The notes under the pieces were generated by a model, which was not told where the DNA came from, did no database searches, and saw only the letters and a program-made list of their open reading frames with translations. Made by a program: the position numbers and the translations under genes. Positions 1-39,238 of a DNA stretch of 39,238 bases are shown here, one piece after another. How positions within the stretch are numbered: the first letter of the stretch is position 1; each line of letters opens with the position of its first letter. The stretch covers positions 1 to 39,238 of the forward strand of contig JBHHXN010000029.1 in the NCBI GenBank assembly GCA_046757025.1, given 5' to 3'. This DNA comes from a bacterium (lineage in GTDB: Bacteria; Zhuqueibacterota; Zhuqueibacteria; Oceanimicrobiales; Oceanimicrobiaceae).

Positions 1-215
1 TTGATTTAAAAAACAAAACGTCGATTTTGAAAGCAGGTATTCGAACAACGGTGGCTCTGTTTGTGATAAGTTTCGATTACCTTAACAAGTTAATCTCCAT
101 TTTCGCATTTATTGAGAACGTATTTTCAATTTAAGATAAATCGATTTGTACTCTTGCGATTTTTTATTTTTCAAACCATTCCACCTCTGCCGGAACCTAA
201 AAAGGAGACATCAAA

Positions 216-677
216 ATGCGAATATTCTCAGACTTTATCGTGGCTGTCAGTGTAAGTTTGCTTATTTGTAATTGTGCTAGCTCCCCATCCAAAAATCGAG
301 TTAATCTAACCGATAAAAAATTTGACTTCGGTAAATGTCGAGATGCCCGCATTTTGATGGGCGTCATCGCGAACACTTTTTACCAGCACGGTTTTGAAGT
401 ATTGAGCAGCAACCATTCTCTGGAAACCGATTGGTGCCTGCAATATCCAACAGAGATAGAATCGCGCACAGGTGTGCGGCAACTGCGCTACAAAGCCGTG
501 GTTTCGTTGACCGCTTTGCGTAGTTTATCCAAAGCTTCCCTCAAATTGATTTATCAAGCACAGGACAAAAACGGCGGGTGGAGAAAAAACCCCGCCCGCC
601 CTGAAACCATCGATACCATCAAAACCATGCAATCGGAAGTGATTCGAGAACTGCAGCGCTACACCATTCAGTGGTAA
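216..677 (+). CDS. Hypothetical lipoprotein
   Basis: 153-aa ORF with AAAGGAG SD, hydrophobic N-terminus and lipobox-like LICNC-ASS; no family recognised. Confidence 0.75.
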   Translation: MRIFSDFIVAVSVSLLICNCASSPSKNRVNLTDKKFDFGKCRDARILMGVIANTFYQHGFEVLSSNHSLETDWCLQYPTEIESRTGVRQLRYKAVVSLTALRSLSKASLKLIYQAQDKNGGWRKNPARPETIDTIKTMQSEVIRELQRYTIQW

Positions 678-889
678 TTTTTGGGGTTCAATTCTTGTGC
701 CGATTTTGTGTCAGGTTTCAAAGGCGGATAAAGATTGTTAAAATCAGCTCAATCAATTCGCTGCCATTTCAAATTTTTTGAATTTTCGATTTTTATCTTA
801 GAATGGGATAAACGGCAGTCAGATGCCAGCCAGCTTCTGCTCACGCGCTGCCTTTTCGGTGTTGTATGCCACAATTGGTTGATGTGCCT

Positions 890-928
890 TGTGCAATGCC
901 CTGCTCAAAGGATGCAATAACTTGCACA
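890..928. promoter_or_regulatory. Two tandem TGTGCAA-N4-TTGCACA-like boxes (candidate sigma54 activator sites)
   Basis: TGTGCAAtgccCTGCTCA (890-907) and GATGCAAtaacTTGCACA (911-928), 21 bp apart, 65-100 bp upstream of the -24/-12 element. Confidence 0.45.
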
Positions 929-992
929 TTTTCAGTTCTGCTGTTTTCCTGGATCATTGGTAATTTCTCACTTTGAATTCTCACTTTCACTT

Positions 993-1009
993 TTGGCATG
1001 GGGATTGCT
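993..1009 (+). promoter_or_regulatory. sigma54 (RpoN) -24/-12 promoter
   Basis: TTGGCATGGGGATTGCT matches TGGCAY-N5-TTGCW with exact GG-N10-GC spacing. Confidence 0.65.
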
Positions 1010-1152
1010 TAAATACGTTTGAAATTTTAAAAAATAATTAAATTAAAATTATCTATTTTCATATTTCACATTAAATGGATTTAAGTTGCTCGATGGCGGT
1101 CGCTTGAACCGGGCGGGGAATTTAAAAATAGGCCATATTAGATGCAGCTAAA

Positions 1153-1222
1153 ATAAAAAAGCTCAATGAGAGCAGCAACTCTCATCGAGCTGGCATAAAA
1201 GGTTGGATAGACCTCTTAAGGT
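1153..1222 (-). ncRNA. Candidate ~70-nt two-hairpin small RNA, antisense to the susC leader
   Basis: Minus strand: AAGAGGT-ctatcca-ACCTTTT hairpin, then GCTCGATGAGAG-ttgctg-CTCTCATTGAGC-TTTTTT terminator; both stems have G-U pairs only on the minus strand; dedicated promoter upstream. Confidence 0.6.
1155..1191 (-). terminator. Intrinsic terminator of the candidate sRNA
   Basis: 12-13 bp stem (1161-1172 / 1179-1190), 6-nt loop, U6 tract on the minus strand. Confidence 0.7.
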
Positions 1223-1228
1223 AAAAAC

Positions 1229-1257
1229 AATATAATACTTTTCACTCACAATTGCAA
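1229..1257 (-). promoter_or_regulatory. sigma70-type promoter for the candidate sRNA
   Basis: Minus strand TTGCAA (1257-1252), 17-nt spacer, TATATT (1234-1229). Confidence 0.6.
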
Positions 1258-1284
1258 GAATTATCTCACCTCTACCCTACCTTT

Positions 1285-1302
1285 TGTGCCAATCTTGGCA
1301 CA
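1285..1302. promoter_or_regulatory. Palindromic operator-like site
   Basis: TGTGCCAA-TC-TTGGCACA with perfect 8-bp arms; same 18-bp geometry as the boxes at 890-928. Confidence 0.5.
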
Positions 1303-1664
1303 CATACCCGGTCAAATTTTTATCCCACTTGTATAACCACTTTCAATGTCGTGCAATTTTATCCATTCTAATGGTGATACAAAATCCTCGGTGCCAAAGG
1401 AATCACCAGTCTCTGTTTTTTTTAATAATAGGGCTTTGAATTTCCAGATGGGATTTCTGTTTTAGATAAAAAACGGCCGGTACTACAACAGACTGCAAGC
1501 AGAATAAACGTTCGGACTAGTAATAACCCGGTTCGTTCGTTCCCATTGACTGAGCAAAATTTTAGGCAATTCGATGCCCAATTTTTTACAGCGACTTTTG
1601 AGTCCACGCATCGTAGCAATACATTTTCATTAAAAACTGAGTTGTTTAAAACTGAAAGGAGGCA

Positions 1665-1700
1665 ATGATGATGATGTGCGTATGTTTTGACACTTCTTAA
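1665..1700 (+). other. Possible leader peptide MMMMCVCFDTS
   Basis: AAAGGAGG at 1655-1662 followed by ATG ATG ATG ATG TGC GTA TGT TTT GAC ACT TCT TAA, ending 91 nt before susC. Confidence 0.3.
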
Positions 1701-1791
1701 TTTAGGTTTTTTATGAAACCACTTCTTTTTTAAGAAGAGCATGTAACCTTAATCTAATAATTCAATCCAACTAACTCATGGAGGGTTCGTT

Positions 1792-4647
1792 ATGTTATCT
1801 TTCAATTCCAGAAAGTGTCTGTTACACGGAGCTTTCACTCATTTTATTCTACTACTTTTATTTCTGGGTCTGTTCGCCGCCAAAAATTTTGCGAATGCAC
1901 AGACAAATGGCACCATTACGGGCACGATCATCGATGATCGCACCGGGGAAGCCTTACCTGGTACCAACGTTTTTATTAAAGGCACCACTCTTGGTTCGGC
2001 AGCAGACCTGGAAGGTACGTTCACTGTTCGCAACGTACCGCCGGGCAATTACACGCTCATTGCGGCCTTCGTCGGTTATCATTCACAGGAAATATCCGTG
2101 AACGTGGTGGCCAACGAAGAAACCAGGGTTAATTTTTCATTGAAGATCAGCGCCCTGCAGATGGACGAAATCGTGGTGACGGGCACCGGTTACGAGCTCA
2201 AGAAAAAAGAGCTGACCACCGCCATCGCCACTATTAATTCGGATGAAATCGAAGCCTCGCCGGTAGAATCCATCGATCATCTGCTGCAAGGCCGGATTGC
2301 TGGTGGTTCGGTGAACATGAATTCTGGCTCACCCGGCACCGGCACCCGCATTCGCTTGCGCGGCATCACCAGCGCCAACGCCAGTCTGACTCCGGTCATC
2401 TATATCGACGGTGTGCGCGTGGACAACAATGACAACTTCCGTCTCGAACAGCAGACCGGCGGCCTGCAAACCAGCGTTTTATCAGACATCCTGATTGGCG
2501 ACATTGAGCGCATCGAAGTTACCAAAGGCGGGGCCGCATCCACTTTATACGGATCGGAAGCGGCCAGTGGGGTTATCCAGATTTTCACTAAAAAAGGCAA
2601 AGCCGGCAAAGCCAAAGCCACCTTCAAAGTCGAGCAAGGTGTCAACTCACCGGAAACCAAATTCGTCATCGAAGATTTCACCAAAGACGAAGTACTTAGC
2701 AGCGGCTACTACCAAAAGTACTCGGCTTCTCTGGATGGCGGAAGCGAAAAACTTACCTATCATCTCAGCGGTCATGTGCTGGACTCCGAGGGCGTACTGC
2801 CAAAAAACGATGAAACTCAGTACTCGTTTCGCGCCGGCGTGCGCACATTCCCGGCTGAAAAATTTCAGATCGACTTCTCTGCCGGACTGATCAGAGACGA
2901 TTATGAAAGAATGTTCAACAACAACGCCATCGCTGACCTGTATGGAACTATCGAAGGTTTTGATTCGCAATTTTTCGGACCCAACGTCACCGACGAAGAA
3001 AGAAAAACGCTGGTTCGGGAATATTCTCTCCCGAATTTAACTTATGCTGTCAATCGCTTCAATTTCGGCACCACCGCATCCTGGGATCCCATCAAGTATT
3101 TTTCTACGCGTTTGACCCTGGGAATGGATTACCGCAAAAACGAAGAGCGCCAGTTCATTCCCATCGAAGCCGAAATTGTCACCAGTACTCCGGGCGGCGG
3201 ACTCTTCCGCTCGGACCGGGAATTTTTAACCTTGACCATCGATTACGCCGGTACCATCAAGTACCCGATGGAAGGCCCCATTACATCGACCTTCACCGTG
3301 GGCGGCCAGGGCTTTCGAGAAGAAGATCGCGAAAGTCAGGTTTCAGCCACGAGTTTCGGCCTGCCCGGCACAGACGATTTTGATAACGCCGCCAACCTCG
3401 CTCCTCTGGAATCAAATCAGGAAATATTCAGCGGTGGTTTCTATTTCAATGAGCAGCTCGGTTTATGGAACAAATTGTTCCTAAATGCCGGCGTTCGTTT
3501 TGATGGCAACACGGCTTTCGGCGACGAGGTGGATCTGGAGGCCTTCCCAAAATTCGGCGCCGCTTACAATATTTCTGATGAAGCTTTCTGGCAGAAATTG
3601 CCCTGGAACGACATCCTGAATCAACTCAAATTCCGCTTCTCCTGGGGCAAGACCGGCAGTTTCCCGAATCCTTTTACACGGGACAAAACCTTCACGCAAG
3701 GCGCTTTTTTACAGGGCGTGGCGGTAAACTTCGGCAACCCGGGCGACGCCAGTTTAGCGCCGGAAAAAACCCGCACCATCGAAGTCGGTTTGGACGCCGC
3801 GCTGTTAAATGACCGCATTGGCGTCGAGTTCACGGTGTTCGATGAAAAAACCACCGACGCCTTATTCCGCGTGCCCAGCCAGCCCGCGACCGGCCTGGGT
3901 TTCCAACTGCGCAACGTCGGCACCATTGAAAACGACGGCATCGAACTGGCCATCAACGCAACGGTGATAGAATCCCGAAATTTCCGATTCTCTCTGCGCG
4001 GCTCCTATTCGACCCTGGACAACGAAGTGACCAGCCTGGGCGGTGCACAGCCCTTCAGCTCAGGCGGATTCGGTTTCCTCCCACAACGTGTGGAAGAAGG
4101 ACACCCTGTGGGTGTGTTCCGCACAAACAAACCGGTGCCCAATCCAGAGACTGGCGAATTGGACGGTGATTTCGATACGGTGTTTGAATTTTCTCCAACT
4201 GCTGACAAATACTATTCCATCTCAGCGAATTTCACCATCTTTCGCAATCTGGAATTGTCGGTTCTGGGTGACGGCCAGAGCGGCGCCAATATCTTGAACA
4301 CGGGATCGGTCATTCGTTTCTTCAACGGCGGAGAACCTCAGGCCAGCAAAGTCCCTGCGAATTATTCATTCTTTACAGCCTCACATGTGTTTGTAGAAGA
4401 CGCCAGTTATTTCAAAATTCGTGAAATTAACGCGTCCTACAGATTGCCGCAAAAATACTTTGGCACGCAGTTAACGTTTTTCGCCAACATTCGAAACGTC
4501 CTCACGTTTGCCGATAATGACGATCTCGATCCCGAATTGCATGGCATCACCAATTTTAACGCCACTTCCACCGACGTGGGCGGATTAAATTTCTTTACCC
4601 TTCCAGCACCCCGTCAATTCCGATTTGGCGTATTGGTTGGACTCTAA
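1792..4647 (+). CDS. SusC/RagA-family TonB-dependent outer membrane receptor
   Basis: Signal peptide, CarboxypepD_reg-like N-domain (GEALPGTNV), TonB box region (MDEIVVTG), plug (PVIYIDGV...IERIEVTKG.AASTLYG..AASGVIQIFTKKG), SusC-type motifs EDASYFKIREI and terminal PRQFRFG. Confidence 0.95.
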   Translation: MLSFNSRKCLLHGAFTHFILLLLFLGLFAAKNFANAQTNGTITGTIIDDRTGEALPGTNVFIKGTTLGSAADLEGTFTVRNVPPGNYTLIAAFVGYHSQEISVNVVANEETRVNFSLKISALQMDEIVVTGTGYELKKKELTTAIATINSDEIEASPVESIDHLLQGRIAGGSVNMNSGSPGTGTRIRLRGITSANASLTPVIYIDGVRVDNNDNFRLEQQTGGLQTSVLSDILIGDIERIEVTKGGAASTLYGSEAASGVIQIFTKKGKAGKAKATFKVEQGVNSPETKFVIEDFTKDEVLSSGYYQKYSASLDGGSEKLTYHLSGHVLDSEGVLPKNDETQYSFRAGVRTFPAEKFQIDFSAGLIRDDYERMFNNNAIADLYGTIEGFDSQFFGPNVTDEERKTLVREYSLPNLTYAVNRFNFGTTASWDPIKYFSTRLTLGMDYRKNEERQFIPIEAEIVTSTPGGGLFRSDREFLTLTIDYAGTIKYPMEGPITSTFTVGGQGFREEDRESQVSATSFGLPGTDDFDNAANLAPLESNQEIFSGGFYFNEQLGLWNKLFLNAGVRFDGNTAFGDEVDLEAFPKFGAAYNISDEAFWQKLPWNDILNQLKFRFSWGKTGSFPNPFTRDKTFTQGAFLQGVAVNFGNPGDASLAPEKTRTIEVGLDAALLNDRIGVEFTVFDEKTTDALFRVPSQPATGLGFQLRNVGTIENDGIELAINATVIESRNFRFSLRGSYSTLDNEVTSLGGAQPFSSGGFGFLPQRVEEGHPVGVFRTNKPVPNPETGELDGDFDTVFEFSPTADKYYSISANFTIFRNLELSVLGDGQSGANILNTGSVIRFFNGGEPQASKVPANYSFFTASHVFVEDASYFKIREINASYRLPQKYFGTQLTFFANIRNVLTFADNDDLDPELHGITNFNATSTDVGGLNFFTLPAPRQFRFGVLVGL

Positions 4648-4804
4648 AAAATCGGTTGATTTTCAATGATAAAAAATTTGATGTCTGAAACGGATTGTCA
4701 GAAGAGAAAAGAAAGTACATTGAACAACACTGGCCATGGGTTTATTTCCAGATCATCAAATATTTTTGATTCACTAAAAAACATCGAAACTTTAGGAGAA
4801 AATA

Positions 4805-6232
4805 ATGAATAAATTCAAAGCAAGCTGGGTGTGCACTTTCGTCATCGGGTGCACAATCCTGGCATTCTCAATGAACGGTTGTGATTTTTTGAATCCAACC
4901 GACGTAAGAAACCCGCAGACCACCGAAGAAAGTCTGGAAAGCGGCGGTACCGGCGCGTCCGGACCATTTTTAAATGGCGTAGCATTCCGTTATTCGGACG
5001 CCATTGAAGACATTTCCTACTTCACCGATGTGGTTTCCGACAACTACGACAACGTCGCGACCTTCATTTCGCCGGAGGCGGATTTTCCCAGAAACATGCG
5101 TCCCAGCGATCTCACTTTAAATGGCGGCGGCGGACCCTATTTTGAAGTTCAGGAGCTGCGTTCATTAGCTGATTTTACCATCACCGGTGTGATTCCAAAT
5201 GACGCGCAAGCCACGCCGGATGACCTGGCTGAAGCGCTGTTCTACCGCGGTATGTCCAATCTGCTGGCCGGCGAAAACTTCAGCGCCGTACCCACAGAAG
5301 AAAACGGCCCACTGGTTCCTTCCGAACAGTTGCTGCAATTGGCTGTAGCCGATTTTACCGAAGCGCTGAATACCAGTCAGCATTCCGGATTTGAAGCGCG
5401 CATTCACATCGTGAAAGCACGCGCTTACCGACTACTTGGCGACAAAGCCAACGCCGAGGTGGAAGCCAACGCCGCGTTGGGGGCGGCTTCCCCTGATTTT
5501 GTTTTCCCGGCGCAGTTTGACGCAGCAAACAACATCAATTCAGCTTACAACTTTGCCGTGAGCCGGGCTTTAAACGACGTCCAGCCCTTACCGCGTTTGG
5601 ATTTTCTCGATCCCAAATATCTGGATCGTGATTCGCCCATTGCCTCGGTAAAAATGGAAGAAGCGCATCTGATTTTAGCAGAAGCCGCGCTTTCGAACGG
5701 CGACAACGCCGGCGCCGTGGGGCATCTGGTCAACGCCATCAACCTGGCCAAAAGCCGCGGCACCTCCTCCTTTGTGGATGACGATCCCCGCGAGTTGCGG
5801 CCGCAAGCCGGCACTGTACAAGCGGGGCCGAGTGCGTCTGCAATCTCAGGATTGATTCTTCCTCGCAGCGGGCTGCTGGTGCAGGTGCCTACGATTTCTG
5901 GCAGCAGTCTCAACGCGGCAGCGGTCAGCGCCCTGACCGATCCGGCGGAGATTTTTTACACGCTCTACCTCGCACGGCAAGAGATCTTTTTCTACGAAGG
6001 CCGGCGCATGAGCGATCTCGGCATTAAACTACCTATCATGAACCGTGAAATCGAAACCAATACCAACATCAATGCCGGAGATCTGGGGACGGTGGCCGTG
6101 GTGCCCGACTACATCCCGGCCGAAGACGGTTTGGACGCTTTCACCTTTGATGGCAGCAACACCGTCATCAGCGTGGACATGAACCAGGTGCTGACGGACA
6201 ACCGAATTTCGCCCTTCAGCATGCCATTTTAG
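4805..6232 (+). CDS. SusD/RagB-like outer membrane lipoprotein
   Basis: Lipobox MNGC-DFL, AEALFYRG, EEAHLILAEA, RQEIFFYEGRRMSD (SusD ER.E..EG.R..D-like); directly follows susC. Confidence 0.85.
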   Translation: MNKFKASWVCTFVIGCTILAFSMNGCDFLNPTDVRNPQTTEESLESGGTGASGPFLNGVAFRYSDAIEDISYFTDVVSDNYDNVATFISPEADFPRNMRPSDLTLNGGGGPYFEVQELRSLADFTITGVIPNDAQATPDDLAEALFYRGMSNLLAGENFSAVPTEENGPLVPSEQLLQLAVADFTEALNTSQHSGFEARIHIVKARAYRLLGDKANAEVEANAALGAASPDFVFPAQFDAANNINSAYNFAVSRALNDVQPLPRLDFLDPKYLDRDSPIASVKMEEAHLILAEAALSNGDNAGAVGHLVNAINLAKSRGTSSFVDDDPRELRPQAGTVQAGPSASAISGLILPRSGLLVQVPTISGSSLNAAAVSALTDPAEIFYTLYLARQEIFFYEGRRMSDLGIKLPIMNREIETNTNINAGDLGTVAVVPDYIPAEDGLDAFTFDGSNTVISVDMNQVLTDNRISPFSMPF

Positions 6233-6338
6233 TTTATTCGAGTTTTTCTCGTTTAATGTATCCAGGTTGCCCGCATATTCTTTTGAATCTGTGGGCAATT
6301 TTATTTTTTTTCAGATTATTTTATTCGAGGAGATTAAC

Positions 6339-6728
6339 ATGCGCTCGTTACTAATCTTGTTATTAAGTTTCGTTTTCATCAATGCCTGCTCATCCACTTC
6401 GAAAAGCCGCAGCCAAAGCCAGGATAAATATGTGATCACCAACGAAGTCATTACAAATTCCAGCGCCACCAATGCGTTCGAAATCATTCAGCAACACCGT
6501 CCCCAGTGGTTTATTCGGATTCCTTCCCGGGGCACCAAATCCCTTTACACCGACGATGCCTCTCACCCGGTCGTCTATATGAACGACGTTCGGCGCGGCA
6601 AAATCGAGACGCTGCGCCAGATTTCGAGCCAGGCCGTCAAGGAGATTCGCTACCTGAAACCGCGGGAAGCCTCGTTGCGATTCGGTCTGGGGCACACCGG
6701 CGGCGCGATTCTGTTGAAAATGAAATAG
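6339..6728 (+). CDS. Small lipoprotein consisting of a stand-alone TonB-receptor plug-like domain
   Basis: Start moved to ATG 6339 (GAGGAG SD); lipobox INAC-SS; PVVYMNDVR...VKEIRYLK.REASLRFG.GHTGGAI parallels plug motifs. Confidence 0.8.
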   Translation: MRSLLILLLSFVFINACSSTSKSRSQSQDKYVITNEVITNSSATNAFEIIQQHRPQWFIRIPSRGTKSLYTDDASHPVVYMNDVRRGKIETLRQISSQAVKEIRYLKPREASLRFGLGHTGGAILLKMK

Positions 6729-6733
6729 GCGCC

Positions 6734-6760
6734 GGCGGCTTTCTGCACCGCCAATTTTTT
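6734..6760 (+). terminator. Weak intrinsic terminator after the susCD-plug operon
   Basis: GGCGG-N9-CCGCC followed by AATTTTTT. Confidence 0.35.
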
Positions 6761-6814
6761 GTCGATTGGAATAAGCTGAAATTTAGAATAGACCAGTAGA
6801 TTTTTGGTGCTTAG

Positions 6815-6973
6815 TATTCCATTTCAAAATGGATTGTCGGGTACCTATCTTCATGCTGAGTCCCAATTCAAATTCGGAGAACCATGATCTTCACCCTGAG
6901 CGGAGACGAAGGGTGAAGATCGGTAGCTGCTATTATCTCTTGTGAACCCTGCAACCATTTCTAAAATGGAGCA
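6815..6973. repeat. MITE-like element enclosing a REP-like hairpin
   Basis: Related palindromic ends CCATTTCAAAATGG (6819-6832) and CCATTTCTAAAATGG (6955-6969); internal perfect 12-bp stem GATCTTCACCCT / AGGGTGAAGATC (6886-6921). Confidence 0.5.
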
Positions 6974-7051
6974 CATAGCGCCGTGCATCGACCAGGTTTT
7001 GTCCATATATTGAAATTTCTAAACTCGAATATCGAAACAAACTTGAAAATC

Positions 7052-7268
7052 GAGGATTGAGGATGGCGGAATGCGGAATATGGGTTGAATGAGATTTAGG
7101 ATCTGACGAGAATATTCATTCAGCAGGAATCCTATTAATTAACAGCAGCTTACTTTAATAAAAATACTGAGTGACAACCGGATTCACAATCAATGATCTT
7201 AAACCGTGATTTTGGAATTAATCAGGTTAGTAGATAATTCCGATATCCGAAATCCTAAATCTGCAATC
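7052..7268. repeat. Inverted pair of degenerate heptamer tracts
   Basis: GAGGATT-GAGGATG-GCGGAAT-GCGGAAT (7052-7079) versus ATTCCGA-TATCCGA-AATCCTA-AATCTGC (7237-7264). Confidence 0.5.
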
Positions 7269-7402
7269 AGAATGTTTCGGATTTCCTTTTCACTTTACCT
7301 CGACGCTGGTCAACTAAAAAATATGGGTAAAGATGAGGAGGCTTATCGGCGCCATCTTTTCGCAGCATCGTCAGTGAACAGGGTTAGATTCCCATGCGGA
7401 GC

Positions 7403-9499
7403 TTACTTCGCGGCCAATTCCACGAACTTATAGTCATCTCCAAAAGTTTTGCCCTTTTTGTCGAACAACTCACGAATATGATCATCCATGCTAAAGTAGA
7501 GAATCTGCCAGCCCGACCTGGCCAGCGCAGCGACTTTATCGATGAGCAATTTGCGCCGATTCCAGTCTGAATATTGAAAAGCATCATCCAGGATCAAAAA
7601 TAGGCTGTCCTGTTTCATCAGTTTCGTACTAAAGCCGATGCGCAAAGCCAGCAGGATTTGCTCTTGTGCACCGGTACTGAGCTCCGATAAAGGGAAATGG
7701 TCGTAAGCATCTGAGACCACCAGGTTCTCGCCATCCAGCTCCAGACTGTTGTATCGTTTCGTGACTTGCATCAGCGGCTCCTGCACCTCTGTTGATTTCA
7801 GGCCGGCTAAGATTTTCGCGTCTTCGGTTTTTCGCAGCTCCTCGATGACCTCGCGCACTGCAATTTTTCCGATTATTTCAGCGGATTTTTGTTTGTAAGA
7901 TGCCAAAATATTCTGACGCTTCTGTTGTAAATTGTTTAACAGATCTTCCCACGACGTAGAAATACTGTCCCCGGTCTCATGACAAATGGACTGCTTCAGA
8001 TTGACCAGTTTTTGATTTTCATCTTCGAGCTGTTTTTCGGTCAAACGCAGTTTCGATTCCAGCTCATCTAATTTTTGTTTGCTGTATGTGATGTCCGGTT
8101 TTTGGACTTCATAATCAGAGGGGTCCACCCCAAGCGAAGCCAGGTAAAGCTCCCGTTCCCGAAGCTGACTTTCAATCTTTTGTAATTTATCCTCCATCTC
8201 AGCCAGCACCGTGTTCCAGGTTTGGGGCTCTGCATGTTCGCCGGTTATTTCAAAAAGCTGCTCCGATATGATCACCTTGGCTTTGTATAAATTTTGAAGC
8301 TCTTCTGACAACTGCTCCTTTAGCAGGCGGCTGTTGTTAAAGTCCTTTTCCATCTTCAGCTCATACTCGAGAATCATGGGCAGGCCGGTCAATTCCTGCT
8401 GAAAACGCTGCTGAAATTCTCGTTTGATGTTGGCAATTTCCTGATTTTCGAGTCTCTGTTCGGCCCAATTCCGATAGCTGCGGACATACAAAAAACCAAA
8501 TAAAATGACCCCAACCAAAGCTGCAATCGCATAAAGCGGCAGATTTAAAAACGCCAGCGCACCCGCGCCGGCTATCAGCAGAACCGCCAGGATTAAAAAA
8601 AACATGTTCGGTTTTTTAATGTCTTCCTTCAGCACATTCGCATAAATTTCATGCGCGCTTTTTAACCACTCATAGTGCTGACTTTTGGCTTCAGCGGTTT
8701 GCTGCTCTTCTTTTTTTTGTTTATATTCAGCCACCTTTTGTTTGTACATTTTCAGGCCGGTTTTAATTTCTTGAATTTTCTCAGCGGCAATGCGGTTCTT
8801 CGTTTCCGTTAGCTGCTTGATTTCCGAGTGGACGCTTTGAGCCAAATAGTTTTTGGCTTGCGTTTGTTTTTGGATTTCGACCTGAATTCGCTCTCTTTTC
8901 GTTTCAAGAGTTTTGCGATTCCCGCCAGAAAAAGACTTGTCGATTTGATTGAATAGCTGGTTGAGTTTTTTTAACTGATCGGCCAATTCGCTGCGCGTGC
9001 TGATTTCACCTCTGCGCGGTCCCGTGATGACATTGTTGACAAACTGCGATTCCAGAATGGTCTTGGAAATATTGGCTTCGATTTTATCCAGAATCTCCCG
9101 GCTGGAAAGATAGCGTTTTAAAATCGTTTTATCGGCGCCACCGGCCACGTTGGCGATTTCCAATTCAGCCCCTTTCACTACCAGCAGTTTTGAAAAATCC
9201 GCAGGCAGTCCCACTTCCGATTCCGCCCAGAAATCTTCAAGCTTTTTAGTGGAGGAGGGGGTAAACTCGAACACGCCGTCATCGCTTAAACCCTGAACCA
9301 AAACCTTCCCTCTTCCCTTTTGACTTCGCAGCGGCCAGAGACGGGCATTGCGAAAAAGTGCCCGAATTAAAAACTCCACCAGGTAGGTTTTACCCTGCTC
9401 ATTTCGCCCAAAGATTAAATTAAACTGTGCGGGTTGAAAGTTGAATTGCTTCAGCGGTCCCAGATTTTTAACATTGATTTCTTTGATCTTCAATGACAT
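7403..9499 (-). CDS. YhaN-like SMC/Rad50-type ATPase with a central transmembrane hairpin
   Basis: Walker A GRNEQGKT, long coiled coils, signature LSTGAQEQ, Walker B ILDDAF, H-loop SMDDH, two hydrophobic helices mid-protein. Confidence 0.9.
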   Translation of the reverse strand: MSLKIKEINVKNLGPLKQFNFQPAQFNLIFGRNEQGKTYLVEFLIRALFRNARLWPLRSQKGRGKVLVQGLSDDGVFEFTPSSTKKLEDFWAESEVGLPADFSKLLVVKGAELEIANVAGGADKTILKRYLSSREILDKIEANISKTILESQFVNNVITGPRRGEISTRSELADQLKKLNQLFNQIDKSFSGGNRKTLETKRERIQVEIQKQTQAKNYLAQSVHSEIKQLTETKNRIAAEKIQEIKTGLKMYKQKVAEYKQKKEEQQTAEAKSQHYEWLKSAHEIYANVLKEDIKKPNMFFLILAVLLIAGAGALAFLNLPLYAIAALVGVILFGFLYVRSYRNWAEQRLENQEIANIKREFQQRFQQELTGLPMILEYELKMEKDFNNSRLLKEQLSEELQNLYKAKVIISEQLFEITGEHAEPQTWNTVLAEMEDKLQKIESQLRERELYLASLGVDPSDYEVQKPDITYSKQKLDELESKLRLTEKQLEDENQKLVNLKQSICHETGDSISTSWEDLLNNLQQKRQNILASYKQKSAEIIGKIAVREVIEELRKTEDAKILAGLKSTEVQEPLMQVTKRYNSLELDGENLVVSDAYDHFPLSELSTGAQEQILLALRIGFSTKLMKQDSLFLILDDAFQYSDWNRRKLLIDKVAALARSGWQILYFSMDDHIRELFDKKGKTFGDDYKFVELAAK

Positions 9500-9501
9500 G
9501 A

Positions 9502-10566
9502 TTAATTTCCATAAATTACGTGCAAAGCTTCCAGCAAAATTTGCTCACGGGTGGGTTGTTCCGGGTTGTGTTTCAAGTCCAGCTTCTCTATCCAATCAGA
9601 CACCTGATTTGCTATTTCCGCCCGGTTGAAGTCATCAGCCACCGCCACAGCGGTCAAATCCGGCTCATGATTATTGTGGAAATTCAACTCTTTGCACCCT
9701 TCTTTGATAGACTTCATTAAAGCCCGTTTATTGGTTGTGTAACCCTGAACTTCCAATCGCAATTGCACTTTTGACAATTCAGCTTTGTTCAGCCTCCAGC
9801 TCGTAATCATCCTTTCGATGAGATTCTTAACATAAGCATCTTCATCTCGCAGAGGCAAAACGGTCATCGATTCATTAAAATAAATCACCTCGTTTCCGAC
9901 GATTTTTTCGGTAATCGCGCCGTTATCCACGTCCATGATCAAAAACCGCCGGCGGCCGGTCTCGGTGATATCCAGGCCGCAGGGCGAACCGAGGTAATGC
10001 AGGCGAGGCTTGTCCAGGGGTTTGTGAATATGCCCCAAAACCACTGTCGCAGGTTTGTAGTTTTCGATATCGGTTCGCGTCAGCGGCATGTAAACCCCCG
10101 GTTCCGCAGGATTGGGTTCCGCCAGGGACTCCGCCCAATCGCCATGCCCGATCAAAACCCAGTCGTTGGCTGGCAATTCATGTACGTTGGCCGCGATGAA
10201 TTCGCCCATGGTTTTGTCGGCTTGATACGGTAACAATAAAAATTTCAAGCCCGGAGAGTGAAATGTTTTTATAGCAGGTTCGGTTACGATATCCACGTTT
10301 GCCGCCACCAGGTCCTCGTTGCGCAGGCGCAGGTCGTGATTGCCCGGAATGATCAGAAACCGCACACCCTTGTACTCAGGCTTTTGACAAAAAGTATCAA
10401 ATTCCGCATAATTTTGTCTGGAAGCGTCAAAAAGATCGCCCGCGATCACGAGGATTTTGACCTGATTTTCAATGACTTGTTTTAATATATTTTCCAGAGC
10501 GTGGAACCGCTCAGGGTGCTCTTCGAAAGTCGTCAAATGCACATCGGCGGTGATAGCGATTTTCAA
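9502..10566 (-). CDS. YhaO/SbcD/Mre11-like metallophosphoesterase nuclease
   Basis: ADVH, GDLFD, GNHD, IGHG and GHIH motifs; TTG start with GGGGAG SD; 2 nt from the ATPase gene. Confidence 0.92.
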   Translation of the reverse strand: MKIAITADVHLTTFEEHPERFHALENILKQVIENQVKILVIAGDLFDASRQNYAEFDTFCQKPEYKGVRFLIIPGNHDLRLRNEDLVAANVDIVTEPAIKTFHSPGLKFLLLPYQADKTMGEFIAANVHELPANDWVLIGHGDWAESLAEPNPAEPGVYMPLTRTDIENYKPATVVLGHIHKPLDKPRLHYLGSPCGLDITETGRRRFLIMDVDNGAITEKIVGNEVIYFNESMTVLPLRDEDAYVKNLIERMITSWRLNKAELSKVQLRLEVQGYTTNKRALMKSIKEGCKELNFHNNHEPDLTAVAVADDFNRAEIANQVSDWIEKLDLKHNPEQPTREQILLEALHVIYGN

Positions 10567-11354
10567 TCTTCACTCCCCTATTGATAGTTCAAGGATTATC
10601 CAGCGCAAGTCTGAATTGTTAGGCAACCACAAATAAAAAATGTCACTAAACCAAATTTGAGTGATTTAGCGTTAAATGTTCCTGTCAACGGGTTCACGTC
10701 TTGAAAATCAAGGATATTCACGCTGCAGCGTGTTTTTCCCCTCATGTCAGCACACGGTCTCCCCTCGGTCGGGAATCGCTCAAATTAAGTAAAAATAAAT
10801 GAATCAGGTGAAAAAATCAAGTGCGATTTTCTCGTCGCCGGCAAGAAGTTGCTCACAAAGGATTATCTCTATGGTTCAGGATGCCCATCAAACTGGATAA
10901 CGCTTTGGCAAGAAATCCCGGTTTTTCTTCCGATATTACAATAATCATTATCGGCAGGCTAAGCAATTTTCCAATCTGAGACACCCATCAAATAGCCGAT
11001 TCCAACACCAATTCGGAACCGCAATGATTTCACCCTTTTGAGACAGTCCCAATGAAAGGTATCCATCTGAGAATGAGGATTTACCCTGAGTTTGATTTTA
11101 TTCTTGATTTTTCGTAAGTTAATTACTATTATGTTTATCATTGCAAATTTAACATAATTCTCAAACAAAAGTTTTGCGGATTATTTTATTGTTTCGGGCA
11201 TTAACACGCCGCTTGCATCGTCGCTTTCAGATCATCATTCGTAAACCCGGCTGAGTTGACCCGTATTTCGTTTATAAACGTTTCTGAATTCGCTTAAAAT
11301 CAGCTCAAATTGAATTTACCTCCCTAATTACCTTTTAATCAGGAGAGGCCCCCC

Positions 11355-11744
11355 ATGCCAATAGAAAAACAACTTTCTATTTTTGTGCAGAACAAAACCG
11401 GCATTTTAGCGGATCTTTGCAAAAACTTCTCGGCCGCCAACATCAACATCAAATCGTTTTCCATTGTGGACGATTTGGATTGGGGGATTTTACGGATTAT
11501 CGTGGACGACACCGATGCCAGTAAAAAAATCCTGAATGCCCGCGGTCTGACATACGGCGAAAGCCATGTGCTCTCCGTGGAGACGCGCAACCATCCGGGC
11601 GCACTGGCAGCATTGGCTGAAAAACTGGCCGAGAACGAAATCAACATAGAACAGGCGTTTGCCACTGCGGCCGGGAACAAAAGTTTAATCGTCATGTCCA
11701 CCACCGATGATCAAAAAGCCAACATTGTTCTTAGCCATGACTAA
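11355..11744 (+). CDS. Tandem ACT-domain protein
   Basis: QLSIFVQNKTGILADL...NINI and NHPGALAALAEKLAENEINI; AGGAGAGG SD. Confidence 0.9.
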   Translation: MPIEKQLSIFVQNKTGILADLCKNFSAANINIKSFSIVDDLDWGILRIIVDDTDASKKILNARGLTYGESHVLSVETRNHPGALAALAEKLAENEINIEQAFATAAGNKSLIVMSTTDDQKANIVLSHD

Positions 11745-11951
11745 AAATGGATTGAACAGCTCCACTGCTCTCCCTGGCGCCATCCAAGGCTTGACGAGGC
11801 TTTCCTGCTGTTACAACTGAATGACTCACGCATCCAAATAATGTACTGACTTCACAATGGTTTGCCATGTTATTTATCGATCGACGTTTATGGGACTCCG
11901 ATATCAATTTTATGATATGGCGACAATAATCTGTTCTTTCGGAGTTGTAAA

Positions 11952-12104
11952 ATGTCGCAAACGCTAAATTCAAAATTAATCCAGGAAATACAAAAACGAC
12001 TACAAAAGGGTGAGAACTTGTGGCGCATCCTGGATCAGTACAACCTCTCAGTGGATGACAAAATAGAGTTGCTGAGATTGTTCGACGACCAGAAATGGGA
12101 CTAA
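11952..12104 (+). CDS. Small 50-aa hypothetical helical protein (absent from the ORF track)
   Basis: GGAG SD 7 nt before ATG; MSQTLNSKLIQEIQKRLQKGENLWRILDQYNLSVDDKIELLRLFDDQKWD with amphipathic-helix pattern. Confidence 0.55.
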   Translation: MSQTLNSKLIQEIQKRLQKGENLWRILDQYNLSVDDKIELLRLFDDQKWD

Positions 12105-12368
12105 ATACAACGCTTGGTTTTTTGACGATCTCGGCTCTGGCAGGACCTGCTAATTCAGCCTCCCGCCGCTGCTTATGGCATAAAGCCGGGATTCAACAAT
12201 TTGGTAAATTCAAAATCCGAAATCCGCCATCTCCAGCCTGCTTTCGGAGTGTTGCGGATTTTTCTTTCTCTTTAGGCGTCGGCCTTCTTTTCGCAGCCGC
12301 GTCTGTGAAAAGACATAGCACCGCTTGGGTGATTTTCGGTGTTCAAGTGAATTAAACACCACATATTG

Positions 12369-14432
12369 TCAAAATGTTTTGTAATCGTTTTTGAGCAGGA
12401 CTTTTAGATTTGTACTATCGACCGGTCGGCTTATGTGAAAACCCTGAATTTCATCGCACTGCAGTGATCGCAAATAGGCGATCTGCTCTTCGTTTTCCAC
12501 GCCCTCTGCGAGCACCTTCAAATTGAGTCTGTGAGCCATAGCGATGATGGCTGAAACAATGGCCCAATCATCGTGCAGCTCATGCAAGCCATTTATAAAC
12601 GAACGATCAATTTTTAAAATATCAAACGGAAATCGTTTTAGATAATTTAATGAGGCGTAACCCGTACCAAAATCATCGATGGCAATTTGAATGCCCATTT
12701 CTTTCAATAGATTGAGAGTGGTGATGGTGTAATCCACATTCTGCATGGCGTTGCTTTCGGTGATTTCCAGCGCCAAATATTGTGCATCCAATTTTGACTC
12801 TTTTAAAATATCCTGTACGGTTTCTTTTAATTTCATAACTCGAAACTGTCTGGGTGACAGGTTCACCGAGACTCGCACCGGTTTGCAACCCGCCTTTTGC
12901 CAGGCTTTGTTTTGGTGACAGGCTGTGCGCAAAACCCACTCACCGATGGGCACGATAAGCCCGGATTCTTCCGCCAGGGAAATAAACCGATAAGGCGGCA
13001 AAAGTCCCAGATGCGGATGCAGCCAACGCACGAGAGCTTCAACCCCGACAATTCTTCCGCTGATCAAATCCACCTGCGGCTGATAATGCAGCACGAGTTG
13101 GTTTTGCTCGATGGCAATGCGCAGGTTGTTCTCAAGTTCCAGGCGTTCATAAGCCTGAGTATCCATGCAAACATTGTAAAACTGATAAAGATTGTTGCCT
13201 TCGCGTTTAGCGCGATACATGGCGATATCAGAATTTCTCACCAGGGTATCGATGTCTTTGCCGTCCGTTGGATACAGACTGATTCCGATACTGGCGGTCA
13301 CATTCAACTCATTGCCCTCCACATGAAATGGTTTTTCCAACTCTTTGATTATTTTTTGGGATACTTTTGCTGCGTCTTGCATCTGAGTAATCTGGTCTAA
13401 CACGATGGTGAACTCATCGCCGCCCAGTCGAGCCACCGAATCGCTTTCCCGAATGCAGAACTGCAGGCGGCTCGCCACCGACTTGAGCAGTTGATCGCCC
13501 ACATTATGCCCGAGAGAATCATTGATGTTCTTAAACCTATCCAAATCCAGAAACAACACCGCTACTTTGTGCTCATAGCGATTGGCACGCATGATAGCCT
13601 GATTGAGACGGTCGTAAAATAAATGCCGGTTTGGCAAACGAGTCAGTGCGTCATGGTAAGCTAAATAACGTTCTAATTTTCGCGATTTATCCAGCTCGGC
13701 CTGCATCTGCTTGCGTACGGTGATGTCGCGTAATGCAGCCAGATATGCCGGCTCGCCTTTCCATTCAATTTCAACCACCCGAATATCCGCCATAGCGGTT
13801 TCACCATTCCCACGGATGATCTCCAGCTCTACGGTTTCCCCCTCGAAAACAGGATAGCCAAACACTTCGCCAATCATCGACTCAGCCTTGCGGTTAAAAA
13901 GCTGTTCTGCCGCCGGATTCATAAATCGAATCTTGCCATATTTGTTTAAAATGATCACGCCGTCGGCATTTTTCTCGATCACGTTGCGGAAACGGTTTTC
14001 ACTCTCGCTCAATTGTTGTACTTTCGTTTGCAGCTCTTTCACTAATTTGTTTTGTGCCACCGAATGCAGCAGAAAACTCGACAACAATTTGTGATTCATC
14101 TGCCCTTTCACAAAATAATCCTGGGCGCCTTCCTGAACGACGGCTCGGGCAAAATCCTGGTCCTCCGCGCTGACCAAAACGATGATAGGAAGGCGGGCCG
14201 CTTGTTTCTGCAATTTTCTGAAGCTCACAATGCCCTCCACATCGCTCACAGACAAATCCAACAATATCAATTCGATATCGTTATCTTGTAATCGCTGTAA
14301 AGCGTCGCTCAAACGCTCGCTGTGAAGGAGTTCAAACCGGGACGGCTGGCCATCCAGCAAAATCTTCTGAACTGTTTTCACAGCTCGCCGATCATCTGCT
14401 ATGAGTAATATTTTAATCAAGTGATCGCTCAT
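12369..14432 (-). CDS. REC-PAS-GGDEF-EAL diguanylate cyclase/phosphodiesterase
   Basis: REC (ILLDL...AQDYFVKG), PAS (NPAAEQLF...RDIT), HDALTRLPNR, I-site RESD plus GGDEF, EALVRW, DDFGTGY. Confidence 0.96.
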   Translation of the reverse strand: MSDHLIKILLIADDRRAVKTVQKILLDGQPSRFELLHSERLSDALQRLQDNDIELILLDLSVSDVEGIVSFRKLQKQAARLPIIVLVSAEDQDFARAVVQEGAQDYFVKGQMNHKLLSSFLLHSVAQNKLVKELQTKVQQLSESENRFRNVIEKNADGVIILNKYGKIRFMNPAAEQLFNRKAESMIGEVFGYPVFEGETVELEIIRGNGETAMADIRVVEIEWKGEPAYLAALRDITVRKQMQAELDKSRKLERYLAYHDALTRLPNRHLFYDRLNQAIMRANRYEHKVAVLFLDLDRFKNINDSLGHNVGDQLLKSVASRLQFCIRESDSVARLGGDEFTIVLDQITQMQDAAKVSQKIIKELEKPFHVEGNELNVTASIGISLYPTDGKDIDTLVRNSDIAMYRAKREGNNLYQFYNVCMDTQAYERLELENNLRIAIEQNQLVLHYQPQVDLISGRIVGVEALVRWLHPHLGLLPPYRFISLAEESGLIVPIGEWVLRTACHQNKAWQKAGCKPVRVSVNLSPRQFRVMKLKETVQDILKESKLDAQYLALEITESNAMQNVDYTITTLNLLKEMGIQIAIDDFGTGYASLNYLKRFPFDILKIDRSFINGLHELHDDWAIVSAIIAMAHRLNLKVLAEGVENEEQIAYLRSLQCDEIQGFHISRPVDSTNLKVLLKNDYKTF

Positions 14433-14460
14433 TTAAAAAGGAAAATCAGTCAACAAATCC

Positions 14461-14841
14461 TTACAGGACCGTTGCCCCTTCCAGCGCACCCAGGGCCACA
14501 GATGCGAGCTGACTGTTTGGGATGGAATTCCGGAGGATTTCAAAATGCAAACCTTCCTCAGCAAGATGCTTGATATTCATCCAGGATTCTTTTTGAAAAG
14601 ATGTGATTAAATACAATGGCACATCCGGCTGCGATTCGTGCAATTGTTTCAACGAATCCACTTCGATATTTACAGAACCACTGAGATTGACAAAAATCAA
14701 ATCAAAAGGGGATTGCTGATTCATTTTTATGGCTGCGTCGCTGGAGCCGGCAATTGCCACAGTGTATGGCGTGTTTTTTACCACCGAATGGTAAAACTGA
14801 TCATCTGATTCATCATCGATTACCAATATTTTCTTATTCAT
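14461..14841 (-). CDS. Stand-alone receiver-fold protein, probable pseudo-receiver
   Basis: KILVIDD and FDLIFVNL (Asn at the phosphoacceptor Asp position); ILRNSI in place of the conserved KP motif. Confidence 0.8.
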   Translation of the reverse strand: MNKKILVIDDESDDQFYHSVVKNTPYTVAIAGSSDAAIKMNQQSPFDLIFVNLSGSVNIEVDSLKQLHESQPDVPLYLITSFQKESWMNIKHLAEEGLHFEILRNSIPNSQLASVALGALEGATVL

Positions 14842-14862
14842 ACTGCCAACCTTGGTTTTACC

Positions 14863-15120
14863 TTAATCCAATAGTTTTATTATTTTATCACGATCCTTGA
14901 AAGTACCGATTATTTTTCGAACCGGCTCAGGTTTCATTTTTAGCAATGTTGGGGTTGCAAAAATTTTATCCCTTATGGCGATTTGCGGTGATTGCAACAA
15001 ATCGATTATTTCAAGATCGTATTTTTTTTGGTACTTTTCGGCCAGGATGTTTTCGATTTGATCAATGGCCATTCTCGATTTTGGATTATTCCCCAATATA
15101 TAAAGCCTGTATTTCGGCAT
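14863..15120 (-). CDS. kaiB: KaiB-family protein
   Basis: RLYILGNNPKS, YDLEIIDL...PQIA..DKIFATPTL.K..PEPVRKIIG align with KaiB. Confidence 0.92.
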   Translation of the reverse strand: MPKYRLYILGNNPKSRMAIDQIENILAEKYQKKYDLEIIDLLQSPQIAIRDKIFATPTLLKMKPEPVRKIIGTFKDRDKIIKLLD

Positions 15121-15463
15121 GTTTTTCCTTTTATTTTTTCAAACCCAATCAACTTCAAGCCGGTAAACTTGAGCCACACATCTTTTTTCGATACCAGTTA
15201 CTTTAAAATACATCGACACATTTTTGTATGATGTTTATTCCTTTTTTAAGCGAAATAACGCTTTTCATCGAAATCGAATTTAGAAGAAGGGCCTTCGGTG
15301 GATACGGCTATCGATTTGTCACGATTTTCAGAACGATACATCGGAAAAGCTGCCATGCCGGAACATCGACCACGGTGCCTTGATACAGTGGGAAAGAAAG
15401 GGGAGAATTCCCTGATAAAAATTCAATATTTTAATAATGGCGCGAACACCATTTACACGGCTG

Positions 15464-15751
15464 TCAAAAAGCGGCGTCGATCCGCTTCGCCAGCCCGAAA
15501 TCAAAAGTACTGAGCCCCCCTAAATCGTGAGTGGTGAGATCAATGGTGACCACATTGTACACGTTCGACCATTCCGGGTGATGATTCATGGCCTCTGCCA
15601 GCAGCGCCACCCGGGTCATAAAACCGAACGCTTCCACAAACGATTCAAATTGAAATCGTTTGTGCAATTTGTTGTTTTCAACAGTCCAGCCCCCCAATTT
15701 TGAAATATTTTCAGCGATTTCTTTTGGGTTCAATTTTCTTCTCTCACTCAT
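15464..15751 (-). CDS. phhB: Pterin-4-alpha-carbinolamine dehydratase
   Basis: F..F.EAFGFMTRVALLAE.MNHHPEWSNVYN.V.I.LTTHD.GGLS..D..LA signature. Confidence 0.95.
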   Translation of the reverse strand: MSERRKLNPKEIAENISKLGGWTVENNKLHKRFQFESFVEAFGFMTRVALLAEAMNHHPEWSNVYNVVTIDLTTHDLGGLSTFDFGLAKRIDAAF

Positions 15752-15775
15752 TAAATGACCCCTGGTTTGTGTATA

Positions 15776-15811
15776 ATAAAAAAGGCTACTGGAAGCATCC
15801 CGTTAGCCTTT
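15776..15811 (-). terminator. Intrinsic terminator downstream of tRNA-Met
   Basis: Minus strand AAAGGCTA...TAGCCTTT stem followed by a T tract. Confidence 0.65.
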
Positions 15812-15832
15812 GAAAATGGATTTAGATAAAGG

Positions 15833-15906
15833 TAGCGGTGCAGGGACTCGAACCCCGGACACGTGGATTATGATTCCACTGCTCTAGCCGACTGAGCTAC
15901 ACCGCC
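15833..15906 (-). tRNA. tRNA-Met(CAT), probably elongator
   Basis: GGCGGTGTAGCTCAGTCGGCTAGAGCA-GTGGA-ATCATAA-TCCAC-GTGTCCGGGGTTCGAGTCCCTGCACCGCTA cloverleaf; G1-U72 pair; followed by CCT rather than CCA. Confidence 0.95.
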
Positions 15907-15924
15907 TTTTATTTGAACTAATCT

Positions 15925-15952
15925 AATTTAGAAGATTTCTCAAAAAAGTCAA
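15925..15952 (-). promoter_or_regulatory. Possible sigma70 promoter of tRNA-Met
   Basis: Minus strand TTGACT-N16-TAAATT. Confidence 0.4.
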
Positions 15953-16194
15953 GTCAAATTAAACGATATATTAAGGCAACACAGGCTCCGGTAGATCACC
16001 TTTCATTCCTGGTTTATTTTTGCAATAACTAACTGGTGAAATTGTAGAAGCATTTCTTTGTACGCAGGGCTGGAATGAATTTATTTTAAAATGACTTTTC
16101 AAATTCCGCTTCTGGCCACAGTGAGTTGGCATGGGCCGAGGCTAAAGAACTTTTTCTACCAAACCAAATATTTTACACTTTTTTAAAAAAGAGC

Positions 16195-16223
16195 TTGACA
16201 AACGCTATTTTTTTTACTATACT
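16195..16223 (+). promoter_or_regulatory. Near-consensus sigma70 promoter of the LacI-led locus
   Basis: TTGACA (16195-16200), 17-nt spacer, TATACT (16218-16223). Confidence 0.8.
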
Positions 16224-16234
16224 TTCGTTATCTT

Positions 16235-16248
16235 TGGAAGCACTTCCA
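16235..16248. promoter_or_regulatory. LacI-family operator
   Basis: TGGAAG-CA-CTTCCA, one base from the LacI-type palindrome TGGAAGCGCTTCCA, just downstream of the predicted +1. Confidence 0.7.
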
Positions 16249-16309
16249 GCGATTTTTTCCTTTCTGTACAGCACGCATTCATTCGTAATCAAACAACAAG
16301 TTCAGTGAC

Positions 16310-17320
16310 ATGGCAGTGACTATCTACGATGTAGCCAAAAAAGCTGGTGTAGGAATTGGAACCGTTTCACGAGCGATAAACGACAGCCCGCTGATTTCTC
16401 AAAAAACCAAGAAAAAAGTGCTCAAAGCAATAAAAGTGCTCAATTACCAACCGCACACCGTGGCGCAAAGCCTGGCCCGTAAAAAAACCAACACCATCGC
16501 CTGCATCATTCCGTTTTTCACCGGCTATTTTTTTGTTGAATTGCTGCGCGGCATTCAGCGAAAAATCACCGACTATAAATACGATCTCATTTTATACAGC
16601 GTGGATGTCACACACAAAAAAGAAACCTTTCTTCAAAAAACCCTTGAAGAACGGCGCGTGGACGGAGTTTTGTTGATTTCGTTAGAAATATCCCGGGAAT
16701 TTGCTAAAAAATTCACCACCTGCAATTTTCCAATCGTATTAGTTGACAGCCACCATGCCGGCCTGGATTCCATCACCGTGGACAATTTAGAAGGCGCCTA
16801 CATCGCCACTCAACATTTGATCAATTTAGGCTATCAAAAAATCGCCATGATCGATGGCCAGCTTAAAAGTTTTCCAGCGAAATTACGGCTGCAAGGTTAC
16901 AAAAACGCCATGCGAGATCATCACATCAAATTTGATGAAAATTACTTTGTCGCATGTGATTTTGCCAGCGAAGCGGATGGCTTCAATAAAGAAGCCGGCT
17001 ACACCGCCATGCAGCAGCTGCTCAACCTGGGTGAAAAACGTCCCCAAGCGGTTTTCGTATCAAGCGACATTCAAGCCATTGGCGCCATGCAAGCCATCAA
17101 GGAACGCAATTTAATTATACCCGATGATATCGCAGTCGTAGGCTTTGATGATATCGAATTAGCACAATATATCGGTTTGACCACCATCCGGCAGCCCACT
17201 ATGCAAATGGGGGAGCTGGCGGTGGAACGGTTAATGGAAAAAATCTTGCACCGACCTGAAAACAGATTCAAGCGGCAGTTTCACACTGAATTAGTGATTC
17301 GTGAAAGCAGTGGAAATTAG
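16310..17320 (+). CDS. LacI-family transcriptional regulator
   Basis: HTH TIYDVAKKAGVGIGTVSRAIN, hinge YQPHTVAQSL, IPDDIAVVGFDD, LTTIRQP, LVIRES. Confidence 0.97.
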   Translation: MAVTIYDVAKKAGVGIGTVSRAINDSPLISQKTKKKVLKAIKVLNYQPHTVAQSLARKKTNTIACIIPFFTGYFFVELLRGIQRKITDYKYDLILYSVDVTHKKETFLQKTLEERRVDGVLLISLEISREFAKKFTTCNFPIVLVDSHHAGLDSITVDNLEGAYIATQHLINLGYQKIAMIDGQLKSFPAKLRLQGYKNAMRDHHIKFDENYFVACDFASEADGFNKEAGYTAMQQLLNLGEKRPQAVFVSSDIQAIGAMQAIKERNLIIPDDIAVVGFDDIELAQYIGLTTIRQPTMQMGELAVERLMEKILHRPENRFKRQFHTELVIRESSGN

Positions 17321-17411
17321 AATTATTTCACTCGAAATTTGTAATCACCAAACGCAATTCGATGAAGACAGTCTGATGGTAAAAAATACGGTTATCCAAT
17401 TGACTCAGAGA

Positions 17412-17535
17412 ATGTCCTTCTGACGGAGCCCTTCGACGTTGCCAGGGCCGGCCCTGAGCCTCGCGAATGGATAAACACCGCGATTGAAGAATCCCTCTTT
17501 ATACATTCAATCAAGCTCCGTTCTTCGCTCTTCCG
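17412..17535. repeat. Degenerate REP-like cluster
   Basis: CCCTTCGAC..CAGGGCCGGCCCTGAGCCTCGCGAATGG plus GAAGAATC / TTCTTCGC fragments; shares CCCTGAGC with the elements at ~6894 and ~36413. Confidence 0.4.
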
Positions 17536-17645
17536 CCGAGAGGTGAATACTGAGCTAAACCGATTGCTGTAGATTAAATAAGATATTCTGAAGTATCAAT
17601 TGAATTTTAATGTGCTAAAAATAATGCCAAGTTAAACAGGAAGTC

Positions 17646-20519
17646 ATGGTTATGAAAAAACTTTTTGAATTTACAGTCCTCGCGGTGTACCTTAGTTTCG
17701 GACTTTTCACGTCTGCGCTATATTCAGGTACATCAGGTAAAATCGCCGGTAAAGTGGTGGAAGCGGAGTCCGGCGAGCCGTTACCGGGCGCCAATGTCAT
17801 CCTGATGGGCACCACCATGGGCGCCGCCACCGACCTGGGTGGCAAATTCATCATCCTGAACGTTCCGCCCGGCACGTACAATATCAAAGCTTCCATGATC
17901 GGCTACGGTGCCTTGATCTATGAAAACATTCGAGTTTCCATCGATTTGACCACCACGGTCAACTTTGAATTGGGTCAGGAAATATTGGAATTGGGAGACG
18001 AAGTTACTGTGATCGCGGAAAGGCCCATCGTACAAAAAGATTTGACAGCAACCACCGCGGTGGTTGGTGTGGAAGAAATTTCTTCGTTGCCCATCGCGGA
18101 GTTAAGTGAAGCCATCGAGCTGCAGGCAGGCATTATTTCGAGTCAAGGGGCCTTGCACATCCGCGGCGGTCGGGCGGGTGAAATCGGTTACTGGATCGAC
18201 GGCATTCCGGTGACCGATGTTTTTGATGGCGGTACCGTCATCGACTTCAACAAAGAAGCGGTGCAGGAGCTGCAGGTCATCAGCGGCGCCTTCAACGCCG
18301 AATACGGGCAGGCGCAATCCGGCATCATCAACATCGCCACCAAAGAAGGCAGCAATACGTTCGGTGGGTCATTCTCCGTTTATGCCGGCGATCACGCCAG
18401 CCGTCACGACGACATTTTTTTAGACATCGATGGCGTCGATCCCGTGGGGACGCACAATTTCGAAGCCTCGTTTCACGGCCCAATTCTTAAAGACCGCTTT
18501 TTCTATTTTTTAAATGGCCGCTACATCAAACGCAGCGGCTGGATTCACGGTATCCGAAAGTTCAATCCCAACAACATCGCCTTTCGCGTGCAAAATCCGG
18601 AAACGGGTGAGGAAATCATGATGTTCCGCGAGCCCGAAATCGGTCTGGGCGACAACAAGTTCGTGGACATGAACGGCAGCAAAGAGCTGTTTGCCCAGGC
18701 AAAGTTGGTTTACAAATTTTCGCCCAGCATAAAATTGTCCTACACGTACCTGCGAAATGACGACAATTTTATGGAATACAGCAATGACGGGCGATTTCTA
18801 TTTAATCCCGACGGCGAGCTCGAAAAGTTTCGATTGGGGAATACTCACATCGTGAAATTCACCCACGCTGTCAGCAGCCGCACTTTCTATGACGTGGGAT
18901 TGTCCTTTTTCTCCAAAAACTTTGAGCAGCATCTTTACGATGACATCACCTTCAAAACCGACGCCAACGGCAACATCCTCACCACTCCGGAAGGTGGCAG
19001 GGTCATCGAAAATCCCAGCAGATACGTCCACCCTGAGCTGCAAACTCAAGAGCCGTTCAGCTTTAAAACCGGCGGCACCAACAATCAACGGTTTCAGCGG
19101 GAAACCGAAACCCTGTTAGCCAAATTGGCTCTCACCAGTCAGGTCACCAACAATCACCAAATTAAAACCGGCATTGAATTTCGGCGTCACCGAATCTTTT
19201 TTGAAGATATCGAGCTGCGGCCGGTTAACAGAAGTTTCAACCGTTTTGAAGACGACCCGTATGTGGATTTTCAAATATTACCGGTTTCATCGGAGTTCAA
19301 CGATACCTATCTTCACAAACCCACAGAGTTCTCTGCTTACATCCAGGACAAAATGGAATTTGAAAGCATGATCGTGAATTTGGGTGTACGCTTCGATTAT
19401 TTCAATCCCGACGGCGTGGTCTTAAACGATGAAAGCGACCCCAACATTTACAATCCCATTAAACCAGAGAACCGCTTCCGAGACTTGAATGGCAACGGTT
19501 TTCAGGAACCAGGTGAAGCAGACATTACAGTGGAAGAGCGCCGGCAATTCTGGTTCAAAAAGGCCAGCACCAAAACCCGAATCAGCCCGCGTATTGGCAT
19601 CGCTTTTCCGGTAACCGACAGGGGTGTTTTTCATTTTTCGTACGGTTATTTCATGCAAATTCCCAACTTTGAGCGCCTGTACCAAAACCCGGAATTCGAG
19701 CTGGGATTTGGCACCGGCAATCAGGGTACCATCGGCAACGCGGATCTGAATCCTGAATTTACCATCAGCGGTGAAATTGGATTGCAGCAGCAAATCGGCG
19801 AAGACATCGGCATCGACATCACCATTTTCTTTCGAGACATTCGGAATCTGGCCGGTACCAGCTCTGAGGAAATTTTGGTTTTTGGCGAATCGCAAAAATA
19901 CAGCAAGATCGTGAACAGCGATTTCGGTTTTGTACGAGGCGTGGTGCTGTCCCTGAACAAACGATTCAGTCAGGGTTTTTCAGCCAATTTTGATTACACC
20001 TTTCAGATCGCCAAAGCCACCAATTCCGACCCCGAACAGGCACGGAGCGCCCTGGCTGGCGGGACGCAACCGGAAATCCAGCTAACCAACGTCAACTGGG
20101 ATCAAACCCACACCGTCAATGCCAGCCTTTCGTACAGCAAGCCCAATTGGGGCGGCAGCCTGATCTTTCAGTACGGTTCGGGGCAGCCTTTTACCCCGCG
20201 CCAGAGCTCGGATGTCACGGTGATTTTAACCAACAGCGAACGCAAGCCGGATTTTGCAAATGTGGATTTGCGCGGTTATTACGACTTCCTTTTAGGAGGC
20301 GGGAAACGAGTCAACTTGTTCTTCCGCGTATTTAATCTGTTTGACCGATTGAACGAACTCAACGTGTTCGACGATACCGGCCGCGGCACTTTTACCGTGG
20401 ACGAACAACGGGCTGTCGATTCGCCGGATCTGGTGAACACCAAAAGAGAGTTTTTCACCAATCCCACGCATTTTTCGGAACCACGGCGAATTGAAGTGGG
20501 ACTCGGATTTTATTTCTAA
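17646..20519 (+). CDS. TonB-dependent receptor (non-SusC type)
   Basis: Signal peptide, GKIAGKV..GEPLPGANV N-domain, plug HIRGGR.GE..YWIDG...ISGAFNAEYGQAQSGIINI.TKEG, C-terminal PRRIEVGLGFYF. Confidence 0.95.
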   Translation: MVMKKLFEFTVLAVYLSFGLFTSALYSGTSGKIAGKVVEAESGEPLPGANVILMGTTMGAATDLGGKFIILNVPPGTYNIKASMIGYGALIYENIRVSIDLTTTVNFELGQEILELGDEVTVIAERPIVQKDLTATTAVVGVEEISSLPIAELSEAIELQAGIISSQGALHIRGGRAGEIGYWIDGIPVTDVFDGGTVIDFNKEAVQELQVISGAFNAEYGQAQSGIINIATKEGSNTFGGSFSVYAGDHASRHDDIFLDIDGVDPVGTHNFEASFHGPILKDRFFYFLNGRYIKRSGWIHGIRKFNPNNIAFRVQNPETGEEIMMFREPEIGLGDNKFVDMNGSKELFAQAKLVYKFSPSIKLSYTYLRNDDNFMEYSNDGRFLFNPDGELEKFRLGNTHIVKFTHAVSSRTFYDVGLSFFSKNFEQHLYDDITFKTDANGNILTTPEGGRVIENPSRYVHPELQTQEPFSFKTGGTNNQRFQRETETLLAKLALTSQVTNNHQIKTGIEFRRHRIFFEDIELRPVNRSFNRFEDDPYVDFQILPVSSEFNDTYLHKPTEFSAYIQDKMEFESMIVNLGVRFDYFNPDGVVLNDESDPNIYNPIKPENRFRDLNGNGFQEPGEADITVEERRQFWFKKASTKTRISPRIGIAFPVTDRGVFHFSYGYFMQIPNFERLYQNPEFELGFGTGNQGTIGNADLNPEFTISGEIGLQQQIGEDIGIDITIFFRDIRNLAGTSSEEILVFGESQKYSKIVNSDFGFVRGVVLSLNKRFSQGFSANFDYTFQIAKATNSDPEQARSALAGGTQPEIQLTNVNWDQTHTVNASLSYSKPNWGGSLIFQYGSGQPFTPRQSSDVTVILTNSERKPDFANVDLRGYYDFLLGGGKRVNLFFRVFNLFDRLNELNVFDDTGRGTFTVDEQRAVDSPDLVNTKREFFTNPTHFSEPRRIEVGLGFYF

Positions 20520-20563
20520 CAGTGTCTCATTCGAAACGAAATCTAAACAAAGGTCATCTGCAA

Positions 20564-23500
20564 ATGAAAAATCATTTAATAAAATTTTTAACGATCAGCT
20601 GTTTTTCAATCTTTCTAATTCGCTCTGGGGCTGTTGCGCAAACCAGCGGCCCGGAATTTCGCCGCTCTGCCACGCACAACGCCAATCTTGTGAAAACGGG
20701 CTTTGGCAACTGGGGAGTCATTGGTCAGCCTGCACAACGGCCGCGCGGCGCCTGGATTCATGAAAACAACGGCTACATCGGCGATGTCAGTCCCATGGTA
20801 GGCGCAGAGGTCTTTTTAAACAGCTTGCTTTTTCATTCAGTGGTGGTCACGCCGGTGGCCCGGCCTACACAAAATCGCGAAGAATCCGCCTCCGGGCAAT
20901 TCTGGGGATTCGAACCCGACGGCAGATATTTTAACAACAACCAACAATTGGTGGCCATGAGTGACAACCCGGATTCCTGGCCGCCGTTCTGGCCCGACAA
21001 ACTGAACGATCCGGAAGATCCCGGCTGGCGGGGCGCCTGGAACGGATTTTTTGGCAAAAACGTTTTCAATGCCGATCAGGAAAGCTATTTTGTCATGGAC
21101 GATGACAACGATAGAGAATTCAATTTTGCTGAGAACAACAATCTGGCCATAAGTTTTAAGCCCGATTCCACCAACCTCTCCCGAAACGGTTTAGGATTGG
21201 CAGTGAAAGTACGAGGCTTGCAGTGGGCGCAGTTTTTAGCGCAGGACACCATTTTCTGGCTGTATGAGATCATAAACCAGAGCACCAGCCATTACTCGCG
21301 CACGGTTTTCGGCATGCTGGTGGGCACGTTTGTCGGAGCGACCTTCAATCGCGCCAGCGGCAATGAATTTGACGATGACTATTCCTTTTTTGATGTGGAG
21401 CTGGACATGACCTTCACCGCCGACTTTGATGACAACGTCGGCCGCAATCCCGATTGGGTGGGCAGCGACGTGGGAGTGGTGGCGTACGCCTTCTTAGAAA
21501 GCCCGGGCAATGCTTTTGACGGAATCGACAACGACGGCGACGCCGATGAGTCGCTCATCCCCACTGGTCCGTTTTTCACCGAAACGGATTTCGAACCGCG
21601 CCGCATCAACGCCGGCGACAAGGTAGTGATCATCGACGAGGACTTCAACCGACGTGTGGTGACCGTGCCCGCCACCGACACCGTGTTCGTCACACGCGGA
21701 AGCGGGGCCGGCGAAAATAAGATTACCGTCATCCCCGGCATCACCGAGCTGGTGGAGGGCAACACCATAGTGGTGAACGGCCGCCAGACCAGCAATCCCA
21801 ACGCCACCGATGGCATCGACAACGATTTAGACGGTCTCATCGATGAAAACTTTCAACTGCACTTTCGCCAGATTCGACGGGACACACAAGGCAACGTCCT
21901 GATCAATCTCCTGCGTCCGATGAAACACGTGGATTATATCACTGGCGATGGTATGAACAATCCGCTCATCGATGAAAAACGCAACGACGGCATCGACAAC
22001 GACAACGACTGGGACCCGGAATTCGACGACGTGGGCCGCGACGGTATGGCCGACACCAATGATATGGGAGAAAATGACAACGTACCCACCGCTGGCGAGC
22101 CCAACTTCGATCAGACCGACGTCAGCGAATCAGACCAGATTGGCCTCACCAGTTTCGAGTATTTTGTGCCGGCAAACAATATTGACCTCGCCGACGACGA
22201 AGAGCTCTGGGGCCGCATGTCCCCGGGGTTGTTCGATGTGCCGCGCTCCATTCAAAACAACCGTCCGGTCAACGGCGAAGACGGTGATTTTATTTACGGT
22301 TCGGGTTATTTCCCCTTACTGGCCGGACAGACCGAGCGTTTTTCACTGGCGTTGGTTTACGGCGACGGCGGTGGCAGAAATGTCTTAATTGACGATCTAC
22401 TCAAAAACCGAATCACCGTGCAAAAAATCTTTGACGCGGATTACCGTTTTCCAAAACCGCCGGAAAAACCGACTTTAACGGCCGTGCCTGGCGACGGCAA
22501 AGTAACGCTGTACTGGGATCGCAAATCCGAAAGTTCCCTGGACCCGGTGCTGCGCGTGCGGGATTTCGAGGGCTACAAACTCTACAAAGCCACGGATCCG
22601 CGATTCCTCGACGCATTTGAAATCACCGATGCTTTAGGCTCCGTGCAAAAATTCAAGCCCATTCAACAGTATGACCTCGACAACGACATTCAGGGATTCT
22701 TTTTACCCAGCGAGGAGCTCATCGAAGCCACTAGCGGCCTGTCGTTTTTTCTGGGCAGCAACACCGGCCTGCAGCACAGCTTTGTGGATACCGACGTGGA
22801 CAACGGCAGAACCTATTTTTACGCTCTTACCGCCTATGACCGCGGCGATGCCTCTGCCGACATTTTTCCTTCAGAAAATCCCATTCGCATCGATCAGGCG
22901 CCATCGGGAAAATTTTCCACGGACATCAACACCGTCATCGTTGTGCCCAATGCGCCGGTAGCCGGCTTTGAGCCGCCGGAGAACTCAATTCGTCTGGACA
23001 AAATATCCGCCATCGGCACCGGCGAAATCTTTTTTGAAGTCATCGACCAGCAGGTGCAAACCGGCCACCATTACCAGTTAGAATTCTTAGATACCGCGAA
23101 CGACGGCATCGACAACGACGGCGACTGGAACATTGCATTGCACGATGTCGGCAGCGATGGCGTACCGGGCACCGAAGACGCCGATGGCAGCGAAGGCAAC
23201 GGTCGGCCGGATGCGGGCGAGCCCAACGTGGACGCTCTGGACAACGAAGAGCGGCTGGTTCCTTTAACCCATTTTTATTCCATTAAAGATAATACTGGCG
23301 TTATAGAAGATTTTACAGCTAAAGATACACTGTTTGTGAATCTCAAAAACGAGAATTTAATCGCAGAAACCGTTGAAGTCCGCGAAACAGACGGCTCACT
23401 GGTTTCACCAGACAAATACATTTTAGACGCTGAAAACGGAAAAATTCGCGGTATAAATCCGGGTGATCTGGCTGAAAACGATTTCAGTATCACCTATAAA

Positions 23501-24439
23501 TATTATCCCATTTTCAAAAGCCCAAACATTCAGCGCAGTCCGTTTGCGCCGGAAACCAGAGACACCGATATCTTTGACGGCATTCAACTGCTTTTTAACA
23601 ACACCTCTACCCGATCGGGCATCAAACTGGATGACGCTAACTCGGGCTTTAACACCGAGACCTTTTTGCAGTTCACTTTCCAGAGCGATTTTAACACCAT
23701 CGTCGGCGGGAAAACCATCCGTTTGCTGCCGCACCCTGCCGATTATGAAATTCGATTTTTCGACACCATCGTGGATACATCACGGCCGCCAGCGCCGATT
23801 TTGCCAGGAGTGCCGGTGAATTTCGAAATCTGGAACACCACCGAGCAGAAAAAGATAGAGTTTTTATTTACCGATCTGGATCGAAATAATACAATTTCCC
23901 CCACGGACCGATTGCGCTTTTTCGAAGAAGGTGTGGCTGGTGAAAAGGTCCGAACCTGGGACATGTTTTTTCCGGCGCTCAATCAGGGTGAAACGTTCAC
24001 GCCGTTCGCAGCCGGCGTGGTGCTGACGCTCAAAACATTTAAACCCTTTCGCAAAGGCGACACGTTCGAGTTTACCACGGTGGTGGCCAGCGTGAACCCG
24101 GAGTCGGCGCAGCAAAATCAGGAGATGGAGAAAATCAAAGTGGTTCCCAATCCCTACATCGTGGGTACGCCTTTTGAGCTGCCGCCGCCCCCTGGAGTCA
24201 GTGGCCGGGGGGAGCGAAAAATCGACTTCATCCATTTGCCGGACGATGCCGCCGTGCATATTTTCACTTCGAGAGGAGAACACGTGATCACGCTACGCCA
24301 CGATGGCAACATCCATGACGGCGCCGTTTCCTGGAATTTAAAAACCAAAGAAAATTTGAATATCGCCTTCGGCATGTACTTTTACGTAGTGGAATCTCGA
24401 CTCGGTACCAAACGAGGCAAAATAGCTATCATCAAATAA
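20564..24439 (+). CDS. Large secreted protein with DGIDNDxD Ca-binding-type repeats, FN3-like domain and T9SS-CTD-like C-terminus
   Basis: Likely start ATG 20564 (signal peptide); four DGIDNDxD motifs; PGDGKVTLYWD..FEGYKLY..YFYALTAYD; terminal IKVVPNPY..IFT..GE.V..L..WNL....GMYFYVVE..GKIAIIK. Confidence 0.85.
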   Translation: MKNHLIKFLTISCFSIFLIRSGAVAQTSGPEFRRSATHNANLVKTGFGNWGVIGQPAQRPRGAWIHENNGYIGDVSPMVGAEVFLNSLLFHSVVVTPVARPTQNREESASGQFWGFEPDGRYFNNNQQLVAMSDNPDSWPPFWPDKLNDPEDPGWRGAWNGFFGKNVFNADQESYFVMDDDNDREFNFAENNNLAISFKPDSTNLSRNGLGLAVKVRGLQWAQFLAQDTIFWLYEIINQSTSHYSRTVFGMLVGTFVGATFNRASGNEFDDDYSFFDVELDMTFTADFDDNVGRNPDWVGSDVGVVAYAFLESPGNAFDGIDNDGDADESLIPTGPFFTETDFEPRRINAGDKVVIIDEDFNRRVVTVPATDTVFVTRGSGAGENKITVIPGITELVEGNTIVVNGRQTSNPNATDGIDNDLDGLIDENFQLHFRQIRRDTQGNVLINLLRPMKHVDYITGDGMNNPLIDEKRNDGIDNDNDWDPEFDDVGRDGMADTNDMGENDNVPTAGEPNFDQTDVSESDQIGLTSFEYFVPANNIDLADDEELWGRMSPGLFDVPRSIQNNRPVNGEDGDFIYGSGYFPLLAGQTERFSLALVYGDGGGRNVLIDDLLKNRITVQKIFDADYRFPKPPEKPTLTAVPGDGKVTLYWDRKSESSLDPVLRVRDFEGYKLYKATDPRFLDAFEITDALGSVQKFKPIQQYDLDNDIQGFFLPSEELIEATSGLSFFLGSNTGLQHSFVDTDVDNGRTYFYALTAYDRGDASADIFPSENPIRIDQAPSGKFSTDINTVIVVPNAPVAGFEPPENSIRLDKISAIGTGEIFFEVIDQQVQTGHHYQLEFLDTANDGIDNDGDWNIALHDVGSDGVPGTEDADGSEGNGRPDAGEPNVDALDNEERLVPLTHFYSIKDNTGVIEDFTAKDTLFVNLKNENLIAETVEVRETDGSLVSPDKYILDAENGKIRGINPGDLAENDFSITYKYYPIFKSPNIQRSPFAPETRDTDIFDGIQLLFNNTSTRSGIKLDDANSGFNTETFLQFTFQSDFNTIVGGKTIRLLPHPADYEIRFFDTIVDTSRPPAPILPGVPVNFEIWNTTEQKKIEFLFTDLDRNNTISPTDRLRFFEEGVAGEKVRTWDMFFPALNQGETFTPFAAGVVLTLKTFKPFRKGDTFEFTTVVASVNPESAQQNQEMEKIKVVPNPYIVGTPFELPPPPGVSGRGERKIDFIHLPDDAAVHIFTSRGEHVITLRHDGNIHDGAVSWNLKTKENLNIAFGMYFYVVESRLGTKRGKIAIIK

Positions 24440-24468
24440 ACTTTGCTTACCATTCGGAGAAATATCAC

Positions 24469-25503
24469 ATGCGAAATCGCTTAATTCGAATCGTTTTCAA
24501 CCTGGCCTTGGCTGTTGTGGTTTTATCTTCTTTCACGCCAGGGTTCAGTCAGGACAAAGTAGGAACTTCGGCAGCCAACTTTTTAGGCATTGCGGTGGGA
24601 GCGCGCGGGGTGGCTATGGGTGGCGCTTATACCGCGGTGGCTGGCGACGCCACTTCCATTTACTGGAATCCAGGCGCCGTGTCGCGTTCTGAAAAATCTT
24701 ACGCAAATTTTGTGCACACAAACTGGTTTCTGGACACAAAATTCAACTGGGCCGGCATCGTTTTGAATTTCGGAGAAGCCAGTGCCGTAGGCCTCAGCTT
24801 CACGTCACTGGATTTTGGAGACGAACCGGTGACCACGGTTTTTTCCCCCGAAGGCACCGGCGATTTTTTCTCTGCCCAGGATATCGCGGCCGGCATCACT
24901 TACGCCCGAAACCTCACCGACAAATTTTCCATCGGCGGCACCCTGAAATTCATCAATCAAAAGATTTTTAACGTCTCAGCTTCGGCGGTGGCAGTGGATG
25001 TGGGTTTGTTGTTCATCACCCATTTTCATGACATCCAGCTCGGCGTCAGCTTTGCCAATCTCGGCAGCGACATGGAGCTGAGCGGTAAGGACCTGCTTCA
25101 AAAGGTAGATCTGGATCCCACCGCCACCGGTAATAACGAATCCATTGTCGGTCTGCTAAAAACGGAATCCTCTTCCCTGCCGGTGATTTTTCGAGTGGGG
25201 GTTTCCGGCGATTTGATTCGATTTCGCGAAAACAGCCGCCTGATAATTTCAGTGGAAGCCACACAGCCCAACGACAACTCAGGAGTAGTGAATGTCGGCG
25301 CCGAGTTGACCGTCAATAATATGTTTTTTGTGCGCGGCGGTTACAAGTCTTTGTTCCGAGATGAAAGCGAGGAAGGCTTGACCTTTGGCGGGGGTTTGTT
25401 GCTAAATTTCAAAAATCGCCATTCCCTGATTTTCGATTACGCTTTCGCCGATTTTGGCCTGTTGGAAAATGTGCAAATGTTTTCACTGGGCGTGACATTT
25501 TAA
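24469..25503 (+). CDS. PorV/PorQ-family (UPF0164) outer membrane beta-barrel
   Basis: FLGIAVGARGVAMGGAYTAVAGDATSIYWNPG motif, alternating strand pattern, C-terminal FSLGVTF. Confidence 0.9.
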   Translation: MRNRLIRIVFNLALAVVVLSSFTPGFSQDKVGTSAANFLGIAVGARGVAMGGAYTAVAGDATSIYWNPGAVSRSEKSYANFVHTNWFLDTKFNWAGIVLNFGEASAVGLSFTSLDFGDEPVTTVFSPEGTGDFFSAQDIAAGITYARNLTDKFSIGGTLKFINQKIFNVSASAVAVDVGLLFITHFHDIQLGVSFANLGSDMELSGKDLLQKVDLDPTATGNNESIVGLLKTESSSLPVIFRVGVSGDLIRFRENSRLIISVEATQPNDNSGVVNVGAELTVNNMFFVRGGYKSLFRDESEEGLTFGGGLLLNFKNRHSLIFDYAFADFGLLENVQMFSLGVTF

Positions 25504-25547
25504 TTTTACAAAAAAATGTTTTAATACCAATTCAAATTAAACTTAGG

Positions 25548-25622
25548 AAAGGAGGTGCATAAAGCTTTTTATCAAACTCATCCTGCTGTGCATAAAATCA
25601 GACAACTGGTAAAGGAGGTGAT
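25548..25622 (+). promoter_or_regulatory. Two orphan perfect Shine-Dalgarno sequences in a 5' leader
   Basis: AAAGGAGGTG (25548-25557) and AAAGGAGGTGAT (25611-25622) with no suitably spaced start codon; the real RBS GGAGGA is at 25681. Confidence 0.55.
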
Positions 25623-25690
25623 AGTTTAACCACATTTCACAAATGCTTTGGATTATTTAATTTTAAGCAATTTAAAAAACGGAGGACTTT

Positions 25691-28486
25691 ATGCGAAAAT
25701 TCATATTTACTATTATGCCCGTGTTTCTGGTGCTGATGGCTGCATCTCTTTATTCCCAGGATCATCTGGTTATCAGCGAATTGGTAGTAACACCAACCAA
25801 TGGTGAGTATATCGAAATTTACAATCCAACCGGTGCAACCGTAGATCTGACAAACTACTATGTCACAGACGGAATATTCTCAGGCGATCCTCATCCCGAT
25901 TATGTGAATATAGTGGATAGCACCGACACCGCATTTGGTTTTGACTTTCTTGCACGATTCCCAGCCGGGGCTAGCATTGCGTCGAGTGAATATCAAATCA
26001 TTGCATTAAACAGCAATTTCAGCGTGCAATATGGTTTTGATCCCGACTACGAGATGAGCCCAAATGGGGTAGATGATGGCGACGCCGTTCCCGACATGTT
26101 GAACGGCGGTTCTGGAATCGGAAGCAATCCCGGCCTCAGCAACAGCGGTGAAGTCGTCATTTTATTCTGGTGGGACGGAATTAGTGATCTAGTTTCTGAC
26201 GTTGATATCGCCCTGTGGGGAGATAAAGCTGAAGGCGTCGATAAGACTGACGTCAAGAAAGACTCCAAAACAGACGCAGATGCCGATTCCACAACTTATG
26301 CCGCAGATACGCCCATCGCCAACCAGAGTGTCATCGCAGCCGGTTCCCACACATTCGGAAAATCCTGGCAAAGGCCCGATCCCAGCACCGAAGTGGGTGA
26401 AACCACCGCCGGCGGCAACGGCATCACGGGACATGACGAAACCAGCGAAGATTTGGCTTCGGCATTCGTGGAAGGCGCACCCAGTCCTGGAGCGGGGCTT
26501 TCTGTGGAAGTCACTTTCTGGATGAACACGGCCACGGTGCCAGACACGGTCACGCCCAACTCGTCTGTGCAAATTCGCGGCGGCACCCCGCCCCTGACCT
26601 GGGGCGATGACACCGGCGGCGTTTTGGAGCACGTGCAGGGCGACCTCTGGAAAAAATCACTCATGTTTCCGGCTGGCGCACAGGTGGACTACAAATTCAA
26701 CGTCCGCACCGACTTAACCGAAGGCGGCGACGGCTGGGAAAGCAACGTCAACACCGCCAACACCAACCGCAACCTCACGGTGCCTTTTGCTGACACCACC
26801 CTGCAGGTGCAGTTCTATAACACCACCACCGGCAACGACCCGCTGTTCCGGCCGTATCCGGAAACCGACTCCCTGGACGTCTATCTGCGGGTGAACATGC
26901 AGGGTTTTGCCAATTTCAACCCGGCAACCCAGTTTGTGGCTGTCAGAGGCGCTTTCCCGGAATCCGCTGGCTGGAGCACCAACATTCTGCTGACCCAGGA
27001 AACCGGCAGCGACAACGCCGGGCAGTTCAATTATCCTGCAGGACAATTCTGGTCGGGAGCGACCAAAATCGACCCTGCTGCGTTTAACGTCGGCGATACT
27101 CTGAAATACAAATTTGTCACCCTGAATGCGGCAGATCCGGGCGAAGCGGTGGTCAATTGGGAAGACAACATCAGCGACCGCATCTTCGTGGTGCCCACAA
27201 AAGACACCACCGTGGTCTGGGATTTCTTCGATAAACAAGCGCCCATTCGCGCCACCAACTCCGACACCGTGGACGTCACCTTCATGGTGGATATGACCCG
27301 CGCCATCAACTCCAGAGGCTTCACCCCCGGAGATACCGTGCGCGCACGTATCGGTTTCGCCGGCACCGCCAATGAAGGGCCCATCGATGTCGAACTCTTT
27401 AACCTCGAGGGCACCAGCTTCTGGACCGGCCGCGACACCATCGTCGCCACCATCGGCAGTATCCTCGAATACGATTATGTCATGGTCAAATTCGGACAAA
27501 TCATCCGTGAAAGCTTCTTCGATTTCGACTTTGTGCCTGAAGACGAAAGCCAGCAGGGCCGCGCCGAACGCCGAAGAGCCGATATCCCCACGGCTGCCTT
27601 CACTATCACCGACGACAGCCAGGATGAGTTCAGCCCGAGAAGACAACCGTTCTTCCCGAGCAATCAAACCCTCAGCCAGGACGTCCTGGTCACCTGGGAA
27701 GTCGATATGCGGCCCGCAATCTTTGAGCTGCTGTTCTCAAACCCAACCGATACCTTGTTTGATATTCAGGGCAACCGCGACATCTTCGACCCGGCCGACG
27801 TACTGGCCTCCGGCGTCTGGATCAACGGTCTTGCTACTGGCGGCTGGCAAACCTGGGGCGCCACACTCGAAGCCGATGATACCCGCAAAATGTACGACGA
27901 CGGCACCAACGGCGACGCCGTAGCCGGCGACTCCATCTTCACACGGCAAATTCTCTTCTCGCCGGACAGCATCGGTATCGGCTCCAAAGGCGTGGTGGGA
28001 CAGGTCTACAAATTCGGTATCCGCGGTGGCGATAACGAAGGCGGGTTCGGAAATAACCATGTCGCCAACATCGACGACAGCAATCCGACTTTTACCATTC
28101 GCACGCAATTCGGCAGCATCGACCCCAAAAAATACGACCACTGGGATTACACCAACCAGGTTCCAAATCCCACCAGCGTCGAGCTGATTTCGGACAATCT
28201 GCCCGCGACCTTTGAATTGCATCAGAATTATCCCAATCCATTCAACCCGGAAACCGCCATACGTTACGCCATTCCCAAAAGCGGCGAAGTACGGCTGACG
28301 GTTTACAATCTGTTAGGGCAAAAGGTGGCCACATTGGTGGATAAAAATCAGGTGGCCGGCTCCTATCTGGCAAAATGGAACGGTCAGAATGATGCGGGGA
28401 ATCTGGTATCAAGCGGGGTTTATATTTACAAAATCGAAGTGGGTAAAGACTTCGTGGATACCAGGAAAATGTTGTTTCTTAAATAA
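25691..28486 (+). CDS. T9SS type-A CTD protein: lamin-tail domain, tandem CBM20-like domains, choice-of-anchor X-like motif
   Basis: LVISEL..EYIEIYNPT..VDLTNY (LTD); repeated V.F.V.M...V.RG...W...W...YKF modules; MYDDGTNGDAVAGDSIF; LHQNYPNPFNPET.IRY..YNLLGQKV..W.G..SGVYIY CTD. Confidence 0.9.
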   Translation: MRKFIFTIMPVFLVLMAASLYSQDHLVISELVVTPTNGEYIEIYNPTGATVDLTNYYVTDGIFSGDPHPDYVNIVDSTDTAFGFDFLARFPAGASIASSEYQIIALNSNFSVQYGFDPDYEMSPNGVDDGDAVPDMLNGGSGIGSNPGLSNSGEVVILFWWDGISDLVSDVDIALWGDKAEGVDKTDVKKDSKTDADADSTTYAADTPIANQSVIAAGSHTFGKSWQRPDPSTEVGETTAGGNGITGHDETSEDLASAFVEGAPSPGAGLSVEVTFWMNTATVPDTVTPNSSVQIRGGTPPLTWGDDTGGVLEHVQGDLWKKSLMFPAGAQVDYKFNVRTDLTEGGDGWESNVNTANTNRNLTVPFADTTLQVQFYNTTTGNDPLFRPYPETDSLDVYLRVNMQGFANFNPATQFVAVRGAFPESAGWSTNILLTQETGSDNAGQFNYPAGQFWSGATKIDPAAFNVGDTLKYKFVTLNAADPGEAVVNWEDNISDRIFVVPTKDTTVVWDFFDKQAPIRATNSDTVDVTFMVDMTRAINSRGFTPGDTVRARIGFAGTANEGPIDVELFNLEGTSFWTGRDTIVATIGSILEYDYVMVKFGQIIRESFFDFDFVPEDESQQGRAERRRADIPTAAFTITDDSQDEFSPRRQPFFPSNQTLSQDVLVTWEVDMRPAIFELLFSNPTDTLFDIQGNRDIFDPADVLASGVWINGLATGGWQTWGATLEADDTRKMYDDGTNGDAVAGDSIFTRQILFSPDSIGIGSKGVVGQVYKFGIRGGDNEGGFGNNHVANIDDSNPTFTIRTQFGSIDPKKYDHWDYTNQVPNPTSVELISDNLPATFELHQNYPNPFNPETAIRYAIPKSGEVRLTVYNLLGQKVATLVDKNQVAGSYLAKWNGQNDAGNLVSSGVYIYKIEVGKDFVDTRKMLFLK

Positions 28487-28528
28487 TCCGGCTACCATTT
28501 TGGTAGAGAAAATCATGTTGACGTAATG

Positions 28529-28573
28529 CATTGGGCTGAATGGATGCAGATCTATTCAGCCCAATGTTTTTTT
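28529..28573 (+). terminator. Strong intrinsic terminator inside the locus
   Basis: 17-bp stem CATTGGGCTGAATGGAT-gcag-ATCTATTCAGCCCAATG (one G-U) followed by T7. Confidence 0.85.
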
Positions 28574-28621
28574 ATTCGGTTTTATTCTAATTAGGTTTGT
28601 GAACAATTTTATCTTGAATTA

Positions 28622-30436
28622 ATGTTGTTTATCATTTCAAAATTTAATTCACAGAAAGTTTTTATCTTTTTCGCGATGGTTTTCGTCTGTTCCCAATCTT
28701 CGGGACTAGCACAAGTTTCTTTATTTAAAGAAGTCACGGCCAGTGTCGGAGTCGCTGTAAAAGGCAATAACTGGGGAGTCGCGTTTGGCGATTTCAACAA
28801 CGACTCGCGCGAGGATATCCTGGTAACCCGCTTTGGACAGGGAAATTTGCTTTATAAAAATTCGGGCGACGGCCGCTTTGAGGAAATCAGTCAAATCACC
28901 GGCCTGGATATCAACCAAAAAAACGGTATGGCGGTTTGGGGCGATATCGACAACGACGGTCTGCTGGACCTGTATCTAGCCGGTATCGAGGAACCCAACC
29001 GGCTGTTCAAAAATACCGGCGCGGAGTCATTTACCGACATTAGCGAAACCGCCGGTGTCGCCGACTCTGGTAAAACCGAAGCCGTTGCATTCACCGATTT
29101 CAATTTAGACGGCCACCTCGACCTTTTTGTGTTCAATCGGGCTGCACAAAATCGCTTTTACCAAAACAAAGGCCAGTGGGTATTTGAAGACGTCAGCAAC
29201 CGCACCCACACCACGGGCCGGAGCAACGCCATGGGACTGGCGTTTACCGACTACGACAACGACGGCGATCAGGACCTCTACCTGGTGTACGACGGAAAAA
29301 TGGCCAACAACCTTTACCGCAACGACGGCGGCGTATTCACAGAAGTGGCGCAGCAAGCCGGAGTGGCGGTGCAGGCCGAAGGCATGGCACCGGCTTTTGG
29401 CGATTTCAACAACGACGGCTGGCTGGACCTCTACATCACCAACATGTTCGAAAATATCTTGTTTAAAAATAACGGGGACGGTACCTTTAAGAATGTCACC
29501 GAATCGGCCGGCGTGGGCGACACCGGCATGGGCTGGGGAGTGAGCTGGTTAGATTTCGACAACGACGGCTGGCTGGACCTGTACGTTGCCAACGCCAGCA
29601 GTTTCAACACGCCACCCGATCCCAACGTGCTCTATCACAACAACGGCGACGGCACGTTCAGCATGGTAAATGCGCAGGATCCCAGCAGTAGCCTGCTTTC
29701 CAGTTTTGGCGCCGCCACCGCCGACCTCAACCAGGACGGCTATCTCGATTTGTTCATTACCAATCAGGGCGCTGAAAATCAGCTCTTTCAAAATCTCGGC
29801 GGCGAGCATCATTGGCTGGCCATCAAGTTGATCGGTACCAGCAGCAATCGGGACGCCTTGGGAGCAAAAGTCGAGCTGCGTGCCGGCGACCTGACTCTGT
29901 ACCGCGAAGTCACCAGCGCCTGCGGTTGGGTGTCGCAAAACAGTCTGACTTTACATTTCGGACTGGCGCACAATACCTCTGTCGATGAAATTGAAATCAA
30001 ATGGCCTTCAAGAAAAATAGACTATTTTTATCAAATCCCTGCGGATCAAAAAATCATCATCCAGGAACATGTCGGCATCATAACGTCGGTAGGCGCCCAA
30101 AGAGCGATAACTGCAACATCAAAAGTGTTCAGTTTGAGCGCGGTTTACCCAAACCCTTTTACTGCTGAAAACCCTGCCGGGCAATTGGGTCAAACCGGCG
30201 TCACCATTCAATTCCGCGTACACGACACCACCACCAACATGACTACACTAACGATTTACAATCTTCTGGGCCAAAAGGTCAAAACACTATTAGCGGCCCC
30301 ACAAACGGCTGGTCAGTTTTCCGTAAAATGGAACGGTAAAAATGACCGGAAGCAGCTATTAAGCCCAGGAATGTATCTGGTGGTTTTGCGCAGAGGGGCG
30401 GAAATGCAATCCCGAAAAATTTTGTTGATGAAATGA
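28622..30436 (+). CDS. FG-GAP repeat / ASPIC-UnbV protein with T9SS-type CTD
   Basis: Seven D(F/Y/I/L)(N/D)xDx..D(L/I) blades, SNRDALGAKV..SQNS..LHFGL..W, C-terminal YPNPF..IYNLLGQKV..WNG..GMY. Confidence 0.92.
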   Translation: MLFIISKFNSQKVFIFFAMVFVCSQSSGLAQVSLFKEVTASVGVAVKGNNWGVAFGDFNNDSREDILVTRFGQGNLLYKNSGDGRFEEISQITGLDINQKNGMAVWGDIDNDGLLDLYLAGIEEPNRLFKNTGAESFTDISETAGVADSGKTEAVAFTDFNLDGHLDLFVFNRAAQNRFYQNKGQWVFEDVSNRTHTTGRSNAMGLAFTDYDNDGDQDLYLVYDGKMANNLYRNDGGVFTEVAQQAGVAVQAEGMAPAFGDFNNDGWLDLYITNMFENILFKNNGDGTFKNVTESAGVGDTGMGWGVSWLDFDNDGWLDLYVANASSFNTPPDPNVLYHNNGDGTFSMVNAQDPSSSLLSSFGAATADLNQDGYLDLFITNQGAENQLFQNLGGEHHWLAIKLIGTSSNRDALGAKVELRAGDLTLYREVTSACGWVSQNSLTLHFGLAHNTSVDEIEIKWPSRKIDYFYQIPADQKIIIQEHVGIITSVGAQRAITATSKVFSLSAVYPNPFTAENPAGQLGQTGVTIQFRVHDTTTNMTTLTIYNLLGQKVKTLLAAPQTAGQFSVKWNGKNDRKQLLSPGMYLVVLRRGAEMQSRKILLMK

Positions 30437-30690
30437 AAAAAACACTTAAAACATGAATGACTTTGTTTATAAAGTCGAAGAATCTTTCAACTTGAGTCCC
30501 GAAGTGAATTTGGGGAAAGGCGTAACCTGTTGTTTTTTCATCATCCATCGACTCCGCACAGGCGGAAGCGCATTTTTTCACGGTGAGTCTTGAAAAAAAT
30601 TCGGGAATCCATGAAAACTCTTTAACAATCGATCAAAACAGATTTTCAAGGAGTCATTCAAAATTAAATTTAATATCAATCTCTACAAGC

Positions 30691-32778
30691 ATGCAGCGAC
30701 TGACTCAAAAACAGAAAGCCTCCATCAAAAAAAATTATTCAGCCACTTCCGCGGCCGAATTTGCCCGTCGCTTCAAGGTAGATGAGCAGGTGGTAGCTAA
30801 ATACATCCAATCGCTATCGCCGCAGCTCAGTAAAAGCAAGCAAAGACTGTTTAAGCTCATCATGGTTTTATTGCCACTGGTGTTTTTGCTTTTGCTGGAG
30901 CTGGGATTGCGGGCGTTCCACTACGGTCCCAATTTGGATATTTTTGTGACCTTTGAAAACGATCCGAGATACCTGATCACTAATTTGAATGTCGGTAAAA
31001 GATATTTTTTCATCAAGCAGGTTTTGCCCGCCACCTCCTACGACGCGTTTCTGAAACATAAGCCAGAAAACGGTTACCGCATTTTTGTACTGGGCGGTTC
31101 GTCGGCGGCGGGTTACCCGTATTTGCACAACGGCGCTTTTTCCCGCATGCTCAAAACGCGGCTGGAAGACTTTTTCCCTGAGCGCTATTTTGAAGTCATC
31201 AATCTCGCCATGCCGGCGGTAAATTCGTACACCCTGCTCGATTTTGCAGACGAGCTGGTGGCGTACCAGCCCGATGCGTTTTTGATCTACGCCGGCCACA
31301 ACGAATTCTACGGCGCACTGGGTGTGGGCTCTACCGAAGCGCTGGGACAGTTCCGTTCGGTGGTCAACCTCTATCTCAAACTGCAGCATTTTAAAACGTT
31401 TTATCTGCTGCGCTCGTTCATCGGCTGGCTGAAAACACACCTGCCCGCGGGGCAAGGTCCGCCGCTACACAAAGACGCCACGCTCATGGAACGCATGGTT
31501 GGCCGCAGCCAGATCGAATTCGGCAGCACAGAATACAAAAAAGCCCGTGCTATTTTCAAGGCCAATTTGAAAAAGATCTTTGAAATCGCCCAAAAGCACC
31601 ATATCGAAACCGTCGTCAGCGACCTGGTGAGCAACATGCACGATCAGCCGCCGTTCGAATCCATTTACAAAGAGGGCCCGCAGCGGCTGCAATGGGACAA
31701 GCTTTTCCAAGCAGGCAAAAAAAAGCAGGCGCAGGGGCAATGGAGCCAAGCGCTGGCGTTTTACCAGCAGGCGGTGGAGCTGGACGACGGCGTGGCTATA
31801 TTGCACTATGAAATGGCTCGGTGTCTGGAAGCGGCAGGCGAGTTAGAACAGGCAAAAAAACGCTACTATCGCGCAAAAGACCTCGATGCCTTGCGCTTTC
31901 GCGCCAGCGAGGATTTTAACGACGCCATCCACGAAATCGCCGCAGCCATGAACGTACCGGTGATACCCATGAAAGCGTTGTTTGAATCCCACTCACCGAA
32001 CGGATTCATCGGCCGCAACCTGATGCTGGATCACCTGCATCCCAATTTGGAGGGATTTTTCGGTATGGCAAAAGCCTTTTCCCGGATGATGGAAGAAAAC
32101 GGGTTTATTGCGGCAAGCTGGGATTCCTCGAAGGCGAGATCGGATGCCGAGTACTGGCAGAACATCGACGTCACGCCCCTGGACCAGGAAGTGGCCAATT
32201 TGAAAATACAACTTTTGTTGGCCGGCTGGCCGTTTCAAGAAAAATTTGAACCGGACAAAATTCTGAACAAAGCGCCCGAAAACAAAGTTCAGGAGATCGC
32301 CCTTTCCATCATTCAGGATAAAAAAGCCTGGGATGTGGCGCATGTGGAATTGGCCGAATTTTATACTCGGAACGGCGACTTGGAAAAAGCGGCGCAGGAG
32401 TACAAAGCCCTGGTCAAAGGGACTCCGTACAACGTCTCGCCGTATCTCAGATTAGGCTTGAACTATCTCGAACAGCGAAAGTATCCCGAAGCACTAACGA
32501 TTTTCCAGCGCTCGCTCAAAATCGAAGAGAGCTCCATCGCTTACAAATGGATCGGTTCGATTTACGTCAACAAACGCAAACCGGCCACAGGCATTCCCTA
32601 TTTGCAAAAAGCGCTGGAGATAAATCGACGGGATCCGGAAGCGATTTACAACCTCAGCGTGGCTTTTGCCATGCACGGAGATTTTGAGCAGGCCAAATCA
32701 TACTGTCAGGAGCTCTTGCAAAGCAATCCCGATCATCCCGGCGTGAAAAAATTATGGGCTAAATTGAATTCAAATTAA
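30691..32778 (+). CDS. Membrane-anchored SGNH/GDSL-like hydrolase with TPR repeats
   Basis: Probable start ATG 30691; TM helix ending LLELGLR; VLGGSS, YAGHNE, DHLHPN; internal and C-terminal TPRs. Confidence 0.88.
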   Translation: MQRLTQKQKASIKKNYSATSAAEFARRFKVDEQVVAKYIQSLSPQLSKSKQRLFKLIMVLLPLVFLLLLELGLRAFHYGPNLDIFVTFENDPRYLITNLNVGKRYFFIKQVLPATSYDAFLKHKPENGYRIFVLGGSSAAGYPYLHNGAFSRMLKTRLEDFFPERYFEVINLAMPAVNSYTLLDFADELVAYQPDAFLIYAGHNEFYGALGVGSTEALGQFRSVVNLYLKLQHFKTFYLLRSFIGWLKTHLPAGQGPPLHKDATLMERMVGRSQIEFGSTEYKKARAIFKANLKKIFEIAQKHHIETVVSDLVSNMHDQPPFESIYKEGPQRLQWDKLFQAGKKKQAQGQWSQALAFYQQAVELDDGVAILHYEMARCLEAAGELEQAKKRYYRAKDLDALRFRASEDFNDAIHEIAAAMNVPVIPMKALFESHSPNGFIGRNLMLDHLHPNLEGFFGMAKAFSRMMEENGFIAASWDSSKARSDAEYWQNIDVTPLDQEVANLKIQLLLAGWPFQEKFEPDKILNKAPENKVQEIALSIIQDKKAWDVAHVELAEFYTRNGDLEKAAQEYKALVKGTPYNVSPYLRLGLNYLEQRKYPEALTIFQRSLKIEESSIAYKWIGSIYVNKRKPATGIPYLQKALEINRRDPEAIYNLSVAFAMHGDFEQAKSYCQELLQSNPDHPGVKKLWAKLNSN

Positions 32779-34245
32779 ATGCACCAAACAATCACCAGTC
32801 GAATTATAATTTTGTTTTTATGTCTGCTTTGCGGTTTCTCTTGCAAACAACAAGCAGACGAGTCTTTCGTGGCCAGAGTCGGCGGGCAATTGATCACCGT
32901 GGAGGAATTCAAAACCCGCTTTGCCCTGACGCCTTATTTCGGGCAATTTCCAGATGATCCGCAGGTGAAACTGTTGGCGCTGTCCTCTCTCATTGGGGAA
33001 AAACTTCTGTCACAAAAAGCCCAAGAGGGGCAGCTCCATAGCACTGACAAATTTCAGGCTTTTTCCAGGCAGATGGAAAAAGAAGCGCTTATCGAAGGCG
33101 TGCTCCACGATCTGTTTTCAGGAATTGAAATTTCAAACGAAGAGTTAAAAACAGCACACAAAAACTCCCAGCGCGCTTTGCAGGTTGAAGAGTGGGTTTT
33201 CGCCACCGCAGAACAAGCCCGCACCGCCAGAGTAAATTTGCTCAACCAGAAAAATCAGTCAAACTCAGATTTGCCAGAAAGCCGGATTTACCGCGTGAAA
33301 TGGGGAGACAGCGACTACGAAATCGAAGACATCCTGTGGAAATTGAAAACTGGTGAAATTTCCGAGCTGGTGCCGTTCCAAAATCATTTTTATCTTTTTC
33401 GAATTGCCGGCGACTTTCAGAATGAACAGATTCCCCCATTTCAGCAGGCGCGGCCGCAAATTCAAAGGATGCTTGAAAAACGAAAAAAAGAGCAAATTTA
33501 CCGGTACTTTTTTAAAAAATTGATGGTGGGCAAAAAAACGCACGTCCCTCCTGAAATCCTGAATTACATCGCCCAGCAGATGGAGCTGGCTCTGGACCTT
33601 CATGCTGCATCACTGGAAGATTCGCTGAAATTGAATCCCAAACTGCTGTCTGAAATGGATTATTTGCGAGTCGCACAAAAGCTCGATCAGCGTTTGCAGG
33701 AGAACTTCGTTACTTTTGACGACGGTTCGGTCTGGACGATTGGCGACTTTCTGCGCAACTTGCGCTACGGACCTTACCCACTGAACTATTCCAGCCGGGG
33801 CACGTTTAGGGCCAGCTTGCACAAAATGGCGGTGATGATGATGGAGCAGGAATACGTGGCCAAAGAAGGCTTGCGCAGAGGCTTGCAAAAATCTTTGGCG
33901 GTTAAACGGAAAGCGCAGATCTGGAAAGACAGCTTTTTAGCCGATCAGATGCGGCTGCAAATTATTCGCTCAAATCCAAAAAATGAACAACATCGGTCGA
34001 GCGCTTCTAACCAGGCCATGACTGCAGGCGGCATGGGGCTGGAAAGGTTAGACCGGTTTCTAACAGACGCACTACAGTCCAGACCTGTGCAGGTGAATCG
34101 GTCGTTGCTGGATTCGCTGCAGGTTAAAAGTTTGCAGGTGGTGGCCTTCAAGCGACATTTCCCCGGTCGGAAGGCGGCGCCGGATCTACTGCCCCTGGAC
34201 CAACTTCAAAGCTATTTTAGCGAATTTTATAAATTGGTAAAGTGA
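32779..34245 (+). CDS. PpiC/SurA-like (degenerate rotamase) lipoprotein
   Basis: Lipobox GFSC; VARVGGQLITVEEF; LKTGEISELV..FYLFRI; TAAATG junction with the upstream gene. Confidence 0.7.
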   Translation: MHQTITSRIIILFLCLLCGFSCKQQADESFVARVGGQLITVEEFKTRFALTPYFGQFPDDPQVKLLALSSLIGEKLLSQKAQEGQLHSTDKFQAFSRQMEKEALIEGVLHDLFSGIEISNEELKTAHKNSQRALQVEEWVFATAEQARTARVNLLNQKNQSNSDLPESRIYRVKWGDSDYEIEDILWKLKTGEISELVPFQNHFYLFRIAGDFQNEQIPPFQQARPQIQRMLEKRKKEQIYRYFFKKLMVGKKTHVPPEILNYIAQQMELALDLHAASLEDSLKLNPKLLSEMDYLRVAQKLDQRLQENFVTFDDGSVWTIGDFLRNLRYGPYPLNYSSRGTFRASLHKMAVMMMEQEYVAKEGLRRGLQKSLAVKRKAQIWKDSFLADQMRLQIIRSNPKNEQHRSSASNQAMTAGGMGLERLDRFLTDALQSRPVQVNRSLLDSLQVKSLQVVAFKRHFPGRKAAPDLLPLDQLQSYFSEFYKLVK

Positions 34246-34526
34246 GCATATTTTGAAACAGTCTGGAATTGACCTATTCGACCAGTGACCAAGTTTTACC
34301 GAAGTCGTTTTTCCAACGCAGAAGGGACACTTTCAACTCAATTTTTCTGTAAACAAAAAAGATGCTTCCAGCATGACAAGTCAAGGTGGCCATTCAAGCA
34401 ACTCCTTTTACGGTGGTTTTTGAAATTTTAATATTTGCAATTTGTATTTTGAAAGAGCAGAACACGTGACGACTTTACATTCAAACACGCATAAAAAAGT
34501 AACATTCATAACCGGACGGAGGAAAC

Positions 34527-36341
34527 ATGACATTTTTTGACTACAGTATCGTGATCTTGTATATCGCAGCCATGGTGTTCGTGGGACTCATCATGCAAAA
34601 ACGGGCATCCAAGGGCATCGACTCCTATTTCCTCGGCGGTCGAACTTTGCCCTGGTGGGTTCTGGGCGCTTCGGGCATGGCGTCCAATCTCGACGTCAGC
34701 GGTACCATGATCAACACCGCGTTTATCTTCGCCATGGGCGCCAGCGGCTTTTTTGTGGAAATTCGCGGCGGCGTCACGCTGATCATGGCCTTCCTGATGA
34801 TCTTCCAGGGTAAATGGAATCGCCGCGCCCAGGTGATGACCCAGGCGGAATGGATGCGTTTTCGATTTGGCTCAGGAACAGAAGGCAACGCAGCCCGGCT
34901 CATTGCGGTGCTTTCTAACATATTGACAACCATTGCCATGGTAACCTACTTTGCAGTTGGTTCAGGAAAATTTATCGGCGAATTTTTAGGTATTCCCGCG
35001 TTTGCAGGTCTGTCATCGCAATTCTGGGCCGCCACGCTCATGATCGTTCTGGCAATGATCTACACCGTGGCCAGCGGTCTTTACGGCGTGGTCTGGACCG
35101 ACGTTTTTCAAGGTCTGCTGATTTTTGGCACCATTATTTATATCTGCGTGATGGCGTTTACCAAAATCGTGCTGCCCGAATCTTTCCTGGTGTCGGTGCC
35201 CCTGCGAGAAGGCGGCTTTCAAGCCATCCAAACCACCAAGGAGGCCTGGACCAGCATCCTGCCCTCCTGGAACCTCCATTTCGACGCCGCGTCAACGTAT
35301 TCTATCTACAATATGTTTGGCATCGCCATATTGTTTTATTTGATCAAGGTCACCATCGAAGGCAGCGGCGGCACCAGTCAGTATATGATCCAGCGTTTTT
35401 TTGCTTCGCGCAGCGACCGCGAATCCGGATTGCTTTCGCTGTTCTGGACCGTTTTGCTGGCCTTTCGCTGGCCTTTTATCATGGCCATCGCCATGATGGG
35501 CGTGTACCTCGGCACCACCAACGGCGTCATCGACGATCCGGAAAAAGTGCTGCCGGTAGTGATCAACGAAATGGTGCCCATCGGCATCAAAGGCTTGCTG
35601 GTGGCAGGCTTGATGGCCGCGGCCATGTCCACGTTCGACTCAACCGTAAACGCCGGCGCCGCCTACTGGGTGAAAGATGTCTATCAGGCATACATCAATC
35701 CCAAAGCCAGCTCAAAGCAGCTCATGCGGCACAGCCGTTGGTCGTCCATTCTCATTGTGCTCATCGGTCTGCTATTCACTTTGATTATCAAAAATATTAA
35801 CGAGATTTGGGGCTGGATTACGATGAGCATGGGCGCGGGTCTGATCATTCCCATTTTAGCCAGATGGTACTGGTGGCGCATGAATGGCTACGGTTTTGCA
35901 GCCGGCACCTTGGCGGGGATGCTCGCAGCCATCATTCAAAGAGTCGTTATTCCTGATGTGCCAGAATATCTTTCTTTCACCATCGCCAGCGTTTCATCGT
36001 TAGTGGCCATGATCGTGGGCACCTACGCTTCAAGGCCTACCGACGATAGTGTGCTGCTTGAATTTTACAAAAAGACCCGGCCATTTGGATTCTGGGGACC
36101 GGTTCGCAATAAATTATCAGTAAACGTCAATGAGCAGATCGATCAGGAAAACCGTCGAGACAAGCTTTCCACACTGTTGGCCGTGCCCTGGCAGGTGGTC
36201 TTATTCCTGACCGGTATGGCTTTGATCATGAAAAGATGGGATCAATTTGGCTGGCTGTTGCTCGTCTTGACAGCTTTATCCGCCGGCCTTTATTTCAAAT
36301 GGTTCCGACATCTTTCAACCGAAGTGAAGATGGATGAGTAG
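34527..36341 (+). CDS. Sodium:solute symporter (probable sugar importer)
   Basis: YFLGGRTLPWW..G.S, SGLYGVVWTD..QG, GL.AAAMSTFDS, many TM helices; GGAGG SD. Confidence 0.95.
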   Translation: MTFFDYSIVILYIAAMVFVGLIMQKRASKGIDSYFLGGRTLPWWVLGASGMASNLDVSGTMINTAFIFAMGASGFFVEIRGGVTLIMAFLMIFQGKWNRRAQVMTQAEWMRFRFGSGTEGNAARLIAVLSNILTTIAMVTYFAVGSGKFIGEFLGIPAFAGLSSQFWAATLMIVLAMIYTVASGLYGVVWTDVFQGLLIFGTIIYICVMAFTKIVLPESFLVSVPLREGGFQAIQTTKEAWTSILPSWNLHFDAASTYSIYNMFGIAILFYLIKVTIEGSGGTSQYMIQRFFASRSDRESGLLSLFWTVLLAFRWPFIMAIAMMGVYLGTTNGVIDDPEKVLPVVINEMVPIGIKGLLVAGLMAAAMSTFDSTVNAGAAYWVKDVYQAYINPKASSKQLMRHSRWSSILIVLIGLLFTLIIKNINEIWGWITMSMGAGLIIPILARWYWWRMNGYGFAAGTLAGMLAAIIQRVVIPDVPEYLSFTIASVSSLVAMIVGTYASRPTDDSVLLEFYKKTRPFGFWGPVRNKLSVNVNEQIDQENRRDKLSTLLAVPWQVVLFLTGMALIMKRWDQFGWLLLVLTALSAGLYFKWFRHLSTEVKMDE

Positions 36342-36374
36342 GTTTAGATTCTCCTAAAATGATGAAGGCTTTTT

Positions 36375-36534
36375 GTTGAGGCTGTCTAAAAAACCAAAAT
36401 TTCTGTTACTCGCCCTGAGCCTGTACTGGCGAAAACGGAGAACGAGAATCGATAGCTTTTAGATTATTCTGGATTCCTGCTTTCGCAGGAATGACAATTC
36501 AATGCTTTGTTTCGACATTTTGGACAGCCCCAAC
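36375..36534. mobile_element. MITE-like element with terminal inverted repeats and an internal REP hairpin
   Basis: GTTGAGGCTGTCTAAAA ... TTTTGGACAGCCCCAAC (15/17 inverted match); internal CTGGATTCCTGCTTTCGCAGGAATGAC (36469-36495). Confidence 0.6.
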
Positions 36535-36644
36535 TACCGAAGCTCAAATTATGAAGGAGAATTATAAGAAAACGATTTAACAGTTTGAGCCATTCATGCA
36601 ATTCACTTGAATTACAACAAAATCAAATGCAGCCTATATTGAAT

Positions 36645-39053
36645 ATGAAAACATTTAAACCCTTCAGTTTTTTAGTTTTGATTTGTCTGTCGCTTGCGTG
36701 CAAATGGAGTCCGCAGCCGCGCCTTCGCGATCTCATTCAACCCATTGTACTCCATGCCGGCAAAGCAGACACACTGCTGGTAACGGATTTATTCTACTCC
36801 GACGACTATTTTTTGGATTTCCAAGCGAATCCGAATTTGGATGTGCGCTACCAGCTTAAAACGCGCAGGTTGATTCTGAAGGCCGACTCTTCCTTCGAGG
36901 GCGGCACCCTGCTGGAATTTACATTGAAGGGCGAGAAATATCACATTCTAATTTCTTCGCGAAAAAAGCAAAAATACACCTTTCGATTTCGTCCGCCTTC
37001 GCCGCCACAGAGACGCATGAACCTCATGGGCACCTTTAACGACTGGCACCGCAACAGCCTGCCCATGCACGATGCGGACGGCGATGGCGAGTATGAAATT
37101 ACTCTGGAATTAGACCCGGGGCAGTATCTTTATCAATTCGTCATCGACGAGCACGAAATCTGGGATCCCGAGAATCCGCAAAAAGTGGACAACGGATTTG
37201 GGAGTTTTAATTCGGTGGTTTCCGTTCCCGAGCGTCATACTGACAAAGCTTTTCTGCACGTGACCGGCTTCCGCGCCACCGCTGCCACCACAACCCTGAA
37301 TTTCATCTACGAAAAAGCGAATCAGCGCGCGCCTCTAAAGGCCAACCAGGTCATCGTTTTGCTCGACAATCTTGCGCTGCAAGACGAGCAAATCCAGATC
37401 GTCGGCAACGAGATAAAAATTCATCTCAACGCCAAAGATTCCGTAGGTGAAAAAACGCTGCGATTGCTGGTCACTCAAAATGGGCAATCCACCAATCTGC
37501 AGACCGTGCGGCTACAAAACGGCATCCCTGCTGGCGCGCAAAAAGGTCGCTTTATCTGGCACGACGCCATCATCTACGCCGTGATGCCTGACCGATTTTT
37601 CGACGGCGACACCAGCAACAGCCATCCCGTGCAGCACGACTCCTTAGACCGAAAAGTTAATTACCAGGGCGGCGACTTGCAGGGCATCCTCGACAAATTG
37701 GAAAGCGGTTATTTCGATTCACTGGGCGTGAACACCTTGTGGATTTACCCGATCAATCAAAACACTGACGAGGCGTTTAAAGAATGGCCGCCGCCGCACC
37801 GCTACTATTCGGCCTACCACGGCTACTGGCCCACACACCATGAGAAAGTGGAAGAGCGTTTTGGTGACCTGCAACTTCTGCAAACCCTGGTGGCGAAAGC
37901 CCATGAGCACGGCATCAAAATTCTGCTGGATTTTATCGCCAACCACGTCCACCGTGACCACCCGTTTTATCAGGAGCATCCGGACTGGTTCGGCGTGTTA
38001 GAGCTGCCGGACGGCCGCAAAAATATTCGCTTCTGGGATGAATACCGACTGACCACCTGGTTCGAGCCGTTCCTGCCGTCCTTCGATTACCTCGGCTCTG
38101 ATGCAGCACTGGAAGCCATGACCGACAACGCTGTATGGTGGCTGCAACAAACCGGCGCCGACGGCTTCCGTCACGATGCGGTCAAACACGTACACAATCG
38201 TTTCTGGCGGCTTTTGACTCAAAAAATAAAACGTGAAATTGAAATTCCGCAAAATCGATCTCTCTTTCAAATTGGCGAAACTTTTGGCAGTTATGAATTG
38301 ATCCGCTCGTATGTCAACAACGGACAGCTCAATGCCCAATTCAATTTCAATCTTTACGACACCGCACTTTATGTGTTTCTAAATTCCGAAGCGGATTTTT
38401 CCATTCTGGCCAAAGAGCTGGAGAAAGCTTTTCGCGTATTCGGTTTCAACCATCTGATGGGCAACATCATGGACAGCCACGACAAGGTGCGCTACATGGC
38501 CTACGCCGACGGCGACATCCGTCTGAACAGCAGCGACGCCCAGGAAATGGGCTGGCGCAATCCACCGCGCGTGTCCTTTGCCGCAAGCTATGATAAAGTC
38601 AAACTCTACCTAGCGTACTTGCTGACCATTCCAGGCGTACCCGCCATTTATTATGGCGACGAAATCGGCATGACCGGCGCCACGGATCCCGACAACCGCC
38701 GCATGATGCGCTTTGACGATGAACTCAACAATCTTGAAAAACAGATGCTAAAAGAGACTCGCAAAATAATCCAGCTGCGCAAACAGCATTCCGCTCTGCG
38801 GCACGGTGATTTTCAATCACTCTTTACAAATGAAAACTGTTTTGTTTATTTGCGATCAGACATGCATGAACGCGTTCTTGTAGTTCTGAACAAAAGCGCT
38901 CGTCCGCAAAAAATCGATATCAATTTACCCGAATTCTACCACATAGAAAACGCGTTGGACACGGTAACTGGTGAAGAATATGACATTCAACAAAACATCC
39001 TGTCGTTGAATTTACCGGCCATCGGTTGGAAAGTACTAAAAATGAAGCTTTAA
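36645..39053 (+). CDS. GH13 alpha-amylase-family lipoprotein with CBM48-like domain
   Basis: Probable start ATG 36645, lipobox SLAC; MGTFNDW..PGQYLYQFVID..DPENP (CBM48-like); DFIANH, GFRHDAVKH, GETF and DSHD catalytic regions intact. Confidence 0.95.
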   Translation: MKTFKPFSFLVLICLSLACKWSPQPRLRDLIQPIVLHAGKADTLLVTDLFYSDDYFLDFQANPNLDVRYQLKTRRLILKADSSFEGGTLLEFTLKGEKYHILISSRKKQKYTFRFRPPSPPQRRMNLMGTFNDWHRNSLPMHDADGDGEYEITLELDPGQYLYQFVIDEHEIWDPENPQKVDNGFGSFNSVVSVPERHTDKAFLHVTGFRATAATTTLNFIYEKANQRAPLKANQVIVLLDNLALQDEQIQIVGNEIKIHLNAKDSVGEKTLRLLVTQNGQSTNLQTVRLQNGIPAGAQKGRFIWHDAIIYAVMPDRFFDGDTSNSHPVQHDSLDRKVNYQGGDLQGILDKLESGYFDSLGVNTLWIYPINQNTDEAFKEWPPPHRYYSAYHGYWPTHHEKVEERFGDLQLLQTLVAKAHEHGIKILLDFIANHVHRDHPFYQEHPDWFGVLELPDGRKNIRFWDEYRLTTWFEPFLPSFDYLGSDAALEAMTDNAVWWLQQTGADGFRHDAVKHVHNRFWRLLTQKIKREIEIPQNRSLFQIGETFGSYELIRSYVNNGQLNAQFNFNLYDTALYVFLNSEADFSILAKELEKAFRVFGFNHLMGNIMDSHDKVRYMAYADGDIRLNSSDAQEMGWRNPPRVSFAASYDKVKLYLAYLLTIPGVPAIYYGDEIGMTGATDPDNRRMMRFDDELNNLEKQMLKETRKIIQLRKQHSALRHGDFQSLFTNENCFVYLRSDMHERVLVVLNKSARPQKIDINLPEFYHIENALDTVTGEEYDIQQNILSLNLPAIGWKVLKMKL

Positions 39054-39238
39054 TTAAAACGGAATTTTCAGTATTTAAAAGCGATTATGGTGATTCCGCA
39101 ATCCGGGAGAGGGTCATTGGGGTATAGAAAATGGAAGATAGAAGATGGAAGAAGATGAAGGAAAATACCCTTACCTTTTATACCTTACTCAAGTTTCGCA
39201 CTTAGATAATTTAAACAAAAACAAATAAGGTCAAGCTG

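Follow-up and report, generated by a model that had tools for sequence, protein, structure and literature searches.

A putative family of antisense RNAs, paired with a co-varying helix in the leader, ahead of a susC-type operon and other genes

A unit on the minus strand of the window (the whole stretch of DNA analysed here, 39,238 nt) very probably gives rise to an antisense RNA, and the unit is conserved ahead of a variety of genes in related genomes. On sequence evidence, we regard it as a real and uncatalogued family of antisense RNAs that is accompanied by a co-varying helix in the sense leader. This helix is formed by a 21-bp inverted repeat, with arms A and B, that flanks the antisense promoter and was missed in an earlier reading of the same DNA. 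We propose that the RNA, of about 70 nt, would pair with the leader of a susC operon, break the A:B helix and likely lower expression of the operon, a model on which our own judgement is evenly balanced. The features on which the analysis is built are the following, with positions in the window:

994..1009, plus strand: predicted sigma-54 (-24/-12) promoter of the susC operon, a motif match whose start site would be near 1022
1155..1223, minus strand: predicted antisense RNA of about 68-70 nt, with ends placed from the -10 box and the U-tract
1191-1155, minus strand: intrinsic terminator, with a 14-pair stem (1191-1160) and U6 (1160-1155); 97.7% of alignment cells paired, two-sided changes at 10 of 12 modelled pairs
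1191..1211, plus strand: arm A; its copy in the sense leader is complementary to the loop, 3' arm and linker of the small RNA
1218-1196, minus strand: hairpin 1 of the antisense RNA, loop CUAUCCA at 1210-1204; 8 pairs in the fold, two-sided changes at 7 of 7 modelled pairs
1257-1229, minus strand: antisense RNA promoter, sigma-70-type, TTGCAA-17-TATATT, a motif match conserved in 53 of 57 members
1260..1345, plus strand: tract rich in C and poor in G (28 C, 7 G) that includes arm B, a candidate Rho loading site
1271..1291, plus strand: arm B, 18 of 21 positions complementary to A and its predicted partner in the sense leader
1665..1700, plus strand: 11-codon upstream ORF behind a strong Shine-Dalgarno (1655-1700 with it)
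1792..4647, plus strand: SusC/RagA-family TonB-dependent transporter of 951 aa (TIGR04056, 429.8 bits; cut-off 368.25), the likely regulated gene
4805..6232, plus strand: 475-aa lipoprotein-like partner in the susD position, with no Pfam or NCBIfam match

The antisense RNA and its family

The preliminary description of this DNA had placed a self-contained small RNA gene in the susC leader, with a minus-strand promoter, a hairpin exposing a CUAUCCA loop, a terminator ending in U6 and no convincing ORF in its ~70 nt. All of these elements are present, with both stems longer than described: the hairpin folds with 8 pairs instead of 7, and the terminator stem comprises 14 pairs instead of 12-13 bp. 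The sole overlapping ORF on the minus strand encodes 28 aa from a GTG at 1249, and thus begins in the promoter spacer, 5' of the predicted start site of the RNA. Taken alone, the promoter match is at chance level, with 4 promoter-like sites in the region around the unit against 5.1 expected; across the family, a TTG-16/17-TA..T box occupies the same place in 53 of the 57 full-length members checked, with a spacer of 17 nt in 50 of them. In folding predictions, the minus strand of the 73-nt unit reaches -29.0 kcal/mol (z = -5.86), a value equalled by none of 200 shuffles, and the plus strand folds more weakly (-22.9, z = -4.0). A plus-strand TAGACC-17-TATAAT promoter at 1208-1236 was also considered and dropped, as it is not conserved in the aligned homologs.

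A second copy of the unit was found in the source genome by a search with the loop, and relatives were recovered by BLAST. A first covariance model, built from 6 sequences, returned 44 matches in 25 of the 125 genomes of the class, distributed over 3 of its 15 families; two of these matches are partial and carry no promoter or U-tract. The refined model, with 25-30 candidates scored per genome and misses therefore possible, placed the family in 21 of 151 genomes; the 42 that represent 11 further families, beyond the class set, had no match. Further, all of 15 metagenome loci score as family members. In the 44-sequence alignment, itself made by fitting to the model, minus-strand pairing extends to 94.8% of cells, compared with at most 57% in slid controls, and 17 of 19 pairs show two-sided (compensatory) changes, a number reached by none of 500 shuffles, which ignore kinship. 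G-U pairs are frequent on the minus strand, so that the strand assignment originally drawn from such pairs in a single sequence holds family-wide, and the covariation among homologs on which the preliminary description had placed its test is found. The conserved promoter box and the paired, co-varying alignment thus constitute strong evidence, at the level of sequence, for a selected RNA on this strand.

The unit had been described as matching no recognised family, and this is sustained by the Rfam search, which gave no match at the gathering score either in the window or in 20 homologous loci. The 6A RNA (RF02925) was rejected as a candidate, with 23.9 bits in the window against a gathering threshold of 41.2 and none of the 125 genomes over the cut-off; other Rfam matches near the unit were sub-threshold only, and the sole Rfam match in the window is a tRNA gene at 15833-15906 on the minus strand. 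A genome-wide repeat, the outcome that would have counted against the preliminary description, was likewise rejected, there being just two copies in the source genome. No match to the unit was obtained in a plasmid collection or among viral contigs, a phage collection gave two short matches only (E 0.1-0.4), and three other susC-ortholog regions (L045-L047, one of which ends before its leader) gave none at E < 0.3. No description of the family was found in searches of openly accessible papers, supplements (such as the motif tables of PMC5737381) excepted. Two units stand in tandem before one gene in loci L058 (1501-1825) and L127 (1497-1874). In other contigs from the same vent runs (X2-X4), the terminator and arm A, corresponding to 1151-1202 of the window, recur in diverged form.

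Sense promoters and downstream genes

The predicted sense promoters, where recognised, lie upstream of the unit, which would make the small RNA antisense to the 5' portion of the downstream gene's message. Within 200 nt upstream, the gene strand bears a sigma-54 motif in 14 of 44 loci, each time before a transporter operon, versus none of 44 controls, which agrees with the earlier placement of the unit inside the susC leader; the other 30 loci have no such motif, and in many loci no sense promoter was recognised. The source genome carries rpoN together with 50 sigma-54 activator-domain matches, 46 of them near full length. Among its 28 SusC/TonB-like loci, a sigma-54 motif is present within up to 1000 nt in five, and the RNA unit in one. 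In two loci of the family the sigma-54 motif lies 8-11 nt before the A-tract, and in five integrase loci a -10-like TATACT stands 14-15 nt before it; the 5' ends of those mRNAs would consequently fall opposite the 3' end of the small RNA.

In nearly all of the loci listed, a gene starts on the opposite strand beyond the antisense promoter. Among these neighbours are transporter operons with a DUF4397 lipoprotein at their head, eight tyrosine-integrase-like genes and UpxY-like genes, as assigned by checking one example of each of these types in family libraries and the rest by resemblance of their translations; other genes with signal-peptide-like starts also follow the unit. The unit that had been associated with susC does precede susC in the window, and it is not susC-specific. 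Similarly, the susC name is borne out by the family match, and the 'susD' label rests on position, given that its product matches no Pfam or NCBIfam entry. The closest named relatives of this partner lipoprotein are labelled KSB1 or Calditrichaeota, in line with the non-Bacteroidota host that had been surmised, which is likely.

Several additional observations were made on these neighbourhoods. Integrase-linked units occur several per genome (3 in G037 and 4 in G122; loci L082-L088, L090 and L092) and are 65-90% identical in DNA across the integrase region, and so suggest a small mobile element. In loci L079 and L091 the unit precedes a NusG/UpxY-like gene followed by polysaccharide-export-like ORFs. 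The susC-type leaders (the window, L055, L127, L137 and L069) have a strong Shine-Dalgarno and an ORF of 4-11 codons between the unit and susC; several of these short ORFs end in D/N-S-like residues, and a second layer of control through them is possible. In the window, two 153-aa lipoprotein-like ORFs with no Pfam or NCBIfam match (216-677 and 6267-6728, plus strand) flank the susC pair, and a likely starch-use cluster extends over 16310-39053 on the plus strand, with genes for a LacI regulator, a second TonB-type receptor, a PorV-like protein, CBM20, a sodium:solute symporter and alpha-amylase.

The inverted repeat and folding of the sense leader

The A/B inverted repeat is significant in 32 of the 41 scored loci (3 were skipped), and nine show no significant repeat. 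In 30 loci dereplicated at 70%, each B arm pairs better with its own A than with those of other loci (-22.7 vs -16.3 kcal/mol), a difference attained in none of 20,000 permutations, which ignore kinship; with row and column (composition) effects removed, the own pair is still better in 27 of the 30. Within the 11-pair core of the helix, 4 pairs show two-sided changes across 16 loci. The polarity of wobble pairs gives no clear choice of strand, with 24 on the gene strand against 20 on the small-RNA strand (14 against 7 in the core); of 32 loci, 20 have the more stable duplex on the small-RNA strand. Furthermore, A and B differ from each other by central indels, amounting to 70 gap columns in 32 alignments.

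In the predicted fold of the window sense leader, the A:B core pairs form with a probability of 0.9-1.0. When the small-RNA region is blocked, 1260-1284 become mostly unpaired and the 3' end of B forms a short hairpin at 1285-1302, which has no U-tract and is therefore not an intrinsic terminator of the pT181 type; by inspection, no induced intrinsic terminator was consistent across 36 loci. Rho loading sites are characterised by unstructured RNA that is rich in C and poor in G. Within 1260-1345, the best 80-nt segment has an excess of C over G of 21, and an excess of at least 17 in either direction is found in 1.0% of 74,358 genome segments. Among 23 repeat-bearing loci, the 30 nt after B hold more C than G in 18 and less in one, with a mean of +3.4 against +0.09 at 317 control promoters, this bias being a proxy for a Rho site; seven repeat-less loci kept out of that count were positive in two cases and negative in five. 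The source genome encodes Rho, with two Rho-like genes of 419 and 405 aa (G000:C31 13033-13257 and G000:C19 28629-28844). Hfq, CsrA and ProQ were not found in this genome, which is 94.8% complete, and a candidate CsrA site (a GGA loop on the sense strand) was dropped as no CsrA was found.

An effect on the ribosome-binding site was also assessed. Of 34 loci, 15 showed a rise of more than 1 kcal/mol in the cost of opening this site when A was blocked, and two a fall, in a test that used automatic start codons, at least two of them wrong (G002 and G113). With curated starts, B matched its own site better than those of other loci in 16 short leaders (p = 0.024), 4 of which individually pass a shuffle test at 0.05. 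The 20 long leaders gave no specific match of this kind (p = 0.36), and the susC start in the window was not occluded when A was blocked, the opening cost passing from 7.9 to 7.0 kcal/mol.

Proposed mechanism, alternatives and known systems

The folding, the C-rich bias, the presence of Rho and the unaffected susC start lead us to favour an antisense-triggered switch with Rho as its likely output at this locus. Beyond the antisense unit, the inverted repeat, the co-variation of both and the C-rich tract, which are observed in the sequence, the steps would be as follows. A sigma-54 transcript from about 1022 would read through the unit, fold A:B and hide the C-rich tract, this being the ON state; pairing of the small RNA with 1155-1223 would then free B. 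In the 770-nt leader of the window, freed B and its C-rich flank may load Rho and cause termination before susC, and in some short-leader loci freed B may instead pair with the ribosome-binding site, these two outputs being the least secure steps. Under this scheme, induced transcription would have to rise above a threshold set by the steady production of the small RNA. That the small RNA acts through A:B seems to us rather probable, and Rho as the output at the window locus plausible, though somewhat short of probable. Only tentatively do we suggest a portable antisense-switch cassette of ~140 bp, carried before tyrosine integrases and recruited time and again by chromosomal genes of this lineage. 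In such a cassette, a cis-antisense RNA would displace a co-evolving leader helix and thereby unmask a Rho site, and in short leaders the module would be rewired to occlusion of the ribosome site.

Repression could also proceed with no structural relay, by collision between convergent promoters or decay of the full duplex, A:B then serving for mRNA stability only. The predicted promoters do converge, the overlap provides full complementarity, and both the nine repeat-less loci and the absence of a folding effect on the susC start would suit such a scheme; nevertheless, it leaves unexplained why B tracks exactly the loop, arm and linker of the small RNA, and why a C-rich tract follows B, and we consider it unlikely. 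Less probable again is a switch of the opposite sign, where A:B would be inhibitory and the small RNA would activate the downstream gene. This would accommodate the lack of a direct folding output at the window and the slightly lower opening cost there with A blocked (7.9 to 7.0), but the shift across loci is toward occlusion (15 versus 2 of 34), and freed B exposes a C-rich single strand. Marginally less probable than the inverted sign, in our judgement, is an RNA that works mainly in trans, its pyrimidine-rich loop and arm being directed at the ribosome-binding regions of other genes. The loop resembles an anti-Shine-Dalgarno sequence and matches the start region of the neighbour gene in two short-leader loci; against this, the search of the genome gave no second target (5 motif matches versus 3 for the reversed control, the four others lying inside ORFs), neither Hfq nor ProQ was found in the 94.8% complete genome, and the loop co-varies with the local B arm.

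The layout is also that of a textbook invertible promoter, bounded by inverted repeats and caught in an OFF orientation facing a terminator, in the company of SusC, UpxY-like and tyrosine-recombinase neighbours. It appears very improbable, however, as no inverted copy was encountered: a promoter-independent pattern gave 33 matches in 125 genomes, 17 being known units in the same orientation and, of the other 16, the 15 that were examined including no unit. Four sets of DNA contigs (depth about 7-13), which as contigs drop rare variants, contained no inversion joints; moreover, the two arms differ by central indels, and hairpin 1 displays covariation of the RNA type. We give an equally small chance to a guide RNA that would pair with DNA at B, just upstream of its own promoter, jointly with an unknown protein and much as dCas12f-sigmaE does. 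The RNA does match B in the same sense, wobbles show no clear strand polarity, and PMC13472631 describes dCas12f guides that target sites upstream of susCD. On the other side, a Cas12f/TnpB domain (PF07282) was not found in the 94.8% complete genome, the B-matching segment is internal instead of 3'-terminal and bulges are common in the match, and no partner gene stands out, since neighbours vary between loci.

An antisense-triggered leader switch, our preferred reading, would offer a concrete and testable model for the action of antisense RNAs ahead of susC genes, and suggests that chromosomal operons for nutrient uptake, placed behind sigma-54 promoters, are gated by counter-transcript switches of a kind known from plasmids. 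The family itself adds a structured RNA with covariation support to a lineage for which our literature searches found no study of RNA regulation. As the unit is small, stands before unrelated genes and comes with natural co-variants of A and B, it makes a ready set for reporter tests, and possibly for orthogonal regulatory parts.

Regarding known systems, the analogy to cis-antisense RNAs of Bacteroides polysaccharide utilization loci, drawn in the preliminary description, is incomplete, and the co-varying inverted repeat points beyond it, to a structural switch of the pT181/pSK41 type. DonS-type RNAs, in the passages available from PMC7366714 and PMC13750123, are short, divergent from a susC homolog and 78-128 nt in length. 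The unit studied here is also short and divergent from a susC homolog, but its predicted length is 68-70 nt, the lineage and promoter types differ, it is not restricted to susC, and those passages on DonS mention no co-varying leader helix. In dCas12f-sigmaE (PMC13472631), an RNA likewise matches DNA upstream of susCD, through a 3'-terminal guide and a Cas12f protein, neither of which is seen here. The attenuators that unmask a Rut site, CsrA-pgaA among them, hide a Rho site in a leader hairpin until a ligand restructures the leader (PMC12360218); here the trigger would be a cis-antisense RNA, and CsrA was not found in the genome. Within the consulted table rows of that article, sRNAs unmask by blocking translation or else antiterminate, and none acts by a cis-antisense leader switch.

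The proposed switch would work in the way of counter-transcripts of plasmids. RNAI of pSK41 (PMC5703833) is an RNA of ~83 nt with two stem-loops, complementary to a region ~100 nt upstream of the start, that induces sequestration of the ribosome-binding site. It may correspond to the short-leader members of the family, unlike the window locus, which shows no site occlusion; it controls plasmid copy number, in contrast to the unit described here, and the unit has no Rfam or plasmid match. In pT181 (RNAI) and pIP501 (RNAIII), according to PMC5703833, a short counter-transcript is directed to an untranslated leader whose 'pre-emptor' holds a downstream arm in a helix until it is displaced by binding of the antisense RNA. 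In those plasmids, an intrinsic terminator then arises from the released arm in front of the rep gene, whereas here no U-tailed hairpin is formed, the predicted output is Rho loading, and the targets are transporter, integrase and UpxY-like genes with no plasmid match. Shared with both is the arrangement itself, namely a counter-transcript within an untranslated leader, predicted here from promoter motifs, and a competing, pre-emptor-like helix, represented by the predicted and co-varying A:B pair.

Follow-up and report, generated by a model that had tools for sequence, protein, structure and literature searches.

A three-gene operon encoding KaiB, a single-domain receiver and a c-di-GMP enzyme in a member of the Oceanimicrobiaceae (Zhuqueibacterota) represents a rare form of a KaiC-independent module, one that lacks a kinase and is dead to phosphorylation; its kaiB and receiver genes stand before the gene of the enzyme. 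The three-gene feature is real and it is not a Kai clock. The module itself, in which a kinase, a receiver of the family that we call REC*, KaiB and an output protein with a characteristic PAS domain are encoded together, is widespread and apparently undescribed. The copy described here may be a rewired or a decaying member.

The kaiB-receiver-enzyme operon

The DNA analysed (the window, 39,238 nt) is the whole of contig JBHHXN010000029.1 from assembly GCA_046757025.1. All three genes lie on the minus strand: kaiB (15120-14863, 85 aa), which matches PF07689 and is the sole KaiB found in the genome; the receiver (14841-14461, 126 aa), identified by Pfam and by a signature profile for REC*; and a REC-PAS-GGDEF-EAL enzyme (14432-12369, 687 aa), identified by its Pfam domains. 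A sequence-only reading of the window had described this arrangement, and its observations held throughout. Re-location of the open reading frames gave the same gaps of 21 nt between kaiB and the receiver gene and 28 nt between the receiver and enzyme genes. Our own profiles matched only the trio, and Pfam searches of 21 open reading frames likewise gave no kaiC and no kinase in the window. The middle receiver reads DLIFVN, with Asn52 in place of the phosphoacceptor Asp, and Asn105-Ser106 replace the Lys-Pro pair; the GGDEF, I-site RxxD and EAL motifs of the enzyme are all present.

Single contigs from three public runs cover the trio. The three runs belong to one study, labelled as a hydrothermal vent metagenome, which may be the source of the window DNA. 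None of the 18 variant places listed from the public runs falls in kaiB or the receiver gene; eight fall in the enzyme gene (five silent, three non-silent). There was no RNA run among the listed public runs that carry window DNA. Rfam matched only a tRNA in the window, with no riboswitch or other family, and promoter-like and terminator-like sites occur there at chance level.

Pfam places the enzyme domains at 10-117 (REC), from 146 (PAS), 258-414 (GGDEF) and 435-670 (EAL). RxxD (R328-D331) lies five residues ahead of GGDEF (337-341), and the phosphodiesterase side has EAL at 465 together with DDFGTGYAS and EGVE; from these motifs the enzyme is predicted both to make and to break c-di-GMP. Its PAS domain is of the type found after kaiB in the module. 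Relatives without KaiB have close orthologues of it (52-59% identical), one of them at the same locus. The receiver domain within the enzyme is also degenerate in part: it has E12A in the acidic pocket and T/S87V, and it retains Asp59 and Lys109. We considered this degeneration as a sign of control by KaiB and rejected the idea, because the Asp is missing too in L048, an orthologue that occurs without KaiB.

KaiB of the window scores 78.1 bits against PF07689 (cut-off 27). It keeps L6, Y7, P45, TPT (T56-P57-T58), P64, P66 and G72, and the ATPT and cis-Pro region is retained. Its last residue aligns with Asp91 of cyanobacterial KaiB, and the acidic tail is absent. The protein falls below both clock-equivalog cut-offs (82 vs 145.3 for TIGR02654; 83.9 vs 110 for NF006798). 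Compared with windows of equal length from the same genome, GC3 is at the 2.7th percentile for kaiB (0.38) and at the 12.5th for the receiver gene. In a KaiB tree of 92 rows and 96 columns, from which rows with X or shorter than 70 aa were dropped, the window protein joined no supported group, and the tree names no donor. Word-based searches matched 8 other KaiB proteins; when genomes were scanned with this KaiB as sole query, no relative appeared. KaiB of any kind is present in 6 of 167 genomes of the phylum and in none of 20 from the same family.

The window receiver is a diverged member of the REC* family

Scored with the Pfam receiver profile, the window receiver reaches 24.7 bits and stays under the 30.2 cut-off. 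A profile-free search gave 246 matches at E ≤ 0.001, and 94 of the 149 non-self matches listed pass a β4-α4-β5 signature profile that was itself built partly from those same matches. These 94 proteins are the REC* family, with the signature PVYIVTAF...EG.xFE. KaiB is fused to REC* in 22 of them, C-terminally in 21 and N-terminally in one, with linkers of varying length. The family as a whole appears to be phosphorylatable, as judged from the retention of the Asp in 93 and of the Lys in 88 of the 94 sequences.

The window receiver was recognized by a signature profile of 87 locus sequences, its own row left out, at 32.8 bits (E 4.7e-8); the next protein of the genome scored 14.5. It is the most diverged REC* seen. 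It carries changes at D52N, K105N and P106S, plus M55, P56 and G60, and matches 28 of 56 conserved columns, compared with at least 68% in each of the 87 other family rows. In the Atlas its best structural match is a REC+KaiB cluster (TM 0.76), and when one fusion was used as query such clusters made up 7 of 30 feature matches. Its closest solved relatives are receivers of the Spo0F/PhoP/TrrA type. Word-based searches gave no second copy, and the 166 other genomes searched in the phylum contain no orthologue (best E 4.6e-9). A second dead receiver, fused to KaiB, occurs in locus L148.

A widespread kinase-REC*-KaiB-PAS module

Our sample consists of REC* loci from species genomes (the best 80 of 558) and from metagenomes (the best 80 of 544). 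Rank was set by similarity to a single standard member, and some loci share a genome; the counts describe only the core of the REC* family. kaiB is present in 113 of the 160 loci (56/80 genome, 57/80 metagenome) and is fused or adjacent to REC* in 47 and 46 of them respectively; for comparison, the background in the phylum of the window is 6 of 167 genomes with any KaiB. The pairing of KaiB with a receiver that the sequence-only reading had proposed is thus borne out: the two are conserved together and are often fused. Immediately upstream of REC* there is a kinase gene in 59/80 genome loci, and 96 of the 113 kaiB loci encode a kinase at some position; the remaining 17 are mostly short contigs. 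Together with the near-universal Asp, this speaks against the suggestion that the switch is phosphorylation-independent by design.

The PAS type follows kaiB directly in 30/80 genome loci at E ≤ 1e-4 (9 GGDEF-EAL, 5 GGDEF, 8 kinase and 8 other outputs) and, at 60 bits or more, in 49 of the 113 kaiB loci (18 kinase, 11 GGDEF, 4 GGDEF-EAL, 16 other or cut). HD-GYP and HisKA_2 outputs are also present among the module loci. A strong match to the PAS type was found in 55/113 loci with kaiB vs 3/47 without, and in 41/68 vs 2/23 when the sample was confined to loci of at least 8 kb. The window order kaiB-REC*-PAS protein recurs in four of the 160 loci (L074, L109, L118, L228), where the outputs are kinases.

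The window trio has the signature receiver and the adjacent kaiB, and its output protein bears the characteristic PAS domain. It departs from the standard module in that the upstream kinase is absent on the contig and the phosphoacceptor Asp is absent from the receiver. Carriers of the module include Pseudomonadota, Thermodesulfobacteriota, Planctomycetota, Chloroflexota, Acidobacteriota, Bacillota, Bacteroidota, Ignavibacteriota, Spirochaetota, Armatimonadota, Lentisphaerota, Cloacimonadota, Omnitrophota and WOR-3.

Mutual information between the proteins, calculated from 87 paired rows, gave no signal: the top z of 6.0 lies within the range of shuffled pairings (5.2-6.1). A mirror-tree correlation of r = 0.62 was set aside, because neighbouring genes share ancestry and such a value is expected from that. 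Searches of the full-text literature, in a corpus with few subscription journals, gave no description of a KaiC-less receiver-KaiB-PAS module; a supplement or domain census may mention one.

KaiC is usually absent from genomes that carry the module

A search of the source genome (94.77% complete, 374 contigs) for kaiC, which the sequence-only reading had proposed, gave none. There was no match to TIGR02655 (double-domain KaiC), our own KaiC profile reached 26 bits at best, and PF06745 gave five matches, the top two being RadA and DnaB. KaiA (PF07688) gave no match in a search whose control was positive, and a profile for KaiA-like tails, one without a positive control, matched nothing.

The five other KaiB genes of the phylum all adjoin kaiC, and none of these five kaiC-kaiB loci contains REC*. 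Among the 113 kaiB loci of our sample a double-domain kaiC occurs in one and any KaiC-like match in four. For 50 of the 56 genome loci with kaiB we searched the genome of origin; of the other six, four repeat a genome and two are L100 and L126. TIGR02655 has no match in 35 of these 50 genomes, whose completeness is not given. It matches 15 at E ≤ 1e-10, four of them over the curated cut-off. The module occurs without a TIGR02655 match in the chromosome-titled records L096 and L107 (nearly whole genome) and in the cultured isolates L113 and L134. Five well-assembled module genomes, these two records and two isolates among them, have weak partial PF06745 matches only (best E 7e-11), and true single-domain KaiC-like proteins score far above these, at 95-110 bits. 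These data favour the clock-independent use of KaiB over a distant KaiC, the two options that had been offered from the sequence.

In three loci (L153, L078, L172) the module is linked to what is, or is probably the start of, a kaiB-kaiC operon. The joining protein in each is a PAS protein with a helical tail; a second kaiB comes next, followed by kaiC in L153 and by a kaiC fragment at the contig end in L078. The tail may, on slender grounds, be KaiA-like: it gave a middling VIA match only, with no sequence match in Pfam, NCBIfam or the PDB and no Foldseek match at E ≤ 0.001. Since the module is joined to kaiB-kaiC in these loci and kaiC is mostly absent elsewhere, the module is related to Kai operons yet usually occurs without KaiC.

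The c-di-GMP slot and the history of this copy

The trio occupies a c-di-GMP slot that is variable in this bacterial family and is bounded on the left by an ACT-pair gene (11355..11744, plus strand) and on the right by a pterin-4a-carbinolamine dehydratase gene (15464..15751, minus strand), both of them context outside the module. In a genome of the same family (G051) genes for Rad50-like, Mre11-like and ACT proteins are followed by an enzyme gene whose product is 58% identical to that of the window, and neither kaiB nor REC* is present in the 857 bp between this orthologue and the contig end. Of 13 further loci from the family, 8 have different GGDEF/EAL genes in the slot, accompanied by kinases and receivers of ordinary type. 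Most simply, the enzyme was resident and already bore the matching PAS type when kaiB and REC* were inserted before it; alternatively, both genes may have been lost in G051.

Comparison with known Kai systems

The nearest precedent for contact between KaiB and a PAS domain on a c-di-GMP enzyme is KidA of Synechococcus elongatus, a PAS-GGDEF-EAL protein with four PAS domains that bind fold-switched KaiB (PMC9478674). KidA, however, works inside the KaiABC clock, and the effect reported in the available text is on period and not on control of the enzyme by KaiB (PMC9478674). The window enzyme differs further in having one PAS domain, an N-terminal receiver, a place in a kaiB operon and no KaiC; we liken the two by architecture.

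Operons outside the cyanobacteria in which kaiC-kaiB precedes a kinase or GGDEF/EAL gene (PMC3164672), and the KaiBC system of Rhodobacter (PMC10076222), resemble the trio in that a signalling enzyme follows kaiB. In one kaiC-kaiB operon of the same phylum (L015) the protein after kaiB has the same PAS type (98 bits). kaiC is the defining gene of such operons, whereas it was not found here. A Legionella kai-operon paper reportedly lists a receiver gene beside kaiB-kaiC.

The pseudo-receiver of CikA, part of a kinase, meets KaiB on KaiC (PMC6378743). The parallel drawn with it from the sequence stands insofar as an Asp-less receiver fold is paired with KaiB in both cases. The window receiver, unlike the CikA domain, is free-standing and descends from an Asp-intact family. 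The CikA domain is absent among the 27 PDB matches (E ≤ 10) of the window receiver and is not among the 60 listed of 270 PDB matches of the REC* family profile; the link to CikA is therefore one of analogy. KaiA3, a receiver fused to a KaiA domain, is encoded beside kaiB3 and kaiC3 and drives KaiC3 (PMC11372060). That system shares with the module a receiver-type input encoded beside kaiB, and the possibly KaiA-like tail in L153, L078 and L172 is a further likeness, but the source genome has no match to KaiA, the KaiA-like tail or KaiC. One survey states that KaiB is found only together with full-length KaiC (PMC5520375); the available text of PMC10076222 contains nothing on KaiC-less KaiB, and that of PMC5847659 does not mention KaiB.

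A model for the module and its alternatives

We tentatively favour, with something short of even confidence, a model in which the trio is a kinase-less form of the widespread KaiC-independent module and KaiB acts as an adaptor that passes the state of the receiver to the PAS domain of the output enzyme. Standard copies of the module would work by kinase phosphorylation of REC*, which would then bind or release KaiB; for KaiB the thioredoxin-like fold is predicted. KaiB would in turn bind the PAS domain and shift the activity of the attached GGDEF/EAL, kinase or HD-GYP domains. Fusions in both orders with varying linkers suggest the step between REC* and KaiB, and gene order together with the KidA precedent points to the step between KaiB and PAS. 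This copy has neither a kinase nor the Asp; its REC* would be fixed in a single state, and c-di-GMP output would be set by the levels of KaiB and REC* or by the fold equilibrium of KaiB rather than by phosphorylation. Because the receiver is the most diverged and the kinase is missing, such a copy would be either constitutive or decaying.

In an AlphaFold2 model of one REC*-KaiB fusion from the family, as distinct from the window protein, KaiB adopts the thioredoxin-like fold, with an rmsd of 1.1 to 4kun. Its pTM of 0.63 makes it uninformative on the domain interface, and a single predicted state says nothing on switching; predictions of such fold-switching proteins can reflect training data (PMC11934219). 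Several observations tell against the model: the enzyme occurs without KaiB in relatives, and a match to only half of the conserved receiver columns is also what decay would produce. The KaiC-like matches in 15 of the 50 module genomes and the three loci tied to kaiB-kaiC count against it as well.

That the trio is simply a decaying remnant is the next explanation to weigh, and we regard it as unlikely. The standard module would then work elsewhere; here the kinase would have been lost, the receiver would be drifting and the enzyme would act alone, as it does in relatives. The six altered receiver positions and the lowest conservation of all 88 rows fit this, as do the contig without a kinase, the same-site orthologue in G051 with neither kaiB nor REC* in the sequence up to the contig end, and the lack of KaiB in all 20 same-family genomes. 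Decay does not readily account for whole reading frames in both kaiB and the receiver gene, for the retention of every conserved KaiB residue named above, or for the other dead-receiver-KaiB fusion in L148. Nor are the receiver losses scattered: they cluster on the phosphorylation machinery, where 7/18 positions are kept, vs 8/8 in β1 and 8/12 in the signature, small numbers in each case. The sequence-only reading had taken orthologous operons with kaiC and a kinase plus Asp-intact receiver as the mark of a decaying copy. The orthologues do carry the kinase and the Asp but not kaiC, so that the family agrees with that picture in one half and disagrees in the other.

It is still less probable that KaiB acts on the kinase-receiver pair alone, as a REC* sink, a scaffold or a phosphatase helper, and that the PAS enzyme is merely co-transcribed. 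The fusions join KaiB to REC*, no open reading frame in the 160 loci joins KaiB to the PAS type, 64 of the 113 kaiB loci (many of them truncated) have no strong PAS match right after kaiB, and the enzyme exists without KaiB. However, kaiB stands beside the PAS gene and apart from REC* in six loci (L099, L101, L102, L108, L086, L087), loci with kaiB are strongly enriched for the PAS type, and in the window kaiB remains in front of the enzyme gene with the kinase gone.

Very improbable is the view that the trio serves as output for a KaiC timer whose gene lies elsewhere in the genome or is absent from the assembly: the incomplete, fragmented genome, the kaiC beside all five other KaiB genes of the phylum and the published layout in which a kinase or GGDEF/EAL gene comes after kaiC-kaiB (PMC3164672) would allow it, but TIGR02655, PF07688 and our own KaiC profile gave no match, PF06745 led to RadA and DnaB, and two chromosome-titled records and two isolates carry the module with no kaiC match.

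The adaptor model can be extended to a possible, if doubtful, general case in which KaiB is a clock-free two-component adaptor: a dedicated receiver would gate KaiB, KaiB would gate a dedicated PAS domain, and any of several effectors could follow (GGDEF/EAL, HD-GYP, a kinase or a KaiA-like protein that activates KaiC). Slow switching of the KaiB fold could then serve as a delay or temperature filter, and in the present copy, its phosphate input cut, KaiB alone would set c-di-GMP turnover. If true, the adaptor reading offers a route that joins KaiB and KaiA3-type inputs to KaiC.

Significance

This copy matters less than its family because it may be decaying. A KaiC-less KaiB module is conserved in at least a dozen phyla, and KaiB, a model fold-switching protein, gains a likely job outside timekeeping. 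With its small soluble proteins, the module makes both the role of KaiB in non-photosynthetic bacteria and the origin of KaiB testable.

Arrangements around the KaiB-linked receiver

In three fetched loci (L153, 2151-6690; L078, 3596-6050; L172, 232-2795), REC*, the KaiB-linked single-domain receiver, and kaiB are followed by a gene for a PAS protein with a helical tail and then by a second kaiB, with or without kaiC. The C-terminal domain of KaiA ranks first among the structural matches of the tail, at a Z of 7.4 and an rmsd of 4.5 over 96 aligned residues for a model of pLDDT 62; this match lies under the trust level of the tool for helical bundles. The protein may possibly be a PAS-type variant of KaiA3. 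Elsewhere, REC* or REC*-kaiB directly precedes a single-domain KaiC-like ATPase, at L136 (7381-8250; PF06745, 95 bits), L140 (10390-11163; PF06745, 110 bits) and L142 (10390-11163).

REC*, kaiB and a PAS output gene also occur directly downstream of a stressosome-type set encoding protoglobin-STAS, STAS, an RsbT-like ATPase, a SpoIIE phosphatase and a kinase. This arrangement lies at 6540-12354 in L092, 2322-8249 in L105 and 6474-11719 in L094; the Pfam check of the gene assignments covered L092. L094 and L191 are apparently one locus. A literature search found nothing on KaiB paired with a stressosome.

A second case of a dead receiver, fused to KaiB, is found in L148 (9329-9955), flanked by a kinase and an intact REC*. 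Four closely spaced REC* genes occupy 5551-8149 of L199, a locus that lacks kaiB. REC* stands alone, with neither kinase nor kaiB, in the Dehalococcoidia loci L093, L097, L104 and L112, between genes that we take, from their N-termini, to resemble dnaJ and a PilT-type ATPase.

Genomic setting of the window operon

The region 16310-39053 is probably a starch-use locus; it encodes a LacI regulator, a TonB-dependent receptor, an unannotated 1305-aa protein, a PorV-like protein, CBM20/FlgD proteins, a sodium:solute symporter and an alpha-amylase. On its upstream side, the dehydratase gene is separated by 80 bp from a tRNA-Met (CAT; 15831-15906, minus strand). At the other end, a TonB-dependent receptor gene (1792-4647) is surrounded by ORFs 216-677, 4805-6232 and 6267-6728, which gave no Pfam match at E<=1e-5.

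An Mre11/SbcD-like metallophosphoesterase and a Rad50/SbcC-like coiled-coil ATPase, the latter named from motifs and lacking a Pfam match, form a pair (7403-10566) that adjoins the ACT gene and is kept across the bacterial family of the window genome. Behind the ACT gene lies a slot (11744-15464) that holds GGDEF/EAL genes in 8 of 13 fetched loci (L233, L234, L236-L238, L240-L242) and also in L047. None of these nine carries kaiB, and the kinase and receiver partners vary among them. In this bacterial family, the slot is a variable c-di-GMP cassette.

Follow-up and report, generated by a model that had tools for sequence, protein, structure and literature searches.

A conserved triplet of TonB-dependent receptor, predicted supersandwich protein and PorV-family barrel in an alpha-glucan locus of an uncultured KSB1 bacterium

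A conserved unit of three genes, encoding a TonB-dependent receptor (TBDR), a large secreted protein (Large) and a PorV-family barrel, forms the core of an alpha-glucan locus in an uncultured KSB1 bacterium. We analyzed a DNA stretch of 39,238 nucleotides (the window) and found this unit to be smaller than the whole locus, which occupies positions 16310..39053. The triplet very probably acts as one functional unit. We modestly favor a reading in which Large is exported through SprA, is kept on the adjacent barrel by an uncleaved tail and feeds maltodextrins to the TBDR, as SusD does for SusC. To us it appears evenly balanced whether a second, so far undescribed type of outer-membrane nutrient capture operates in KSB1, Calditrichota, Ignavibacteria, Rhodothermia and Marinimicrobia; here, a TBDR would be capped by a T9SS-exported supersandwich protein on its own PorV-family barrel, with SprA and without GldLM, as the ancestral-lineage counterpart of SusCD.

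All ten open reading frames of the locus are co-directional on the + strand, and their coordinates and families agree with those of the first-pass annotation, as does the lack of SusD, to whose families none of the ten genes matched in profile searches. A LacI-family regulator (16310..17320; PF00356 and PF13377) precedes the core genes for the TBDR (17646..20519), Large (20522..24439) and the barrel (24469..25503). There follow a protein with an LTD, four CBM20-like modules and a type A C-terminal domain (CTD), likely a surface starch binder with a SusE/F-like role (25691..28486); an accessory FG-GAP/ASPIC protein with a type A CTD (28622..30436); a recurrent accessory SGNH/GDSL and TPR protein with one hydrophobic segment (30583..32778); a SurA/PpiC-like lipoprotein with a lipobox-like GFSC, possibly a folding helper (32779..34245); a sodium:solute symporter (SSF), likely for sugar uptake across the inner membrane (34527..36341); and a GH13 and CBM48 lipoprotein (36585..39053, likely start 36645), whose motifs we take to be GH13 conserved regions and a lipobox-like SLAC. 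The CBM20-like modules, previously put at three to four, are four related ones: Pfam recognizes one, and comparison of profiles adds the other three (probability 97, 90 and 88). Blastp finds no internal repeats in this protein; the profile comparison reveals them, with two of the six pairs weak. Glycosidase, binder, regulator and transporter for one glycan are co-located, as in a PUL. The window's module belongs to a starch clade. The earlier alpha-glucan assignment is supported, and the locus is almost certainly an alpha-glucan utilization cluster. A canonical susCD had also been annotated elsewhere in the window. It does coexist with the module, and susC (1792-4647) passes the SusC cut-off (430 > 368; 429.8 bits), but the SusD partner (4805-6232) is divergent and has no Pfam match; its product reaches 0.99 to SusD-family clusters by Atlas features and, by structure, TM 0.65 to a PF07980-named row. 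Only susC of this pair can therefore be called canonical. SusD_RagB has four matches in the same genome, all on contigs other than that of the locus.

Two regulatory elements extend the earlier description: a putative LacI operator, conserved among related loci, and a putative terminator behind the CBM20 gene. Since promoter-like and terminator-like sites total no more than chance in the scanned region, only the single best site of each was used. The best putative promoter is a sigma-70-like site upstream of lacI (16195..16223, + strand, 11/12 consensus matches). Just 3' of its -10 box lies a 14-bp palindrome (16235..16248, unstranded). At up to two mismatches, this motif occurs within 300 nt upstream of 20/24 cassette-linked lacI genes (0/480 shuffles), and the palindrome is the single site in its own genome at up to one mismatch; it is likely the LacI operator. 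In most loci, no copy of the motif was found in the stretch separating lacI from the TBDR gene. A lacI orthologue lies upstream in 12/25 starch-clade loci with room. The longest stem in the scan, an intrinsic-terminator-like hairpin with 18 pairs and a T run (28528..28567, + strand), would close a conserved five-gene block that ends with the CBM20 gene.

The TBDR comprises CarboxypepD_reg, plug and PF25183-type barrel domains, and its score of 64.6 bits on TIGR04056 (cut-off 368.25) places it outside the SusC/RagA family, which bears out its annotation as a non-SusC receptor. Large has 1305 residues when read from the GTG at 20522; the 1291-aa database form would begin at an ATG 14 codons later. 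Its signal peptide, read from the sequence, has no lipobox cysteine, and by its sequence Large belongs to no named family: the match to CHU_C (PF13585) is weak (16.5 bits, cut-off 27, E 0.0097, aa 1234-1294), and the Large profile found nothing among the sequences of solved structures (best E 0.44). The structure models are almost all beta and do not resemble the helical TPR fold of SusD. We searched with N and C models, the middle domains (about aa 330-540 and 850-1190) not being separate queries. The N model (pLDDT 87.7) resembles the beta-supersandwich domains present in GH15/GH94 enzymes (Z 19.3, rmsd 3.1, 257 aligned) and also those of aldose 1-epimerases (Z 12-19 together with GH15/GH94 N-domains). 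The C model (pLDDT 92.1) matches PorZ best (5m11; Z 11.2, rmsd 2.2, 88 aligned), and its residues 556-666 match PorU (6za2; Z 9.0, rmsd 3.2, 89 aligned). Foldseek returned no match for the N model at E 0.001 and only generic multi-Ig chains for the C model. Large is thus predicted to consist of a beta-supersandwich with acidic inserts, Ig/Fn3 domains and a divergent PorZ/PorU-like CTD. A GH15 glucoamylase was considered and rejected, the catalytic helical barrel being absent from the models, as is a TIM barrel. The protein carries many invariant acidic residues, acidic repeats that we take to be calcium-loop-like, and clade-specific inserts and aromatic residues; no histidine in the supersandwich is invariant or nearly so among 87 sequences. 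A supersandwich is usually a non-catalytic support domain, so the fold of Large does not show sugar binding.

We surveyed the surroundings of 102 distinct Large homologues longer than 950 aa, with counts made by tblastn in judgeable loci only. The TBDR adjoins Large in 95/96 loci and a PorV-family barrel does so in 89/94; both are adjacent in 85/89, a gene order far from chance, and the receptor-Large-barrel block is conserved in several phyla related to Bacteroidota, in line with the gene order that the first-pass annotation gave for related lineages. Named module loci are found in KSB1, Calditrichaceae, Melioribacteraceae, Rhodothermales and Neomarinimicrobiota, and plasmid pRMAR01 of Rhodothermus marinus carries the module as RMAR_RS14120/14115/14110. 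Homologues of Large occur in 142/151 genomes of the locus phylum and in 47/101 of the phylum of genome G151; none were found in viral contigs. Trees of 72 triplets largely agree, with the TBDR and Large sharing 40 of 54/56 supported splits and Large and the barrel 32 of 56/35; of the 54 supported TBDR splits, 10 contradict splits that are supported for Large. Patristic correlations across the three gene pairs are r 0.93 (TBDR-Large, the highest), 0.81 and 0.83. All support for contacts of Large with receptor and barrel is indirect: adjacency and tree agreement are also expected from plain operon linkage.

Different module clades pair with different substrates, namely starch, mannan, beta-glucan, galactan, pectin/xylan and peptidoglycan, in a set of loci that was sampled by likeness to the Large of this locus and favors glycan loci. 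For 56 labelled loci, substrate labels change 5 times on each tree vs at least 18 times in 300 shuffles, a test that overstates the effect because kin share labels, and that leaves out the second copy (a distant cassette) of L053. A starch-related gene is present in 21/22 starch-clade loci with 8 kb downstream; a glycan-labelled gene is absent in 13/47 non-starch loci with room, neighbor-label counts that omit the labels from a third Pfam batch. No SusD family was seen among the 265/276 neighbor representatives scanned, the other eleven coming from L048. In the genome of the locus itself, no CAZyme is encoded near cassettes C16 and C169, and C60 has peptidase genes as neighbors; in C114 the tail protein measures only 181 aa and could not act as a lid of the Large kind. 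The predicted association with carbohydrate genes elsewhere was therefore seen and differs by clade, and a starch-specific architecture was rejected: the module is neither starch-specific nor glycan-only. The other neighbor of the barrel varies by clade while Large stays, and the CTD proteins that carry CBMs are particular to each clade. In the starch clade, the CBM20 gene lies directly 3' of the barrel gene in 29/30 loci with room, and symporter orthologues (>55% identity) occur in 9/22 loci vs 1/47 others. In G013 and G050, GH13 orthologues share a contig with Large and are found 13-16 kb downstream of it. FG-GAP orthologues (3/22 starch-clade loci with room), SGNH-TPR genes (5/22, and 7/47 other loci) and PpiC-like genes (4/22, and 21/47 others) are peripheral to starch-clade loci.

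The locus barrel scores 202 bits on NF033709 (cut-off 90) and also matches solved PorV, in line with its first assignment to the PorV family; its scores of 65 bits on the PorV equivalog (cut-off 250) and 101 bits on the PorQ model (cut-off 220) fall short. Cassette barrels form a clade apart from the genome's top-scoring PorV-family gene. Pairing of the PorP type was rejected, as TIGR03519 (PorP/SprF) has one weak match in the genome, on another contig. The CBM20 and FG-GAP proteins combine signal peptides, read from their sequences, with tails scoring 41.2 and 27.6 bits on TIGR04183 (cut-off 23), the features by which type A cargo is recognized; about 158 other strong type A proteins are encoded in the genome. 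The tail of Large has no TIGR04183/PF18962 match at E 0.01, and scores 26 on the type A profile vs 152 on a Large-type profile. A PorV-family gene lies directly downstream in the same genome for 6/6 Large-type tails and for 0/144 judgeable strong type A tails (8/22 in the remaining one of three tail classes). The CTDs of PorZ and PorU are not cleaved (PMC11285876), and type B cargo remains on a genetically linked PorP-like barrel (PMC9143113, PMC12618676). By analogy, Large is quite likely retained on its cognate barrel.

The first-pass annotation had instead let the locus barrel hold all CTD proteins, acting as shuttle and anchor for Large and for the CBM20 and FG-GAP proteins alike. The position of the CBM20 gene after the barrel would fit a shared barrel, and in Flavobacterium a single shuttle can carry several cargoes (PMC12618676). 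However, the CBM20 and FG-GAP tails resemble those of the genome's other type A proteins, none of which, where judgeable, directly precedes a barrel gene; type A tails are all handled by the general PorV (PMC12618676), PorU is present, and the barrel's other neighbor changes with clade while Large is constant. This earlier version is thus improbable, and the barrel probably serves Large only. We put it at somewhat better than even that Large is a ligand-binding partner touching the receptor. It could instead be anchored as a scaffold, adhesin or assembly partner, with the CBM20 protein alone capturing starch and the receptor lidless. Such a role would suit a protein made mostly of Ig/Fn3 domains and acidic repeats, in which no ligand site was identified and which has CBM-bearing CTD proteins of each clade for company; but it is Large, not the CBM protein, that is the receptor's invariant neighbor and best tree match, and its clade-specific inserts and aromatics fit a specificity part. 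We consider the scaffold role unlikely. An enzymatic role for Large, which would then be a new glycosidase, a lyase or a mutarotase-like protein held next to the receptor, receives almost no weight from us: GH15/GH94 N-domains and aldose 1-epimerases have the same supersandwich fold and many acidic residues are invariant, yet the models contain no catalytic barrel, the histidines expected from epimerase chemistry are not conserved, and one family would face chemically unrelated substrates.

The secretion machinery bears on a further alternative. The genome encodes the SprA translocon, a PorV-family carrier and PorU, and tonB is present. The search for sprA and porKLMN suggested earlier recovered sprA, in 61/61 phylum genomes, but not PorK/L/M/N: GldM was found in 0/61, and in the own genome (94.8% complete; no positive control) GldL and GldN had no match and GldK matched only below cut-off; very divergent forms may have escaped these searches. 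The same GldM model finds 24/101 genomes in the phylum of G151, and these do not overlap with the 47 Large-positive ones. In Flavobacterium, cargo release from SprA requires the motor (PMC10994853), a point against the favored export route of Large. The TBDR might instead chiefly aid export or release of Large, so that TonB energy would power a T9SS translocon that has no motor. The SprA and GldM counts would fit, and a TBDR, Oar, is needed for protein secretion in Myxococcus. Against this, the genome encodes about 180 CTD proteins that lack a TBDR of this kind alongside, receptor clades track substrates, and the GldM/Large non-overlap follows taxonomy and so reflects one or a few events; we regard this reading as highly improbable. 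In the favored reading, with Large as receptor partner, a maltose-type inducer would lift LacI off the palindrome, and the CBM20 protein, secreted via the general PorV/PorU route, would bind starch or glycogen at the surface. A GH13 would cut the polymer, and Large, anchored on its own barrel, would offer its supersandwich to the receptor via the Ig/Fn3 arm. TonB-ExbBD would power import and the symporter would move the sugar over the inner membrane.

PUL prediction leans on susCD pairs; only 26/61 phylum genomes have SusD_RagB, vs the 142/151 with Large homologues. If the module does the job of SusCD, glycan and peptide uptake has been overlooked in several abundant sediment, vent and hot-spring lineages. 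The triplet would then be a new marker whose clade predicts substrate, would link T9SS secretion directly to TonB-dependent import, would add a third kind of cargo-barrel pair to type A/PorV and type B/PorP, and would raise the question of what energizes SprA in genomes in which no GldLM is found. The module is present in cultured Rhodothermus marinus, which makes these ideas testable now. Our literature search, covering few subscription papers and no supplements, found no paper describing the module; the terms TonB, SusD and type IX are absent from the text of the KSB1 genome paper (PMC9012183).

We compared the module to known systems. As with SusC/SusD of the Bacteroides Sus, a TBDR is tightly linked to a surface-partner gene and the pair is repeated per substrate, and as in Sus and other PULs, the loci hold a regulator, binding proteins, glycosidases and an inner-membrane transporter. 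In contrast, the module receptor is under the SusC cut-off, Large, with 1,300 aa, a predicted all-beta structure and a T9SS-type tail, is not a lipoprotein, where SusD is a helical TPR lipoprotein, a PorV-family barrel is a third core gene, and the binders are CTD proteins rather than lipoproteins. SprB-SprF and PG1035-PorP (type B) likewise link a cargo to its own barrel, which belongs to the same superfamily and is thought to provide shuttle and surface retention with the tail intact (PMC9143113, PMC12618676); unlike these, the module has a PorV/PorQ-family barrel and a Large tail below the CHU_C cut-off, and its ties are to a TBDR and nutrient loci rather than to adhesion or gliding. PorZ-PorQ and PorU-PorV place an uncleaved CTD on a PorV/PorQ-family barrel, an arrangement that linkage suggests for Large, whose tail has PorZ and PorU as best structural matches; the module barrel differs in lying under the PorQ (220) and PorV (250) cut-offs and in being multi-copy and substrate-linked, with no LPS-attachment role indicated. 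BtuB-BtuG in Bacteroides vitamin B12 uptake is reported to have a non-SusD surface partner in a stable TBDR complex (PMC10404256), a kind of contact that we propose here; BtuG, unlike Large, is a lipoprotein with neither T9SS tail nor anchor barrel. The xylan locus Rmar_1067-1081 of Rhodothermus marinus (PMC6987092, Table 1) comprises LacI, CTD enzymes, a TBDR, a hypothetical protein with a Por CTD, a further hypothetical protein and a CTD protein, with a separate susCD adjoining. Its gene order is the same as here, which suggests homology, and the plasmid copy of the module in the same strain was confirmed by sequence; Rmar_1071/1072 were left hypothetical in that work, and uptake was credited to SusCD.

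We found ten open reading frames between positions 16310 and 39053 of the window, every one on the + strand. ORF positions and family profile matches bear out the coordinates, the co-directional arrangement and the families named in the first-pass annotation. With the SusC model, whose cut-off is 368, the TonB-dependent receptor of this locus reaches 64.6 bits. It is followed by a 1305-aa secreted protein of an unnamed family (hereafter Large), which shows a weak CHU_C match at its C-terminal end. The third protein, a barrel, lies above the PorV/PorQ family cut-off and below the PorV, PorQ and PorV2 equivalog cut-offs, and its profile finds the solved PorV (E value 2e-21). A 931-aa protein comprises four CBM20-like modules related to one another. 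No locus protein matched a SusD family in our profile search, in agreement with the claimed absence of SusD. The supposed canonical susCD elsewhere in the window is half right: the receptor at 1792-4647, with 430 bits, clears the SusC cut-off of 368, and the gene directly after it encodes a divergent SusD missed by Pfam. This pair (1792-6232) has no adjoining CAZyme, and homologues of the divergent SusD occur in 7 of 101 phylum genomes. The - strand carries, as read by eye, a gene pair with the appearance of an SbcC/SbcD-type ATPase and a metallophosphoesterase (7403-10566), and a Receiver-PAS-GGDEF-EAL-like protein with a small receiver protein (12369-14841).

A near-consensus promoter is located at 16195-16223, with a 14-bp palindrome 3' of it at 16235-16248. 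A divergent tRNA-Met(CAT) gene (15831-15906, - strand) lies directly upstream of this promoter. Of the 24 lacI genes linked to cassettes, 20 have the palindrome motif upstream, compared with 0 of 480 shuffles, and LacI probably binds there. A long hairpin and T run follow the CBM20 gene, bounding the five most conserved genes of the clade, and transcription may terminate at this hairpin.

The conserved unit is the receptor-Large-barrel triplet. Our genome (94.8% complete; the window is its contig C29) contains related cassettes on contigs C169, C60, C16 and C121, others truncated by contig ends on C272 and C28, and a version with a tail protein of 181 aa on C114. Within the phylum, 142 of 151 genomes carry a Large homologue; in that of comparison genome G151, 47 of 101 do. 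A protein search matched 3,194 of 7,996 scored candidates to Large; of the 120 matches listed, nearly all lack a name or are called 'hypothetical'. The 46 named loci and the 60 fetched regions that we inspected yielded 102 distinct Large homologues longer than 950 aa. Where adjacency could be judged, the receptor gene adjoins Large at 95 of 96 loci and the barrel gene at 89 of 94; both do so at 85 of 89. The synteny survey proposed earlier finds the block kept across loci; one clade has the reversed order receptor-barrel-Large. Trees of 72 triplets largely agree (receptor and Large, with 54 and 56 supported splits, have 40 in common and 10 in conflict; patristic r among triplet trees, 0.81-0.93). 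Together with adjacency, this agreement shows that the triplet is inherited as a block, and speaks to inheritance rather than contact. The full ten-gene layout recurs in the close relatives G013 and G050; the FG-GAP, SGNH-TPR and PpiC-like genes are accessory. Cassettes form tandem arrays of two or three in loci L096, L024, L045 and L085, one copy in L096 having no barrel gene of its own, and in the C169 cassette a nucleotidyltransferase and small partner gene separate Large from the barrel gene (L120:2920-3775). Outside the starch clade, 21 of 47 loci with room have a SurA/PpiC-like gene after the cassette (L091-L105 and C28), which suggests a dedicated folding helper.

We read neighbor families from 265 of 276 cluster representatives, and found no SusD among them. 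In the window's own clade (the starch clade), the neighbors are CBM20-CTD proteins, where CTD denotes the T9SS C-terminal tail, and GH13, GH77, GH57 and GH31 enzymes. The reversed-order clade has GH26, GH130, GH5 and GH2 mannosidase; further clades have GH94/GH144/GH16, GH53/GH2, or pectin and xylan enzymes; and Rhodothermales cassettes have amidases and NamZ. Substrate labels change 5 times per tree versus at least 18 times when shuffled, a difference overstated because kin share labels. A starch-related gene is present in 21 of the 22 starch-clade loci with 8 kb downstream, and the CBM20 gene lies directly 3' of the barrel gene in 29 of 30. In other clades, 34 of 47 loci carry some glycan- or peptidoglycan-related gene, and the predicted association of the block with carbohydrate genes elsewhere is upheld. 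The linkage does not hold for all cassettes: that on C60 adjoins peptidases, and no CAZymes are found near those on C16 and C169. A Rhodothermus marinus plasmid cassette (NC_013502.1:8638-21117), whose genes are RMAR_RS14120, RMAR_RS14115 and RMAR_RS14110, includes a peptidoglycan-recognition protein and is flanked by CRISPR-Cas genes, of type III-A on one side and type I-U on the other.

A search for the secretion machinery had been proposed as sprA and porKLMN, and only its first part succeeded. SprA is present in 61 of 61 phylum genomes, and our genome contains PorU and TonB. GldM was found in 0 of the 61. In the phylum of G151 the same model detects it in 24 of 101 genomes, and Large occurs in none of these 24. 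In our genome, searched without a positive control, neither GldL nor GldN was matched, and GldK only below threshold. Cargo release in Flavobacterium requires the motor, according to the available text of PMC10994853. The phylum apparently has a T9SS-like export route without the known motor, and our genome encodes ~180 CTD proteins. Genes for ExbB and for two ExbD proteins share one run (G000:C21:4643-21206) with those for a long PorV-family protein and two CTD proteins; this run is a candidate link of ExbBD motors with CTD export or anchoring.

Which proteins does the barrel serve? We split the 189 tails of our genome into classes using profiles built from fetched loci. All 6 judgeable tails of the Large type have a PorV-family gene immediately downstream, compared with 8 of 22 divergent ones and 0 of 144 of strong type A. 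The tail of the CBM20 protein belongs to this last class (126 bits), and the FG-GAP protein passes TIGR04183. Cassette barrels form one clade (support 0.97), separate from the top-scoring PorV-family gene of the genome, on contig C11, which is probably the general carrier. In Bacteroidota, as the accessible parts of PMC12618676 and PMC9143113 describe, the general PorV handles type A cargo, and linked private barrels keep type B cargo at the surface. The adjacency counts, barrel clade and Bacteroidota precedent together argue that Large is most likely the barrel's only cargo, against the first-pass annotation, which had it hold all the CTD proteins; a barrel common to several CTD proteins of the locus appears unlikely. 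Elsewhere (G000:C84:5915-13284), a divergent tail is carried by a DUF11/vWA protein that precedes a 1074-aa protein with PorV-family barrel, CARDB and OmpA domains, reminiscent of a PorP+PorE fusion.

Large has a signal peptide without lipobox, as judged from its sequence. Two overlapping models (residues 40-830, pLDDT 87.7; 640-1305, pLDDT 92.1) predict a nearly all-beta protein. Its modeled N-terminal part matches the beta-supersandwich domains of GH15/GH94 enzymes (Z 19.3, rmsd 3.1, 257 residues aligned), and no catalytic helical barrel is present in this model; that Large is an enzyme seems very improbable. It is decorated by clade-specific inserts and acidic repeats of the DxDxDG type, which may bind calcium. 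Predicted Fn3 and Ig-like domains precede the tail, which in structure comes closest to PorZ (Z 11.2) and PorU (Z 9.0). The CTDs of PorZ and PorU are not removed on secretion, per the available text of PMC11285876. A role for Large as scaffold only is a minority possibility, and that the receptor is mainly an export helper for Large seems very unlikely. We moderately favor the following mechanism as a whole: a maltose-type inducer would derepress LacI; the CBM20 protein would bind starch or glycogen, which GH13 would cut; Large, on its own barrel, would offer its supersandwich to the receptor and hand over maltodextrins; and the receptor would import them, driven by TonB, with the symporter crossing the inner membrane.

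Our literature search found no description of the module, and the available portions of PMC11205867 and PMC4793230 contain nothing on it. In the accessible text, the Melioribacter starch operon is described as SusCDE (PMC3534657), and starch supports growth of Caldithrix abyssi (PMC5317091). A R. marinus xylan locus is printed without comment, in the part available, as LacI, CTD enzymes, TonB-dependent receptor, CTD hypothetical, hypothetical and CTD protein (PMC6987092); we liken it to the module by gene order alone, and a plasmid of the same strain carries a verified cassette. The module is apparently undescribed, and a real, widespread variant of the TonB-receptor-plus-surface-partner theme. 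It resembles the type B/PorP and PorZ/PorQ pairings but is neither, and its proposed working is like that of SusCD, although its proteins fall outside SusC and SusD.
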